From positions 6,944,001 to 7,008,000 of the forward strand of contig OZ241830.1 of assembly GCA_965202585.1 (NCBI GenBank): a DNA stretch of 64,000 nucleotides. Reading direction: 5' to 3'. The DNA is from Thalia democratica. Its lineage: Eukaryota. A program made the translations under genes and the position numbers. Below are positions 1 through 64,000 of this stretch, one piece after another. The notes beneath the pieces were generated by a model, which saw nothing but the letters and a program-made list of their open reading frames with translations, did not search any database and was not told the origin of the DNA. Each line of letters begins with the position of its first letter. Position 1 is the first letter of the stretch.

Positions 1-2627
1 TGCGATCTTGCTTTTAGCTTCCATACCTTGAAAGCTATGCTTCGCTTTCTTCGTACTTCTGTTTTGGGATTTCTTTTCTAACCCACCCTTTAAAACGTTT
101 TTTTAACGACATTACTATTTCCTTCTTTAACATCAAGGTTAAAATTTAAATTTAAAGGGTATTTGTTTGCAACATATTTAAACAGGAGGTGAAGTATATC
201 ATTCTGGTTGTCATAGCTAAAAAAAGAAATGTTTGGCTGGTATGGTTTGTTAAAGCTAATTTGTTCTAATCTGTATACAAAAAATTTATACACATGATAG
301 ATAACACACCAGATATATATTTTTATAAAATACATATATACACTTTTTATAATTATTTTCCTGGTATACAAAGGGCTGACTGCTAGTCAAAGGTATACAA
401 AGGGGTTCTACAAAGGGCTGACTGCAAACTTATTGAGAGTTATTCCTGCTAGCTGTATAACTTTCATCACATTTGAAACTGTAAAATACTACCTCTAGTA
501 GTTCCATGTCATTTAGTTTGAATTAGAGAAACCCTTAATTTTTTGCCAATTGTCATTTTAGATTTAAATAAATTTTTCTATTGATAATTTAGTAATTTAC
601 TTCAAAGTTTAAAATTTCTTAAAGAAGCAAATTTTTGGAAATTAATATTTTAATAATTTTCATAAGTGTTTATTTTTATTTTACTTTTTGGTCGTGTTCA
701 ATTTGCATACTTAAGCGGTAGTCTACTGTACTTTACCAATTATTTACGTAGATGTAGTAGTACAAGAATAAAAAACATCTTCGGACAAACATTCTTATAT
801 AAAAATTTTAGATTAATCTACCTAAAGTTTACATTTAGCTGTTTTTCAAGTGATATTTTTTTATAGCACATTGACTTTCTTTGTTTTATTTATTAGCTAT
901 TACAGTTGTGTAATACTTTATTTATTTCTTAAACGTATAACACTTTATTTATTAAGTAAAGTTCCAAAGATATTAAATTTGATAATGAACTCAAAAAAGA
1001 AATTATACTAATTTTATGCAAATTTTTTTACATATTTTTGAACGATTTTATGTCGACTAAAACAGGACATCTGGAAGAGTTAGTGACGTAACATAAAATT
1101 TCTGAAATTTTAAAAATAGTTTAAAAAATATATCGGATATAATTTTTGGGTTGGTAGGATGGAAAACAAAACCAAAAACAGCAGTACGAAAAAGGCTGAA
1201 AGCAAGATCGCACAATCGCGCGCAATGTATTTTTATTATTTTGCTTAGTAGAAGATTCCGTAAGAATTTTATATAAAATCGATAAATATCTTTATAGTGA
1301 CCGGGCATTACCGGCCGGTTAAACACACTCACATATTGTATGTAGTTCGCATTGCATCATGATAACTTTTTTAAATTACGCCTGAAAAACAGCTATGATA
1401 TTTTATTTACACAAACCAGTTTATTCTTGGTCAGTTAATAATCTTATTAATGGTTTAGCTACTAGATTTAATATTTAGTTTATAAGGTAGAAATTTTAAT
1501 AACCATATTTTTCTCTTATTTATTATTAAAATACATGGATAGTACTTATTGCTTTTATTAAAAATAGAAAAAAGCATCAGTAATTTAAAAATATTGTTAT
1601 AAATTAGATTGTTAATATATTTGAATTGTAGTTACCAGGAAATACAAAGGTGATCAAATTTTCATCGGTCTTTGAAAGACTTAAAGATTGTCTTTTACTT
1701 TGATTTTACTTCAATCTTCAAAGTGATGGAACGTTTAATATATTTTTAATGTTTTAATTAAACTAAAAAAACGTTTTATTATAAATTTTATTTATCAATT
1801 GAAAAAATATAACTAATTTAAAGGATTCAAAACTTGTAGCTTCACTTAAAACAAACTGACTAAAAATTATTATTTATGTTTTGATGTGTTAACGTATCTG
1901 ATATTTGATTATATTGTAAGAAAGGAAATCAGTTGTTATGCTCATTTATGTTACAATCAATAAACGTAACTACGCTAAAAAAAATAAAAACTTTATACAG
2001 CTGTTTGTTTTTTAATGTTTTATTAATTAAAAATACACTTAGTCAAAATAAATTGTAAAATCAATATATTCTACTGTATATTTGTTTATATATGACAACA
2101 AGGTGAACATATTTACATCAAAATTAAAGGATAGTTAAAGATATGATAGAGTTAAACGTTCAAAACAATGACTTAAACTAACAAATTCGTTTACTACTTA
2201 ATAACATACAATGCTAAGACTATACGACGGCGTAATACATATTAACATATAATAGACAACACTTAAAAACTTATATTAAGGGTTTCCAAATTTAATTCAA
2301 GAAGAATTAGTAGTGTTATACAAAACTAGTACAACATTTTTTAAATTAATTGAGAAATTGCTAAATATCAAAAACATTACAAGTAAATTAGTCAGTTTAA
2401 AATTTTGTTGAGAGTGTTCAAATTAAAATTTAATTTTTAATACTCATATTTGCAAAAACTATTTGTACTTAAGTATTTCATTTATAAAAAGTCAAACATG
2501 ACTAGTAACATAAAAGTATACAACTCTAGCTAAAATAATTAATTAAAGTTTTTGATTTAACAAATCTAATATTTTATAACCATACAAGTTACTGTAAATT
2601 TATGAATATCAAAGTTACAGGTTTAAA

Positions 2628-3555
2628 ATGGCCGTTAGTTTTTCATCTAAAACAACACAAATTTTGTACCACAATAGATTCTGTGGACAAGAAAACTTTG
2701 ATGTAATTATTTCTGGAAGCACTGATGTGTTAGAACGAGAAAGTTTAAGGTTAAACTCGCGTAACTTAGAAATAATTGAGACTATATATCTTTCAAAGAA
2801 ACATTCATACAATGACTTAACAATTTGTGAAAGATCCTATGTTTGGACTGTCTGCTCAAAATTAGATGTTAAAGGCGAATCTGAAACACGATCTTCATTC
2901 AGGATTTGTAGTGATAAAACTGACCAATGGGTTAATGTAGTTCAAATACCTGACGGTAAAGGTAACTTTAGCGCTTGTTCGTTTATGAAAAACATTTACG
3001 TCTTTGGTGGATTTACTGAAGAAAGAGGTATAAAAAGTTGTTATAAATATGATACAAAAAGGAAAAAGTGGATATTTATAGCAAGTATGAATGAATGTAG
3101 GCAAAATGCAGCTTGTACAGTATTTGAAGGTAAAATTGTCTTGACTGGTGGTTACCATTGGTTTGGTGGAAGTAGGAGCTCAATGGAGGCATATGATTGT
3201 TACGAGAATAAATGGGACTTTCTGCCTCGCATGATTAACAAAAGATGTCTACATGGAGCTGTTTGTATGGGCAACAAGCTGTTTGTCATTGGTAGAGAAA
3301 AATGCTACTTGCGAGGTTTTTGATAGCAGCTCCATGAAGTTCACTAGTATCAAGCGGTTGGATCGCAATTGTTATTATTCTGTTTCCGCGGTCAGTGTTG
3401 GTGGCGAAATTTTGATTTTTGGTTCAGGGTATATGGCAGGAAAAGAAAATATTTGCACTTATAATGTTGACAAAAATGAATGGTACTGTAAAAGTAATCG
3501 TTTTAAGCAATTCAAAAGAGGTTTAGTATGTCATGCAAAGCTTTCTGTTATTTAA
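2628..3555 (+). pseudogene. K1: Kelch-only beta-propeller gene (N1-CA type) with a frameshift in blade 5
   Basis: ORFs 2628-3323 and 3253-3555 join into one paralog-length Kelch protein (NIYVFGG, KIVLTGG, KLFVIG, EILIFGS). GGTAGAGAAAAATGCTACT at 3291-3309 is 19 nt against 21 nt in paralogs. The shift lies at an A5 run, so a sequencing error is possible. Confidence 0.85.
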
Positions 3556-5049
3556 CAGTTTAAAATCTCAATGTTGCCTAATAATTATATTAAATATACA
3601 ATGAGTATTACGTTTTTTGATAACTTTATTTTATTTAAACTTGTTTTAGTTTTCAAAATTTAAAAAAATATGTTGCTGTTTGGTTCTGACTTTTTTTTTG
3701 TAGTTTAAATACTTAGTTTTCTATGGAAATTGTGGGTATTGTTTTTTTGTTTGTTTTTGTCTTTTCTCTTCAACAGTAAATAAAAAATCGAATTTGTTAA
3801 ATTATATAATTAAAATCTTTTCATAAGCAAAAAATAGTTTATTTTATATATTGCGAAGTACAAGTGTTACGGATAAAATTATTTTGATCATCGGTGAATT
3901 ATACGTTATCTATCTTTAAAATCTAGCATAAATATCAACAAAAACAATTTGATGAAAAAAAATGCAAATGTTTCTATTTAAAATTATAAAATAAATAGTA
4001 TAGTTTTTTTAAATATATTTATACTTTTAGTTTCTATGAAACAAGTTAAGAATTTAAATTATCTAAAAATGTGTAACGTAAGCGTACACTGTTTTAAGCA
4101 TTTAAAATTTAATGATAGCATATTGTAACATCTAATTTAAAACAAGAAGAAAAATTAATGTAAAATAATTAATGTCAAGTTAATAGCATTTTTTAACTGT
4201 TTTTTTATAATTTTTTCCGTTTAAATACATCTAAAAAGAATTTTTATGGTAAGTTGTTTTTATAAAGAATAAAACACAAGATGTTAAAATATTATTATAA
4301 TTTTCATGTATTACATTTTCATTTATATCCTTATTTAGGTCGACAGACTCAAAATGTACTAAAAAAAATAAAAATTACATGTGCTTTTAACATATTTTAC
4401 CAGAGATAAATGTTCTATCACTTTAATTTAATAAATTAATTAAATATAGGTTTGTTAATTAATTTTTAATCAAAAAAATTAATACGCTTTAAATTAAAAG
4501 TTAATGGTTAGCACCAAAAATGGTATTTTACCTGTTTAATAATTTTTCTGATTTTTTTTATAATTTTTAAAACTGGTATCTAAATCAAAGGTATAAACGA
4601 TATATCTTTTTCGTTAAAATGTAGAAACAACTAGTTTAACTTGATATAAACAGTTGTGTAGTAGTGAAGTTTATATTTACACGTTTACTATAGTTGCTGA
4701 AATTATAAAATTGAAGCTTTATTTTGTATTTAACTAAACACTTTACATGTGAATTGAAAAAACTTTCCATAAAAAATGCAAAAACAAGTTATTTAAAATA
4801 GGTGTACAAAAAAGTAAGTTTATTAAAGCATGCTAAATTTTGAAAAGCGTCTACTTAAATAAGTAATTATAAAAACTTTCATTATTAATTTTTGTTTTAA
4901 GAAAGTGCAGAATCGTATTTAGGCCGAAATGGCATTGAGTATAACGGTTGAACGGAAACTATCTTGAAACACAAAATGTTAAAGCTGCATTAAACCTTTC
5001 TAATTACCACCTGCAAAATTTCAATTGACTACTAAAGGTAAAATTAATT

Positions 5050-5176
5050 TGTTATAACAGAAATAGAAAGAGTTCTCACTTATAATGTTGACAAAAATGA
5101 ATGGTACTGTAAAAGTAATTGTTTTACGGAATTTGAAGGAGGTTTAGTATGTCTTGCAAAGCTTTCTGTTATTTAA
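5050..5176 (+). pseudogene. Orphan 3' fragment of a CA-type Kelch gene
   Basis: Encodes ERVLTYNVDKNEWYCKSNCFTEFEGGLVCLAKLSVI-stop and is followed by the normal CA 3' flank. There is no upstream coding part. Confidence 0.9.
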
Positions 5177-6765
5177 CAGTTTAAAATTTCCATGTTGCCT
5201 GATAATTTATTTATTGTACAACTAGTATTACGTTGTTTGATAATGATATTTATTTTAACTTGTTTTAGTTTTCAAAGTTTAAAAAAATCTCTTGCTGTTT
5301 CGTACCGACTTTTGTTTTGTAGTTTATATAGTTAGTTTTCTATGGAAATTGTAGATATTTTTGTTTTGTTTTTTTTTTGTCTTTTTACTTCAACAATAAA
5401 CAAAAAAATCGAGTTTGTTAGCTTATTTAATTAAAATCTTGTTATAACTAATCAAGAAATAGTTTTTTTGATATATTGAGTAGGAGTGTTACGGATAAAA
5501 ATAGTTTGATTATTGGTGAATTCTACGTTATTTATCTTTTAAATCTAGCATAAATTTCGACAAAAAAGATTTGAAGAAAAAAATTGCAAATGTGTCTATT
5601 AAAAACACAATTGTAATATACACAGTATAGTTGTATATATATATATATATATATACACTTGTAGTTTTTATGTGTAATGTAAGCCTACACTGTTTATAGT
5701 ATTTAAAATTTTATGATAGCATTTTGTAGCATATTATATAAAACATAAAGATAAAACTAAATTAAAATAATTAAAGTCAAGTTAATAGCATTTTTAAACT
5801 GTTTTTTAGATTTTTTTCATTTACATCTAAAAAGAATTTTTATGGTTAAGTTGTTATTAAGTAAATAACACAATATATTAAAATATTTAAAAAAATTTTA
5901 GGTATTACATTGTCATTTATATCCTTATTTAGGTCGACAGACTCAAAATGTACTAAAGAAAATAAAAATTACATGTGTTTTTGACATATATACCAGAGAT
6001 TAAAAGTTCTAACACTTTAATTTAATAAATTAATATATAGAATATAAAATATGCGTAAACTACATGTAATAAAAAAGTAAAATATAAATAGCTAATAATT
6101 TAAACAGCCTTAATAAAAGCTTTATTAAAGTTTTAAAATGGAATCAAATAAAGCAGATGAAGTGTTGCAAAAATTATAATAATTTAGTTAAATTTTTATA
6201 GTTAAAAAAGTTGCCCTTACTTTTAAGTAAGTATTTTAGATGCCGTACTGATTAAATTAATTCCCCAATTGTTTTTCTAGGGAAGTTTCAATATTTATGT
6301 TTACCTTAAATTAATGAAACACATTTTAATTTTCTTAATCTGTTTCAATAAGTTTTAGATGAAGAAGTTTATCTTTACCTATAAGTTGTATAAAATTGTT
6401 CTACATTTTATCTTTGAAATTATACATTGAGTATTAATGGTTAAAAATCCAAAGAACAACTAATTAGTTATAGCTAGTTCTACAAAACAACATATGAACG
6501 TTATGCTATAAGAAAAACACACTAATTTTCATAAGATTTTAATAATAACTGTTATAAGTAAATTATTAACAAAGTATAAACATGTACTTGTTCTTATTTA
6601 ATTTTTTAAATTAAAAAAACTGAAATGAAAACAAAAAGAACACAACAACAATATGCATTTAAAACTAAGTTTGTAATTTACAAAAAGTTTAAACGAAAAT
6701 CAGTACCTTACAAATTTTTTCAACATTTCGTATAAGTTATTAGACAACAAAATTGTTTTTTATTG

Positions 6766-7725
6766 TTAAATAACAGAAAGTTTTGAAAGACACTCAGTAT
6801 ATCCAAAATTAAAATAACTAACACCTTCAGATTTCCATTCATTTTCCTCAACATTATAAGTGAAAATTCGTTCTACATCTACTTTTTCACCTGAACAAAA
6901 TATTAAAATTTTGTCACAAATACTGACTGCAGAAACAAATTTGAAACAACTAAGTTCTAAATGCTTGATACTAGTGAACTTCATGGAGCTGCTATTAAAT
7001 ACCTCGCAAGTAGCATTTTCATTTCCACCAATCACAAACAGCTTGTTGCCCATACAAACTGCTCCGTGTAAATATCTTTTGTTGATCATACAGGGCAGAA
7101 AGTCCCATTTATTCTCGTAACAACCATATGCCTCTACTGAGTTTAAATCTACTTTACTTTTACCGTCGTAACCTCCAGTTAAGACAATTTTACCTTCGAA
7201 TACTGTACAAGCTGCATTTTGCCTAAACTTGTTCATGCTGGCTATGAAATTCCACTTACTCCTTTTTGTATCATATTTATAACAACTTTTTATAGCTCTT
7301 TTTTCAGCAAATCCACCAAAGACATAAATGTTTTTCATAAACGAACAAGCGCTAAAGTTGCTTCTATCATCAGGTGTTTGAGTTACATTAACCCATTGGT
7401 CAGTTTTATCAAGATAAATCCTGAAGGAATCAACAAGCTTGTATTTATCTTTTAAATTAGCTTTGCCGTTAATGGGGAATCTGGAGCAAACAACCCAAAC
7501 ATTGGATCTTTCACAAATTGTTAAGTCACTGTATGAATGTCTATCTGAATGATATATAGTCTCAATTATATCTAAGTTACGCGGGCTTATTCTTAATATT
7601 TTTCCTTCCTTAGAGTGTTTTAACACAGCAGTGCTTCCAGAAATGATTACATCAAAGTTTTCTTGTTCACAGAATCTATTCTGGTACAAAATTCGTTTTA
7701 TTTTAGATGAAAAACTAACAGCCAT
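6766..7725 (-). CDS. K2: Kelch-only six-bladed beta-propeller protein, 319 aa (N2-CB type)
   Basis: Intact ORF with Kelch GG/Y/W signatures (IYVFGG..CYKY..W, IVLTGG..VEAY..W, LFVIGG) and AAAATGG start context. Confidence 0.92.
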   Translation of the reverse strand: MAVSFSSKIKRILYQNRFCEQENFDVIISGSTAVLKHSKEGKILRISPRNLDIIETIYHSDRHSYSDLTICERSNVWVVCSRFPINGKANLKDKYKLVDSFRIYLDKTDQWVNVTQTPDDRSNFSACSFMKNIYVFGGFAEKRAIKSCYKYDTKRSKWNFIASMNKFRQNAACTVFEGKIVLTGGYDGKSKVDLNSVEAYGCYENKWDFLPCMINKRYLHGAVCMGNKLFVIGGNENATCEVFNSSSMKFTSIKHLELSCFKFVSAVSICDKILIFCSGEKVDVERIFTYNVEENEWKSEGVSYFNFGYTECLSKLSVI

Positions 7726-8982
7726 TTTAAACCTGTAACTTTGGTTTATTTAAATTTACAGTAACTCATGAGGCTTTTTATATTGGATTTAGTAGAATGA
7801 TTCAATTAAAAAAATATTTATTTTAGGTAGGATAATACACTTTTATGTTACTAGTGATATTTGGCTCTTTTTTAGAATGTAATGTATTTAAGTGTAAATA
7901 GTTTTAACTTATATGAGATATGAAAAATTGAATCTTAATTTTAACATTCTTAAAAAAATTTTAAACTTGTTAATTTACTTGTTTTGCAATTGCTTGATTA
8001 ATTTATAAAATTTGATAGTAGTTTAGTATACCAATATTAATTATACTTTGAAATAAACGAAATAAACTTATAATATAAGTTTTTAGTGTTGTCTAACATA
8101 CGTTAATATGTATTACGACTTTGTACAGCCTTAGCGTTGCAAATTTTTAAGCAGTAAACAAAATTATTTTAAACGTTTCATAAATAATTTCACCTAGTTC
8201 TCATATATAAACAAATACAGAGTAGAATATTTCAACTAAACAAATTATTTTAACTAAGTGTATTTTTAATTACTAAAACATTAAAAAACAAACAGTTGTA
8301 TAAAGTCTTTATTTTTTTAGCATAGTTATGTTTATTACTTGCAATATGAATAAACACAAAAATTCCTGTTATATAAGATTTTTTATACTGATTAAAACTA
8401 ACTATAGCTATTATGAGTTGAAATAGATAATTTTATGTTTATAGTATTGTTTAGATGTCTGCAAATGTAATGAAGTTAAGTTAACTGTTTTGGCTAATAT
8501 GAGTAGAAATGATAATTTTGAACCTTAAACTATAAACTTTAAAAGCATCTTGTTTCATTAATTAACTTAAAATCTGATTAATTTCTTCAAACACTTTCTT
8601 AAACTCTAAAATTGAATGTAACTTAAGAATATCAAGCAATTTTTCTTGTGCTTAAATTGTTATGGTTAAACATAATAGATTAATATGAATAAGCAAATTA
8701 AACAAAATACATATTATATAAAAAAAATCCCACAGATAGAAGTAAAAAATAGTTTCAGAAACAAAAATTATATGTTTGAATATTTAACCTGAACTTAAGT
8801 CTAATAAATAAGTTATGTTAAAAATATTAAGAATTAAAAAGAAACTGATGTGTAATTGGCCTCGTTTAGAAAATTTTAATAAAGTAAAATACACTAGTAT
8901 ATTACTAAATAAGCAACAATAAGGCAGTTATACAGCAGTCTACTGTGCTTTTTAAACTAATCGTTTATTTACGTAACTAGAA

Positions 8983-9680
8983 CGGGTAGCTGTCTAAATT
9001 GCACGAGGGTTCAAAACTGCACGAGTGCACAAAATTGCATGAAGATACTTTTGCACGAGGGGATAAAATTGCACAAAGATACTTTTGCACGAGCAGACAA
9101 CTTTTCACGGGTTAATTATATATATTTTTTTTATTAATTTAGTTTTTTTTTTCTATCACTGTTACCCCAAACCCTTATTCTCGGCCGGTAATTTTTTAAT
9201 TTCTTTTTGTTGACTTTTTTTATTTTAAATTTTTTATTTTGTTTTTTTAATTTTTTTTTTTTTAACTTTTTTTTATTCTACCACTGTTACCCCTAATCCT
9301 TACCCTCGGTCAGTAGCTTTTATTTTTTAATATTTTTTTTTAATTAATTATACTAGTTATTATTTTTTTTTTACTATCACTGTTACCCCTAAGCCTTACC
9401 CTCGGTCAGTCTTTCTTCTTTTTTTCATTAAAATATTTTCATATTTTATTTTTCTGTTTATTTTTATTTTTAATTTTTCTGTATTTTTTATATTTATTCT
9501 ATCTTTATTTTTTGACTCTCGTCAAAAAATGTAATTCGTGCAAATTTGACCCGTGGTGCAAAACCGTCATCGTGTAGTTTTGTTCCCTCGTGCAATTTTG
9601 TTCCCTGGTGCAATTTTGTTCCCTCGTGCAAATTAGTAACTTCGTGCAGTTTTGTCTTCGTGCAATTTAGACCCGCTCCG
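8983..9680. mobile_element. Non-autonomous DNA transposon (MITE), 698 bp, with 8-bp TSD AACTAGAA
   Basis: Imperfect TIRs CGG-N6/7-GTCTAAATTGCACGA, subterminal TGCACGA/TCGTGCA repeats, and AACTAGAA on both sides (8975-8982, 9681-9688). A paralogous empty site exists at 26102-26109. Confidence 0.85.
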
Positions 9681-11983
9681 AACTAGAACTTGGGTCGGCA
9701 GGTTTTTGTAGGTCGCAGTCAAATTAAAAAAAAAAATAGTTGATATGTTATTTTTTTATATTTCTCTTTTCAAACCCCGCAACGTAATCACTGAACGACA
9801 GAAAAGGCGTTTAAAAAATTTGGTCCAAAGACCCGGTGTACGAAAAAACCTTTTGCTTATCGAGTCGTACATCTGCATGAATTTTTTATACGTCTTGTCC
9901 ACTTTTTATAGTTATTTGTAATAAAGATCACTTTCATTTCTGCTTCTTTTCATCTTAATTTATGTGATTTTTAATCGCTCAAAAAATAATTAAATTTGAT
10001 TTTACTAAAATGTGTAATTAGTTCAATGTTTTTTACTGAAATAGTCTAGTGTTAAAATTTGCACTTTTGCCTAAAAATTGTTTACCATTTATTTTCTTGT
10101 GCTTTCTACTTTGTAAATTTTTAAATAATAGCATAACTTTCGGCTAAATACAACTTAAACAAAACCAAAAACTGCGAAAGTTCCTGTTAAAAAGTTGAAA
10201 CAAAATAAAATCGGTTTAAAAATTTTTTTTTATATCAATAAGATCTATAAACCTAGTTAAGTAATAATAATATATTATTAGCTTCTAATGTAAGCGTACA
10301 GTGTATTTATATTTCAAGTTTTGTGTAATAATTTTATATCGCCTAACATGTAATAAAAATAAAAAGTATTTTACTTTTACGATTTTATTTTTTATAAAAC
10401 AAGTTGGTGTCTGAAAATTAAGTTACTTATATAAAGTACTGTATATATTTCTTTCCCATATATATTTAGATAAAAAAGTACATGTCTGAGTTGGGCTCGT
10501 AAAAATGTTGTGAAGTAATTACCAACATAAACTAAAGTACTAAGTAAGTTAATATTTGTATTACATTGTCTTTTTAATATATTCTGAGTTTGCACTTACT
10601 TAAATTGTATTAAATGAAAAAATACGATTACATGTGTTTTCAAATATTTTAACCTTACGAGAGTTACAATTTGTTAAAAATTTTTAAAGGCGCACTTCTA
10701 ATAGCACCTTTAGTTTATTTTAATACCTCAAGAAACTAGCAACGATACAAACTAAAAAACTGTAACTTATTAATAATAGCCTACAACAACTTTGGTTCTA
10801 CAACAACAAAAAATACTAATTTTTAATTGAATGAATTAGCATACAAATAAAAAATATATTATAATATTTACAGCTCCTATTTTTCAGTGTTGTCTTTGGC
10901 TTCCTCGCTATAATAATGAATAAATTAATAAATACATTACCGTTCAGTTCAAAAAATTTTGAACATCTCAACATTCGGACTTTCTTCGAAATTAGCATTA
11001 TTTTAATAATAAATTTATTTAATGTATGTACATTCTTTGTATTCATATTTCAAACTTTTATCTAATTGTTCAACTTTGAAATTTTAAATTTATTAATTTT
11101 TTAAAAATTAGCTATAAAAGTTAATTTTAAATGATGTTTTTTGAGAAAATTAAAAAACAAAATTAAAATACAATAAAAAGTTGTATAAGTAGTTTAATAC
11201 AATAAATTTTCTTACTTAAAACGTATGTTTAGATTAAAAAACCAATCTGTAATCTGTATTAAAAAAAGCTGGTGTAAACTATTTTTTAATTTATATAAAA
11301 CAGCGTGAATAATTTTAATGTACAAGAACACACCTTAAGTTTAATTTTTCTATATTTTTGTAACTTCCTACCTACTGGTAAACAATTACATGGCTCTTAT
11401 TATTTATATTGTTTGATAGTTCTGTTAAACAAACAAAAACAATTTACTTGTTGTTTATATTTTGGCTTGAGAGATTATAGGTATGGAAGTATCAAGGTAG
11501 AGTGAGTAACTAAGTTTTTTGTGTTTATTTCTGAAACAGTTATAATTGTCAGATACTAATCTGTTGTTAGATTTTAAATGAAATGAGTTAAAACTATAAA
11601 AATCATTTACTATTAACTCTGTTTAAATTTTTTGTTTTGTTTTTAGTTTTAGAGTTAATAGTCTTACAATAATTTAAAGTATAGAAAAATTTCACGGTAA
11701 CCTAATGAACTAGTTAATACTATAAAGAGGTATTACAGAAATCAAAAATCTTTAGAAAGTTATATATTGGACATATATATATATATATTTCTAATGTTGT
11801 TATTAAAAGCAACTACAAAAAATATTCTATTTTTGAACAAAAACAATTGAGCTATTACACTAAAAAAATTATAACAAGCCCTTGGTACAAACATCTTACC
11901 TACTCTTTAGTTAATAAATAAGAATTTTCTAATTTTAACAAAAAAAATTAACTATAATTAGCTCAAAGTTTATCTATATAAAG

Positions 11984-12232
11984 CAGGGTTTTCCAAAGTG
12001 GGCCAAATGGCCCCCTTGGGGGCCATGACAGATACTTAGGGGGCTACGAGCAGCAAAGGGGTAAGAGTGGGGCCATGAGGTCATAACTTGAAATTTACAC
12101 TAGATATTTTTGAAATGCAGATGAAGAGCAAAAAAAAAGTGTTAGGTGTTTTTTATGATAGTTTATGAGTTATCTTGTTGAAGGGGGCCATGGCTTTTTT
12201 AACTTCTTTAAAGGGGGCCATGTGAAAAAAAG
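11984..12232 (+). mobile_element. Truncated hAT-type MITE (one TIR only)
   Basis: Starts CAGGGTTTTCCAAAGTGGGCC and carries repeated GGGGGCC subterminal motifs. The second TIR is missing, and the element joins directly to the Kelch upstream sequence AAACGTTCAAAAC. Confidence 0.75.
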
Positions 12233-12702
12233 TGAAACGTTCAAAACAATGAATTAAACTACTGCTTGATAATATACAATGCTAAGACTATAAAACGGCG
12301 TAATACATATTAATATATAATAGACAACACTAAAAAACTTATATTAAAGGTTTTTAAAATTTAATTAAAAATAGAATTAGTATTTTTAACAAAACTAGTA
12401 TAAGATTTTAAAAATAAATTAAGCAATTGCAAAACATCAACAACATTACAAGTAAATTAGTCAGTTTAAAAATCTGATGAGTGTGTTCAAATTAAGATTT
12501 AATTTTTAAAACTCAAACTGCCAAACCTCTTTGCACCTAAGTATTTTATTTATAAAAAGTCAAATATCACTAGTAACTTAAAAGTATACAATTCTTACAA
12601 ATAATTAATTAAAGTTTTTGATTGAATAGTTCTACAAAGTCAAATATTTCGTAACCACACAAGTCACTGTAAATTCAAATATACCAAAGTTGCAGGTTTA
12701 AA

Positions 12703-13635
12703 ATGGCAGTTAGTTCTTCATCTAAAGCAACACGAATTTTGTACCAGAATAGATTTTGTGAACAAGAAAACTTTGATGTTATTATTTCTGGAAGCACTAA
12801 TGTGTTAGAACGAGAAAGTTTAAGGTTAAACTCGCGTAACTTTGATAAAATTGAAACAATATATAATTCAAAGACACATTCGGAAAGTGACATAACGATT
12901 TGTGAAAGATCCAATGTTTGGACTGTTTGCTCAAGATTAGAAGCTAAAGGCGTATCTGAAACACGATCTTCATTCAGGATTTATATTGATAAAACTGACC
13001 AATGGGTTAATGTAGTTCAAGTACCTGACGGTAGAGGTAACTTTAGCGCTTGTTCATTTATGAAAAACATTTATGTCTTTGGTGGATTTACTAAAAAAGA
13101 TGCTTTAATAAGTTGTTATAAATATGATACAAAAAGGAGTAGGTGGATATTTATAGCCAGTATGAATAAGTTTAGGCAAAATGCAGCTTGTACAGTATTC
13201 GAAGGTAAAATTGTCTTAACTGGAGGTTACGACGGTAAAAATAAAGTAGATTTAAACTCAGTAGAGGCATATGATTGTTACGAGAATAAATGGGACTTTC
13301 TGCCTTGTATGATTAACAAAAGATGTCTACATGGGGCTGTTTGTATGGGCAACAAGCTGTTTGTGATTGGTGGAGATTACAGTGGTACTTGCGAGGTATT
13401 TGATAGCAGCTCCATGAAGTTCACTAGTATAAAGCAGTTAGAGCGCGATTGTTATTGTTCTGTTTCCGCGGTCAGTGTTGGTGGTAAAATTTTGGTTTTT
13501 GGTTCTTTTGGTTTGTTAGGAGAAGAAAATATTTGCACTTATAATGTTGACAAAAATGAATGGTACTGTAAAAGTAATTGTTTTACTAAATTCGAAGATG
13601 GTTTAGTATGTCTTTCAAAACTTTCTGTTATTTAA
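12703..13635 (+). CDS. K3: Kelch-only beta-propeller protein, 310 aa (N1-CA type)
   Basis: Intact ORF with six Kelch-like blades, the first two degenerate, and a C-terminal closing strand LVCLSKL. Confidence 0.92.
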   Translation: MAVSSSSKATRILYQNRFCEQENFDVIISGSTNVLERESLRLNSRNFDKIETIYNSKTHSESDITICERSNVWTVCSRLEAKGVSETRSSFRIYIDKTDQWVNVVQVPDGRGNFSACSFMKNIYVFGGFTKKDALISCYKYDTKRSRWIFIASMNKFRQNAACTVFEGKIVLTGGYDGKNKVDLNSVEAYDCYENKWDFLPCMINKRCLHGAVCMGNKLFVIGGDYSGTCEVFDSSSMKFTSIKQLERDCYCSVSAVSVGGKILVFGSFGLLGEENICTYNVDKNEWYCKSNCFTKFEDGLVCLSKLSVI

Positions 13636-15824
13636 CAGTTTAAAATTTCCATTTTGCCTGATATTTTTGATAAATATACAATGAGTATTACGTTGTTTGA
13701 AAACTTTATTTCATTTAAACTTATTTTAGTTTTCAAAATAAAAAAAATCTGTTACTGTTTGGTACTGACTTTTTTTTTGTAGTTTGAATACTTAGTTATC
13801 AATTGAAATTGTGGATATTGTTGTTTTTTTACTTGAACAATAAACAAAAAATTCAAAGATGATAGCATATTGTAACATCTAATATTAAACAAAAAAAAAA
13901 TTATAGTCAAATTAATAGCATTTTTTAACTGCGTTTTAGATTTTTTTCCGTTTTGATACATCTAAAAAGAATTTTTATCGTTAAGTTGTTTTTATAAAGT
14001 ATAAAACACTATATATTAAAATATTTTTGAAACGTTTATGTATTACATTGTGATATATAACCTCATTTAGTTCGACAGACTCAAAAGAAAAAAAAATTAT
14101 ATATTTTTGACATGTTTTACCAGAGATTAAAAGTTATATTACTTTAATCTGATAAATTATTTAGTTCTATGTTTATTAATTAACTTTTAATCATAAAATG
14201 TAATACGCTTTAAATTAAAAGTTAATGGTTACTATTTACTAAGCGAAAATGGTATTATACTTGTTTAATGACTTTTCTGATTTTTTTTTAATATTTAAAA
14301 CTGATATCTAAGTTATAGATATAAACTACATATCTTTTTAGCTAAAATGTAGAAATACTTAGTTTAGCTTGATATAAACAATTGTGTAGTAGTGAAGATT
14401 ATCTTAAAAATTATTATTATGGTGTTGAAGTTTTAAGAGTAAAGCTTTATTTTGTATTTCACTAAAAACTTTACAGTGAATTAAAAACAAATTTCCAGTA
14501 AAAATGTAAAAACAAGTAATTTAAAATAGGTTTTAAAAAAAACTTATCAAAGCTTGCTAAATTTTGAAAAGCGTCTACTTAAATGATCAATTATAAAATC
14601 TTTCATTATTAAGTTATTTTTGTTTTAAGAAAGTGTAAAATCGTATTTTATCGTAATCTTTGCTGTTGAGTACATCCAATGTCTGTTTATTAAAAGTAGC
14701 TATACCTCAGCGCTACAAAATGGAGGCAAACAATAAAAATATAAATTATTTTTGATTAGTTTACAACTATAGTGCTTAAAATATTGTGTAAGTTTAATCA
14801 ATTATAAGAAGACTTTTATTTAATCGGCTCATTAAAAAGAAGCATTGTGTAAAAGCTAGTTCGTCAAAAACACTATAAAACTTTAACACTACAACATAAC
14901 TGAAGTTTTATGTGAAATTGTTTTAAATAATATTTCTTAAAAATATATTTATAGAACTAATTCTAAAAACAAGACTTTTTCTTTAAGTGTATTTAAATGT
15001 TATCACAATTTCATTCTTTATAGTCATACCAACAAAATATTTTTATTTTAGCCAATAAAAAAGAATAAGATTGAACGAAGACATTATTTAAACATATTTT
15101 ATAAAATGTACTCTTAAAAATCTAAATAAAATGTAATCTTACACCATGTCAAGGTGTTTTTAAGAATGAGTTTTTAAAAAAAATCTATAATATTTATCAC
15201 AAAAATTAAACCTACGACTACTTTATACTTAATCAACTAACATTTTGTTTTTAAATAAATAATTCTGGTTAATGACGTAAACGTTTTCAACATATATGTC
15301 AACTTCAAAATCTAATTTATGAACAAAATCATTTACAGAAATATACTCAAAGACAGGTTAAGCCATTTTAAAAGATTTCAAAACATTCCACAAGAAGTAC
15401 TTCAGATGATCTATTTCAATCATCTATAAATACAAACAATTTTGTTTATCATTTTTAATTGTTTATCATTTGTATATCATAGAAAAATTATTTTTTCTAA
15501 ACTCGATGACTTAGAGTTTCCTTTGTAGACATAAGATCAAACTTTTTGAGCATTTTGTTATCGTTAGATAAACAATACTTCAGAATAAGGTTTTTATTTT
15601 TTTAAACTTTTATTCGTAAGGCCCCTAAAAAGAAATAAAAAAATCTATGGCCCTCTCCGAAAATATTTCTTAAAAAGAATACCATTAAATACGCCTAAGA
15701 CTTTTTTTTTTTTGCATTTTATCATCAACTCCAGGATATCTAGTGCAAGTTTCAAATAATGTCCTAGTGGCTTCTTCCTTTGCAGCTTATTATAAACTAA
15801 TTAACATATATAAACTTATTACTA

Positions 15825-16460
15825 ACTAAGAGTATCGAACACCCCGCGCAAAGCGCGCTTTTAAGCTAGCAAATAAAAGAAAATAAATAATATTATAATT
15901 AAAAATATTAGAATAAAAGTAGAAGTTTTTAAATTTTTTACTAATTGTCAAACATTACTAAAAAATTCTTAAAATTTAAGAAAACAGTTATTTAAACTAA
16001 GCATAAGAACATAATAAGTTTCAAACAGAGACTAAAAAAAGAAGGAAAATAACTTAATATATCTATTTATTTTATAATAAAACGAGTTGAAATACTAATA
16101 GTTTATAATAAATTTCTTTGAGTATCGCACACCGCAAGCTAAACGTGCTTTTGTGCTAGCCGATGAAGGAAAAAAATAATATTGCAAAAGTTAGTAATTT
16201 TTTAATTATCGAATACTCTCGAAAAATCTTAAAGTTTTAGGAAACTGCTGTTTAAACTAAGCATTAAAACAGGATGATGAAAATGGTGTTTCAACTTTAA
16301 ACAGATCTATATTCGTTAAGATAAATTCCTACCTTAAAAAGCTCCGCTTTCATTCGATTTTACTTCGCAAGGGGAGGCACGCTTCGCGCGCTATCGGTTT
16401 GGGCTTCCATGCCTCGAAAGCTGGGCTTTCTTCGTACTGTTAAGCCTCAGAAAGCTCCGC
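15825..16460. repeat. GC-rich GCGC hairpin motifs followed by CTAG, in tandem ~290-bp units
   Basis: CGCGCAAAGCGCG-cttttaag-CTAG near 15845-15870 and a degenerate second unit near 16125-16160. Duplicated at about 56005-56620. Resembles a Helitron 3' end or a promoter element. Confidence 0.45.
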
Positions 16461-18982
16461 TTTCTTTGTACTGCTGTATTTGTTTTTACTTAACCATCCC
16501 GCCCACCTCAAAAATTATATCAAATACATATTTCAAACTATTTTATAAATTCTTTGAAATTCATGTTACGTCACTAACTCTTCCAGATGTCTGTTTTAGT
16601 CGGCACAAAATCGTTCAAAAAAGTTTATAAAATATTTGTATAAAATTATGATAAATTTATTTTCGACTTAACTATTAAATTAAATATCTTTGGAACTTTA
16701 CTTGAAAATTACTGTTATAATTGAATAGCGTTAATTGTTAAAAAATAAAAGTATTTTACGTTTAAGAATTAAATAAAAAGTAACACAACTGTAATAACTA
16801 ATAGATAAAGCAGAGAAAATATATGTGCTACAAAAAGAAATCACTTGAAAAACAAGCCTGTGTCCATACCAATAAGTAATAAATACTTTTTCGGTTCAGA
16901 TTTAATAATTTACTTTTGTATTATGTTTTTGTTTACAAACAGGACTGGCTTAAAACTTTAAAAGAGCTTTTTGTAATTAAATAAAGTTTTTGATAAAACT
17001 TTAATCCGTTTGCAAAGTTTGGCTGTTAAGAAAAATTATGTCTGAAACATTTTGAACACATAAAGCTGTATTGTGTTCAAAATTACAATAAATTTTTAAA
17101 CTAGTTCAAGCATTGCAAAAGACTAAAACCATTCAACTATGCATTCAACGATCGGCTTTGCCGAGGGATAAGTCCTACTTACCAATTGACTAATATTTCT
17201 CTCTACAATTCTTAAGTTCTTATTGGTATATGGTGAATCAATTATCGGTAAATCCAACATAGAGGACACCTACCCTATGATGGCTCTGCTTGTTTCTTTT
17301 TTACAGCCCATTTCGTTTATATTGATTGTAAAATTTATTAAAAAAAATGTTTATTTTCTACTGTTTATTATGACGTAAGAGAACGAACGATTCTAGTTTA
17401 GTAGAAATGTTATTTTTAAATTTAGTGCAGCATAATAAAGCTATAAATTCCAGAATGAGTTTTAGAAACTGCACTTATCCAATTCCTTTAAAAATCAACA
17501 CAAAAAGTGTTGTATATTTTTTATTTTCAACGCAGTATAAACAACTAATCTGAGTAAAAAGTAAAATGCTGCAGTAAAATTTGTTTGCTCTAAACTTTTA
17601 CACTAAAACATTTGTAGGTGTATGTAAGTAATTTTGTTATATTTTTTTAGATTTTGTCTCCTATGTAAAACTAATGCGATCTTTTTAGGCAAAAGTGCAA
17701 AGTTTAACAATAGACTATTCTAGTAAAATTAGTAACAATTTTAAAACAAATTGAATTATAACAAATTGAATTAGATTAATGTCATTTGTCAAATACAAAC
17801 ATAATTTAAATCTAGAACCTTCTAAAAATATATAAATTATATCTATACCTAGAAATGTATCGAAATGGAATTGATATTTGAATTTAGACCAAGAATCAAC
17901 GAAACTCAAAGTCACTGTAAATTTGATAATTTATTTTGTATTAAACTAATGTAACAGCCAAAAATTAAATGGATTTAAGAACTATGAGAAAAAAGCTCTA
18001 AAGCCACGTCTTGATTGAATTTAAAAAATCTAAAAGTATATAAAATATTTTTTTTTTCTTTCATTTGTCGAAATTACGATAGCTAACAAAAAAATTAAGC
18101 AAGCAAATCAAAATCAACAATTTTATCTAAAAAACTTTAGCAATAATTTCAACACTTTTGTCGTGAATAGACTATACTGGTTTTCATTGAAATCTAGTCT
18201 TATTAGAATCCAACAAGCTAAATTTCAAGTATTTAGCTTATATTTCAGTAAGAAAAAAATGTAGATTTAATAATATGCGTAATCTACATGTAATAACAAA
18301 GTAAAATTAAAACAGCAATTAAATTAAAAGACTATAAAAAAAGCTTTATTAAAGTTTTATAATGGTTCAAAATAAGGTACGTAGAGTCTTTCAAAAAACT
18401 GTTATAAGTTTTCAAAAAATTACCCTAAAATTTCAAGTAAGTAGTTTAGATAAGATATTGTAATGATTAAATTAGCTTTTTTAACTATTTTTTCACACCT
18501 GACTTTCAATACGCAAAAATATTTTACCTTTAACTAATAAAACACATTTTAATTTTGTTAATTCTTTAAAATCCATATTAGATGAAGAAGTGTTTTTATA
18601 ACTACAACAAGCTTGAAAATGTTCTACATTTTATCTTTGAATTTATACATTGAATATTAATGATTAAAAGTTCAAAGAACAACTACCTAATTATAACTAG
18701 TTATATACAACAATATATGAACATTTAGCTATAAGATAAACACTTAAACGCTAATGATGTTTTAATAACAAGAGTAATAACTAAACTATTAACAAATCAT
18801 AAATATGCACTTATATTTTTATTTTCTATTACAAAATAAAGAGAAAAAAAAACGAACACAACAACAGTATGCATTTAAAACTAAGTTTGTAAATTACAAA
18901 ATGTTTAAACATAAATCAGTACCTAACAACATAATTATGTACATTTCATATTATTATTAGACAACAAAAGTAATTTTTATTG

Positions 18983-19920
18983 TTAAATAACAGATAGTTT
19001 TGAAAGACACTCATTATATCCAAAATTAAAATAACCACTTCTTTTAGATTTCCATTCATTTTTGTCAACATTATAAGTGAAAATTCTTTCTACTCCTACA
19101 TTTTCACTTGAACAAAATACTAAAATCTTTGCTCCAATACAGACTGCCATACGTATGTATAATAACTTTGATCCAACTGCTTGATACTAGTGAACTTCAT
19201 GGAGCTACTATCAAATACTTCGCAAGTAGCAATCTTCTCTCCACCAATGACAAACAGCTTGTTGCCCATACAAACAGCCCCATGTAGACATCTTTTGTTG
19301 ATCATGCGAGGCAGAAAGTCCCATTTATTCTCGTAACAATCATATGCCTCTACTGATCTTAAATCTACTTTATTTTTACCGTCGTAACCTCCAGTTAAGA
19401 CAATTTTACCTTCGAATACTGTACAAGCTGCATTTTGCCTACATTCATTTATACTTGCTATAAATATCCAATTTTTCCTTTTTGTATCATATTTATAACA
19501 ACATTTGAGGGATGAGTCAGTATATCCACCAAATACATAAATGTTTTTCATAAACGAACAAGCGCTAAAGTTTTCTCTACCATCAGGTATTTGAACTACG
19601 TTAACCCATTGGTCAGTTTTATCACTATAAATCCTGAATGAAGATCGTGTTTTAGATTCGCCTTTAACTACTAATCTTGAGCAAACAGTCCAAACATTGG
19701 ATCTTTCACAAATTGTTAAGTCGTTGTATGAATGTTCCTTTGAATGATATATAGTTTTAATTATTTCTAAGTTACGTGAACTTAATCTTAATATTTTTCC
19801 TTCCACAGAGTGTTTTAACACAGCAGTGCTTTCAGAAAAAATAACATCAAAGTTTTCTTGTTCACAAAATCTATTTTGGTACAATACTCGTGTTGTTTCA
19901 TATGAAAATTTAACTACCAT
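18983..19920 (-). pseudogene. K4: Kelch-only gene (N3-CB type) with a 1-nt deletion near 19149
   Basis: ORF 19920-19120 goes out of frame after YTYV. The shifted frame continues AVCIGAKILVFCSSENVGVERIFTYNVDKNEWKSKRSGYFNFGYNECLSKLSVI to the normal stop at 18983-18985. Confidence 0.85.
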
Positions 19921-21973
19921 TTTAAGCCTGTAACTTTGGTATATTTAAATTTATAGTAGATTGTCTGGTTTAGTATTGGATTTTGTAGATTGATTCAATT
20001 TAAAACTTTGTTAATTTATTTTACGAAGAATTGTATACTTTTATGCTACTAGTGATATTTGACTCTTTATGAATGTAATATAGTTAAGTGTAAATAGTTT
20101 TGGCTTATATTAATTTATACACTCTCAACAAATTTTCAACTGAATAATTTGTTTTGCAATTGCTTAATTGATTTGTTAAATTTAATATTAGTTTAGTATA
20201 ACAATAAGAATTCATCTTTAAACTTTATAATTGTTGTCTATTATATGTTAATATGTATTACGATGTTGTACAGCCTTAGCAATGTATATTATTAAGCAGT
20301 AAACGAAATTGTTTTGAAAGTTTAACTCTATCTTAACTTTAAATTTGATGTAAATAAGTTCACCTAGTTTTCATATATAAATGAATACAGATTATAATAT
20401 TTTAAATAAACAATTTATTTTAACCAAAACACTTATTTACTTACTAAAACATTGGAAATCAAACAGCTGTATATCTGTTTAGCATAGTTATGTTTATTAA
20501 ATGTAATATGAATAAGCAGAACAATTGATTTTTGTTATATTAGATTATTTAACTGATTAGAATCAATTACAGCTGTTATTAGTAGATTTAAATACTTTTA
20601 TTTTAATAGTAAAATATTAGTGTCTATAAATGTAATGAATATCAGATTTCCTACTAACAATATAATCAAGATCAAATATAATAAACACCTCAAACCTTGA
20701 ACAATAATTCTTAGTCACTTTGTTTTAAGTGAAACTAGAAGTGTTGAAACCTTTAAATCAGTGATATTTTTACAATGGATAAATAAAAATCATACTATTT
20801 TTTTTTAAATCTATTAGAAACATTAAAAAAAATTAAACGTTTTATCTACTTTGAAGATTGAAGTAAAACCAAAGTAGAAAACAGTTTATAAGTCTTTGAA
20901 AAACCGATCGTATCAAAATGTTTGTATTCTTGGTTAATTCAATTTATTTAATCTCAAAAAATAATTCATAAAAATATATTAAAGTTACTGATGTGTTTTT
21001 TTTTCTGTTTATAATGAAGGCAATAAATACTATCCATGCACTTTGATAATAAATAAAAGAAAATGAAGCTCAATAAAACTATTACATTGTAGACTTTATT
21101 TTAAATCCAATTGCTGAACCATGAACAAGATTATTAAGTAGTAAAAGTAAGTAAAAGTAAAAGTAGTAAAACTAAATTGCAAATAAAATTGAGACTTACA
21201 TAATTAAACACTTATTTTTTTAAGAGTAATTTTTGCAATTTATTTATTTATTTATTTTGTATTTAGCCTAAAGTTATGCTAGTTTTTAAAGATTTTAAGA
21301 AAAACATTAGCAATAGTTATTAACACTTTTGTCTTGCTTAATGGTTCAAAATAAAGCACCTAGAGCGTTGCAAAAGTTATATTTATTTAGTTAATTTTTA
21401 GTGTTGTAAAAGTTACCCTTAACTTTTAAAATAAGTACTTCAGATACTTTTATGATTAAATTAGTTATTTATTTATTCAATTATTTTTTCAAACTTGGTT
21501 TCAAATACGCAAAGATATTTTAACTTAAATTAATGAAACACATTTTAATTTTTCAAGTATTTTTAATCAATTTGAGATTAAAAAATTTATATATATCTAT
21601 AACTAATTTAAAAATAATCTAAATTTGATCTTTGAAATCATACATTGAATATTAATGGTTAAAATGTAAAGAAATTAATTATTTATAAATACTTATATTC
21701 AACAATATATGAACGTAAGCTATAACATAAACATACTAACTTAAATAACATTTTAATAACAACTGTCAGAGTAAATTATTAACAAAGTATAAATATGTAT
21801 TTGTCCTAATTTGATTTTTCTATTAAAAACTAAAAAGAAAAAAAAAACACAATAACAATAAGCATTTAAAACTAAGTTTGTAAATTATAATAAGATTAAA
21901 CGAAAATCAGTACCTAAAAACATTTTTTCAACATTTCATATAAGTTATTAAACAACAAAAGAGCTTTTTATTG

Positions 21974-22934
21974 TTAAATAACAGAAAGTTTTGAAAGACA
22001 ATCAAAATCTCTAAAATCAAAAAAAATTATTACCTTCAGACTTCCATTCATTTTTGTTAACATTATAAGTAAAAATTCTTTTTACTCCTACTTTTTCACT
22101 TGAACAAAATACTAATATTTTGTCACCAACGCAGATTGCAGAAACGTATGTGAAACAACTGAGTTCTAACTGCTTGATACTAGTGAACTTCATGGAACTG
22201 CTATCAAATACCTCGCAAGTAGCAATCTTCTCTCCACCAATGACAAATAGCTTGTTGCCCATACAAACTGTTCCGTGTAGAAATCTTTTGTTAATCATGC
22301 AAGGCAGAAAGTCCCATTTGTTCTCGTAACAATCATATGCCTCTACTGAGCTCAAACTTAATTCATTTTGACCATCGTAACCACCAGTTAAGACAATTTT
22401 ACATTTGAATACTGTACAACCTGCAAATTGCCTATATTCATTCATTTTGGCTATAAATATCCACTTACTTCTTTTTGTATCATATTTATAACAACTTATC
22501 ATAGCTTCTTGTTCAGTAAATCCACCAAAGACATAAATGTTTTTCATAAATGAACAAGCGCTAAAGTTTCTTCTATCATCAGGTGTTTGAATTACGTTAA
22601 CCCATTGGTCAGTTTTATCAAGATAAATCCTGAACGAATCAACAAGCTTGTATTTATCTTTTAAATTAGTTTTGCCGTTAACGGTTAATCTGGAGCATAC
22701 AACCCAAACATTGGATCTTTCACAAATTGTTAAGTCATTGTATGAACGTCTCTTTGAATGGTATATAGTTTCAATTATTTCTAAGTTACGCGAGTTTAGT
22801 CTTAATATTTTTCGTTCCTCAGAGTGTTTTAACACAGCAGTGCTTCCAGAAAAAATAATATCAAAGTTTTCTTGTTCACAAAATCTATTCTGGTACAAAA
22901 TTCGTGTTGTTTTAGATGAAAAACTAACTGCCAT
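21974..22934 (-). CDS. K5: Kelch-only protein (N2-CB type), +1 frameshift in a T8 run about 14 codons before the normal stop
   Basis: The paralog-matching ATG is at 22934 (the longer predicted ORF start at 23018 is not conserved). Removing one T at 22019-22026 restores FFDFRDFDCLSKLSVI and 319 aa, the same length as K2. Confidence 0.75.
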
Positions 22935-25900
22935 TTTAAACCTGTAACTTTGGTATATTTGAATTTGCAGTAACTTTTGTAATTTTTTGTATTGGACTTT
23001 GTAAAATGATTTAACCAAAAACTTTATTTATCTATTTTAGCTAGAATTATTAAATTTTATGTTATTAGTGTCTTTTTTTTTTCTTTATAAATTTAATTTA
23101 GTCAAGTCTAAACAGTTTTGGCTCTTATGAATTTAAACACTCTCAACATTTTATTAACTGACTAAATTACTTGTTTTGGAATTGCTTAATTGATTTATAA
23201 AATTTTATATTAGTTTTGTATACCAATATTAATTCTACTTTGAAACAAATTTAGAAAACTTTTAATATAATTTTTAAGTGATGTACATTATATGTTAATA
23301 TGTATTACGATGTTGTACAGCCAAAGCATTATATATCATTAAACTTTAAACGAAATTATTAAGCTAATACATTGTTTTGAACGTTTAACTCTATCATATC
23401 TTTGACTTTGATGTAAATATGTACACCTATTTGTTATGTATAAATGAATATGTAGTAGAACTTCTTAGTTAAACAAATTATTATGACTAAGTGTATTTTT
23501 ATAATATTTAACAACATACAGCTGTATACCTTTTTTAGCAAAATTATTATTATTAATTGTAATATGAATAAGCAGAACAGATGATTTCAGTTCTTATTGT
23601 ATTAGTATTTTTTACTGTTTACAACTAATAACAGCTGTTGTAAGTAGAATTAAATACTTTTATATTAATAATAAAATATGACTGTCTATAAATTTAATGA
23701 ACACCTGATTTACTTTCTTATAATATAATCAAATATCAGATGTAATAAAGACCTCAAACGTTGAACAATAATTCTTAGTCAGTTTGTTTTAAGTGTAACA
23801 ATAAGTGTTGAAACTTTTAAATCAGTGATATTTTTTAAATGGATAAATAAAAATCACACTAAAACTTTTTAATCTAATAGAAACATTAAAAACATATTAA
23901 ACGTTTTATTAACTTTGAAGATTGAAATAAAACAAAAGTAGAAAACAGTTTATAAGTCTTTGAAAAACCGATCGTATTTAAATGTTTGTATTCTTGGTAA
24001 ATTCAATTTAATTAACCTCAACAACTAATTTATAAAAATATATTTAAACTACTGATTTTTTATTTATTTATAATAAAATTAATAAATAATATACATGTAT
24101 TTTATTAATAAATAAGAGAAATTTAAGGTTAATAAAACTACTACATTATAAACTAAATAATAAATCTAACTGCTAAACCGTGAATAAGATTTAAAGATTA
24201 ACTTTTATCTTAAGTTTTAAAACTGCAAATATCAATACTTTATTTACATGGTAAAATCAATTACAATTATATGTAGATCAGATATCCTTTCTAAGCTGTT
24301 ACACTTAACCAACCTTAAGCATAAACTAAATATTGTAATAAACTAAAAGTTTGTTACTTTTGAGAAAAAAAAACAATTACTAAGTTTCACCGCAAAGTGG
24401 ATTTTTAAATTTAAATCTGTAGTTAAATAATATTAGTAAAAATGAAAAATAATTAAAAATTGGTGTGAATTATTTATTTTTACAAATAAAAATCCAAGTA
24501 AATAAATTAAGAATTATATTGATGCTAAACAACCTTTTAATTTTTAATATTTAAAAACTCTTAAATTATAGTTCAGAAACAAATACAATTAAACCATTAT
24601 ATACAGTGGGGTATTGATATCTAATAGATTTAAAAAGACAAACCTTCACAGAGTTAAAAATTATGGAGTAGTGAATTAATATTATTAAGTACGAAGTTCC
24701 TATAATTGATTAATAATGTAATAATGTTTGAAATAAATCAACTTGCAAAACACCTATGGGATTTAAACAGTAACTAAATAAAACACTCAGTAGAATCAGT
24801 AAAATCTAACACAAACCATACTAACATGTGCACTTATGTAACCTAGAAAGATTCTTATAGCCTATAACAGAATAACTATCCAGTTTTTATCAAATAATAT
24901 CAGCACAAGAAAACAACAAACATTATCTAAATATTTTATCGAATAAACCGTGGCAGTTTTTCTTTTTGTTTTTTAAATTAACACATGTTGAAAAACATTT
25001 TTTTAACATTTTTTTTTGCGTCATGTAAGTAAAAGTAATGCGTAAAAAAAAAGCAAGTTGTTTTTTATTTTATTGTTTGTAAATTTTAAAATATAAAAAC
25101 TATACATAGTATTTGTATAAGGCCTAGATAGTATCTTATTTTTCATTTAATTGCAGCAATTTAATTTCAGCAACATCTAAATACTACCCATAGTTTAAAT
25201 TAAATTGCATCAAATAATGGGCATAATTGATTGAAGCAATTCTACACATAAAATAGTGCCCATAAAATAGTACACATAAGTCCAAACAACTACTTCTATA
25301 AGTTTATTAAATATAAATTACTTATATACAATTATAAATCAAACAATTGGTTTATGTGTGTTCAATTTTAATTATCTTATTTTGTATATAAAATCTTAAA
25401 CAAAAAAAAATATCCAAAATATTTCTAATATGGTAAGCCATTACTTCTGTTAGTATAAAAAATATAAATTACATAAATATTAAATCAAACAATTGGTTTA
25501 AGTGTATTCGAGTTTTTTTTTTCTTTATTAAATGTTACATAAAACAAATATACATTATCTTTCAATAAGTCTAGCCACTACTATTGGTTTCAGTGTAGTC
25601 AAGTTATTTTTTATTTGTTTGTTTGAAAATTTTAGAATAAAAAGACTAATCAGGTTTGCAAATCTTTTAGATATAAAAGAATTGATAAAAGCTCTTTTTT
25701 TTAAACAGGAATTTTTGAATTTTTTGTTTTTTTTTAACTTTTATTTAGCCGAAAGTCATGCTAGTTTTTAAAGATTAACAAAGTAGGATGCACAATACAA
25801 TAAATAATAAACAATTTTTAGGCAAAAGTGCAAAGTTTAAGAACAAAATATTTTACTTAAAACAAATTAATTAATTTTTAAGTTGAAAATAAGACAAATC

Positions 25901-26101
25901 AAGCTGTTAAGCAGAAATAAAAACGACCTTTGTTACAAAACAAAAACTGGACAAGACGTTAAAAGGTGTACGACTCGATAAGCGAAAGGTTTAGCTACAG
26001 TAAATATTTTGGGGTCTGTAAAGAGGAATATAAAAAGACCATAGTACAACTGATTTTTTTTTGATATTTGCCTGGGACTAACAAACACCTGCCGACCCCT
26101 G

Positions 26102-26109
26102 TTCTAGTT
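26102..26109. other. Empty (pre-insertion) site of the 698-bp MITE
   Basis: GCCGACCCCTG-TTCTAGTT-GTGTAAATAAA matches both flanks of the filled copy at 34324-34942 with a single TTCTAGTT. Confidence 0.85.
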
Positions 26110-28611
26110 GTGTAAATAAAAAATTAGTTTAATAATTTAATAGTACTGTGTTAGAATGCTGTTTAATTGCCTAAAAGTGAATTATTTAGTAACAAACTAG
26201 TAACAAACCTATATTAAATTATATTAAACAAGGCAAACTACTAGTCAGTGTCTTTTTATTTTTTCTTAAACTTAAGTTAAGGTTAAATTTGTTTCAAACT
26301 GTCTGTTTAAAACAAATAGTTTTAGGTAAGTAGCTCCAACTAAAGCCTTCATTTGGACGATAAACTGTAATGTGTAGAAAGTTATTATAGAAAAATTCAA
26401 AATTATAAAATTTCAAAATGTTTATAAGTATTTACATTTATAGAAAACAAATTCAATTTGTGAACATTTTTATTATTTTTAAAATATCGAAGACAAAATT
26501 CCGTAAAATTATTTAAAGAAAAAAAGCGCTGGACAGGATTAGTTTCGGCTGCCAGTACCAAACTAAAGGACTTCGTACATTTAATCTAGTCAAATATTCT
26601 GTGAAACGTCAAAAATATTTTCTTTGAAAAATAAAAATCAAAAAAAATACAGAAAAAACTTTCCACTCAATTTATTTTATTCTATAATCAAACAAACAAA
26701 AACAATTAAAAACTAATTTTTATTTTTATCAAATAAGGAGTGCTGTTTAATTCTAAAATGAAATATAGTTTTTATGACACTTCAAAAACTTCTATCTTGG
26801 CTTATTGTTTATTCTAATCGTCGGTTCTAAACTAACACGTGCAAACGTTTTAAAGATAGCATTTACAAAACATAATTAAATTAATTTTAATACAAAATAT
26901 AATATAAAATACTATAACTTAGACTCAAATAATCAAAACTATGAAATATAAAAAATGTGCTGTCATTAAAAAATTATTGTCTTGACAGCATAATAATATT
27001 GGAACGCTTTAAAATGCTCTCAAAACTAATTTATAACCGTGTTAGACATCTTTTAAACTAAATGGAACTCCTATTTACTCTAAAACACTTCAAAATTTTC
27101 TCTTATATAGGAAAAACTTATATAAAGTTTGATCTTTAAAATTTTTCATAAAATTCAAATTTTTTTTAATATCTAGTCAAAACTTGAAAGCTAGATGACT
27201 GGCAATTTTGATTGATTCATAATTTAATCTTCTATTTTAAAATTGTTACTTAATACTTACTTATTTAAAAATTAGTTTTTATTATAATATTTTTTGTTTG
27301 TAAGTACTTTTCTCTCATCCTAAGAAAAACATATTTGGAAAGAACACACAGTTCTAGACTCTGGATATTTACACTAAATGTCGTAATTATTAAATTGATT
27401 TATAGCAAGTTTAATTTTCATTTGTACACTAACAATTTCACTATAAAATGTAACTTTTTTTTCAAAAAAAAAACTACTGTTTGCAGATAAAACCCGTTAA
27501 AAAAACATTTTCTTCTTCAAAAAGCAGTAGAAAGTTTTTTTTTCATATGAATAAACTTTATTAACAATAAAAAAGTTGAAACAACAACAAGTATAAATAT
27601 AAACACATATTTAATATTAACACTGACATGCACTACACAGAAAACCAAGCTTGTAAGCTATATGAGTATAAGTAAAACTAAATTACTTTCTGTTTTTGAA
27701 AAATTTGCACTTTAAATTGTAATAAAACTGCTTAGCAATTGATAACTTATATTAAAACAAAAATAGTGCTGTAAAAATATTACTTTTGCAGAACTGTAAA
27801 CCTTTTTGTGATTTTTATGTTACAAGAAATGTTTATATGTAGCATACTAAATTTTAAAACCGTTTTACTAGTAATATTTACTAGTAATTTTCTTTAAATA
27901 CTGCCCTTAGAACTAGAAATTTAAGGACAGTATGTAAAAAAAGTTTTAAAACCAGAGTATACTTTTTTATTTACGGATTATTTATCTATTTTATACTTTA
28001 ATATTGCATTATGTAATTATTTTTTACTTATTGTTTTGGTGCTAGCAAAAAAATATTTTAAAAGAATTGTCACAAATCGGCATAAGTAATCATCAGAAAA
28101 TACAAGCTTAGTTTTTTTTATAAAATAACTTGGAATATCAATAATCGAATATTTGAAATAATGAAAAAGTTCTTTTAAAGTACAATTGAAATACTAATAA
28201 GGCGAAACTTTAATTTACAAACTACACAGTATTTTATAATCGTAATGTATTTTGAACTTTTAAAGTTAATTGAAAGGTTTTTTTTAAAGGTTAGATACAG
28301 CCAATGGCAAAAGCTTTTTTGGTACCTAAAGTTTCAAATGTAACAAAGCTCTTATTAAGTGTTAGAAAACTTTACAAAAAGCTTATAACTTTTATTTATA
28401 TCAACCATTTATTTCCAACAACAGTGATATCGTTGTAGCACGTCAAAAAGTTGAAATATATATCAGAAAACAAAACAAAAAAGTTATAGCGATAGATATT
28501 TTAAAGTTCCTAAACAATTTTATTCTATTAAGTCCACTGCATACAAGTAAAATTAAACTTTAAACGAAACTTTTTATACTATAAATAAATCTATATCAAC
28601 TCTTCAGAAAA

Positions 28612-28725
28612 TGTACTCGTGCAAAATTGACCATTGGTGCAAAACCGTCATCGTGCAATTTTGTTCACTCGTGCTATTTGGTAACTTCGTGCAATTTTGT
28701 CTTCGTGCAATTTAGACCCGCTCCG
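28612..28725. mobile_element. Partial copy (one end) of the 698-bp MITE, carried by segmental duplication
   Basis: Ends TTTAGACCCGCTCCG-AACTAGAA with the same flank as 9680. About 28610-29640 parallels 9530-10660. Confidence 0.8.
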
Positions 28726-30945
28726 AACTAGAACTTGGGTCGGCAGGTTTTTGTTAGTCGCTGGCTAATTTCAAAAAAAAACATTCCTCTTTTTTATATT
28801 CCTCTTTTTAAACCCCAACGTATCTACTGAACGACAGAAAAAGCGCTTAAAATAATTGGTCCAAAGACCCGGTGTACGAAAAAACCTTTCGCTTATCGAG
28901 TCGTTAACCTGTATGAATTTTTTAAACGTCTTGTCCACGTTGTTTGTAATAAGGATCACTTTCATTTCTGCTTCTTTTCATCTTAACTTATGTTATTTTC
29001 AATCGCTCAAAAATTAGTTAAATTTGATTTTACTAAAATAGTCTGTTGTTAAACTTTGTACTTTTGCCTAAAAATTGTTTACCATTTATTTTCCTGTGCT
29101 TTCTACTTAGTAAATTTTTAAATACTAGCACAACTTTCGGCTAAATACAACTTAAACAAAATCAAAAACTGCGAAAGTTCCTGTTAAAGATTGAAACAAA
29201 ATAAAATTGGTTTTAAAAAATTTTTTAATATCTATTAGTTTCATAAACCTTGTTAAGTAGTAATAATACATAGTTAGCTTTTAATGTAAGCGTACACTGT
29301 TTTTATATTTCAAGTTTTTTGAAGTAATAAAATATCGACTAACATATAATAAAAACAAAAAGAATTTTACATTAACGATTAAGATTTTTAACAAATTAAA
29401 GTCTTAAAATTAAGTTACTTATATAAAGTACTGTATAGATTTCATTCCCATATATATTTAGATAAAAAAGTACATGTCTGAGTAGTGCTCATAAAAAAGG
29501 TATAAAGTAATTACCAATATACATTAAAGTACCGGGTAAGTTTATATTTATTACGTTTTCTTTTAAATCTCTTCTGAGTTTGCACTCACTCAATATCTAT
29601 TAAATGAAAAATGTAAGAATGCACGTGTTTTTAAATATTTAATCTCACTAGAATTACGATTTGTCTCCTAAACTTAAATAAACAAATAGTATAATGCAAT
29701 GTTTAATTCAACAAATATTATTTAAACTATGGTAGTACGTAATCAGTATTTATTTTATGATTAATATAATATAATAAAAAATCCAGTATTTTCAAGTTGC
29801 TTAAATTATTTGTTAGATTTAATTTGTAGAAACCAACGCATACAACTTTAAATTTGTTGTTGCGTATCTAAATGATGGAAAAAAATCCTGTGACCGAAAT
29901 ATTTATGCTTACTAATTTTTATTTGAAGTTTTTATAACTCCTACTAAAGGATTATTATTTATCAATTTAGGATTAGACTGAAAAAATTAAAGAATGGTTG
30001 ATTAAAAACTATAGATGAAAGTATATTTTTACTGAAATAGCATTTTTTAAATTTTGAATTCATTCTTTACACAAGGAACCAATTAAGCTATCTAACTTCG
30101 TAGCTTTAGATCTCAAAAACTATGTTAGATTTTTGTAACGGTAAAAGAAACTGTTAAAGGTTTAAAATCTTTAAAAAAAGGACGGCATGTAAAAAAGTTT
30201 AACAAATAAGCATAAAACAGGCAGCAAAGTTTCCTAACAAACAAAAATTGAAGTTTTTGTAAATATTCTTTTTCTGCGTTAGCTGTTTTTCAGCCAAAAT
30301 CAACGTCGCGAATTTTTTTTAGTTTATCAATTGGTTGGCTGCATTTGTTGATGGTATAACCAGCAGTAATGCTTATTTTCTTCAGCAATTCTTAGAAGTT
30401 CTAAATCTGAGATAGTATTAATTCTATCCAAAATTATAAAAAATTTTATTTTTACACATAAAAAACAACTAATTCGTAAATTTTACATTTTTTCTTGTTT
30501 TTTTTAATGTTTCAATAGAAACTAATCAATTTTTACTCAATATTTACAAATCTTTATGTTACAGTTAAAGTTAAAAACTCTACTGTATAAACAAAATTGT
30601 TTTTTTTATTAACCAGATTAGTAATAATGACATAAAGTATGTACTAGTAGATTATTTGGTTTTTTTCTAGAACTAATTTTATTTTTTGAGGTTTATAAAG
30701 TTTTTTTTTTTAAACTGAAAATAACTATGCAGGGTTGCAAAAATGTCAAATTTAACAGTTCTGAGAAGTAAATTTTTATTGACTTTTGACTTAAAATTTC
30801 ACGATTGAGTAATTGTATGGCGACGTTTTTATACAAATCTAGCAGTAATGAAGCTGAAAGATAAAGTAAAATGTAAATTTATAAGTACAACATTAACGAC
30901 AAACCACATTTAATGTAAAATCGATAAGTATTATTAAAACAAGTA

Positions 30946-30966
30946 ACCGGGCATTACCGGCCGGTT
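30946..30966 (+). promoter_or_regulatory. Conserved distal CCGG motif ACCGGGCATTACCGGCCGGTT upstream of Kelch genes
   Basis: Also at 1300-1320, 44432-44445 (partial), 60931-60951 and 59438-59459 (- strand, degenerate). Where a gene follows, it lies 1.3-1.5 kb before the ATG. Function is inferred only. Confidence 0.45.
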
Positions 30967-32301
30967 AAACACTCTTACATATTGTATGTAGTTCGCATTG
31001 CATCATGATAACTTTTCTAAATTACGCCTGAAAAACAGCTATGATATTTAATTTACAAAAACCAGTTTATTCTAGGTCAATTAATAATCTTATTAATGGT
31101 TTAGCAATTAGATTTAATATTTAGTTTATAAGGTAAAAGTTTTATTAACTTTATTTTTTTCTTATTTATTATTAAAGTGCATGGATAGTATTAATTGCCT
31201 TCATTATAAACAGAAAAAAAACACATCAGTAACTTTAATATATTTCTATGAATTATTTTTTGAGATTAAATAAATTTAATTTACCAAGAATACAAACATT
31301 TTGATACGATCGGTTTTTCAAAGACTTATAAACTGTTTTCTACTTTGGTTTTACTTCAATCTTCAAAGTAGATAAAACGTTAGATGTTTTTTAGTGTTTC
31401 TAATAGGTTTAAAAAAATTAGTATGATTTTTATTTATCCATTGTAAAAATATCACTGATTTAAAGGTTTCAACACTTCTAGTTTCCCTTAAAACAAAGAG
31501 ACTAAGAATTATTGTTTAAGGTTTGAGGCGTTTATTATATATGATCTTGATTATATTGTAAGTAGGAAATCTGATATTCATTACATTTATAGACACTAAT
31601 ATTTTACTATTAAAATAAAAGTATTTAATTCTACTAACAACAGCTGTAATTGATTCTAATCAGTTAGATAATCTAATATAACAAGAATCAATTTTTCTGT
31701 TTATTCATATTACATTCAATAAACATAACTATGCTAAAAAAATATATACAGCTGTTTGATTTCCAATGTTTTAGTAAGTAAATAAGTGTTTTAGTTAAAA
31801 TTAATTGTTTACTTAAAATATTCTATTTTGTATTCATTTATATATGAAAACTAGGTGAACTTATTTACATCAAATTTAAAGTTTAAATAGAGTTAAACTT
31901 TCAAAACAATTTCGTTTACTTCTTAGTAATACATTATGCTAAGGCTGTACAACATCGTAATATATATTAACATAAAATAAACAACACTTATAAAGTTTAA
32001 AGAAGAATTAATATTGTTGTACTAAACTAATATTAAATTTAACAAAACAATTAAGCAATTGCAAAACAAGTTAATTATTCAGTTGAAAATTTGTTGAGAG
32101 TGTTTAAATTCATATAAGCCAAAATTATTTACACTTAACAATATTACATTCATAAAGAGTCAAATATCACTAGTAACATAAAAGTATACAATTCTTCGTA
32201 AAATAAATTAATAAAGTTTTAAATTGAATCAATCTACAAAATCCAATACTAAACCAGACAATCTACTATAAATTTAAATATACCAAAGTTACAGGCTTAA
32301 A

Positions 32302-33243
32302 ATGGTAGTTAAATTTTCATATGAAACAACACGAGTATTGTACCAAAATCGATTCTGTGAACAAGAAAACTTTGATGTTATTTTTTCTGAAAGCACTGCT
32401 GTGTTAAAACACTCTGTGGAAGGAAAAATTTTAAGATTAAGTTCACGTAACTTAGAAATAATTAAAACTATATATCATTCAAATGAACATTCATACAATG
32501 ACTTAACAATTTGTGAAAGATCCAATGTTTGGACTGTTTGCTTAAGATTAGTAGTTAAAGGCGAATCTAAAACACGATCTTCATTCAGGATTTATAGTGA
32601 TAAAACTGACCAATGGGTTAATGTAGTTCAAATACCTGATGGTAGAGAAAACTTTAGCGCTTGTTCGTTTATGAAAAACATTTATGTATTTGGTGGATAT
32701 ACTGACTCATCCCTCAAATGTTGTTATAAATATGATACAAAAAGGAGTAAGTGGATATTTATCGCCAAAATGAATAAATTTAGGCAATTTGCAGGTTGTA
32801 CAGTATTCAAAGGTAAAGTTGTCTTAACTGGTGGTTACGATGGTAAAAATGGTGTAAATTTGAGCTCAGTAGAAGCATATGATTTTTACGAGAATAAATG
32901 GGACTCTCTGCCTCGCATGATCAACAAAAGATGTCTACATGGAGCAGTTTGTATGGGCAACAAGCTGTTTGTCATTGGTGGGGCTTACAATGTTTCTTGC
33001 GAGGTTTTTGATAGCAGTTCTATGAAGTTCACTAGTATCAAGCATTTAGAGCGCAATTGTTATCAGTTTGTTTCCGCGGTCAGTTTTGGTAGTGAAATTT
33101 TAATTTTTGGTTCAGGGTTTAGAGCAGGAAAAGAAAGAATTCGCATTTATAATGTTGACAAAAATGAATGGTACTGTAAAAGTGATTGTTTTAAGCAGTT
33201 TGAAGGAGGTTTAGTATGTCTTTCAAAGCTTTTTGTTATTTAA
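32302..33243 (+). CDS. K6: Kelch-only beta-propeller protein, 313 aa (N3-CA type)
   Basis: Intact ORF. The N-terminal ~147 aa differ from K4 at only 2 positions. Confidence 0.92.
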   Translation: MVVKFSYETTRVLYQNRFCEQENFDVIFSESTAVLKHSVEGKILRLSSRNLEIIKTIYHSNEHSYNDLTICERSNVWTVCLRLVVKGESKTRSSFRIYSDKTDQWVNVVQIPDGRENFSACSFMKNIYVFGGYTDSSLKCCYKYDTKRSKWIFIAKMNKFRQFAGCTVFKGKVVLTGGYDGKNGVNLSSVEAYDFYENKWDSLPRMINKRCLHGAVCMGNKLFVIGGAYNVSCEVFDSSSMKFTSIKHLERNCYQFVSAVSFGSEILIFGSGFRAGKERIRIYNVDKNEWYCKSDCFKQFEGGLVCLSKLFVI

Positions 33244-34323
33244 CAGTTTAAAATCTCAATGGTGCCTGATATTTTTGTTAAATGTACAATGTGTTTGTTG
33301 TTGTTTTATATTGATATACTATTTAAACTTATTTTAGTTTTCAAAATTAAAAAGAATATGTTGCTGTTTGGTACTGACTTTTTTTTTGTAGTTGAACTAC
33401 TTAGTTTTCAAAGGTAACTGTGGATATTGTTGTTTTGTTTATTTTGTCTTTTCACTTCAACAATAAACAAAAAAACATAAATTTTTTAATTTTTATAATT
33501 AAAATCATTATAATTAATAAAAAGTTAAATTTTACAGATAAATGTTACTGATGAAACTAATTTGATTACTGGTGAATTCTACGTTATTAATCTTTAAAAT
33601 CTAATATAAATTTCGACAAAAAAGATTTGAAGAAAAAATTGGAAATGTGTCGATTTAAAATTATAAAATAAACAGTATAGTTTTTTTTATATTTATACTA
33701 GTAGATTTTATGAAACGAGTTAAGAGTTTATATTATCTAAAAATGTGTAACGTAAGCGTACACTGTTTATAGCTTTAGATTTAATGATAGCATATTGTAA
33801 CATCTAGCATAAAACATAAAGAGAAGATTAATGTAAAATAATTAAAGTCAAATTAATACCATTTTTATTAAAAAGTTTACAAAAAATTTGCATAAAATTA
33901 TCACAACTTTTTTTTGAATTAACTATTTAGTTCAATATCTTTGGAAATTTATTTTTAAATTACTGTAATAACGTTAATTCTTAATAAATAAAGGTGTTAT
34001 ATGTTTAAGAATTGAATATAAAATAACACAACTGTAATAACTAATTGATAAAGCAGAGAAAATTTATGTGCTACAAAAAGAAATCACTTGAAAAACAAGC
34101 TTGCGTCAATACCAATTAGTAATAAATACTTTTTCGGTTCAGATTTTATAATTTACTTTTGTATTATGTTTTTGTTTCCCAACAGGACTGGCTTAAAACT
34201 TACTAAAAGAGCTTTTTGTAATTAAATAAAGTTTTTGATAAAACTTTAATCCGTTTGCAAAGTTTGACTGTTCTTTGAAATTTGCCTGCGACTAACAAAA
34301 ACCCGTCGACCCCTGTTCTAGTT

Positions 34324-34942
34324 CGGAACGGGACTAAATTGGACGAAGACAAAATTGCACTGAGTTACTAATTTGCACGAGGGCACAAAATTGCGAAAGG
34401 GCACAAAATTGCACGATGACGGTTTTGCACCAATGGTCAATTTTGCACGAGTTACATTTTCTGACGACAGTTAAAAATACAGAAAAATTAAAAAAAAAAA
34501 TAAACAAAAAAATGAAAAATAAAATATTTATGAAAAAAAAAGAAAGACTGACCGAGGGTAAGTATTAGGGGTAACATTGATAGTAAACAACAAATAACTA
34601 ATAAAATTATTTATGATAAAAAAAATATTAAAAATTAAAAACTACCGACCGAGGGTAATGGTTAGGGGTAATAGTGGTAGTAAAAAAAAAATTAAAAAAA
34701 AAAAACAATAAAAAACTAAAATAAAAAATTTAAGTAAAAAAAAAAAAAAAAACTTACCGACAGAGGATAAGGATTAGGGGAAAAAGTGATAGAAAAAAAT
34801 ATATACATATCAAATTAATATAAAAAATTGAAAAAAACTATAACTGATTCGTGCAAAATTGTCTACTCGTGCAAAAGTATCTTCATGCAATTTTATCCCC
34901 TCGTGCAATTTTGTACCCTCGTGCAATTTAGACAGCTACCCG
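34324..34942. mobile_element. Inverted duplicate of the 698-bp MITE family element, TSD TTCTAGTT
   Basis: Same TIRs, TSD (34316-34323, 34943-34950) and flanks as the reverse complement of 8940-9720. Confidence 0.85.
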
Positions 34943-36100
34943 TTCTAGTTACGTAAATAAACAATTAGTTTAAAAAGCACAGTAGACTGCTGTATAACTG
35001 CCTAAAAGTTTCTCATTTAATAATATACTAGTGCATTTTACTTTATTATAATTCAAACAACGCAAATTACACATCAGTGTCTTTTTAATTCTTTATATTT
35101 TTAGTATAACTTTTTTACTAGACTTCGGGTTAAATTTATTTCATTAATTAAACTTTTTATTTCTAAAACAAGTTTTAATTTTTTATTTAGAATTTTTTCT
35201 TAATTAATATTTTGTTAAACCTATTTTCACGTGTTAAACCATAAGAATTTGAGCATTAGAAAAACTGTTTAATAATTAACTAACTTTGCTGTTCTTAATT
35301 TACTTTCAGTTTTAAACTTTAATAAAGTGATTGTAGAAATTAATCAGATTTAAAATTATTTAGTCAAACAATATCTTTTTTGATTGTATAGTTAAAGGTT
35401 CAAAATTAATTATTTCTACTCATATAAGCCAAAACAGTTAACTTAACTACACTGAATTTATAGAAAGCCATATATACTTCTACTTACAATAGCTATAGTT
35501 AGACCTAATAAAATAGAAAATCTAATACATCAGGAAAGGAAATCAATTGTTGTGCTTATTCATATTACAATCAATAAACATGACTATGCTACAAAAGATA
35601 TACAGCTGTCTGTTTTTAAATGTTTTAGTAAGTAAAAATACACTTAGTCAAAACAATTTGTTTAAATAAGATATTTTAATTTATATATAATAATTAGGTC
35701 AACTTATTTACAATAAATTTAGAGATACTCACAGTTGAACGTTCGAAACAATGAATTAAATTAACAATTTCGTTTACTTCTTAGTCATACATTATGCCAA
35801 GGCTGTACGACATCGTAATACGTATTAACATATGATAGACAACAATTAAAAAGTTTTCTTTTTTTAAAGCAGAATTAATATTGTTACACTAAACTAATTT
35901 AAAATCTTATAAATCAATTAAGCAATTGCAAAACAAGTTATTTAGTCAGTTGAAAATTTGTTGAGAGTGTTTCAATTCATATAAGCCAAAACTATTTACA
36001 CTTAACTATATTACATTTATAAAGATTCAAATATCACTAGTAGCATAAAAGTATACAACTCTTCGTAAAATAAATAAAGTTTTTAATTGAATAAATCTAC
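34943..36100 (+). promoter_or_regulatory. Orphan Kelch upstream region (gene deleted)
   Basis: Collinear with the K10/K2 upstream region and the K6 proximal region (ACTAGTAGCATAAAAGTATA). It breaks roughly 55 nt before the expected ATG and joins sequence homologous to about 15370 onward. Confidence 0.75.
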
Positions 36101-36327
36101 ATTTCAAAAGATTTCAAAAAATTTCACCAGAAGTACTCCAGATGAACTATTTCAATAACATGTTATTAATAAATACAAATAATTTTGTTTTTCATTTTTA
36201 ATTGTTTATTATTTGTATATCATAGTAAAATTTATTTTTTAGACTCGATGACTTAGAGTTTCTTTTGTAGACATAAGATCAAACTTTTTGAGCATTTTTT
36301 TATCGTTAGATAAACAGTACTTCAGAA

Positions 36328-36720
36328 CAGGGCTTCCCAAACTTTTATTCGTAAGGCTCTTAAAAAGAAATAAAAGAATCTATGGCCCTCTCCGACAATA
36401 TTTTTCAAAAAGACTACCATTAATTATACCTAAGACTTGCTCTTCATCATCAACTCCAGAATAACTAGTAAAAGTTTCAAGTAATGGCCTTGTGGCTTCC
36501 TCTTTTACAGCTTTCCTAAATTTCAAAAATTTTACCTAGTAGCTAGCACAATTTGTAAAACTACCCTTAAATACGCCAGATATACTTTCTTTTCTTTATT
36601 GCTCTTTATCATCAACTTAACAGTATCTGTGTAAGTTTTTCGAATTAGTTGTGGCCTCGTGGTCCCTGATTGGCCCACTTGTAGCTTAAGACCCCTTAAA
36701 TTTCTGAAATGGCATACAAG
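36328..36720. mobile_element. Degenerate hAT-like element end
   Basis: CAGGGCTTCCCAAACT TIR-like start with GGCCC motifs. A decayed homolog lies near 15580-15790. No second TIR or TSD found, and the right boundary is approximate. Confidence 0.4.
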
Positions 36721-39473
36721 GGTACCATTGTCAATTTGATCCTTTTATCATTACTGCATTTTTTAAACACTAATACCTAAATGCAAAAATATTAGAATAA
36801 GATGTTTTATGTTATTTTGTTGAAATTCTTGAAAACTTTTAATCACCTGTCACAAGCTTTTTTTTATTATGATTCAAATATTTTTCAGATTACTTTAATT
36901 GTCTATACAGCAATTAAAATAAATAAAAGCATTTTTTACTTTAAATAAAAAACAATTGACTTGGTAGTTACGGTCGGGTAAAAACGCAAATAAAATTGAG
37001 CATTTTTTAATATATCAAACAAATTTATTAAAAAATATTATTCAAACAGTCACGGCTGGGAAAAAAAGTCAAGCAGACCTAATCATTTATGTTACGTATT
37101 TTATGTTAAAGAATTTCTCTTAATTCTGTTAAGTTTAATGAACATCAAAAGTAAAACTTTCAAAAATTGCATACTTTTTTTTTTCAAAAAATAAATCACA
37201 AATGTAAGAACTTTATATATATCGCGAATAAAAAACCTACATATAGGACTTAAAATAATATTTCCAATGTTAGAATAAAACTATAAGTCAATATTTTACA
37301 AGTTTAATTGTAAATAAAGTGTTTGTAACAAAGTTGTTGTCATAACGTGTAATGTTCTTAAAATTCTAAAAACACAACAAGAGCTTTTACTTAATTGCTA
37401 ATATCATCTAAATTTTGTTAGTTTAAGGCAGGAATAAGTTATCCTAGAAAGAGCTGTTGATCTCCGCTAATTGTGTTAAGAAAAACTGCATTGGTGAGAA
37501 TTAAAACAATCAGTAGATGTTCACTACTCTGTTACAAAATGAGACAATAATGCAATAAAAAAATTGTAATTTGCAAGTATTATAATAAGAGCCTTACAAT
37601 AGCTTTTACCAAAATTTTGTTTTAGTTATGTTTTTAGCTGAATGGTTTAATGTGGGCCGCAAACTTTTGTTTTCAGTGTAGAGCAGGGTTTCCCAAACTC
37701 ATTTTCTAAATCGCCCCCTTTTTAGAAATTTAAAAAATAATCGCCCCCCACGATTTTACAAAGTAGTTTTTCTATTGAGTACAAATTTTTGAGCCGAAAA
37801 AATTGTGTTCGAAATGTAATTTAGTCTGGTACTTCTTATGCACGCCTTTTTGGGCTGTGTTCAAAGTAGTTTATAGGGCTTGAGAAAATAAATTACATTT
37901 GTTTTCTTATAAGCCCAATAAAGTGTATTAAAATACTTAATTATAAAAAAGCCTTGTGTATTCTGTAATTAATCTTGTTTAAATATGTAATGTTTTAAAA
38001 CTAATGAAACTTTTAGGATAGTATTGGACAACTTTCGTAGTCAGCAATTCATATTTACTATAAAATCTTTTCTAGTTTTAAATTGTTAAAAAATGTAATT
38101 GCGAGCTGCATAATTTAAAAAAAAATAACGTATATGAAAATTAAAAAACTCGAGCAGAATTGTAATAAAATTATTTAGTATTATTGTGATCTAGGAAATA
38201 CTATTGTGAACTGGAAACCAAATTGAAAGTGTATTTCAAAATACTAAGTATCAAAAAACTAAATTTTGTTTATTTTGCACAAGTAGTTTTCAAGTTATTT
38301 AGTGGGTCGAAATTTGACTGAATCTTAACCGTACGTTACCTATCTGAAATCTTAACTTAAACTTGACATTATAATAATCTCTCATATTTGGACAATTAGA
38401 AGTTAATACTAAGTAACTTATTTAAGCCGCACAATATACTTAAATTATTTTATAAATAGGTATATTCTAAAATTACTATACCAGAGATCAAAAAACTATA
38501 AGTGAATGAACAGTTTATTTTACATATGATAAAATAAATATTAAAATATAATTTCTAATCTAGTTTGAGGAAGTTTGACCGACTGGTTGATTATCTCACA
38601 TGAAAAGTAATTTCATCAACTTTTTCAGTTAATGCAGTAAAATTATTAATTTCAATGCTAAGATATAATTATAAGTAAGTTAGTTGTAAAATTAAAAACT
38701 TAATTTAAAAGTTTTTAAACTATATGTTTTGTAGTAGAATACCATTAAACAGTATTTGACTTGGAATAACCTTTAGGAAACTAAACCTTAATTTTAACAA
38801 TTTTTTTTTTTTAACTTAAATTCAAAAAAAAATCAAAAGTTTTACAGTTAATTCTGTGAACAGAAAGTAATTGATTAAAAAAATCTTTTAATTAGGTTAA
38901 CATTTTTTTGTAACAGTAGCATTTTTTTTGATGGCTTATTTAATACTGTTTAAATTTATTTTTTCTCTAGTTATTAGCCAATAATAATTTACCAGAAGAA
39001 AATAGTGAAAAACTAAAAGCTAGTTTAGAACTATTAAAATAAACAACACAATCTAATTGCTAATATATTAAAAATTAAGATAAAACAAAAAACAGTTGTA
39101 TTAATAGTTTAAAATTCCTTAATATATAGATTTTTCAACAAAAATAAATCAAGTAAGAAAACAAAATTGAGTTTAAGAATCTTTTAAATGAAAAATTTGA
39201 AGTCATTTCAAACAGAGACCTCAAATCTATACTCTTTTAAAACCAAAAAATAAAATTATGAAATAAAAACTTTAATAGTTATCATTTTTTTTATTTATAC
39301 AGACTAAACAAGTAATAAAAAAATATGTCAAATAAATTTATTTAAAACAAATACTTTAATCACTATGCTATAAAAATTTTAGTGTAATGTTTAACGACAA
39401 ATATAAACTAAAAAGTTATACAGGTCAAAATAAAACTATTAACAGATTTAAAACATAAACCATTTAATAAATA

Positions 39474-39773
39474 CAGTAGACTTCCGCTTGAGTTCACACT
39501 TTGAACAAAATCAAAAAGTGCAAACTAAAAAATTACTACCATTTTTTTTACAAAATGATAATTTTAAATATGTTATATGCAATAATGTTATGCATAAACA
39601 TGAAATCAACTAAAACATAAAACAAACATTCATTAAAAAACAGATCTATATAAGCTATTAAATATTAGGTATTTTTTGTTTTATGTAATAGACTATATTT
39701 AAGTTAAATTTTAGAAAATATAAATTTGCACTTTTTTTGGGTAAAAAGTGCGAACTCAAAAGGAACTCTACCG
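39474..39773. mobile_element. Tc1/mariner(pogo)-like MITE nested in the hAT element
   Basis: Imperfect TIRs CAGTAGACTTCCGCTTGAGTTCACACTTT / AAAGTGCGAACTCAAAAGGAACTCTACCG, with TA on both sides. Confidence 0.75.
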
Positions 39774-39954
39774 TAATTAATATTTATAAGGCATTATGCA
39801 AACCTGTTGTAAAATAAATAACTTAAAAAAATTTTTATTATAAATAGACTACTTAAATACAATACAAACCAAGTTAAATAAGAAGTGTTTTAAAAGATCG
39901 AATAAAACAAAATAAACTTTCCAAAAATAATGTCTGCTACTGAAGTCTAACATA

Positions 39955-40315
39955 ATGTGAAGGATGAGTTTTAAGACTGCTTGCAAGTTTTTTTAATCTG
40001 ATTCTTAATCCGTAAAATAAAGTCTCCTTTACAAATATCTAGATTAGATCTTTTGCTCAAGATGTTGATAACTGAACTGAAAGCTTTCTCAACAACATAG
40101 CTAGAAGGAAAAACTATAAACAGCAATGTAAATTCCTCTCAAATGATTGGATACTTTTGCCTTAATTTTTGTTGAGTCCAAAAGCTTTTATATCGTTATT
40201 TGGAAAAATTTACTTTAAGTTCAAGGTCAATTTGTAAGTCTGAGAAGGTTTCCTGTAAGTCGTTTACTTTAAAAAGATCTGCCTCGAAGAGATCTATATT
40301 TTTATCTATATGATA
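39955..40315 (-). pseudogene. hAT transposase C-terminal (dimerization domain) remnant
   Basis: Translates FWTQQKLRQKYPII*EEFTLLFIVFPSSYVVEKAFSSVINILSKRSNLDICKGD...KKLASSLKTHPSH, the typical Buster/Charlie-family C-terminus, with a stop and a frameshift. Confidence 0.85.
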
Positions 40316-43015
40316 GCTTTTTTGTGTCAAATCGAAATTTTACTTCTTAATATGTTAAAATTGTTAAAGATTCCAGATTTTTTAGGTTTTTTTTTTGCCT
40401 AAACTGTCAAATTCCAGGTTTTTCCAGGTTTCTAGGTAAATAAGCAACCCTGTATAGTTTTATTTCTTAGTCTAACTTAGTGACTTTTCAAAAAGCATTT
40501 GGAAATAAAAGTATACAGGGTTGCCAGTTTACCTAGAAATTTAATAATATATAACATAGATTTTTACAAACACTTTATGATCCCAAATAGCATTTTGTCA
40601 GGTTATAAAATGGTGAGAGGGATTCCGATCGTCTATGATCTATGTAAATGTTAAATAAAAAAAACATATAAACGAAAATATGTAATTTACTTAAAAGTAG
40701 GAGTTATAAGTACCTGATTTTTTTCTCTTTATTTTACATAAACAAAATAAACTTTTTTATGTTTAAGTTTTACCTCAGGGTCAAATATTTAATAGCAAGC
40801 TAAAATTAGTAAAATAGCAATATAAAAAGTAAAAATTTTATGACAGCCCAAAACTTTAAAATCGCCCCCTTTTCGCCCCCTCACTAGTTATCGCCCGACC
40901 TTTCGCCCCCTTACTAATTATCGCCCCCCGACTTACTAAAATCGCCCCCAGGGGGGCGATATCGCCCACTTTGGGAAACCCTGGTGTAGAGGCTTCACGT
41001 TACCGACCTTTAGTTTAAGGAATTTAAAAGCTTTTTTTAAACTTAAAAATAATAATTTTTAAGTATTGTATTTTATAATGTTTCTTCACTTTCTTACGAA
41101 AATTTAAAGTTAACAAATTAAATGTAAAAATCCTGCGCGGTAAAACTTACAAATAAGTAATATTATAAAAAGGTATAACAGAAATCATAAAACTTTAGAC
41201 ATATATGTATTAGACATTTATCTAAATTTATAATGCGTATTATTAATAACAACTATAGAAAATACTCTGTTTTTGAACAAAAACAATTGTGCTATCCCAC
41301 TGAAAAAAGTCTAGACACGCCATGGTACAAACATATTAATTTCGGAAATTTTCTTAGTTCAAATTTTTCGTACTACATCTATACAAAATAACCGCTCATA
41401 GTTGATTTAAGAAACGGTTTTTGATTCTTTTAAAATATAAGATTTTTACTGCTAAATCGTTTACCTTTTTCGCTACTTTATTTGAGCAGCGTTCAAAATT
41501 GTAATGGTAAAAACTAGTATTTTTATAGAAAGTTTTAGTTTTTTAACTACTATGTCTTGTTTTTTAGTAAGTAGATCAATAAAACGATTTTATATTAAAT
41601 ACACTTTACAAAAACTTCAAAAGTGATAAGTCCTTTACTAATTAGATCTTAAAAAACACAGCTTTTTTTTAGTGTAGAAAAGGATACTTTTTTAAATAGT
41701 ATTTGTTGTACTTATAAACGTATCCAAATTTAATTTTGTTAGACCAGTCTTCTTATTAGTTATTCATTAAAAATTCATTACTATTACATTTAAATAAAAT
41801 GCTTGAATAAAACTTCAATGAAACATTCTCTAAAATATTTTGTTGGTATGACTGTAAAGAATGAAATTGTGATAACAGTTAAAAAAAATTAAATACAGAT
41901 AGAAAAAAAAGTCTTTTTCTAAGAATTAGTTCTATAAATATATTTTTAAGAAATACTATTCAGCACAATTTCACATAAAACTTCAGTTATGTTGTAGTGT
42001 TAAAATTTTATAGTGTTTTTGACGAACTAGCTTTTACACAATGAGCTTACTAAATTAATTTTTTTTTATAGTTGATTAAATTTTCACAATAGTTTAAGCA
42101 CTACAGTTGTAAACTCATCAAAAATAAGTTAAATTATTATTGTTGGCCTCCATATTATTGCGAAATTTGTTTTTAACTCACAGTAGAATTTTTAGTAAAA
42201 TACAAAATGAAGCTTTATTTTTACAACTTCGGCAACCATAATAATAATTTTTAAGATAATCTTCACTACTACACAATTGTTTATATCAAGCCAAACTAAG
42301 TATTTCTACATTTAACTAAAAAGATATGTAGTTTATATCTTTAATTTAGATATCAGTTTTAAATCTTAAAAAAGTATCAAAAAAGTCTTTAAACAAGTAA
42401 AATACCATTTTTGCTTAGCAAATGCTAACCATTAACATTTAATCTAAAGCGTAATACATTTTTTGCTTAAAAGTTAATTAATAAACATATAATTAAATAA
42501 TTTATAAAATTAAAGTAATAGAACTTTTAATCTCTGGTAAAACATGCCAAAAATTCATAGTTTTTTTTATTTTCTTTTGAGTCTGTCGAACTAAATAAGA
42601 TTATATATCACAATGTAATAAATAAACGTTTCATAAATATTTTAATATTTAATGTTTAATACTTTATAAAAACAACTTAAGCATAAAAATTCTTTTTAGA
42701 TGTATGTAAATGGAAAAAAATCTAAAACGCAGTTAAAAAATGCTATTAATTTTACTTTAGTTGTTTTATTTTAATTTTTTTTGTTTTATGTTAGATGTTA
42801 CAATATAATATCATTTTCGAATTTAAATCAATATCCACAATTTCAATAGAAAACTAAGTATTTAAACTACGAAAAAAAAAGTCAGTACCAAACAGCAACA
42901 TATTTTTATAAACTTTGAAAACTAAAACAAGTTTAAATTAAATAAAGTTATCAAACAACGTAATAGTCATTGTACATTTAATAAAATTACTAGGTAACAT
43001 GGAAATTTTAAACTG

Positions 43016-43187
43016 TTAAATAACAGAAAGCTTTGCAAGACATACTAAACCTCCTTCGAATTGCTTAAAACGATTACTTTTGACACCAATCTATAATAAA
43101 AACACCCTCTCCACCAATGACAAACAGCTTGTTGCCCATACAAACAGCTCCATGTAGAAATATTTTGTTGATCATGCGAGGCAGAAA
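43016..43187 (-). pseudogene. K7: internally deleted CA-type Kelch remnant
   Basis: About 43107-43187 matches the LPRMIN..LHGAVCMGNKLFVIGGE segment and 43016-43080 the KSNRFKQFEGGLVCLAKLSVI-stop segment. The intervening blade-6 part is missing, and the CA 3' flank follows in inverted orientation. Confidence 0.85.
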
Positions 43188-45223
43188 TTTTTGTTAAATT
43201 TTTTTAGATTTTGTCTCATATGTAAAACTAATGCGATCTTTCCTAAATGACTAGGATGTTAACAACTATCTGTAACTTTTTAACTTGTAAAAGCATAGTT
43301 TAATCTAAAATAATGATTAAACGTCTCAACTACTGTAGAGTTAGTTTAAGTCAAATTAGTTGTGACTACTTGCTAAAATAAAACTGACACAAAACTTTTA
43401 TAAAAGTATTTATTACAAATACCTTCACAAACTTGATTTACATGAAGTAAAATATATTATTTTTTAAATAATATAATATTATAAAACATCCAGTATTTTT
43501 CAAGCTACTAAAATTATTTGTTACATTTAGTTTGTAGAAATCAGCACATACAACTTCAATTTTAAGAATAGAATGTTTTAAATTTGTTGTAGCTCAATTA
43601 CGGAAAGGGGTCCTGTGACCGAAATATTTATGCTTACTTATTTTTACTTGAAGATTTTATAACTCATACTAAAGGATATTTATCTAAGTTTAGACTCTAA
43701 AAGTTTAAGAATGGTTGATTGAAAACTGGTGAAGAACTTATATTTTTACTGAAATAGTATTTTTTAAATTTTGAATTTATACTTTACACAAGGAAACAAT
43801 TTAACTAACTAACTTCTTAGCTTTAGATCTCAAAAACTATGCTAGATTTTTGAAACGGTAAAAGAAACTGCTAGAGCTAGGTTAAAGTTCTTTAAAATAA
43901 GATGGGCATGTAAAATAGTTTAACAAATAAGTATAAAACATACAGCAAAGTTTCATAAAGAATCAAAAATTAAAGTTTTGTAAATTTTCTTTTTTGCATT
44001 AGCTGTTTTTCAACCAAAATCAACATCGCAAGTTTTTTTTTTATTTCATCAATTGGTTGGCTGCATTTGTCGATGGTAAAAGCAGCAGTAATACTTATTT
44101 TCTTCAGCAATTCTTAAAATTTCTAAAACTGAGATAATATTAATTCTATTCTAATAAATTATAGAAACTGTTAATTTTTACAAATAAAAACAATACATTT
44201 GTAAGTTTGACATTTTTTCTTATTTTTTTTAATGTTTCAACAGAAACTAATAAATTTTTACTTAATATTTAGAAATCTTTATGTTATAGTTAAAGTTAAA
44301 AACTCTACTAAATAAATAAAGTAGTTTTTTTTCTAACCGGTTTAGTAATAATGAAATAAAGTATGTACTAGTAGATTATATGGTTTTTATCTAGAACTAA
44401 TTTTATTTTTTGAGCTTAATAAAGTTTTTTTATTACCGGCCGGTTTAACATTCTCTCATATTGTTTGTAGTTTGCATTGCATCATGATAACTTTTATAAA
44501 TTACGCCTTTTAAACAGCTATGATCTTTTATTTACACAAACCAGTTTATTGTTGGTCAATGAATAGTTTTGATCATGTTTAAGCAATTAGATTTGATTTT
44601 TAGTTTACGATGTTATAGTTTTATTAAGCTTTATTTTCTCTTATTTATTATTAAATAACATAGAGAGATATACATTTATTGCTCTTTATTAAAAACAGAA
44701 AAATAAACTCAGTAACTCAGAAATATTTTTATAAATTATTTGTTTAAAGTTAATAAATCGAATTTACCTGGGAATACAAACGTGATAAAGTTTTGATACG
44801 ATCAAATTACAAAAACTTAAAAAATTGCTTTCTACTTTAATTTTACTTTAATCTTCAAAATTAATAAAATGTTTAATATATTTTTAATGTTTTATTTAAA
44901 TTTAAAAAAAGCTTTGTAATAAATTTTATTTATCCAGTGAAAAAATATCACTGATTTAAAGGTTTCACTTAAAAAAAACTGGCTAAGAATTATTATTTAC
45001 GTTTTGAAGTGTTTATTATAACCGTTCTTGATTATATTGTAAGAAAAGAAATCAGTTTTTCTTCTCATATATATTGCAATCAATAAACATAAGTATGCTA
45101 AAAAAGGTGTAGAGGTTTTACAATTGTTTGTTTATAAATATTTTAGTTAGTAAAATAGACTTAGTCAAAATATATTGTTTAATTAATATATTCTACTCTT
45201 AAATTCATTTATATATGACAATT

Positions 45224-45437
45224 TGGACACGTTCAAAATCCACCCACGTACAAAATCCACCCGATCAAATTCGAGAACCACTTACCGATTGAGTGTAGGG
45301 GTTTGGTTAACAGTGATAGTGAAAAATAAATAAAAATAATGTAATAAAATAATATATATAACATTTTGAAGGATTTTGAACGTGGGTAAACTTTAATCAG
45401 TAGGATTTTGAACGCGGGTGGATTTTAATAGTAAACC
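45224..45437. mobile_element. MITE with 9-bp TSD ATGACAATT (Mutator-like), 214 bp, in the K8 upstream region
   Basis: TSD at 45215-45223 and 45438-45446, imperfect TIRs containing AAAATCCACCCRCGTWCAAAATCC. Paralogous promoters (e.g. about 53588) have a single ATGACAATT. Confidence 0.8.
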
Positions 45438-45968
45438 ATGACAATTAGTTGTACATATTTATATTACAGTTAAAGGACGGGTAAAAATAAGCAAGAGTTA
45501 CCGCTTAAAAAAATGAGTTCAATTAAAAACTTCGTTTACTGTTTAATAACATATAACGCTAAGGCTGTAAAAGGTAGTACATATAATATACAAAACTTAA
45601 AAAGACTATATTAGAATTTTTCTAAATTTTTATCAGAGAAGAATAATTATTGTTGTACTAAACTAGTATAAAGTTTTATAAACTGATTAAGTAATTGCAA
45701 ATCAAGTAAATTAGTCAGTTTTTAAATTAGTTGAGAGTATTCAAATTCAGATTCAACTTTTTTTAAATTTTTTTAAATTTATTCCAAAACTATTTAAATT
45801 TAACTACATTGCATTTATAAAGAGTCAAATATTACTAGTAACATAAAAGTATATAGTTCTACATAAACAAAACAAAAAAGTTTTTGATTAAATTATTCTA
45901 CAAAATCCAATATTTCATAACCACACAAGTTACTGTAAATTCAAATATACCAGAGTTAAAGGTTTAAA

Positions 45969-46910
45969 ATGGCAGTTAGTTTTTCATATGAAACAACACG
46001 AATTTTGTACCAGAACAGATTTTGTGAACAAGAAAACTTTGATGTTATCATTTCTGGAAGCACTAGTATGATAGAACGAGAAATGTTATGGCTAAACTCG
46101 CGTAGCTTTAATAAAATTAAAACAATATACTATTCAAAGACATATTCAGACAGTGACAGAACGATTTGTGAAAGATTTAATGTTTGGACTGTTTGCTAAA
46201 GATTATATGAGAAAGGCGAATCTAAAATACAACCTTCATTTAGGATTTATATTAATAAATCTCACAATTGGTTTAATATAGTAGAAACACCTGAAGTTAG
46301 AAAAATGTTTAGCGCTTGTTCATTTATGAAAAATATTTATGTCTTTGGTGGAATTACTGAATAAGGAGCTATAAAAAGATGTTATAAATATGATACAAAA
46401 AGGAGTAAGTGGATATTTATAGCAAGTATGAAGGAATGTAGGCAATTTGCAGGTTGTACAGTATTCGAAGGTAAAATTGTCTTGACTGGTGGTTACGACG
46501 GTCAAAAAGTTGATAATGATGTAAGTTTGAGCTCAGTAGAGGCATATGATTGTTACGAGAATGAATGGGACTTTCTGCCTCGCATGATCAACAAAAAATG
46601 TCTACATGGAGCAGTTTGTATGGGCAACAAGCTGTTTGTCATTGGTGGAGAGAAAAATTCTACTTGCGAGGTATTTGATAGCAGTTCCATGAAGTTCACT
46701 AGTATCAAGCATTTAAAGCGCGATTGTTATTATTCTGTTTCCGCGGTCAGTGTTGGTGGCGAAATTTTAATTTTTGGTTCAGGGTATATAGCAGGAAAAG
46801 AAAGAGTTCGCACTTATAATGTTGACAAAAATGAATGGTACTGTAAAAGTAATAGTTTTAAGCAATTTGAAAGAGGTTTAGTATGTCTTTCAAAACTTTC
46901 TGTTATTTAA
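45969..46910 (+). pseudogene. K8: Kelch-only gene (N1-CA type) with two in-frame TAA stops
   Basis: Frame is preserved over 942 nt, with TAA at 46197-46199 (Ser/Leu in paralogs) and 46362-46364 (Gln in K5 and K11). The conserved upstream CAG is changed to AAG. Confidence 0.9.
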
Positions 46911-47338
46911 CAGTTTAAAATATCCATGTTACCTGGTAATTTCATTAAATGTACAGTAAGTATTACGTTATTTGATAATGATATTTTATTTAAACTTGTT
47001 TTAGTTTACCAAATTTAAAAAAATATGTTGCTGTTTGGTTCTGACTTTATTTTTGTAGTTTAAATATCAATTTTTTATTGAAATAGTGGATAGTGTTATT
47101 TTGTTTTTTTTTGTCTTTTTACTTTAACAATAAACAAAAATCTCGAGTTTGTTAGCTTATTTAATTGAAATCTTGTTATAACTAATCAAAAAATAGTTAT
47201 TTTTGATATTTTGAGTAGTATAAGTGTTACGGTTAAAAATAGTTTGATTATCGGTGAATTCTACGTTATTTATCTTTAAAATCTAGCAAATTGCAAATGT
47301 GTCTATTAAAAACACATTCATAATATACACAGTATGGT

Positions 47339-47360
47339 TGTATATATATATATATATATA
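47339..47360. repeat. (TA)n microsatellite in the CA-type 3' flank
   Basis: Homologous tracts near 5632-5655 and 63737-63751. Confidence 0.8.
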
Positions 47361-48488
47361 CACTTGTAGTTTTTTTGTGTGACGTAAGCGTACACTGTTT
47401 ATAGTATTTAAAATTTTATGATAGCATTTTGTAACATATTATATAAAACATAAAGAAAAAACTAAATTAAAATAATTAAAGTCAAGTTAATAGCATTTCT
47501 AACTGTTTTTTAGATTTTTTTCATTTACATCTAAAAATAATTTTTATGGTAAGTTGTTTTTATTAAGTAAATAACACAATATATTAAAATATTTTAAAAT
47601 TTTTTTTGTTACACATTGTCTTTTATATCCTTATTTAGTTCGGCAGACTCAAAATGTACTAAATGAAAATAAAAATTACATGTGTTTTTGACATATCTAC
47701 CAGAGATTAAAAGTTCTAATATTTTAATTTAATAAATTAATATATAGAATATATAATATGCGTAAACTACATACAATAAAAAAGTACAATAAAAATAGCT
47801 AATAATTCAAACAGCCTTGATAAAAGCTTTATTAAAGTTTTATAATGGTTTCAAATAAAACAGATGAAGTGTTGCAAAAATTATAATAATTTAGTTAAAT
47901 TTATAGTTAAAAAATTTGCCCTTACTTTTAAGTAAGTATTTAAGATGCTGTACTGATTAAATTAATTTTCTCAATTGTTTTTCTAGGGAAGTTTCAAAAT
48001 TTATGTTTACCTTAAATTAATAAAACACATTTTAATTTTCTTAATCAGTTACAATAAGTTTTAGATGAAGAAGTTTATCTTTACCTATAAGTTGTAAAAA
48101 GTTGTTCTACGTTTTATCTTTAAAATCATACATTGGGTATTAATGGTTAAAAATCCAAAGAACAACTAATTAGTTATAGCTAGTTATACAAAACAACATA
48201 TGAACGTTATGCTATAAGATAAACACACTAACTTTAATAACATTTTAATAAAAACTGTTATAAGTAAACTATTAACAAAGTATAAACATGTACTTGTTCT
48301 TATTTAATTTTTTAAATTAAAAAAAACTGAAAAGAAAAGAAAAGAAATAAAAAGAAAAAGAACACAACAACAATATGCATTTTAAACTAAGTTTGTAAAT
48401 TATAAAAAGTTTAAACGAAAATCAGTACCTTAAAACACATTTTTAACATTTTGTATAAGCTAATAGACAACAAAAGTGTTTTTTACTG

Positions 48489-49415
48489 TTAAATAACAGA
48501 GAGTTTTGAAAGACACTCAGTATATCCAAAATAAAAATAACTAATACCTTCAGATTTCCATTCATTTTTGTCAACATTATAAGTAAAAATTCTTTCTACT
48601 CCTACTTTTTCACCTGAACAAAATGTTAAAATTTTAACACAAATACAGACTGCAGAAACATATTTGAAACAACTTTGATCTAAATGCTTGATACTAGTGA
48701 ACTTCATGGAACTGCTATCAAATACCTCGCAAGTAGCATTTTCCTCTCCACCAATGACAAACAGCTTGTTGCCCATACAAACTGCTCCATGTCGACATCT
48801 TTTGTTTATCATGCGAGGCAGAAAGTCCCATTTATTCTCGTAACAATCATATGCCTCTACTGAGCTCAAACTTATATCATTATCACCGTCGTAACCACCA
48901 GTCAAGACTATTTTACCTTTGAATACTGTACAACCTGCAAATTGCCTATATCTATTCATTTTAGTTATAACTTTCCACTTGCTCCTTTTTGTATCATATT
49001 TATAACAACATTTGAAGAAACAGTTAGTAAATCCACCAAAGACATAAATGTTTTTCATAAATGAACAAGCGCTAAAGTTACCTCTATTATCAGGTGTTTG
49101 AACTACATTAATCCATTGGGCAGTTTTATCAATATAAATCCTGAATGAAGATCGTGTTTCAGATACGCCTATAGCTTCTAATCTTGAGCAAACAGTCCAA
49201 ACATTGGATCTTTCACAAATCGTTATGTCACTGTCCGAATGTGTCTTTGAATTGTATATTGTTTCAGTTTTATCAAAGTTACGCGAGTTTAACCTTAAAC
49301 TTTCTCGTTCTAACACATCAGTGCTTCCAGAAATAATAACATCAAAGTTTTCTTGTTCACAAAATCTATTCTGGTACAAAATTTGTGTTGTTTTAGATGA
49401 AGAACTAACTGCCAT
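48489..49415 (-). CDS. K9: Kelch-only protein, 308 aa (N1-CB chimera)
   Basis: Intact ORF with a K3-like N-terminus and upstream region and a K2-like C-terminus and downstream region. Confidence 0.92.
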   Translation of the reverse strand: MAVSSSSKTTQILYQNRFCEQENFDVIISGSTDVLERESLRLNSRNFDKTETIYNSKTHSDSDITICERSNVWTVCSRLEAIGVSETRSSFRIYIDKTAQWINVVQTPDNRGNFSACSFMKNIYVFGGFTNCFFKCCYKYDTKRSKWKVITKMNRYRQFAGCTVFKGKIVLTGGYDGDNDISLSSVEAYDCYENKWDFLPRMINKRCRHGAVCMGNKLFVIGGEENATCEVFDSSSMKFTSIKHLDQSCFKYVSAVCICVKILTFCSGEKVGVERIFTYNVDKNEWKSEGISYFYFGYTECLSKLSVI

Positions 49416-49884
49416 TTTGAACCTGCAACTTTGGTAATTTGAATTTACAGTAACTTGTGTGGTTACGAAATATACGATTTTGTAGAACTATTCAATCAAA
49501 AACTTTAACTAATTATTTATAAGAATTGTATACTTTTATGTTACTAGTTATATTTGATTTTTTATAGATAAAATACTTAGGTGCAAATAGGTTTGGCAAT
49601 ATGAGTTTTAAAAATTGAATCTTAATTTGAACACACTCATCAGATTTTTAAACTGACTAATTTACTTGTAATGTTGTTGATGTTTTGCAATTGCTTAATT
49701 AATTTTTAAAATCTTAAACTAGTTTTGTTAAAAATACTAATTATATTTTTAATTAAATTTTGAAAACTTTTAATATAAGTTTTTAAGTATTGTCTATTAT
49801 ATGTTAATATGTTTTACGCCGTTTTATAGTCTTAGCATTGTTTATTATCAAGCAGTAGTTTAATTCATTGTTTTGAACGTTTCA

Positions 49885-50132
49885 CTTTTTTTCACATGGC
49901 CCCTTTTAAAGAAGTTAAAAAGCCATGGCCCCCTTCAAAAAGATAACTCATAAACTATCATAAAAAACACCTAACACTTTTTTTTTGCTCTTCATCTGCA
50001 TTTCAAAAATATCTAGTGTAAATTTCAAGTTATGACCTCATGGCCCCACTTTTACCCCTTTGCTGCTCGTAGCCCCCTAAGTATCTGTCATGGCCCCCAA
50101 GGGGGCCACTTGGCCCACTTTGGAAAACCCTG
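49885..50132 (-). mobile_element. Truncated hAT-type MITE, inverted duplicate of 11984-12232
   Basis: Ends TTTGGAAAACCCTG and has the same truncation junction with the Kelch upstream region. Confidence 0.8.
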
Positions 50133-50338
50133 CTTTATATAGATAAAATTTGAACTAATTATAGTTAATTTTTTTTTGTTAAAGTTAGAAAATTCTTATT
50201 TATTAACTAAAGAGTAGGTAAGATGTTTGTACCAAGGGCTTGTTAGAATTTTTTTAGTGTAATAGCTCAATTGTTTTTGTTCAAAAATAGAGTATTTTCT
50301 GTAGTTGCTTTTAATAACAACATTAGAAATTTATATAT

Positions 50339-50692
50339 AATAAATAATAATAAACTAGCAAAAATTCATATAACTTCAGTGACTCACTGAAGTTATATGA
50401 ATTTTTGCTAGTTTATTGTCTGTTGGTAGATTAGTTTTTGCACAAGCCGTTTTGTACGATTTTTGATAGTTTCAAAATTACGTCATAATCTATTTATGCA
50501 AAAATTTTCTTACCTTCATTAGTGATTTTGTTTTGTGCTTTATTTTAAACTTGTTTTGAAGCTGATGAGTGAGTAATCACGAAACTCGAGTTCTTTGAGT
50601 TTTGCATCTTTAAATAAACCTTTTTATTAATGAAGCCCTCAAGGTGGGCTCAGTGTGAAAAATTTAATTTATTAAGTTAAATAACTTAATTC
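50339..50692 (+). mobile_element. Penelope-like element terminal (pLTR-type) fragment inserted in a (TA)n tract
   Basis: Absent from the paralogous site near 11775. It contains a hammerhead core and a perfect 5' inverted repeat, both typical of PLE ends. Assignment is by structure only. Confidence 0.65.
50555..50599 (+). ncRNA. Minimal type I hammerhead ribozyme motif
   Basis: TTTGAAG-CTGATGA-GTGA(GTAA)TCAC-GAA-ACTCGAGT-T-CTTTGAG: intact CUGAUGA/GAAA core, 4-bp stem II, palindromic stem III (ACTCGAGT), GUU cleavage triplet and a wobble-rich stem I. Confidence 0.72.
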
Positions 50693-52344
50693 TATATATA
50701 TATATGTCTAATATATAACTTTCTAAAGTTTTTTGATTTCTGTAATACCTTTTTATAGTATTAACTAGTTAATTAGCTTACCGTGAAAATTTTCTATACT
50801 TTAAATTATTGTAAGACTATTAACTCTAAAACTAAAAACAAAACAAAAAATTTAAACAGAGTTAATAGTAAATGATATTCATAGTTTTAACTCATTTCAT
50901 TCAAAATCTAACAACAGATTAGTATCTGACAATTATGACTGTTTCAGAAATAAACACATAAAAGCTTAGTTACTCACTCTACCTTGAGACTTCCATACCT
51001 ATAATCTCTCAAGCCAAAATATAAACAACAAGTAAATTGTTTTTGTTTGTTTAACAGAACTATCAAACAATATAAATAATAAGAGCCATGTAATTGTTTA
51101 CCAGTAGGTAGGAAGTTATAAAAATATAGAAAAATTAAATTTAAGGTGTGTTCTTGTACATTAAAATTATTCACGCTGTTTTATATAAATTAAAAGATAG
51201 TTTACACCAGCTTTTTTTAATACAGATTAAAGATTGGTTTTTTAATCTAAACATACGTTTTAAGTTAGAAAGTTTATTGTATCAAACTACTTATATAACT
51301 TTTTTATTGTATTTTAATTTTGTTTTTTAGTTTTCTAGAAAAAAACTTTATATAAAAATAACTTTTAGAGCTGTCTTTGAAAAGAGTTATTAAATTTGAA
51401 ATGTCAAAGTTGAATAGTTAGCTATAATATTATTAAAATAATGCTTATTTCAAAGAAAATCCTAATATTGAGGTGTTCAGAAATTTTGGATCTAAACGGT
51501 AATGTGGATAAATTTATTCATTTTTATAGCGTAGAAGCCAAAGACAACACTGAAAAATAGGAGCTGTAAATATTAACGTAATATATTTTTAATTTGTATG
51601 CTAATTCATTCAATTACAGATAAACTTTTTTTTTCTTGTTATTTTAGAACCAAAGTTGTTGTAGGCTGTTATTAATAATTTACAGTTTTTTAGTTTGTAT
51701 CGTTGCTAGTTTCTTGATGCATTAAAATAAACTAAATGTGCTATTAGAAGAGTGCCTTTTAAAACATTTAACAAATTGTATCTCTTGTAAAGTTAAAATA
51801 TTTGAAAACACATGTAATCTTATTATTTTCATTTAATAAAATTTGAGTAAGTGCAAACTCAGAATAGATTAAAAAGACAATGTAACAAATATAAACTTAC
51901 CCAGTACTTTAGTGCATTTGTTAGTAATTACTTTACTACCTTTTTTATGAGCCCAACTCAGACATGTACTTTTTTTATCTAAATATATATGGGAAAGAAA
52001 TATATACAGTACTTTATATAAGTAACTTAAATTTTAGACACCAACTTGTTTTATAAAAAATAAAATTGTAAATGTAAAATAGTTTTTATTTTTATTACAT
52101 ATTAGGCGATATAATATTATTACAAAAACCTTGATTTAAAAAACAGTGTACGCTTACATTAAAAGCTAACTATATATTATTACTTCTTAACTAGGTTTAT
52201 AAATCTTATAAATATAAAAGAATTTTTAAAAACCGATTTTATTTTGTTTCAATCTTTAACAGGAACTTTCGCAGTTTTTGGTTTTGTTTAATTTGTATTT
52301 AGCTAAAAGTTATGCTAGTATTTAAAAATTTACAAACTAGAAAT

Positions 52345-52842
52345 TAAATAAATTAATAAAAAATAAACAGAAAAATGAAAAATAAAATATTTATGAAAAA
52401 AAAAAGAAAGACTGATCGAGGGTAAGTATTAGGGGTAACATTGATAGTAAAGAACAAATAATAAAAAAAATTATTTATGATAAAAAACATATTAAAAATT
52501 AAAAGCTACCGACTGAGGGTAATGGTTAGGGGTAATAGTGGTAGTAAAAAAAAAGTTTTAAAAAAATTAAAAAAACTAAAACAAAAAATATAAGTTGAAA
52601 AAAAAACAAAAAAAAAAACTTACCGACCGAGGGTAAGGGTTAGGGGAAAAAGTGATAGAAAAAAATATATACATATAAAATTAATATAAAAACTTGAAAA
52701 AAACTATAACTAACTCGTGCAAAATTGTCTACTCGTGCAAAAGTATCTTCATGCAATTTTAAGCACCCGTGCCAAAGTATCTTCATGCAATTTCAGGAAC
52801 TCGTGCAATTTTGTACCCTTGTGCAATTTAGACAGCTACCCG
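52345..52842. mobile_element. Partial copy of the 698-bp MITE (one end deleted)
   Basis: Ends GACAGCTACCCG-TTCTAGTT as at 34942. The other end was removed by a deletion of roughly 600 bp relative to 9480-10095. Confidence 0.8.
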
Positions 52843-54072
52843 TTCTAGTTACGTAAATAAACAATTAGTTTAAAAAGCACAGTAGACTGCTGTATAACTG
52901 CCTAAAAGTTTCTCATTTAATAATATACTAGTGCATTTTACTTTATTATAATTCAAACAACGCAAATTACACATCAGTGTCTTTTTAATTCTTTATATTT
53001 TTAGTATAACTTTTTTATTAGACTTAAGTTCAGGTTAAATTTATTTCAAATATTAGACTTTTTATTTCTAAAACAAGTTTTATTTTTTTATGTAGAATTT
53101 TTTTTAATTAATATTTTGTTAAACCTATTTTCACGTGTTAAACCATAAGAATTTCAGCATTAGAAAAACTGTTTAATAATAAACTAACTTTGTTGTTCTT
53201 AACTTACTTTCAGTTTTAAACTTTAATAAAGTGATTGTAGAAGTTAATCAGATTTCAAATTAATTAGTCAAACAATATCTTTTTTGATTGTATAGTTAAA
53301 GGTTCAAATTAATTATTTCTACTCATATAAGCCAAAACAGTTAACTTAACTACACTGAATTTATAGACAGCCATATATACTTCTACTTACAATAGCTATA
53401 GTTAGATATAATGAAATAGAAAATCTAATACAACAGGAAAGGAAATCAATTGTTTTGCTTATTCATATTACAATCAATAAACATAACTATGCTAAAAAGA
53501 TATACAGCTGTCTGTTTATAAATGTTTTAGTAAGTAAAAATACACTTAGTCAAAACAATTTGTTTAACTAAGAAATTTTAATTTATATATGACAATTAGG
53601 TCAACTTAATTACATTAAAGTTAAAGATACTCACAGTTGAACGTTCGAAACGATGAATTAAATTAACAATTTTGTTTACTTCTTAGTAATACATTATGCT
53701 AAGGCTGTACAACATCGTAATACGTGTTAACATATAATAGACAACAATTAAAAACTTTTCTTTTTTTTCAAAGCAGATTTAATATTGTTATATTAAACTA
53801 ATATAAAGTTTTATAAATCAATTAAGCAATTGAAAAACAAGTGATTTAGTCTGTTGAAAATTTGTTGAGAGTGTTTAAATTCATATAAACAGAACTATTT
53901 AGACTTAACTACATTACATTTATAAAGAAACAAAAAACACAAGTAACATAAAATTATATAATTTTAGCTAAAATAAATGAATAAAGTTATTGGTTGAATC
54001 ATTTTACAAATCGAATATAAAAAACTACAAAAGTTATTGTAAATTCAAGTATAACAAAGTTACAGGTTTGAA

Positions 54073-55032
54073 ATGGCAGTTAATTTTTCATCTAAAACAA
54101 CACGAATTTTGTACCAGAATAGATTTTGTGGACAAGAAAACTTTGATGTTATTTTTTCTGGAAGCACTGCTGTGTTAAAACACTCTGAGGAACGAAAAAT
54201 ATTAAGAATAAGCTCGCGTAATTTAGAAAAAATTGAAACTATATATCATTCAAAGAAACGTTCATACAGTGACACAACAATTTGTGAAAGATCCAATGTT
54301 TGGGTTGTATGCTCCAGATTACCCGTTCGCAGCAAAACTCATCTAAAAGATAATTACAAGCTTGTTGATTCGTTCAGGATTTATCTTGATAAAACTGACC
54401 AATGGATTAACGTAATTCAAACACCTGATGATAGAAGAAGCTTTAGCGCTTGTTCGTTTATGAAAAACATTTATGTCTTTGGTGGATTTACTGACTCACC
54501 ACTTAAACGTTGTTATAAATATGATACAAAAAGGAGTAAGTGGAAATATATAGCCAAAATGAATAAATATAGACATAATGCAGCTTGTACAGTATTCAAA
54601 GGTAAAATTGTCTTGACTGGTGGTTACGATGGTAAAAATAAAGTAGATTTAAACTCAGTAGAGGCACATGATTGTTACGAGAATAAATGGGATTTTCTGC
54701 CTCGCATGATCAACAAAAGATGTCTACATGGAGCAGTTTGTATGGGCAACAAGCTGTTTGTCATTGGTGGAGAGGAAAATGCTACTTGCGAGGTATTTGA
54801 TAGCAGTTCCATAAAGTTCACTAGTATCAAGCAGTTAGATCGCGATTGTTATTATTCTGTTTCCGCGGTCAGTGTTGGTGGTAAAATTTTGATTTTTGGT
54901 TCAGGGTTTAGAGTAGGAGAAGAAAGAATTCGTTCTTATAATGTTGACAAAAATGAATGGTACTATAAAAGTAATTGTTTTACGGAATTCGAAGGAGGTT
55001 TAGTATGTCTTGCAAAGCTTTCTGTTATTTAA
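54073..55032 (+). CDS. K10: Kelch-only protein, 319 aa (N2-CA chimera)
   Basis: Intact ORF with a K2/K5-like N-terminus and K2-like upstream region, and a CA-type C-terminus. Confidence 0.92.
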   Translation: MAVNFSSKTTRILYQNRFCGQENFDVIFSGSTAVLKHSEERKILRISSRNLEKIETIYHSKKRSYSDTTICERSNVWVVCSRLPVRSKTHLKDNYKLVDSFRIYLDKTDQWINVIQTPDDRRSFSACSFMKNIYVFGGFTDSPLKRCYKYDTKRSKWKYIAKMNKYRHNAACTVFKGKIVLTGGYDGKNKVDLNSVEAHDCYENKWDFLPRMINKRCLHGAVCMGNKLFVIGGEENATCEVFDSSSIKFTSIKQLDRDCYYSVSAVSVGGKILIFGSGFRVGEERIRSYNVDKNEWYYKSNCFTEFEGGLVCLAKLSVI

Positions 55033-56004
55033 CAGTTTGAAATCTTAATGTTGCCTGATATTTTTATTAAATATACAATTAATATGTTGTTGTTTGATAT
55101 TGATATACTATTTAAACTCTTTTTAGTTTTCAAATTAAAAAAAAATTGTTGCTGTTTGGTTATTACTATATATTTTGTAGTTGAAATACTTAGTTTTCAA
55201 TAGAAATTGTGGATATTGTTGTTTTGTTTTTTTGTCTTTTCTCTTCAACATAAAAAAAAATCGAATTTGTTAAATTATATAATTAAATCTCGTCATAATT
55301 AATCAAAAAATAGTTTTTTTTTGATATCTTGAGTAGTACAAGTGTTACGGATAAAATTAATTTGATCGTCGGTGAATTCTACGTTATTTATCTTTAAAAT
55401 CTAGCATAAATTTCAACGAAAACAATTTGATGAAAAAAGCTGCTAATTCCTTTATTTAAAATGATAGAATAAACAGTATAGTTTTTTTTTAATATAGTTA
55501 TACTAGTAGTTTTTATGAAACATTATATAAACACTATTTATATTATCTAAAAATGTGTAACGTAAGCGTACGCTGTTTATTGCATTTAAAATTTAATGAT
55601 AGCATTTTGTAACATATTATATAAAACATATAGAAAAAATTTAATTAAAATAATTAAAGTCAAATCAATAGCATTTAGTATAACTGTTTTTTACAAATTT
55701 TTCCATTTACATTTTTAAAGAACATAACTTAATTAGGTAACCTGAAACTCAGATTAAAAGTCATAATGTTCTAAAAAAAATCAGTGCACACTAAGCTAGA
55801 CCGGTGGTTTTAAGTTTAAAAATCTGTGGCATTAAACTAAAATAAAATTTTCTGTGGACCACAAGCTCAAAACTCATCAAAAACTTTTTGACTATTTTAA
55901 ACATTTTTCTTTCAAGTTTAGTGTAAGTTTTTAATTAAATATATCTATTCAGTAAACTTTAAAACAAAAGAAACTACTTTAACAAGAAAACAGTTTATAA
56001 CAGA

Positions 56005-56620
56005 TAACTAAAAGTATCGCACACCACGCGCAAAGCGCGCTTTTGTGCTAGCAAATAAATAATGTTATAAGTAAAAATATTACAAAAAAGTATAAGTTTT
56101 TTAGTTTTGTACTTCGTTTAAAATATTATTACAAAATTGTTAAAATTTAAAAAAACAGTTGTTTAAACTAAGCATAAGAACAGAAACTATAAAAAGAAGA
56201 ATAAATCTTAATATATCTTATCATTTTGTTATATATGAGCTTCATACAAAATGAACTACTAACAGTTTACAATAAATAACTAAGAGTATCGCACACCGCG
56301 CGCGCTTTTGTGCTAGCCGAATAGAGGAAACAAATAATATTAAAGTAAGTATATTACAAAAAGCTAGAAATTTTTTTAAATTTTGAATATTCACGAAAAT
56401 TCTTCAAGTTTTAAAAAACTGCTGTTTAAATTAAGCATTAAAACAGGATAGTTTTATAAAAACTGAAAAACAGTATTTTAACGTTACATGAATCTAAATT
56501 CTTTAACTGAATTCTTACCTCAGAAAGTTCCGCTTTCTTTCGGCTTTGCTTCTCAAAAAAAGCACAAAAGCGCGCTTTACGCGCAATTGTGCGATTTTGC
56601 CTTAAGCTTCGCTTTGCATT
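56005..56620. repeat. Second copy of the GCGC-hairpin/CTAG region, with an inverted third motif
   Basis: ATCGCAC..GCGCG..GCGCGCTTTTGTGCTAGC near 56015-56050 and 56287-56320, and a reverse-oriented copy near 56560-56605. Confidence 0.45.
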
Positions 56621-57822
56621 TACTGCTGTTTTTGTCTTTGCTTATCATCCCATTCTCCCCATAGATTATATCAAATATGTATTTCAAACTTTTATATAAT
56701 TTCTTACAAATTCATGTTACGTCACTAACTCTTTCAGATGTCCATTTTTTGTCAGCACAAAATCGTTCAAAAAAGTTAGCAAAAAATTTGCATAAAACTA
56801 TCATAACTTTTTTTTGACTTAACTATTTAGTTCAATATCTTTGGAACTTTATTTTTAAATTACTTTAATAACGTTAATTGTTAATAGATAAAAGTGTTAT
56901 ACGTTTAAGAATTAAATAAAAAATAACACAACTGTGATAACTAATATTTAAAGCAGAGAAAATTTATGTGCTACAAGAAGAAATCACTTGAAAAACAAGC
57001 TTGTGTCCATCCCAATTAGTTATAAATACTTTTTCGGTTCAGATTTTATTATTTACTTTTGTATTATGTTTTTGTTTACCAACAGGACTGGCTTAAAACT
57101 TACTAAAACTTTGAAAGAGCTTTTTGTAATTAAAAAAAGCGTTTGATAAAACTTTAATCCGTTTGCAAAGTTTGAATGTTAAGAAAAATTATGTCTTAAA
57201 GATTTTGAACACAATAAAGTTGTATTGTGTTCAAAATTACAGTAATTGTTTAAACTAGTTCAAGCATTGCAAAAGACTAAAACCATTTAACTATGCATTC
57301 AACGATCGGCTTTGCCGAGTGATAAGTCCTACTTACCAATTGACTAATATTTCTCTCTACAATTCTTCAGTTTTTATTGATATAATATAAATCAATTTTG
57401 TAAAGTTTGAACGTTATTACTCTTTTTATTAACTCTTTCTCTTTTCATAGTTGTCGCGTTTGACTAATAATATGGTAAGTGTGAATTTTTAAATATTTTT
57501 TACTGTACTAATTCCAATGAAAGTTTAATAGCATATATTCCTTACTGTAATAGCGGTTGTTGCTAACTTTATTAAGTTTGTTTTTTCATTAAGTATTAAT
57601 CGAAACTTTTATTACCTAATTTAAAAACTACTTTATTCGATTTATTAAACAACCTTTTAAAACTGACTATCTTTTTATAACTGCTTAATACATAACTTTA
57701 ACACTTACAATCGTTTTGACATGACAAAGTTAAAAAAAAGTTAATAATAAAAAAAAAAACTAAAAACAGGTGTTCTCTTTTTAGAAAGGTTATATAAAAA
57801 AAATTATCTAGACAGTGAATAA

Positions 57823-58216
57823 TTATCTTGGCGAATTGTTCTTTTTACTCTTATTTTTGTCAACTTTGCGTTTTTTGTCAACTTTGTCGAAGTGATGTAC
57901 TGTGCGCACCACATCACTGGGAAATTTTTCCAAATCAACAACCGCGAATTTCCTGAATGAATCCCTTGAACCTCTTGATCTGATCTGACGCTTTCCGCTT
58001 TGACATCGTTGAACTCCGTCTCGACGTGCTTTGTGACGTAATAGCAGTCGGGAGGTCAGTTTGCCGGTCGACCAGATCGTCGGCATACCTCCCCGTCGCC
58101 CAATGTGCGCGATATCCTTCCTGTCCATGGGGAACTCCCCCGTGTAGTTGCACTTCTCCTTGTCCTGTATTTCGAGCACCTGGTCCGCACCGCCTCCTGC
58201 CTGGCGTACGGGACGA
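57823..58216 (-). other. GC-rich foreign-looking fragment, possibly a decayed viral or Polinton-like D5 primase-helicase piece
   Basis: Sharp GC jump against the flanks. GC3-rich stretches in shifting frames read MDRKDIAHI..STGKL / PDCYYVTKHVETEFNDVK / DQIKRFKGFIQEI, loosely like the D5_N motif. Not verified by search. Confidence 0.35.
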
Positions 58217-59460
58217 TTACTAGTGATTTTTGTTTCTTTATAAATGTAATGTAATTAAGTCTAAATAATTTTGGCTTATATGAATTTAAACACTCTCAAC
58301 AAATTTTCAACTGACTAAATCACTTGTTTTCCAATTGCTTAACTGATTTATAAAATTTTATATTAGTTTTGTATACCAATATTAATTCTACTTAGAAACA
58401 AATTTAGAAAAGTTTTAAAATAATTTTTTAAGTGATGTACATTGTATGTTAATATGTATTACGATGTTGTACACCCAAATCATTATATATCATTAAACTG
58501 TAAACGAAATTATTAAGCTAATACACTGTTTTAAACGTTTAACTGTATCATATCTTTGACTTTGACATAAATATGTACACCTATTTGTTATATATAAATT
58601 AATATGTAGTAGAATTTCTTAGCTAAACAAATTATTAAGACTAAGTGTATTTTTATAACATTTAACAACATACAGCTGTATACCTTTTTTGGCATGGTTA
58701 TGTTTATTGATTGTAATATGAATAAGCAGAACAGATGATTTCAGTTCTTATTGAATTAGATTTTTTACTGATTAGAACTTATTACAGCTGTTTTAATTAG
58801 AATTGTATACTTTTTTATTAACAGTAAATATGACTGTCTATTAATGTAATAAACATCTGATTTCCTTTTTTACATTATAATCAAGATCAGATATAATAAA
58901 CACCTCAAACCTTGATACATTATTCTAAGTCAGTTTGTTTTAAGTGAAACAAGAAGTTTTGAAACCTTTAAATGAGTGATATTTTTTAATGGATAAATAA
59001 AAATCAAACTTAAATTTTTTTTAATCTAATAAAAAAATTAAAAATATAGTAAACGTTTTATAAACTTTGAGGATTGAAGTAAAACAAAAGTAGAAAATAG
59101 TTTATAAGTCTTTGAAAAAACAGATCGTATCAAAATGTATTGTTTCTTGGTATCAATTTATTCAATCTCAACAACTTTTTTATAAAAATATATTTAAATT
59201 ACTGATGTTTGTTTTTGGTTATAACAAATGCAATAAATACTAACCATGTATTTTAATAATAAATAAGAGAAATTAAGGTTAATTAAACTATTAAGTTGTA
59301 AACTAAATATCAAATGTAATTGCTAAACCATGAATTAGGTTATTAATTGACCAAGAATAAACTGGTTTGTGTAAATAAAAGATCATTTGAAAATATCATT
59401 ATGATGCAATGCAAACTACAAACAATATTGATTTTTTAACTGGCCGGCCATGCTCGGTTA
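58217..59460 (-). promoter_or_regulatory. Orphan Kelch upstream region (- strand gene lost)
   Basis: Collinear with the K5 upstream region (about 23070-24180). It breaks at the TTACTAGTGA motif about 110 nt before the expected ATG, directly against the GC-rich fragment. Confidence 0.8.
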
Positions 59461-60096
59461 CTTATCTTAAATATACTTTTTAATTTTACTTTAAATGTGG
59501 TTTGTCGATAATGTTGTACTTACAAACCTAAATTATTTTGTCTTTCAGCTTCATAACTGCCAAATTTGTATGAGAAAATTGCCATACAATTACTCAAGCG
59601 TGAAATTTTAAGTTAAAACTAATAAAAATTTACTTCTCAGAACTCTTAAATTTGGTATTTTTGCAATCCTTGCTATTTTGGTAAGTTTGGTAATAAAAAA
59701 TAGTTTAACAAATAAGCATAAGACAGGCAGCAAAGTTTCCTAACAAACAAAAATTAACATTTTTGTAAATATTCTTTTTCTGCGTTAGCTGTTTTTCAGC
59801 CAAAATCAACGTCGCGAGCTTTTTTTTATTTTATCAACTGGTTGGCTGCATTTGTTGATGGTATAAGCAGCAGTAATACTTATTTTCTTCAGCAATAGTT
59901 AAAAGTTTTAAATCTCAAATAATATTAATTCTATCCAAATAAATTATAGAAACTTTTTATTTTTACTGTAACAAATTTGTAAGTTTTACATTTTTTTCTT
60001 GGTATTTTTATTTTTTGAATATTACAACAGAAACTAAACAATTTTTTACTTAATGCTTATAAATATTTATATTTCTTTAGGTTTAGATTTAATTTT

Positions 60097-60345
60097 GAAG
60101 ATACGAAGCGACATCTGTTCGTCAGAATTAAAGAACATACAAAACCTACAAATAGTGCAGTATATGAACAATGTAGAATCTGTCAGAATCATGATATTTT
60201 TAATTTTTTTGAGGTAATTAAACTTTGTAAAAAAAGAAACATTTTACTTACAGTAGAGGCTATTATAATTAGAAAAATTAAACCTAAAGTTAATTACTAA
60301 CTAGGTCCTGATAAAGGATCTAGAATTACCCTTAACATTTTTGAA
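60097..60345 (+). mobile_element. Penelope-like element GIY-YIG endonuclease C-terminal remnant
   Basis: Translates TKRHLFVRIKEHTKPTNSAVYEQCRICQNHDIFNFFEVIKLCKKRNILLTVEAIIIRKIKPKVNY*LGPDKGSRITLNIF, matching the PLE pattern T.R.L..RI.EH...EA..I....P.LN.Q. One stop. Confidence 0.8.
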
Positions 60346-62343
60346 TTGTCCATTTTTGTTCTAATTATCTATTTTATTTTTTATGATTAATTTGATTAGT
60401 TTTATATTGATTGCCTTTTTAGTCTACTCTTCTTTTGTTTGATTAATTAATTTTTGTGAATATTAATTTTGTTTTGACAAGAAAGTTAGTTAAATTTTGA
60501 AAGCATTGCTCAATAAACCGTTAAAATGAAAAAAAAAACTTTGTTAAGCAATTAATTGGTACATAGATAAAAGGATTTTTTAGATTTTTTTGAACCGGTT
60601 CAGTAATATTGACATAAAGTATGTACTAGTAAAGTATATGGTTTTTTATTTGAACCATTTTATTTCATATTTTCATGTTCTATAAAGGCTTTTTTGAAAC
60701 ACAAACTTAAAGAAACTAGCCAGGATTGAAAAACCTATCATATTTAAGAGTTCTGAAAAGTAAATTTTTATTAGTTTTAACTTAAAATTTCACGCTTGAG
60801 TAATTGTATGGCGATTTTCTCATACAAATATGGCAGTTATGAAGCTAAAAGATAAAATAAAACGAAAGTTTGTAAGTACCACATTAACAACAAACTGCAT
60901 TAATATCGATAATTATCTTTATGACAAGTAACCAAGCATTACCGGCCGGTTAAACACTCTCACATATTGTATGTAGTTTACATTGCATAATGATAACTTT
61001 TTTAAATTTACGCCTGAAAAACAGCTGTTATCTTTTATGTAGACAAAACAGTTTAATCTAGGTCAATTAATAATCTTATTCATGTTTTGGCAATTAGATT
61101 TAATATTTAGTTTACAATGTGACATTTATTAACTATAGTTTTCTCTTATTTATTATTAATATACATGGATAGTGTTTATTGCTTTTTATTAAAAACAGAT
61201 AATAAACATCAGTAATTTTAAAATATTTTTATAAACTAGTAGTTTAACTTAAATAAACTGTACTTACCAGAAAATACAAAGGTGATAAAATTTTGATACG
61301 ATCAGTCATTCAAAGACTTAAAAATTGTTTTCTACTTTGATTTTACTTCAATCCTCAAAATTAATGAAACGTTAAATATATTTACAATGGTTTAATTAGA
61401 TTAAAAAAAAGGTTTTAGTATGACTTTTATTTATCCATTGAAGAAATTCAGACTGATTAAGAACTATTATGTAAGTTTTAAGGTTTATATCATATCTGAT
61501 CTTGATTATGTTGTAACAAAAGAAATCAAATGTTTATTACATTAATAGACAGTCATATTTTACTATTAATATAAAAGAATTTTATTCTACTTACAACAGC
61601 TGTAATTAGTTGTAATCAGTAAAAAATACTAATACAATAAGAACTGAAATCATCTGTTCTGCTTAATCATATTACAATCAATAAACATAACTACGCTAAA
61701 AAGATATAGACTTTATACAGCTGTTTGTTTTTCAATGTTTTAGTAATTAAAAATACACTTAGTTGAAATAAATTGTTTAATCAATACATTCTAATGTATA
61801 TTTGTTTATTTATGACAACAAGGTGAACATATTTACATCGAAATTAAAGAATGGTTAAGATATGATAGAGTTGAACGTTCAAAACAATGAATTAAACTAC
61901 TGCTTAATAATATACAATGCTAAGGCTATACAACGGTGTAATACATATTAACATATAATAGACAACAATTAAAAACTTAAATTAAAGGTTTTCAAATTCA
62001 TTTCAAAAAAAAAATTGGAATTGTTATACAAAACCAGTAGAAATTTATAAATTAATAAAGCGATTGCAAAACATCAACAACATTACAAGTAATATAGTCA
62101 GTTTAAAAAATTTGTTGAGAGTGTTAAAATTAAGATTTAATTTTTAAAACTTATAATTTTTAAAACTATTTGCACTTAAGTATTTCATTTATAACAATTC
62201 AAATATCACTAGTAACATAAAAGTATACAATTCTAGCTAAAATAATTAATTAAAGTTTTTGATTGAATAGCTCTACAAAATCCAATATTTCATAACCACA
62301 CAAGTTACTGTAAATTCAAATACACCAAATTTACAGGTTTAAA

Positions 62344-63276
62344 ATGGCTGTTAGTTTTTCATCTAAAACAACACAAATTTTGTACCAGAATAGATTTTGT
62401 GAACAAGAAAACTTTGATGTTATTATTTCTGGAATCACTGATGTGTTAGAACGAGAAAGTTTAAGGTTAAACTTGCGTAAGTTTGATAAAACTGAAACAA
62501 TATACAATTCAAAGACACATTCGGAAAGTGACATAACGATTTGTGAAAGATCCAATGTTTGGACTGTTTGCTCAAGATTAGATGTTAAAGGCGTATCTGA
62601 AACACGACCCTCTTTCAGGATTCATATTGATAAAACTGACCAATGGGTTAATGTAGTTCAAACACATGATGGTAGAGGTAACTTTAGCGCTTGTTCATTT
62701 ATGAAAAACATTTATGTCTTTGGTGGATATTTTGAACAAGAAGCTATAAAAAGTTGTTATAAATATGATACAAAAAGGAGTAAGTGGAATTTTATAGCAA
62801 TTATGAATGAATGGAGGCAAGTTGCAGCTTGTACAGTATTCGAAGGTAAAATTGTCTTGACTGGTGGTTATGACGGTGAAAATAGAGTATATTTAAACTC
62901 AGTAGAGGCATATGATTGTTACGAGAATAAATGGAACTCTCTGCCTCGCATGATCAACAAAAGATGTCGACATGGAGCAGTTTGTATGGGCAACAAGCTG
63001 TTTGTCATTGGTGGAAAGAAAAATGCTACTTGCGAGGTATTTGATAGCAGTTCCATGAAGTTCACTAGTATCAAGCATTTAGAGCGCGATTGTTATTATT
63101 CTGTTTCCGCGGTCAGTGTTGGTGGCAAAATTTTGATTTTTGGTTCAGGGTATATAGCAGGAAAAGAAAGAGTTCGCACTTATAATGCTGATAAAAATGA
63201 ATGGTACTGTAAAAGTAATTGTTTTACGGAATTCGAAGTAGGTTTAGTATGTCTTGCAAAGCTTTCTGTTATTTAA
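62344..63276 (+). CDS. K11: Kelch-only beta-propeller protein, 310 aa (N1-CA type)
   Basis: Intact ORF, close to K3 in the N-terminal half. Confidence 0.92.
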   Translation: MAVSFSSKTTQILYQNRFCEQENFDVIISGITDVLERESLRLNLRKFDKTETIYNSKTHSESDITICERSNVWTVCSRLDVKGVSETRPSFRIHIDKTDQWVNVVQTHDGRGNFSACSFMKNIYVFGGYFEQEAIKSCYKYDTKRSKWNFIAIMNEWRQVAACTVFEGKIVLTGGYDGENRVYLNSVEAYDCYENKWNSLPRMINKRCRHGAVCMGNKLFVIGGKKNATCEVFDSSSMKFTSIKHLERDCYYSVSAVSVGGKILIFGSGYIAGKERVRTYNADKNEWYCKSNCFTEFEVGLVCLAKLSVI

Positions 63277-64000
63277 CAGTTTAAAATTTCCATGTTGCCT
63301 AATAATTTATTAAATGTACAATGAGTATTACGTTGTTCGATAACTATATTCTATTTAAACTTGTTTTAGTTTTCAAAATTTAAAAAATATGTTGCTGTTT
63401 GGTACTGACTTTTTTTTTGTAGTTTAAATACTTATTTTTTAATTGAAATTGTTGATATCGTTGTTTTGTTTTTTTTTGTCTTTTCACTTCAACAATAAAC
63501 AAAAAAATCGAGTTTGTTAGCTTATCTAATTTAAATTTTGTTATAATTAATCAAAAATTTTTTTTTTGATATTATGAGTAGTATAAGTAATACGGATAAA
63601 AATAATTTGATTATCGATGAATTCTACATTATTTATTTTTAAAATCTAGCGTAAATTTCGACAGAAAAAATTTGAAGAAAAAAAATGCAAATGTGTCTAT
63701 TAAAAACACAATTATGATATACACAGTATAGTTTTATATATATATATATATGTACTTGAAGTTTTTATGTGTTACGTAAGCGTACACTATTTATAGTATT
63801 CAAAATTTAGTGATAGCATTTTGTAATATAAAACATAAAGAAAAAATTAAATTAAAATAATTAAAGTCAAGTTAATAGCATTTTTTAACTGTTTTTTAGA
63901 TTTTTTTCATTTACATCTAAAAAGGAATTTTATGGTTATTTATGTATTAAAATATTCTCAAAGTATTTATGTATTATATTGTGATTTATAACCTTATTTA

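Follow-up and report, generated by a model that had tools for sequence, protein, structure and literature searches.

Exchange of 5' gene halves between strands in an inverted tandem array of Kelch-only genes from Thalia democratica

The window analysed here, a stretch of 64,000 nucleotides from the AT-rich genome of the marine animal Thalia democratica, is the middle part of a Kelch gene cluster of ~270 kb and ~25 members (C6 6.83-7.09 Mb). It raises the question of how one array came to hold every combination of three N-terminal and two C-terminal gene modules with the C-terminal type tied to the DNA strand, and whether this pattern records repeated inversion or conversion between inverted partners, as an earlier note on this DNA had proposed. 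A literature search on this Kelch family or locus returned no paper.

Anatomy of the array and its proteins

The Kelch loci K1-K11 were recovered in the window by tblastn and ORF listing at the positions of the earlier note; by Pfam they are intronless Kelch-only genes of 308-319 aa. N-types, defined by two indels, and C-types were assigned by alignment, which reproduced the earlier typing of three N-types and two C-types in all six combinations: N1-CA in K1, K3, K8 and K11; N1-CB in K9; N2-CA in K10; N2-CB in K2 and K5; N3-CA in K6; and N3-CB in K4. The features, in window positions, are:

2628..3555, + strand: K1, N1-CA pseudogene, frameshift near 3293-3300; copy 2 of the left-edge duplication ends at 4070
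5053..5931, + strand: CA 3' module remnant (5060-5173) with A-type downstream flank; corresponds by position to the 3' end of K8 within the K8-K9 unit
6766..7725, - strand: K2, intact N2-CB gene; CB module ~6766-6958, B-type downstream flank ~6032-6765
7726..12702: K2-K3 head-to-head spacer; block X at 7726-9476 (K2 promoter side), block Y at 10103-12702 (K3 promoter side)
12703..13635, + strand: K3, intact N1-CA gene; CA module from ~13443 (nt 740, codon 247)
18986..19920, - strand: K4, N3-CB pseudogene, frameshift near 19147
22029..22934, - strand: K5, N2-CB copy, one nucleotide inserted close to its 3' end; near twin of the - strand copy at C6:6880715
32302..33243, + strand: K6, intact N3-CA gene, a chimera with an A-type 3' part
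34485..36101, + strand: X-type promoter block standing alone, no coding sequence following; 90% identity to the region upstream of K10
41832..43187, - strand: K7 remnant, CA 3' module fragments and A-type downstream flank in inverted orientation
45969..46910, + strand: K8, N1-CA pseudogene with two TAA stops; convergent with K9, the spacer between them being 1.6 kb
48489..49415, - strand: K9, intact N1-CB gene, reciprocal chimera, K3-like 5' and K2-like 3'
49416..54072: K9-K10 head-to-head spacer; blocks Y' (49416-52343) and X' (52350-54072), the inverted K2-K3 spacer
54073..55032, + strand: K10, intact N2-CA gene, reciprocal chimera of K9, K2-like 5' and A-type 3'
58217..59689, - strand: promoter block of the common (Z) class standing alone, with a GC-rich island (57880-58217) in place of Kelch coding sequence
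62344..63276, + strand: K11, intact N1-CA gene; A-type downstream flank 63277-63885

A 361-bp high-copy insertion occupies 50332-50692, inside the K9-K10 spacer. The rule that CA modules lie on the + strand and CB modules on the - strand is followed by all ten genes that the earlier note had called full-length, four of which are pseudogenes (K1, K4 and K5 are frameshifted, K8 has the two stops). The K7 exception, a CA remnant on the - strand, was borne out; the candidate explanation of K7 as a simple flip of a convergent core is ruled out, the B-type flank being absent beside it. Across the cluster, the right 110 kb (roughly a third) of which is known through +/-1.5-kb loci and match coordinates, 15 unique CA modules lie on the + strand and 9 unique CB modules on the - strand. 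The rule thus extends to unique modules in adjacent DNA, but a second exception was found there, a 5'-truncated CB pseudogene on the + strand at C6:7086768-7088279, the cluster's right edge; both exceptions are truncated pseudogenes, and the rule holds at the level of the 3' module plus its flank. The association of strand with C-type among unique modules has a Fisher p of 3e-5, a value that overstates independence because the copies are related by duplication. A 49.4-kb tandem duplication at the window's left edge has copies that are 99.998% identical (one mismatch in 49,383 bp), and K1, lying inside copy 2, is therefore not independent of its twin. Pairing of N- and C-types is far from random (N1 with CA 9:1, N2 with CB 6:2), so that about three exchange events are enough to produce the 3 x 2 matrix.

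Kelch repeats are recognised by profile in K3 and K2 (PF01344 E = 2e-27; PF24681 over its cut-off). The AF2 model (pLDDT 85.9, pTM 0.86) has six four-strand groups and a C-terminal strand at 299-308, and its closest PDB structures are the Kelch domains of KLHL17, KLHL3, KLHL2, KLHL12 and KEAP1, with Foldseek TM-scores of 0.74-0.86; profile and model together confirm that the K genes encode a closed six-blade Kelch propeller. This propeller is shared with the KLHL/KEAP1-type proteins, but the array genes lack BTB and BACK: the array proteins have no Pfam match to either domain, a search of the window for a BACK-coding exon found none, and BACK-Kelch relatives match by tblastn in the propeller part only, aligning with the array genes from residue ~142 of the relatives onward. 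The BTB-less Kelch family is hugely expanded in this genome, with 5302 first-look candidates, and may be a diversified recognition family. Variable residues are concentrated in loops, and dN/dS is fairly high (0.45-0.85, about 1 in blade 6). No match to the exact K9 protein was found in public assemblies, and a search for K9 in public runs found it in no RNA run.

A sharp boundary and incongruent segment trees

Differentiation between the strands stays at ~0-0.2 between -700 and +725 and rises to ~0.5 beyond nt 740, and mean identity between + and - copies falls from 87% at nt 300-740 to 69% at nt 740-933. The boundary (~codon 245-247) is very sharp and coincides with a structural blade boundary. 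A 96-nt block that precedes it has 36 matches, all within this subfamily, and is ruled out as a family-wide signal. The flanks follow the same division: upstream, at least 400-700 bp are common to all copies and longer upstream classes occur on both strands, whereas downstream homology is class-specific, reaching ~150 bp at most across classes and 190-1450 bp within a class. Promoters do move together with the 5' halves of genes, as proposed.

The phylogeny of the copies depends on the segment. In the 3' segment, which starts at nt 740, the tree splits + from - copies at 100/100, while 4-5 strand changes are required in each of the trees built from the promoter, codons 1-110 and codons 110-242; strand monophyly is rejected for all three (p-AU 1e-46, 8e-8 and 0.003, respectively), and the PHI statistic is z = -24. 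The segment trees called for earlier are thus incongruent, as expected under exchange. Significantly long identical runs occur in 68 of 108 opposite-strand pairs by pairwise p-values, which alone were used since near-identical direct duplicates dominate the permutation maximum and make GENECONV-like global p-values uninformative. A copy on chromosome 5 falls inside class A in the 3' segment (100/99) and outside all 21 cluster copies in codons 1-110 (99/98), a placement that shows concerted evolution of the cluster's 5' part. Segment incongruence, a mosaic signal and an out-paralogue nested only in the unconverted part, the marks of interlocus gene conversion, are all found here.

A reciprocal inversion and the history of the array

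The K2-K3 and K9-K10 units have collinear outer flanks, and between them the entire spacer and both 5' gene parts are inverted. The inverted spacer is 4.6-5 kb, the whole inverted segment ~6.5 kb, and blocks Y' and X' abut at 52343/52350 with no residue of an "original" spacer. K9 is 95-97% identical to K3 from -700 to +300 and 91% identical to K2 from nt 740 onward; the first 300 nt of K10 are 90% identical to K2, and its A-type 3' module is 93% identical to that of K11. Inverted homologous arms, comprising the promoter and codons 1-246 of a - and a + gene, lie at both breakpoints, and the inverted segment between collinear flanks with reciprocal chimeras at its ends is the arrangement that non-allelic homologous recombination (NAHR) leaves. 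The two units therefore differ by a true inversion that is demonstrable from its reciprocal chimeras; either arrangement may be ancestral. Identity is 89-91% between the blocks on the K3 side and those on the K9 side but only 78% between the K2 and K10 sides, an unequal divergence that implies later events beyond one clean inversion.

Exchange is not confined to these units. K6, on the + strand, shares its first ~440 nt and a promoter stretch of over 1.4 kb with K4 and copy R3 on the - strand, and the promoter and first ~440 nt of K4 are 93-98% identical to K6. End-points vary, from ~nt 290-450 in K9, K10, K6 and K4 to ~nt 810 in R5, and short conversion patches are also present. The earlier proposal of repeated inversion or conversion is supported by the incongruent trees, by promoters that moved with 5' halves and by one reciprocal inversion. 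The strand lock by itself is not diagnostic of inversion, being best explained by descent from an old convergent A/B pair that multiplied in direct tandem, and few crossovers are needed.

The array is probably the product of birth and death, in which an old convergent pair was amplified in tandem and its 5' parts were exchanged by NAHR and conversion. The ancestor would have been a pair with A on the + strand ending in CA and B on the - strand ending in CB, multiplied through direct (same-orientation) tandem duplication, which would explain why each 3' module (blade 6 and the closing strand, together with its downstream flank) keeps its strand. Homology between A and B extends only from ~0.5-1.5 kb upstream to codon 246, and these stretches form inverted-repeat arms around every head-to-head spacer. 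An occasional crossover in the arms would invert the spacer and swap promoters and 5' gene halves between strands, with short non-crossover gene conversion presumably the commoner outcome, so that promoters and blades 1-5 would be homogenised and reshuffled across both classes; the 3' modules, only ~69% identical and with unrelated flanks, would escape exchange for that reason and keep diverging. The anatomy, the boundary, the incongruence, one reciprocal inversion and concerted evolution of the 5' part are demonstrated; we infer the order of these events, how crossover and conversion share in them, and any function that the shuffling may have.

Crossovers in the arms of convergent pairs would flip 3' modules and break the strand lock, and none is seen among non-truncated copies. 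These missing flips are not statistically surprising with the ~1-3 crossovers inferred; were crossovers frequent, they would be unexplained.

It is unlikely, though the best placed of the alternatives, that all cross-strand sharing arose by non-reciprocal gene conversion with no inversion, the lock being automatic in that case as tracts cannot pass the non-homologous 3' end. Short patchy tracts are indeed common, short central tracts exist in which a copy is closest to its physical neighbour (nt 465-590 for K2/K3, nt 620-710 for K9/K10), the single 5' part common to K4, K6 and R3 requires copying rather than mere exchange, and the absence of flipped 3' modules in intact genes would be accounted for; however, the two units carry their whole 4.6-5 kb spacer in opposite orientations, class-specific far-upstream sequence has moved as well, and a single inversion is much more parsimonious than two independent multi-kb conversions whose ends meet exactly. 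A programmed shufflon-like system, in which 5' cassettes would be joined to two fixed 3' ends, either in somatic cells or frequently in the germline, to create diversity, is very improbable. It would fit the resemblance of the outcome to bacterial invertible specificity loci (N x C modules, inverted repeats inside coding sequence), the loop-clustered variable residues and the elevated dN/dS, notably in blade 6, yet end-points are scattered from ~nt 290 to 810 with no short crossover site at a fixed position, and each copy comes with a promoter and a full ORF of its own. No linked recombinase was found among the window's unspliced ORFs of at least 100 aa, a search that a spliced gene could escape; the one non-Kelch ORF of that size is an orphan of 118 aa with no Pfam match, and no Rfam families were found in the window. 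Exact matches between opposite strands reach only 87-137 nt at their longest, and the divergence of exchanged tracts is 2-7%, which indicates that the exchange events are old. The scattered end-points, the missing recombinase ORF and this divergence point to evolutionary NAHR and conversion rather than a programmed shufflon. An assembly artefact, with collapsed or mis-joined paralogues creating the chimeras and the inversion, is scarcely credible: the 49.4-kb duplication could itself be an assembly duplication, but the compared units differ by 9-30%, too much for an assembler to confuse them, the chimeric junctions lie within ~1 kb and the inverted segment spans ~6.5 kb, and contigs of three samples from three studies tile K9-K10 at 95-100% identity (those on 48700-54699 being 100-450 bp, with no informative strand-changing joints).

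Significance and comparison with known systems

Amplification of the A/B pair with NAHR and conversion makes the array a clean example of a known process, ordinary homologous recombination, with no new recombination mechanism. It is an unusually legible natural case of inverted tandem gene array evolution: a homogenised promoter and blades 1-5 meet an escaping blade 6 and flank at a sharp boundary, a reciprocal intragenic inversion has left both chimeric genes intact, and module shuffling is documented for a marine animal in a BTB-less Kelch family that is very large and turns over fast. It also advises caution, as phylogenies of such families depend on the segment chosen and a strand-to-type rule can come from descent alone. 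There is a small chance that the head-to-head arms form a recurrent, possibly still polymorphic flip-flop and that the array architecture has itself been selected as a generator of diversity in a recognition family; if so, cassettes of promoter and blades 1-5 would be re-paired with two selectively maintained alternative blade-6 modules, generating diversity in a eukaryotic germline without a dedicated recombinase.

Bacterial shufflons and phase-variable hsdS inversion loci, such as six-allele type I specificity switches, also join N- and C-terminal recognition modules combinatorially via inversion between inverted repeats in coding sequence; the Kelch array differs in that no recombinase, fixed crossover site or single expression site with silent cassettes was found, and it belongs to a eukaryotic germline, with exchanged tracts that have diverged by several percent since. 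Inversion by NAHR between inverted paralogous repeats is known from IDS/IDS2, F8 int22h and the FLNA-EMD flip, and Y-chromosome palindromes reportedly undergo arm-to-arm conversion. Inverted arms, inversion of the intervening DNA, reciprocal chimeras and arm-to-arm conversion are shared with these systems, but here both breakpoints lie in intact coding paralogues, both products are intact ORFs (K9, K10), and the exchanges became fixed as a gene family evolved, in contrast to disease alleles or known polymorphisms. The human fetal globin genes HBG1/HBG2 and the inverted Amy duplicates of Drosophila show concerted evolution with a conversion boundary, and the Kelch array resembles them in its homogenised promoter and 5'/central coding sequence, its bounded 3' part and flank of older divergence and its incongruent segment trees; unlike them, it has ~25 members in alternating orientation, cross-strand exchange and at least one spacer-inverting crossover.

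Strand-specific 3' modules

The Kelch genes of the window (K1-K11) carry three N-terminal types set by two indels (N1 short/short, N2 long/long, N3 long/short) and two C-terminal types (CA, CB); in alignments these types and their coordinates are all as the earlier note described them. On the + strand K1, K3, K6, K8, K10, and K11 end in CA (class A), and on the - strand K2, K4, K5, and K9 end in CB (class B); K7, already named as an exception, is upheld as a CA remnant on the - strand. The observation is confirmed cluster-wide, as copy alignments and genome-wide DNA searches specific to each module give 15 unique CA modules on the + strand against 9 unique CB modules on the - strand. Over the window and the neighbouring DNA together the rule holds for every non-truncated copy and fails for two truncated ones.

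Truncated exceptions to the strand rule
Window 41832-43187, - strand: K7, first exception, with an A-type flank in inverted orientation
C6:7086768-7088279, + strand: 5'-truncated CB pseudogene at the cluster's right edge, second exception, from the module search

K1, K4, K5, and K8 are pseudogenes, and 12 of the 21 non-redundant copies across the cluster are intact; association between N- and C-types is still strong (N1 with CA 9:1, N2 with CB 6:2).

The C-type is more than a peptide motif, as the downstream flanks are class-specific too: homology is shared over 190-1450 bp among + copies and 350-1450 bp among - copies, while between classes it ends at most ~150 bp past the stop codon. Upstream homology of at least 400-700 bp is common to all copies, and the longer upstream classes (X, Y, common) are each found on both strands. 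Sliding comparison of + and - copies shows essentially zero differentiation from -700 to nt 725, then an abrupt jump at nt ~740 (codon 247) that continues into the flank; + and - copies are on average 87% identical over nt 300-740 and 69% over nt 740-933. Codon 247 is placed by the structural model at the junction of blades 5 and 6, and the C module therefore comprises blade 6 and the closing strand; both N-type indels map to loops, in blades 1 and 2. The A/B boundary is not a fixed site: in R5, a CB gene elsewhere in the cluster (L019, C6:7062373-7063323, - strand), it has moved ~70 nt, with A-type sequence to nt ~810 followed by B-type, which shows that exchange can enter blade 6.

Gene family and cluster setting

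All 11 loci belong to one family of intronless genes of ~310 aa, with Kelch-repeat identity from Pfam (Kelch_1, E = 2e-27). The AlphaFold model of K3 (pLDDT 85.9, pTM 0.86) is a six-blade propeller with a C-terminal strand closing the ring; the closest solved structures are the Kelch domains of KLHL17, KLHL3, KLHL2, KLHL12, and KEAP1 (TM 0.74-0.86). The Kelch genes of the window encode neither a BTB nor a BACK domain; longer BACK-Kelch relatives align to them only from the relatives' residue ~142, and nothing in the window matches the N-terminal part of these relatives. Residues 1-25 form a nearly invariant motif in every copy (e.g., window 12703-12777), with Y14, R17, and C19 invariant across 71 family members; it is the counterpart of the post-BACK linker in the longer relatives, kept though BACK is gone. 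Pairwise dN/dS among intact copies, confounded by recombination, is 0.68 in codons 1-110, falls to 0.45 in codons 110-245, and reaches 0.85 in the C module (~0.8-1.2 within classes), and variable positions are concentrated in loops; this fits a fast-evolving recognition family under relaxed or diversifying selection.

The Kelch family is huge in this 801 Mb genome (GC ~25%), its size reaching thousands by first-look count (5302 candidates). The closest subfamily forms a ~270-kb cluster at C6 6.83-7.09 Mb, to which the window (C6:6944001-7008000) belongs, and has minor satellite groups on C4, C5, and one unplaced contig; relatives at 63-69% identity occur on contigs of marine metagenomes, one of these contigs coming from a TARA sample. 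Very large arrays of more distant Kelch-only genes (36-43% identical, same gene length) lie at C1 13.6-14.9 and 18.7-22.2 Mb and C5 77.3-79.2 Mb.

A direct tandem duplication of 49,383 bp with one mismatch (C6:6849302-6898684 and 6898688-6948070) covers window 1-4070, including K1 in its second copy. The duplication junction falls within a Kelch gene, at nt ~425 of the copy at 6848878, and the duplication is either very recent or a product of the assembly. Between the Kelch genes at C6:6857747-6877593, and again in the duplicate of that stretch, a 2.5-6.8-kb repeat is packed in several copies (97-99.8% identity); it is probably a recently active mobile element. At window 50332-50692 a very high-copy element has inserted 361 bp (summed contig depth up to ~355,000 versus ~100-300 in most neighbouring bins), and the homologous DNA upstream of K3 lacks it; contigs of runs X1 and X2 pass over it, so the insertion appears polymorphic. 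Two 'solo' Kelch promoter blocks with no gene behind them, at window 34485-36101 (+) and 58217-59689 (-), are leftovers of lost array members. A GC-rich island of ~330 bp amid 25% GC (window 57823-58217, - strand; 118-aa ORF) occupies the exact place for a Kelch coding sequence behind a solo promoter; it has no match in Pfam or Rfam, and its relatives are one 74% identical copy at C10:27461529 and short fragments at C6:7073910 and C6:7089378 in the same cluster.

Exchange between inverted copies

Trees were built for the promoter (-650 to -1), codons 1-110, codons 110-242, and the 3' segment, and they conflict, as the earlier note had anticipated. The 3' segment splits by strand with support of 100/100; the other three segments need 4-5 strand changes each, of which branches with good support require at least four in the promoter and in codons 1-110, and AU tests reject strand monophyly (p = 1e-46, 8e-8, and 0.003, in the same order). 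A PHI permutation test over 278 informative coding sites gives z = -24, and significantly long identical runs occur in 68 of 108 opposite-strand pairs. In trees with out-paralogues, codons 1-110 place the chromosome-5 copy beyond all 21 cluster copies (99/98), and the 3' segment places it within class A (100/99). The 3' module thus split into A and B before the dispersal of this copy, and the 5' 740 nt have been homogenised in the cluster since.

A true inversion distinguishes the K2(-)/K3(+) unit from the K9(-)/K10(+) unit: the outer parts are collinear and all between them is inverted.

Collinear outer parts from the unit comparison
Window 5053-8180: matches 46787-49884
Window 15823-17243: matches 56005-57397

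In the inverted section the K3 gene plus the 2.6 kb before it aligns with K9 and the DNA upstream of K9 at 89-91% identity; for K2 plus the 1.75 kb before it the counterpart is K10 with the DNA upstream of K10, at 78%. The two blocks meet at 52343/52350. K9 resembles K3 from -700 to +300 (95-97% identity) and K2 past nt 740 (91%); K10 has the reciprocal pattern. A single crossover between the inverted arms of a head-to-head pair would explain N1CB and N2CA together, with breakpoints blurred because of later patches. Over central tracts of 70-90 nt the nearest relatives are K9 with K10 and K2 with K3, which indicates that genes lying next to each other have undergone conversion. K4(-), K6(+), and a further copy, R3(-), have in common a 5' part and a promoter stretch exceeding 1.2-1.4 kb (93-98% identity); this requires copying besides exchange.

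Proposed mechanism and known systems

Most likely an old convergent A/B pair was amplified by direct duplication, so that 3' modules hold their strand by descent. The A/B homology, from promoter to codon 246, would provide inverted arms in which crossover and conversion carry promoters and blades 1-5 between strands; exchange tracts would end at the 3' modules because these are too diverged and the DNA beyond is unrelated. About three events would suffice for the complete 3 x 2 matrix: the K9/K10 inversion (a further copy, Lb, then deriving from a K10-like one), the making of N3 by exchange between the two indels, and its movement across strands. The segment trees and the reciprocal K9/K10 inversion support the earlier note's mechanism of exchange between inverted partners with mobile 5' halves and promoters. 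A crossover in a convergent pair would flip the 3' modules, yet no intact gene retains a flipped one, which the proposed mechanism does not fully account for; since the inferred crossovers are so few, this is not statistically remarkable, and it fits conversion as the commoner outcome.

A programmed, shufflon-like system as the source of the N/C shuffling is counted against by scattered exchange end-points, a promoter on every copy, tracts 2-7% diverged since exchange, and exact opposite-strand matches of 87-137 nt at the longest; besides the Kelch genes the sole unspliced ORF of at least 100 aa in the window is an orphan with no Pfam match, and there are no Rfam hits. The locus is considered to add a well-resolved case of NAHR and gene conversion acting on an inverted tandem array, rather than to represent a new type of system; classical concerted evolution with an escaping region has the same signature as the chromosome-5 placement and 5' homogenisation seen here.

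Follow-up and report, generated by a model that had tools for sequence, protein, structure and literature searches.

The Kelch propeller genes of this locus differ from copy to copy in their loops, and the question is what drives the loops apart: a preliminary description, drawn from the nucleotide sequence, had proposed diversifying selection on a ligand-binding face. The locus was studied within the window, i.e. the whole stretch of 64 kb that was analysed, which has a G+C content of 25%.

The window contains ten near-full-length Kelch paralogs (K1 to K10) and two relic fragments. The paralogs are intronless, encode about 310 amino acids, lie on both strands at a spacing of 4 to 13 kb, and share a core repeat unit of approximately 1.6 kb, which extends from about 470 nt upstream to about 200 nt downstream of the ORF and shows 78-91% identity among copies. 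Six of the ten copies are intact: K2 (6766-7725, minus strand, 319 aa), K3 (12703-13635, plus strand, 310 aa), K6 (32302-33243, plus strand, 313 aa), K8 (48489-49415, minus strand, 308 aa), K9 (54073-55032, plus strand, 319 aa) and K10 (62344-63276, plus strand, 310 aa). The remaining four are disrupted or truncated: K1 (2628-3555, plus strand) is a pseudogene frameshifted by a 2-nt deletion within the blade-5 GG codons, K4 (18983-19920, minus strand) is a pseudogene frameshifted by a 1-nt deletion in blade 6, K7 (45969-46910, plus strand) is a pseudogene with two in-frame stops, and K5 (22000-22934, minus strand) is truncated at its C-terminus and lacks the closing strand. The relics comprise a C-terminal Kelch fragment on the plus strand (5066-5173, detected by tblastn) and Kelch fragments on the minus strand (43019-43187, detected by tblastn and blastn). 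The intergenic DNA (8200-12200, 14000-17300 and other stretches) is a patchwork of segments that recur elsewhere in the window with 68-89% identity; no non-Kelch ORF of at least 150 aa was found in these intergenic stretches, and scanning the window for Rfam families and tRNAs gave no match. Approximately 6% of neutral substitutions create a stop codon, so that 2.8 to 6.3 stops are expected per unconstrained lineage at the observed silent divergence. As six copies are free of stops, their reading frames are maintained by selection.

The K3 gene, an uninterrupted ORF, encodes a stand-alone six-blade Kelch propeller. A Pfam search of the protein returned Kelch families only (Kelch_1, E = 2e-27 and 94.8 bits, gathering score 20.1; Kelch_KLHDC2_KLHL20_DRC7, 76.4 bits, gathering score 50) and no match to BTB. 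An AF2 model based on a 65-sequence alignment (pLDDT 87, pTM 0.86) displays, according to DSSP, 24 strands arranged in six blades, with a C-terminal strand (residues 303-308) that closes blade 1; in the 1+3 closure described for Kelch propellers the C-terminal beta-A strand is joined to the N-terminal beta-B, C and D strands (PMC6720452). The best natural Foldseek matches of the model were the Kelch domains of KLHL17, KLHL12, KLHL2, KLHL3 and KEAP1 (TM 0.77/0.83), and phmmer and Foldseek agreed in placing the Kelch domains of KLHL17, KLHL12, KLHL2, KLHL3, KLHL20 and KEAP1 nearest to K3.

Only 23 residues precede the K3 propeller. Longer homologs from metagenomes possess a BACK domain, and the first 105-188 residues of these BACK-bearing proteins had no tblastn match within the 64-kb window; an upstream exon beyond the window is conceivable. 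The short N-terminal segment of K3 contains a DSSP helix (residues 8-18, 12724-12756, plus strand). Within the whole family, conservation is highest in the helix motif LYQNR.C (residues 8-20, 12724-12762), which aligns directly behind BACK in the longer homologs: Y14, R17 and C19 are invariant in the 65-sequence family, and L13 and Q21 are conserved in more than 90% of it. The helix may function in docking or as a structural cap. The BC-box pattern is L-x3-C, and a reading of the helix as a BC-box was dropped because the L13-x5-C19 spacing, checked by eye, is unlike it. A Kyte-Doolittle scan, the sole method applied to this point, revealed no signal peptide or transmembrane segment in K3; the N-terminus is hydrophilic, and the only hydrophobic peak corresponds to the blade-6 strands. 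On account of this hydrophilic N-terminus and of the lack of a transmembrane-like segment, K3-type proteins are predicted to be cytosolic, and a role as cell-surface allorecognition receptor is unlikely for proteins having neither a signal peptide nor a transmembrane segment.

Directly 5' of the ATG start codon, all ten copies carry the nearly invariant, acceptor-like sequence TTACAG/GTTTAAA (12690-12702 in K3, plus strand), which is also present in the Tara relatives L002 (4574-4616) to L006, whose protein identity is only 67-69%. This element looks like a splice acceptor, possibly one for a spliced leader. The interval between its AG and the ATG contains no in-frame stop, so an upstream coding exon joined ahead of the ATG is conceivable.

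In order to locate the variation, each residue was assigned to one of the strands A to D or to an AB, BC, CD or DA loop on the basis of the DSSP string of the AF2 model, and the faces were assigned from the strand topology and published Kelch structures, in which the upper, substrate-binding face is made up of the BC and DA loops (PMC3597819, PMC6720452). The variable loops were thereby identified as the BC and DA loops of a six-blade Kelch propeller, an assignment from the preliminary description with which the AF2 model and the Foldseek matches agree. The entropy of these top loops was 0.80-0.88 bits among the window paralogs and 2.95 bits in 58 database homologs, versus 0.31-0.33 and 1.78 bits for the strands and 0.35-0.40 and 1.94 bits for the bottom loops (AB and CD). 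Among the window paralogs, the top loops differed from the strands (Mann-Whitney, p = 1.5e-10) and from the bottom loops (p = 8e-4), and the difference between bottom loops and strands was not significant. The variation is therefore specific to one face, the bottom-face loops being as conserved as the strands, and the clustering of variable sites on a single face that had been put forward as a check on the recognition hypothesis is indeed found.

Variability was strongest in the BC loops of blades 3, 5 and 6 and in the DA loops of blades 5 and 6. The blade-3 BC loop (K3 residues 129-136, 13087-13110, plus strand) is the most variable of all, with an entropy of 1.55 bits and changes in eight of eight columns; it occurs as eight different sequences in the ten copies, in line with the variability among paralogs noted before, adjoins a one-codon indel and includes the candidate codons 132-133. 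Also on the plus strand are the BC loop of blade 5 (residues 225-229, 13375-13389; entropy 1.25, five of five columns variable), the DA loop of blade 5 (residues 244-253, 13432-13461; entropy 1.06), the BC loop of blade 6 (residues 268-276, 13504-13530; entropy 1.11) and the DA loop of blade 6 (residues 291-302, 13573-13608; entropy 1.27), the last of which falls into two types. The blade-2 BC loop (residues 77-90, 12931-12972, plus strand) has up to six states per column, and its loop types, separated by a 6-codon indel, include the candidate codon 80. The blade-4 BC loop (residues 176-186, 13228-13260, plus strand; entropy 0.59) had likewise been listed as variable. This is correct for about four to five central positions only; the rest has the canonical form YDG...L.S, which agrees with the consensus Kelch loop of the PDB alignment. 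Every peptide quoted in the preliminary description is present and could be assigned to a copy; several of the listed variants, though real, come from the disrupted copies K1 (FTEERGIKS, YHWFGGSRSS), K4 and K7. The strands, described as near-invariant, deserve this term in blades 3 to 5 but are less conserved in blades 1, 2 and 6; FSACSFMKNIYVFGG is identical in ten of ten copies, and GAVCMGNKLFVIGG is found in eight of ten.

The strands had also been called homogenized, which the silent sites contradict. In a tree-free count, the minimum number of synonymous steps per codon was 0.36 in the strands and 0.34 in the top loops, and the pairwise dS in the framework is about 0.2. Since the strands have undergone as many synonymous changes as the loops, they are kept alike by purifying selection and not by homogenisation of the DNA or concerted evolution. 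Exchange between copies is nevertheless frequent. The trees of individual blades are mutually discordant, and a separate tree for each blade improved the codon-model lnL by 577 units; in a PHI-like test, neighbouring informative sites were more compatible than expected (0.41 versus 0.57 +/- 0.009 after shuffling, p < 0.0005), and Rmin is 48. Every copy is thus a mosaic, and recombination is pervasive. Copies K4 and K6, which share the identical blade-3 loop YTDSSLKC, cluster in the trees of blades 1 and 3 and not in those of blades 4 to 6, a pattern that fits a young inverted duplication or a conversion tract with an end inside the gene. Two types of 3' flank (K2, K4 and K8 versus the rest; 13636-13875 in K3) track the C-terminal types defined by the blade-6 BC and DA loops, so the units of exchange reach into non-coding DNA.

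Selection was tested on the ten copies of the window by three approaches, with GY94 maximum likelihood (ML) computed by our own code, which reproduces the IQ-TREE lnL of -4505.14. The tree-free pairwise method of Nei and Gojobori (NG86) gave an omega of 0.99 for the top face (bootstrap 0.68-1.47) and of 0.40 for the rest of the protein, with 1.47 for the BC loops, 0.64 for the DA loops and 1.23 (0.51-3.77) for the three loops listed in the preliminary description. GY94 ML on blade-wise trees gave 1.08 for the top face (profile approximately 0.88-1.33), 0.30 for the rest, 1.18 for the BC loops (p = 0.18 against 1) and 0.98 for the DA loops; in a five-class fit, the bottom loops had an omega of 0.36 and the strands of 0.28. 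A tree-free minimum-step count compared with neutral expectation yielded 0.88-1.05 for the top face, 1.18-1.35 for BC (p = 0.13-0.34), 0.63-0.80 for DA, 1.23-1.28 for the three listed loops (p about 0.33-0.36), 0.37 for the strands and 0.48-0.53 for the bottom loops. The ML estimates were unchanged when the 44 indel-adjacent columns were left out (top 1.10, rest 0.31). In the top loops, dN (0.29) is similar both to dS (0.22-0.29) and to the extent to which the upstream flank has diverged (0.23). An omega of 1.32 for the BC loops (p = 0.013), obtained by ML when recombination was ignored, is spurious. The top face therefore evolves close to neutrally (omega about 1.0-1.1) and the scaffold is under purifying selection (omega about 0.3). 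The diversifying selection proposed for the loops was thus not borne out by recombination-aware estimates, which lie around 1 and not above it.

Site-level tests were strongly dependent on how recombination was treated. With one tree for the whole gene, the comparison of M1a with M2a gave a 2dl of 38.8 (p = 4e-9) with 8% of the sites at omega 3.5, and all sites with a posterior above 0.8 were located in BC or DA loops. The 2dl was 32.2 with two segments, 5.6 with three, 5.06-8.25 with six blade trees (chi-square p = 0.08), 23.4 with seven segments shifted by half a blade, and 5.2 with twelve half-blades. Residue 80 of K3 retained a posterior of 0.84-1.0 in every segmentation tried, and residues 132-133 in the blade-3 BC loop had posteriors of 0.6-1.0 that varied with the segmentation. 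Data simulated on the inferred mosaic trees served as calibration. Null data analysed on a single tree gave 50% false positives, with a maximum 2dl of 27.9 in 28 runs, all of which were exceeded by the observed one-tree value; with local trees, null data never exceeded 2.98, whether the true trees (28 runs) or re-inferred trees (14 runs) were used, so that the observed blade-tree value was above 42 of 42 simulations. When 8% of the sites were simulated at omega 3.5, the 2dl was 17-74 (31-58 with re-inferred trees), which excludes selection of this strength given the 5-8 observed; with about 6% of the sites at omega 2.5 it was 0.4-24, a range that spans the observed values and makes such a weak class compatible with the data. 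Strong pervasive diversifying selection is hence rejected, while weak positive selection is possible at a handful of codons, mainly residues 80 and 132-133 of K3. This codon-level signal is inseparable from recombination within blades, and recombination on a scale finer than the blades is likely.

The protein search yielded 58 homologs, of which two (P0001 and P0002) were traced, mostly in Tara Oceans metagenome assemblies; marine metagenome runs also contain parts of the window sequence, and a search for it among RNA runs returned no match. Tara Oceans and Logan contigs with P0001 agree completely over 4 kb, flanks included; they are probably the same data and are uninformative on polymorphism. 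The four contigs L003, L004, L005 and L006, taken from separate ENA and Logan records, differ over about 4 kb in homopolymer lengths only, and probably represent the same Tara data reassembled or a clonal population. The Tara relatives, being only 60-70% identical to each other, are too diverged for a replicate dN/dS analysis. A scan of JGI metagenome contigs for paralogs recovered one locus, with 32% identity. DNA runs of the source organism provided contigs of about 100 nt only, whose depths add up to thousands and in which alleles are indistinguishable from paralogs; over the blade-3 and blade-6 loops, these contigs showed clustered alternative letters, to which the same restriction applies. 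Their summed depth rises to 12,000-17,000 over the region coding for AACTVFEGKIVLTGG (13155-13211), compared with a few hundred in the flanks, which implies that a very large number of copies across the genome have this segment in common and fits a very large family.

The array copies resemble the KLHL adaptors of CUL3 (KEAP1, KLHL2, KLHL3, KLHL12, KLHL17 and KLHL20), which provide the best matches in sequence and fold, in their six blades closed by a C-terminal beta-A strand, their GG doublets and their canonical YDG...LNSVE BC loops. Among KLHL paralogs, too, the BC and DA loops of the substrate face are the variable elements (PMC3597819, PMC6720452). Unlike KLHL proteins, however, the array copies have no BTB, BACK or 3-box and thus no evident means of recruiting CUL3, and their genes are intronless, arranged in tandem and inverted arrays, and frequently pseudogenized. 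A BTB-less propeller that constitutes the whole recognition module is also found in KLHDC2, KLHDC3 and KLHDC10, the stand-alone Kelch substrate receptors of CRL2; these are conserved single-copy genes with a C-terminal BC/Cul2 box, whereas the array sequences are closest to KLHL and have, as judged by eye, no helix spacing of the BC-box kind. Lineage-specific tandem expansion, birth-and-death and substrate-surface variation are shared with the MATH-BTB, F-box and plant F-box-Kelch families, for which a role against pathogens has been proposed. In the nematode MATH-BTB and F-box adapter families positive selection has reportedly been demonstrated, in work by Thomas in Genome Res in 2006. These families retain a ligase-docking domain, which the array copies lack, and an omega above 1 was not robust to recombination in the array.

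The explanation that we prefer, and hold with slightly more confidence than doubt, is that of a birth-and-death array of maintained cytosolic Kelch propellers, having a constrained scaffold and a ligand face that is reshuffled and nearly neutral. Each gene of the array would produce a cytosolic six-blade propeller of the KLHL type on its own, devoid of BTB and BACK; selection keeps the reading frames open and the scaffold folded (omega about 0.3), and the BC and DA face drifts apart between copies almost neutrally (BC about 1.2-1.5, DA about 0.6-1.0). Recombination or gene conversion shuffles the blades and so provides each paralog with its own combination of loops, resulting in a set of propellers that share a scaffold but differ in their candidate binding surfaces. 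The divergence of the top face would stem mostly from weak or absent constraint, with at most about 6% of the codons, chiefly in the blade-2 and blade-3 BC loops, being subject to weak positive selection. The proteins presumably bind ligands via this face and, because BTB is absent, may operate as free-standing binders or as decoys, or may attach to other machinery through another element, e.g. the invariant N-terminal helix. A few codons may truly be under positive selection, as the M2a gain with blade trees exceeds all 42 null simulations and reaches 23.4 with the shifted segmentation. A mean omega of about 1 over 122 top-face codons, conserved structural positions included, implies that some sites evolve faster than neutral.

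The hypothesis of pervasive diversifying selection on the top-face loops, with the array serving as an innate-immune, allorecognition or host-parasite recognition repertoire, agrees with the restriction of variation to the binding face, with a large, fast-turnover family rich in pseudogenes, with the precedent reportedly offered by the MATH-BTB and F-box adapters (Thomas 2006), and with a residual signal that persists with local trees. We regard it as somewhat unlikely, since the one-tree result, for all that its candidate sites are confined to BC and DA loops and its value surpasses 28 of 28 single-tree nulls, comes from a test with 50% false positives on mosaic null data; the class omega is about 1 by three methods, the three listed loops give 1.23-1.28 without significance (p about 0.33-0.36), and a blade-tree gain of 5-8 is incompatible with 8% of the sites at omega 3.5. 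The lack of a signal peptide or transmembrane segment further speaks against a surface allorecognition receptor, and there is no BTB for coupling recognition to CUL3. At the other extreme, the top face might have no sequence-specific role, its loops drifting under purely relaxed constraint as long as the fold is kept, in which case the copies may act by another surface, act by dosage only, or be decaying. A top-face omega indistinguishable from 1, a loop dN close to dS and to the flank divergence, the disruption or truncation of four of the ten copies, and the fact that conservation within the family peaks in the N-terminal helix and not in a loop are all in favour of this, yet some loop positions are conserved, so that other sites must be faster for the mean to be 1, the local-tree M2a gain exceeds the null simulations, and a scaffold omega of 0.3 is hard to explain if the binding face is irrelevant; we consider it quite unlikely. 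Finally, hypervariability could be an artefact of pseudogene copies and misaligned, indel-rich loops, considering that the disrupted K1, K4 and K7 supply some of the listed variants and that codons 132-133 adjoin an indel. This reading is largely refuted and in our view very improbable: the pattern is unchanged when only the seven undisrupted copies are considered (top loops 0.80 bits, strands 0.31 bits), and the omega values are maintained after removal of the indel-adjacent columns.

Beyond this locus, the array is a clear illustration of how badly recombination inflates naive site tests for positive selection in this fast-turnover family. No published account of such a Kelch expansion in tunicates was found in the literature searched. 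Going further than the near-neutral array that we favour, one may speculate, as an unlikely extension, that hundreds of BTB-less Kelch propellers provide this marine planktonic animal with a diversified repertoire for recognition inside the cell, in which a few top-face codons are truly diversifying, recombination between copies is a loop-shuffling generator of specificity (e.g. versus viral or parasite proteins), and effectors are coupled via the N-terminal helix. If the top face were adaptively diversified, the family would represent a novel type of recognition repertoire in animals, built from the substrate module of a ligase adaptor uncoupled from its ligase, and conceptually comparable to the adapter expansions of nematodes and plants.

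Follow-up and report, generated by a model that had tools for sequence, protein, structure and literature searches.

Inversion between opposite-strand Kelch paralogs as the probable origin of a chimeric propeller gene in Thalia democratica

The Kelch gene K9 of Thalia democratica (48489..49415, minus strand) is a clean chimera, in which a 5′ part from the lineage of the gene K3 (12703..13635, plus strand) is set on a 3′ part from the lineage of K2 (6766..7725, minus strand). Judging from sequence comparisons, K9 and the flipped spacer beside it are best explained by a homologous-recombination inversion between oppositely oriented paralogs, with the head-to-head partner of K9, K10 (54073..55032, plus strand), modified later; we assign this reading a probability of about 0.75. 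We regard the locus as a new instance of a known process, in which a tandem family that evolves fast underwent inversions by homologous recombination in the past. Positions are counted along the window, i.e. the whole stretch of 64,000 nucleotides that was analysed; the K2/K3 pair is referred to as locus A and the K9/K10 pair as locus B.

The Kelch cluster and its genes

The window is one part of a cluster of about 260 kb on contig C6 of an AT-rich animal genome of 802 Mb, and the cluster sequence compared here comprises 188 kb plus 3.9-kb loci for the right-hand copies R04-R24. The cluster contains about 35 intronless Kelch-only genes, each encoding a six-blade propeller of about 310 amino acids and representing two old gene types on opposite strands. 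K2 (319 aa), K3 (310 aa), K9 (308 aa) and K10 (319 aa) are all intact and match the Pfam profile Kelch_1 with three matched repeats each (E values of 5e-28 to 3e-27; 3e-27 for K9), with further matches to Kelch_6 and Kelch_KLHDC2_KLHL20_DRC7. None of the four matches the BTB or BACK domains in Pfam, unlike the BTB-BACK-Kelch (KLHL) E3 adaptors; BACK (PF07707) occurs only in distant relatives (30-35% identity, 430-490 aa). The AF2 model of K9 (pLDDT 79.9, pTM 0.82, 24 strands) suggests six four-stranded blades, with strand 298-306 probably belonging with the N-terminal strands 24-56, as judged by spacing.

The closest homologs, 62-67% identical, are found on ENA/TARA marine metagenome contigs, and matches in the ESM Atlas are generic KLHL propellers only. 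A literature search on this Kelch family found nothing relevant, and no RNA sequencing run contains K9. Pseudogenes are common (stops or frameshifts in 10 of 24 copies), dN/dS is high (0.5-0.8), and variable surface loops are carried on a conserved scaffold. Directly to the left of the window lies a tandem duplication of a 49.4-kb block whose copies differ by one mismatch, so the region is possibly in part mis-assembled or very recently duplicated.

K9 is a chimeric gene

The assignment of gene halves to classes (N for the 5′ and C for the 3′ half) rests on 69 class-diagnostic columns of the coding sequence (CDS). Along these, K2 is of type B and K3 of type A at both ends, K9 is A at 45 sites and then B, and K10 is B at 47 sites and then A, i.e. 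K2 is N2-CB, K3 N1-CA, K9 N1-CB and K10 N2-CA. The phylogenetic analyses of K9 agree: the promoter side with the first ~390 nt forms a sister pair with K3 (support 100/100), the last ~200 nt with the flank downstream do so with K2 (100/99), and the opposite pairings, i.e. the 5′ part with K2 and the 3′ part with K3, are rejected by AU tests (p 1.5e-107 and 6e-6, respectively). In sliding-window profiles, the stretch of K9 that begins ~1.2 kb upstream and ends at CDS nt ~380 is 93-100% identical to K3, and the stretch from nt ~730 to 2 kb downstream is 89-97% identical to K2. The switch lies between CDS nt ~391 (window position ~49025), up to which K9 is K3-like, and nt ~726 (~48690), from which it is K2-like; nt ~394-700 resemble neither gene and have their best matches in K8, K5, K6 and K10.

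Part of this middle region is nearly identical in the two partners of locus B. The exchange tract of K9 (48677..48864, minus strand; CDS nt 552-739) and that of K10 (54654..54841, plus strand; CDS nt 582-769) share 188 nt with 6 mismatches (97%), including an 87-nt perfect run (permutation p 0.001), while outside the tract the two genes are ~80% identical. The class switch points of both genes lie in or next to this tract, which is likely the crossover or conversion zone. In K10 the N2-like sequence reaches nt ~473 (~54545), and CA-like sequence begins at nt ~762 (~54834). The switch intervals of both genes agree with the placement of the breakpoints in the conserved coding region of blades 3-5 by the first-pass annotation, and map to these blades on the AF2 model. 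A comparable mid-gene tract of K3 is homogenised with K2, the two sharing a 73-nt identical run (permutation p < 0.0005).

Spacers and flanks of the two loci

The spacer of locus A (7726..12702) consists of the segment U2 (7726-9476), a repeat element (~9561-10674) and the segment U1 (10675-12702), and the order in the spacer of locus B is the reverse. U1, the upstream region of K9 (49416..51770, minus strand), is colinear with the upstream region of K3 (A 12702-10675) in reversed orientation and carries the same embedded dispersed repeats; a truncated remnant of the repeat element, the mid-spacer marker (51771..52343, minus strand), is inverted relative to A 10103-10674 (91.4% identity, K2P 0.092); and U2, the upstream region of K10 (52350..54072, plus strand), is colinear with the upstream region of K2 (A 9476-7726), again reversed. 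That the segment 7726-12702 recurs as its reverse complement at 49416-54072, together with its marker elements, had been claimed from inspection, and is confirmed by self-BLAST of the window, where A 6835-13645 corresponds to B 54960-48479 as one reverse-complement chain, and by 200-bp scans of the 188 kb, where B 49800-51800 has one partner, A 12317-10646 inverted (87-98%), the reciprocal scan being in agreement. U1 differs between the loci by K2P 0.055-0.059, is mostly unique to them and has no match in the right-hand cluster loci; the repeat element has further copies at 28608-29664 and 25647-26109. A MITE-like insertion of 361 bp (50332..50692) is specific to locus B and polymorphic in the sequenced sample.

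U2 is far more diverged between the loci (K2P 0.21), and the closest relative of the K10 upstream region is an orphan copy, C (34472..36108, plus strand; 90-100% to 34536-35895), a U2-type upstream module whose own gene has been deleted. The equivalent of A 9477-10102 is absent from locus B, and the junction of U2 with the repeat element is kept in both A and the orphan; since these two share it, the junction in B is to be read as a simple internal deletion and not as a composite join.

Outside the genes, the left flank of locus B (46787..48488), which comprises the 3′ end of the pseudogene K8 and the convergent intergenic region downstream of K9, has a direct counterpart in A (5053..6765), beginning with a 37-codon Kelch 3′ fragment (5066-5176). 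In the self-BLAST the direct match extends over A 5053-8156 and B 46787-49857; the flanks are 92.4% identical (K2P 0.081), and the unique part has only 3 matches per 200-bp window, the best being A (87-95%). The proposal that the outer flanks are direct repeats thus stands on this side, where the repeat is locus-specific. The right flank (15820-17230 versus 55990-57390) is direct too, yet uninformative, since it consists of a multi-copy repeat (19-35 matches per 200 bp) and an element X (56600..57400) present in at least 4 places (also 16600-17250, 33870-34272 and ~97 kb to the left of the window), and is not specific to A and B.

The divergence between A and B is uneven. It is 0.04-0.09 in the left flank and everything up to and including the repeat-element remnant, and 0.10-0.34 in U2 and beyond, the right flank included. 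Compared with the K9 side, divergence is 2-4 times greater in U2, DA and the right flank, for which at least one further event must be assumed. As the loci differ by 4-9% towards K9 and by 10-34% towards K10, the event is old.

K10 and exchanges across the cluster

K10 is an N2/CA gene by class only and shows no specific kinship to K2 or K3. The sister group of its 3′ half is R12/R04 (100/100), a grouping with K3 being rejected (AU p 8e-7), and its 5′ half groups with K5, Ke and R19 (94/98), a grouping with K2 being marginal (AU p 0.046). Reciprocal chimerism of K9 and K10 therefore exists at the level of classes; at the level of lineages K9 fits and K10 does not, and K10 as the exact reciprocal of K9 is rejected by these tests. 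The first-pass annotation had taken K2/K3 and K9/K10 as two copies of one unit and K10 as composed of K2- and K3-type halves: the unit is recovered for K9, the spacer and the left flank, and all four class assignments hold, but K10 comes from other lineages and the right flank has to be left out. Another gene considered as the true reciprocal, Kb (C6:6848878), was dismissed as well, being 144 kb away and having a 3′ and downstream segment that groups with Ka and K6 and not with K3. Kb and K9 switch class in one and the same interval (columns 348-364), where only two diagnostic sites separate Kb from K10.

Among the 20 full-length genes of the cluster, the 3′ class is perfectly associated with the strand, all 11 CA genes being on the plus and all 9 CB genes on the minus strand (Fisher p 6e-6). 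The 5′ classes occur on both strands (N1 on 8 plus and 1 minus, N2 on 2 plus and 6 minus, N3 on 1 plus and 2 minus). As the 3′ class is bound to the strand and the 5′ class is not, the 5′ halves must have switched strands at least three times over evolutionary time, in line with the idea that exchange of 5′ halves between opposite-strand genes has been recurrent. The strand rule is not absolute, given a degraded minus-strand remnant (43107-43187) with a CA/DA-type 3′ end. Mosaicism is family-wide: significantly long identical tracts are found in many gene pairs, including all three head-to-head pairs (K2/K3, K9/K10 and R17/R12), and gene conversion is pervasive in the family, on top of the strand switches.

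Origin of the arrangement

As expected of NAHR between inverted paralogs, inverted homology is present at both breakpoints, with a reversed colinear spacer between them and a direct, locus-specific left flank. In the scenario that we favour, a head-to-head pair of the K2/K3 type would have been duplicated before the inversion. The two inverted gene bodies would then have undergone homologous recombination within the chromosome, in the conserved coding region of blades 3-5. The 5′ halves of both genes would thereby have been flipped along with their promoter regions and the intervening repeat element, while the 3′ halves and the outer flanks did not move. K9 would be the surviving clean product, whereas the position of K10 would have kept the expected class architecture while its sequence was overwritten or replaced from other paralogs by gene conversion or unequal crossover. 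The class frequencies, with 8 N1-CA and 6 N2-CB genes against 1 N1-CB, suggest which arrangement is ancestral, K9 and not K2 or K3 being the derived form. Homologous recombination between inverted paralogs, the default mechanism of the earlier annotation, is accordingly the best fit for K9 and the flipped spacer.

An alternative without any inversion is that a long stretch was copied without crossover, by ectopic gene conversion or replication template switching, from the K3 lineage into a K2-type gene, K10 with U2 having always been a separate N2-CA unit like Kb. This would account well for the derivation of both K10 halves from other lineages and for the step in divergence from 0.09 to 0.21 at the junction of the repeat element and U2, and it would accord with rampant gene conversion in the family and with the existence elsewhere of N2-CA with U2 upstream (Kb; the orphan C retains the upstream part). 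It would, however, make the reversed module order of the spacer partly a coincidence. The K3-like tract, at least 3.3 kb long, continues across unique sequence and across the repeat element as far as U2 and meets no homology at which a conversion could have stopped; a tract that reaches the partner gene without ending anywhere upstream is what a crossover leaves behind. The order and relative orientations of U2, the element and U1 make the same module in A and B, apart from the internal deletion at the junction in B, so that chance would have to produce agreement in both module type and orientation. We therefore consider the copying scenario unlikely and a crossover the more plausible event. 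An artefact of assembly, or A and B being diverged alleles placed in tandem, is scarcely credible despite the near-perfect tandem duplicate adjoining the window: the loci are 41.7 kb apart with five other distinct paralogs between them, differ by 4-34% and several indels, and K9 has an intact reading frame with its own substitutions. Structure and divergence make A and B very unlikely to be alleles. In addition, independent short-read contigs from two studies cover B-specific sequence, and the allele free of the MITE-like insertion is nearer to B than to A, contigs of runs X1/X2 joining 50331 to 50693 in a form with 0+4 mismatches to B and 7+9 to A.

It is also very improbable that the head-to-head pairs are still flipping, whether in somatic cells or recurrently as a polymorphism in the population, and so generate propeller diversity in the manner of a shufflon. 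The tract of 188 nt at 97% with its 87-nt perfect run is, given minimal homology lengths, a poor substrate for frequent homologous recombination, and the 4-9% divergence of the segments beside the breakpoints means that the present state is old. The assembly contains one arrangement only, with neither an alternative orientation nor a haplotig, and in the reads (Logan unitigs of at most 460 nt over 47800-53700, for a breakpoint zone of ~350 bp) strand-changing joints are absent among the best-supported joints, the contigs being too short to show one. Points in favour are the homogenised mid-gene tracts in all three head-to-head pairs examined, the at least three strand changes of 5′ modules, and the recurrent re-inversion between inverted paralogs known in yeast (PMC9731477) and humans (PMC3961182). 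Were it true, each pair could yield up to four propeller combinations, and the system would be a recombinase-free eukaryotic analogue of shufflons in a substrate-recognition family.

The analogy with shufflons and invertible hsdS loci as a mechanism, as drawn in the first-pass annotation, is not supported by the sequence. As that annotation stated, no recombinase is encoded in the window, where all ORFs of at least 100 aa are Kelch genes except one of 118 aa with no Pfam match; genome-wide, Phage_integrase (PF00589) and Resolvase (PF00239) gave no match with control profiles positive, in a search that spliced or degenerate genes could escape. The breakpoints bear no short dedicated recombination sites, the inverted homology being confined to gene bodies and the exchange zone being coding sequence conserved across the family. 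With divergence of 4-9% or more, a single arrangement and a K10 that is not reciprocal at the sequence level, the exchanges are old and probably germline, and a programmed switch is unsupported.

Comparison with known systems

The closest parallels are NAHR inversions between opposite gene/paralog or gene/pseudogene pairs, such as human IDS/IDS2, F8 int22h and SORD/SORD2P (PMC12632684); inverted repeats are also known to mediate polymorphic inversions (PMC3961182). In these, as is proposed for the Kelch cluster, each breakpoint falls within one of two homologous copies in opposite orientation, general homologous recombination inverts the DNA between them, often with a conversion tract, and the copies turn into reciprocal chimeras, which at the Kelch locus holds at the level of classes. 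Here, however, both partners are intact and apparently functional, and the product is a new intact gene combination instead of a disrupted disease allele. Further exchanges have followed this old event, and its reciprocal is not preserved at the sequence level. The flip/flop region of Saccharomyces chromosome XIV is bounded by inverted paralogs of the Centroid family (PMC9731477), which likewise are fast-evolving, duplicating genes serving as an inverted repeat, homogenised by conversion, with the enclosed segment re-inverting over evolutionary time. The yeast repeats are, however, ~4 kb long and almost identical, and the inversion is re-created and polymorphic in every species (PMC9731477), whereas the Kelch partners are only ~80% identical save for the 188-nt tract, and what is flipped is a 5-kb spacer plus gene halves.

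Bacterial shufflons (e.g. R64 pilV with Rci; PMC11852207) and invertible hsdS loci resemble the Kelch pair in that inversion inside coding sequence re-pairs a fixed part with alternatives and alters a binding protein. In shufflons, however, inversion depends on a tyrosine recombinase of their own that acts at short sfx sites, can be reversed within a clone, and places alternative 3′ (C-terminal) segments behind a single expressed 5′ end. At the Kelch locus the moving parts are the 5′ halves together with their promoters, neither recombinase nor dedicated sites were found, and the arrangement appears fixed and old. Birth-and-death evolution with ectopic gene conversion is typical of plant NLR clusters, KIR/MHC and F-box families. 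The Kelch cluster shares with these recognition-gene families its tandem and inverted duplicates, many pseudogenes, mosaics, high dN/dS and variable loops on a conserved scaffold, and differs in its Kelch-only propeller, free of BTB/BACK or F-box, and in the strict tie of 3′ class to strand.

Implications

The locus reveals no new mechanism, and action within an individual's lifetime is unsupported. It provides a sequence-resolved case in which recombination between opposite-strand paralogs re-pairs N-terminal blades, together with their promoter, with C-terminal blades. Because the 3′ class tracks the strand, inversions can here be separated from other exchanges, and the cluster is thereby well suited, as a natural data set, to studies of the modular evolution of a very large and fast-evolving Kelch family, with thousands of relatives in the genome.

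Kelch genes of the window

The window (C6:6944001-7008000, C6 being the contig; G+C content 25%; genome size 802 Mb) contains ten intronless genes or pseudogenes of ~0.93 kb and two fragments, all members of one family: K1 (2628-3555, +, frameshifted), a fragment of 37 codons (5066-5176, +), K2 (6766-7725, -), K3 (12703-13635, +), K4 (18983-19920, -, frameshifted), K5 (22017-22934, -), K6 (32302-33243, +), a remnant (43107-43187, -), K8 (45969-46910, +, with stops), K9 (48489-49415, -), K10 (54073-55032, +) and K11 (62344-63276, +). In a Pfam search the encoded proteins are Kelch-only (Kelch_1 E ~1e-27), with BTB and BACK absent. The AlphaFold model of K9 (pLDDT 80, pTM 0.82) has 24 predicted strands, a number compatible with six blades. 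Residues 1 to ~125 form three strands of the closing blade and blade 2, residues ~125-245 blades 3-5, where conservation is high (pLDDT above 90), and residues ~245-308 blade 6 and the last closing strand.

The cluster extends over about C6:6.83-7.09 Mb and comprises ~35 copies, and more distant relatives number thousands genome-wide. The first pass of a genome search with the K3 protein gave more than 5000 candidate matches, and large arrays of Kelch-only genes, ~40% identical, occur on C1 (13.5-15 and 18.7-22.2 Mb) and C5 (77.3-79.2 Mb). The expansion of the Kelch family in this genome is exceptional. Outside the genome, the nearest relatives of the family (62-67% identity) lie on contigs of marine metagenomes, TARA among them. 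A 313-aa relative with 66% identity to K9 is present on 5-kb contigs of the metagenome assemblies ERR1726819 (Logan), ERZ27291330 and ERZ28656194 (ENA), the scaffolds of the last carrying TARA names, which suggests that the home of the family is a marine planktonic animal lineage.

Reversed spacer between two head-to-head pairs

Self-BLAST links two head-to-head pairs, locus A (K2/K3) and locus B (K9/K10), by a direct match of B 46787-49857 to A 5053-8156 and by a single reverse-complement chain of B 54960-48479 to A 6835-13645. Since paralogs on opposite strands always match inverted, the informative part is the non-genic sequence. In 200-bp scans of 188 kb of the cluster, the sole partner of B 49800-51800 was A 12317-10646 (inverted, 87-98%), and for B 47800-48400, the unique stretch of the left flank, the top partner was A 6093-6676 (direct, 87-95%). 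Midway along the spacer, both loci have a copy of a repeat element, in reversed orientation (B 51771-52343 versus A 10103-10674). With N and C standing for 5' and 3' gene classes and U for upstream regions, these matches give the order flank, CB, N2, U2, repeat element, U1, N1, CA for locus A and flank, CB, N1, U1, repeat element, U2, N2, CA for locus B. The dot-plot pattern described in the first-pass annotation is thus reproduced, and that observation is largely real. Its view of the loci as two copies of one unit is valid only over the left two thirds of the region. The right-hand 'direct flank' consists of a multi-copy repeat (19-35 matches per 200 bp) and an element, X, occurring at at least four places.

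The K2P divergence between A and B is 0.038 in N1, 0.055-0.059 in U1, 0.079 in CB, 0.081 in the left flank, 0.092 in the repeat element, 0.099 in N2, 0.124 in CA, 0.16 in the right flank, 0.21 in U2 and 0.34 in DA (the CA-type downstream region), indicating an old event.

The spacer of locus B also harbours very high-copy dispersed repeats (49967-50163, 50361-50754 and 52725-52921; summed unitig depth 5e4 to 3e5 versus ~100-300 nearby), with further copies of the 49967-50163 repeat on C2, C5, C8, C9 and C36. A MITE-like 361-bp insertion at 50332-50692, starting with a perfect hairpin of ~60 nt in TA-rich surroundings, is polymorphic in the sequenced sample.

K9 as a chimera

K9 is a robust chimera. 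We defined 69 diagnostic columns separating the 'pure' types K3, K11, Ka, Kd, R12, K1 and R04 from K2, K5, Ke, R21 and R24 (Ka-Ke and R04-R24 being cluster copies outside the window). K9 shows 45 A-type sites followed by B-type ones, and K10 shows 47 B-type sites followed by A-type ones. The resulting breakpoint intervals (K9 ~48690-49025; K10 ~54545-54834) both fall within blades 3-5, in agreement with the earlier estimates. In the tree of positions -470 to +330, K9 is sister to K3 (100/100), and forcing K9 with K2 is 165 log-likelihood units worse (AU p 1.5e-107). In the tree of the last 200 nt and 600 nt downstream, K9 is sister to K2 (100/99), and K9 with K3 is rejected (p 6e-6). In a sliding window, K9 matches K3 at 93-100% between ~1.2 kb upstream and CDS nt ~380, and matches K2 at 89-97% between CDS nt ~730 and 2 kb downstream; the middle is closer to K8, K5, K6 and K10 than to either parent.

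K10 has a different history. In the tree of 3' ends it is sister to R12/R04, a pair located further right in the cluster (100/100), with K10+K3 rejected (p 8e-7), and its 5' end clusters with K5/Ke/R19 (94/98), with marginal rejection of K10+K2 (p 0.046). Upstream, K10 shares 90-100% identity with an orphan U2-type module at 34472-36108, the K2P to the K2 upstream region being 0.21. At the level of sequence lineages, K10 is not the matching half of K9. In the region 34472-36513 the gene of the orphan module is missing, and the module is directly followed by sequence 82-88% identical to A 15364-15788, 1.7-2.1 kb downstream of K3; this arrangement suggests a deletion in a former U2-type unit with a K3-like downstream region.

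Inversion or conversion

We favour a historical inversion, at a probability of roughly 75%. A 188-nt tract common to K9 (nt 552-739; 48677-48864, -) and K10 (nt 582-769; 54654-54841, +) differs at six positions and includes 87 nt of unbroken identity (permutation p 0.001). It lies exactly at the class switch, where a crossover accompanied by a conversion tract would be expected to leave it. U2 in B is colinear with the upstream region of K2, in the orientation predicted by an inversion. Because the K10 side is more diverged, a later step must be added as an assumption: after the inversion, this side would have been replaced or converted by other paralogs, a plausible course in view of the other family members.

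The alternative is a long conversion without inversion. The K3-like tract in B runs from mid-gene through 2.4 kb of U1 and a repeat-element remnant to 52343, where it adjoins U2 (52350). A conversion tract would need homology on the upstream side to terminate, and there is none beyond ~470 bp; it is simpler to assume that the inverted genes crossed over. The junction of U2 and the repeat element is kept in A and in the orphan module (9360-9733 versus 34599-34271), and B lacks an equivalent of A 9477-10102; the junction in B therefore reflects sequence lost from within an inherited spacer rather than the end of an inserted patch, and we consider conversion alone unlikely. That B is an assembly artefact, or that the two loci are alleles placed in tandem, is the least credible reading. 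Unitigs of runs X1/X2 contain a B-locus allele free of the 361-bp insertion, with 0+4 mismatches to B and 7+9 to A, which speaks for B being a separate locus and not an allele of A. An ongoing flip-flop is hardly more credible: the assembly contains no alternative haplotig or second arrangement, and the best non-self matches of 47800-50300 are K3 (91%, inverted) and K2 (83%, direct). The public runs, short unitigs of a length below the breakpoint span, cover B-specific sequence in two studies; a search for RNA runs with K9 gave none.

At the left edge of the window (1-4070), a 49.4-kb tandem block with a single mismatch (C6:6849302-6898684 versus 6898688-6948070) begins within the Kelch gene Kb (nt ~425) and ends at 4070 (515 bp beyond the 3' end of K1). 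It represents an assembly artefact or else a segmental duplication of very recent origin.

Mosaicism and strand across the family

Mosaicism is general among the 24 copies compared (20 from the cluster, four from other chromosomes). The class changes at columns ~135-232 in K4, K6 and R17; R19 has a B-A-B pattern, and in Kb type B precedes type A. A GENECONV-style permutation test detected unexpectedly long identical runs in many pairs, including all three head-to-head ones (K2/K3, K9/K10 and R17/R12). The 3' module (C-terminal coding and downstream sequence) follows the strand in all 20 full-length genes of the cluster, with CA on the plus strand in 11/11 cases and CB on the minus strand in 9/9 (Fisher p 6e-6). 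The 5' module (upstream and N-terminal coding sequence) is not strand-tied (N1 8+/1-, N2 2+/6-, N3 1+/2-). Since the two 3' types occupy opposite strands, the one route by which a 5' module can pass to the other type is exchange between inverted copies, and at least three strand switches are needed (K9, K10/Kb, and K6 versus K4/R17). Every switched 5' module brings at least 1.2 kb of upstream sequence along. An exception to the strand rule is the degraded remnant at 43107-43187 (-), the sole CA-type 3' end on the minus strand; within 42120-43187 it carries a DA-type downstream region 85% identical to that of K3 (13570-14533).

A second instance of a 5' module passing between inverted copies is seen in K4 and K6. 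These two genes have a common third 5' module type with a 124-nt identical run, are ~88% identical over the 5' part of the gene and 1.2 kb upstream (18736-21137 versus 33496-31081), and have unlike 3' classes (CB versus CA). The dN/dS values are high (0.5-0.8), and pseudogenes account for 10 of the 24 copies, which is compatible with a rapidly turning-over recognition family.

Relation to known systems

Nothing points to a programmed system. The sole non-Kelch ORF of at least 100 aa in the window (57823-58179, -, 118 aa, GTG start, basic) gave no match in a Pfam search. The Phage_integrase and Resolvase profiles found no match in the genome, the controls responding, and the exchange zone is generic coding homology. 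The shufflon-like, possibly somatic switching proposed in the first-pass annotation is hence unsupported, there being no recombinase in the window or by genome profiles, no specific sites, and an old event. Shufflons (PMC11852207) are alike in outcome only, coding parts being re-paired by inversion, but their defining features include a recombinase and specific sites, both of which the Kelch locus lacks; its moving parts are the 5' halves of Kelch genes with their promoters.

Homologous recombination, the default in that annotation, was the right choice. The mechanism is NAHR between inverted paralogs, as known from IDS/IDS2, F8 int22h and SORD/SORD2P in humans (PMC12632684), from human polymorphic inversions mediated by inverted repeats (PMC3961182), and from a yeast flip/flop region flanked by inverted Centroid paralogs (PMC9731477). 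The finding adds a further case to a known kind of evolutionary change, this time in a Kelch family that is very large and uncharacterised.
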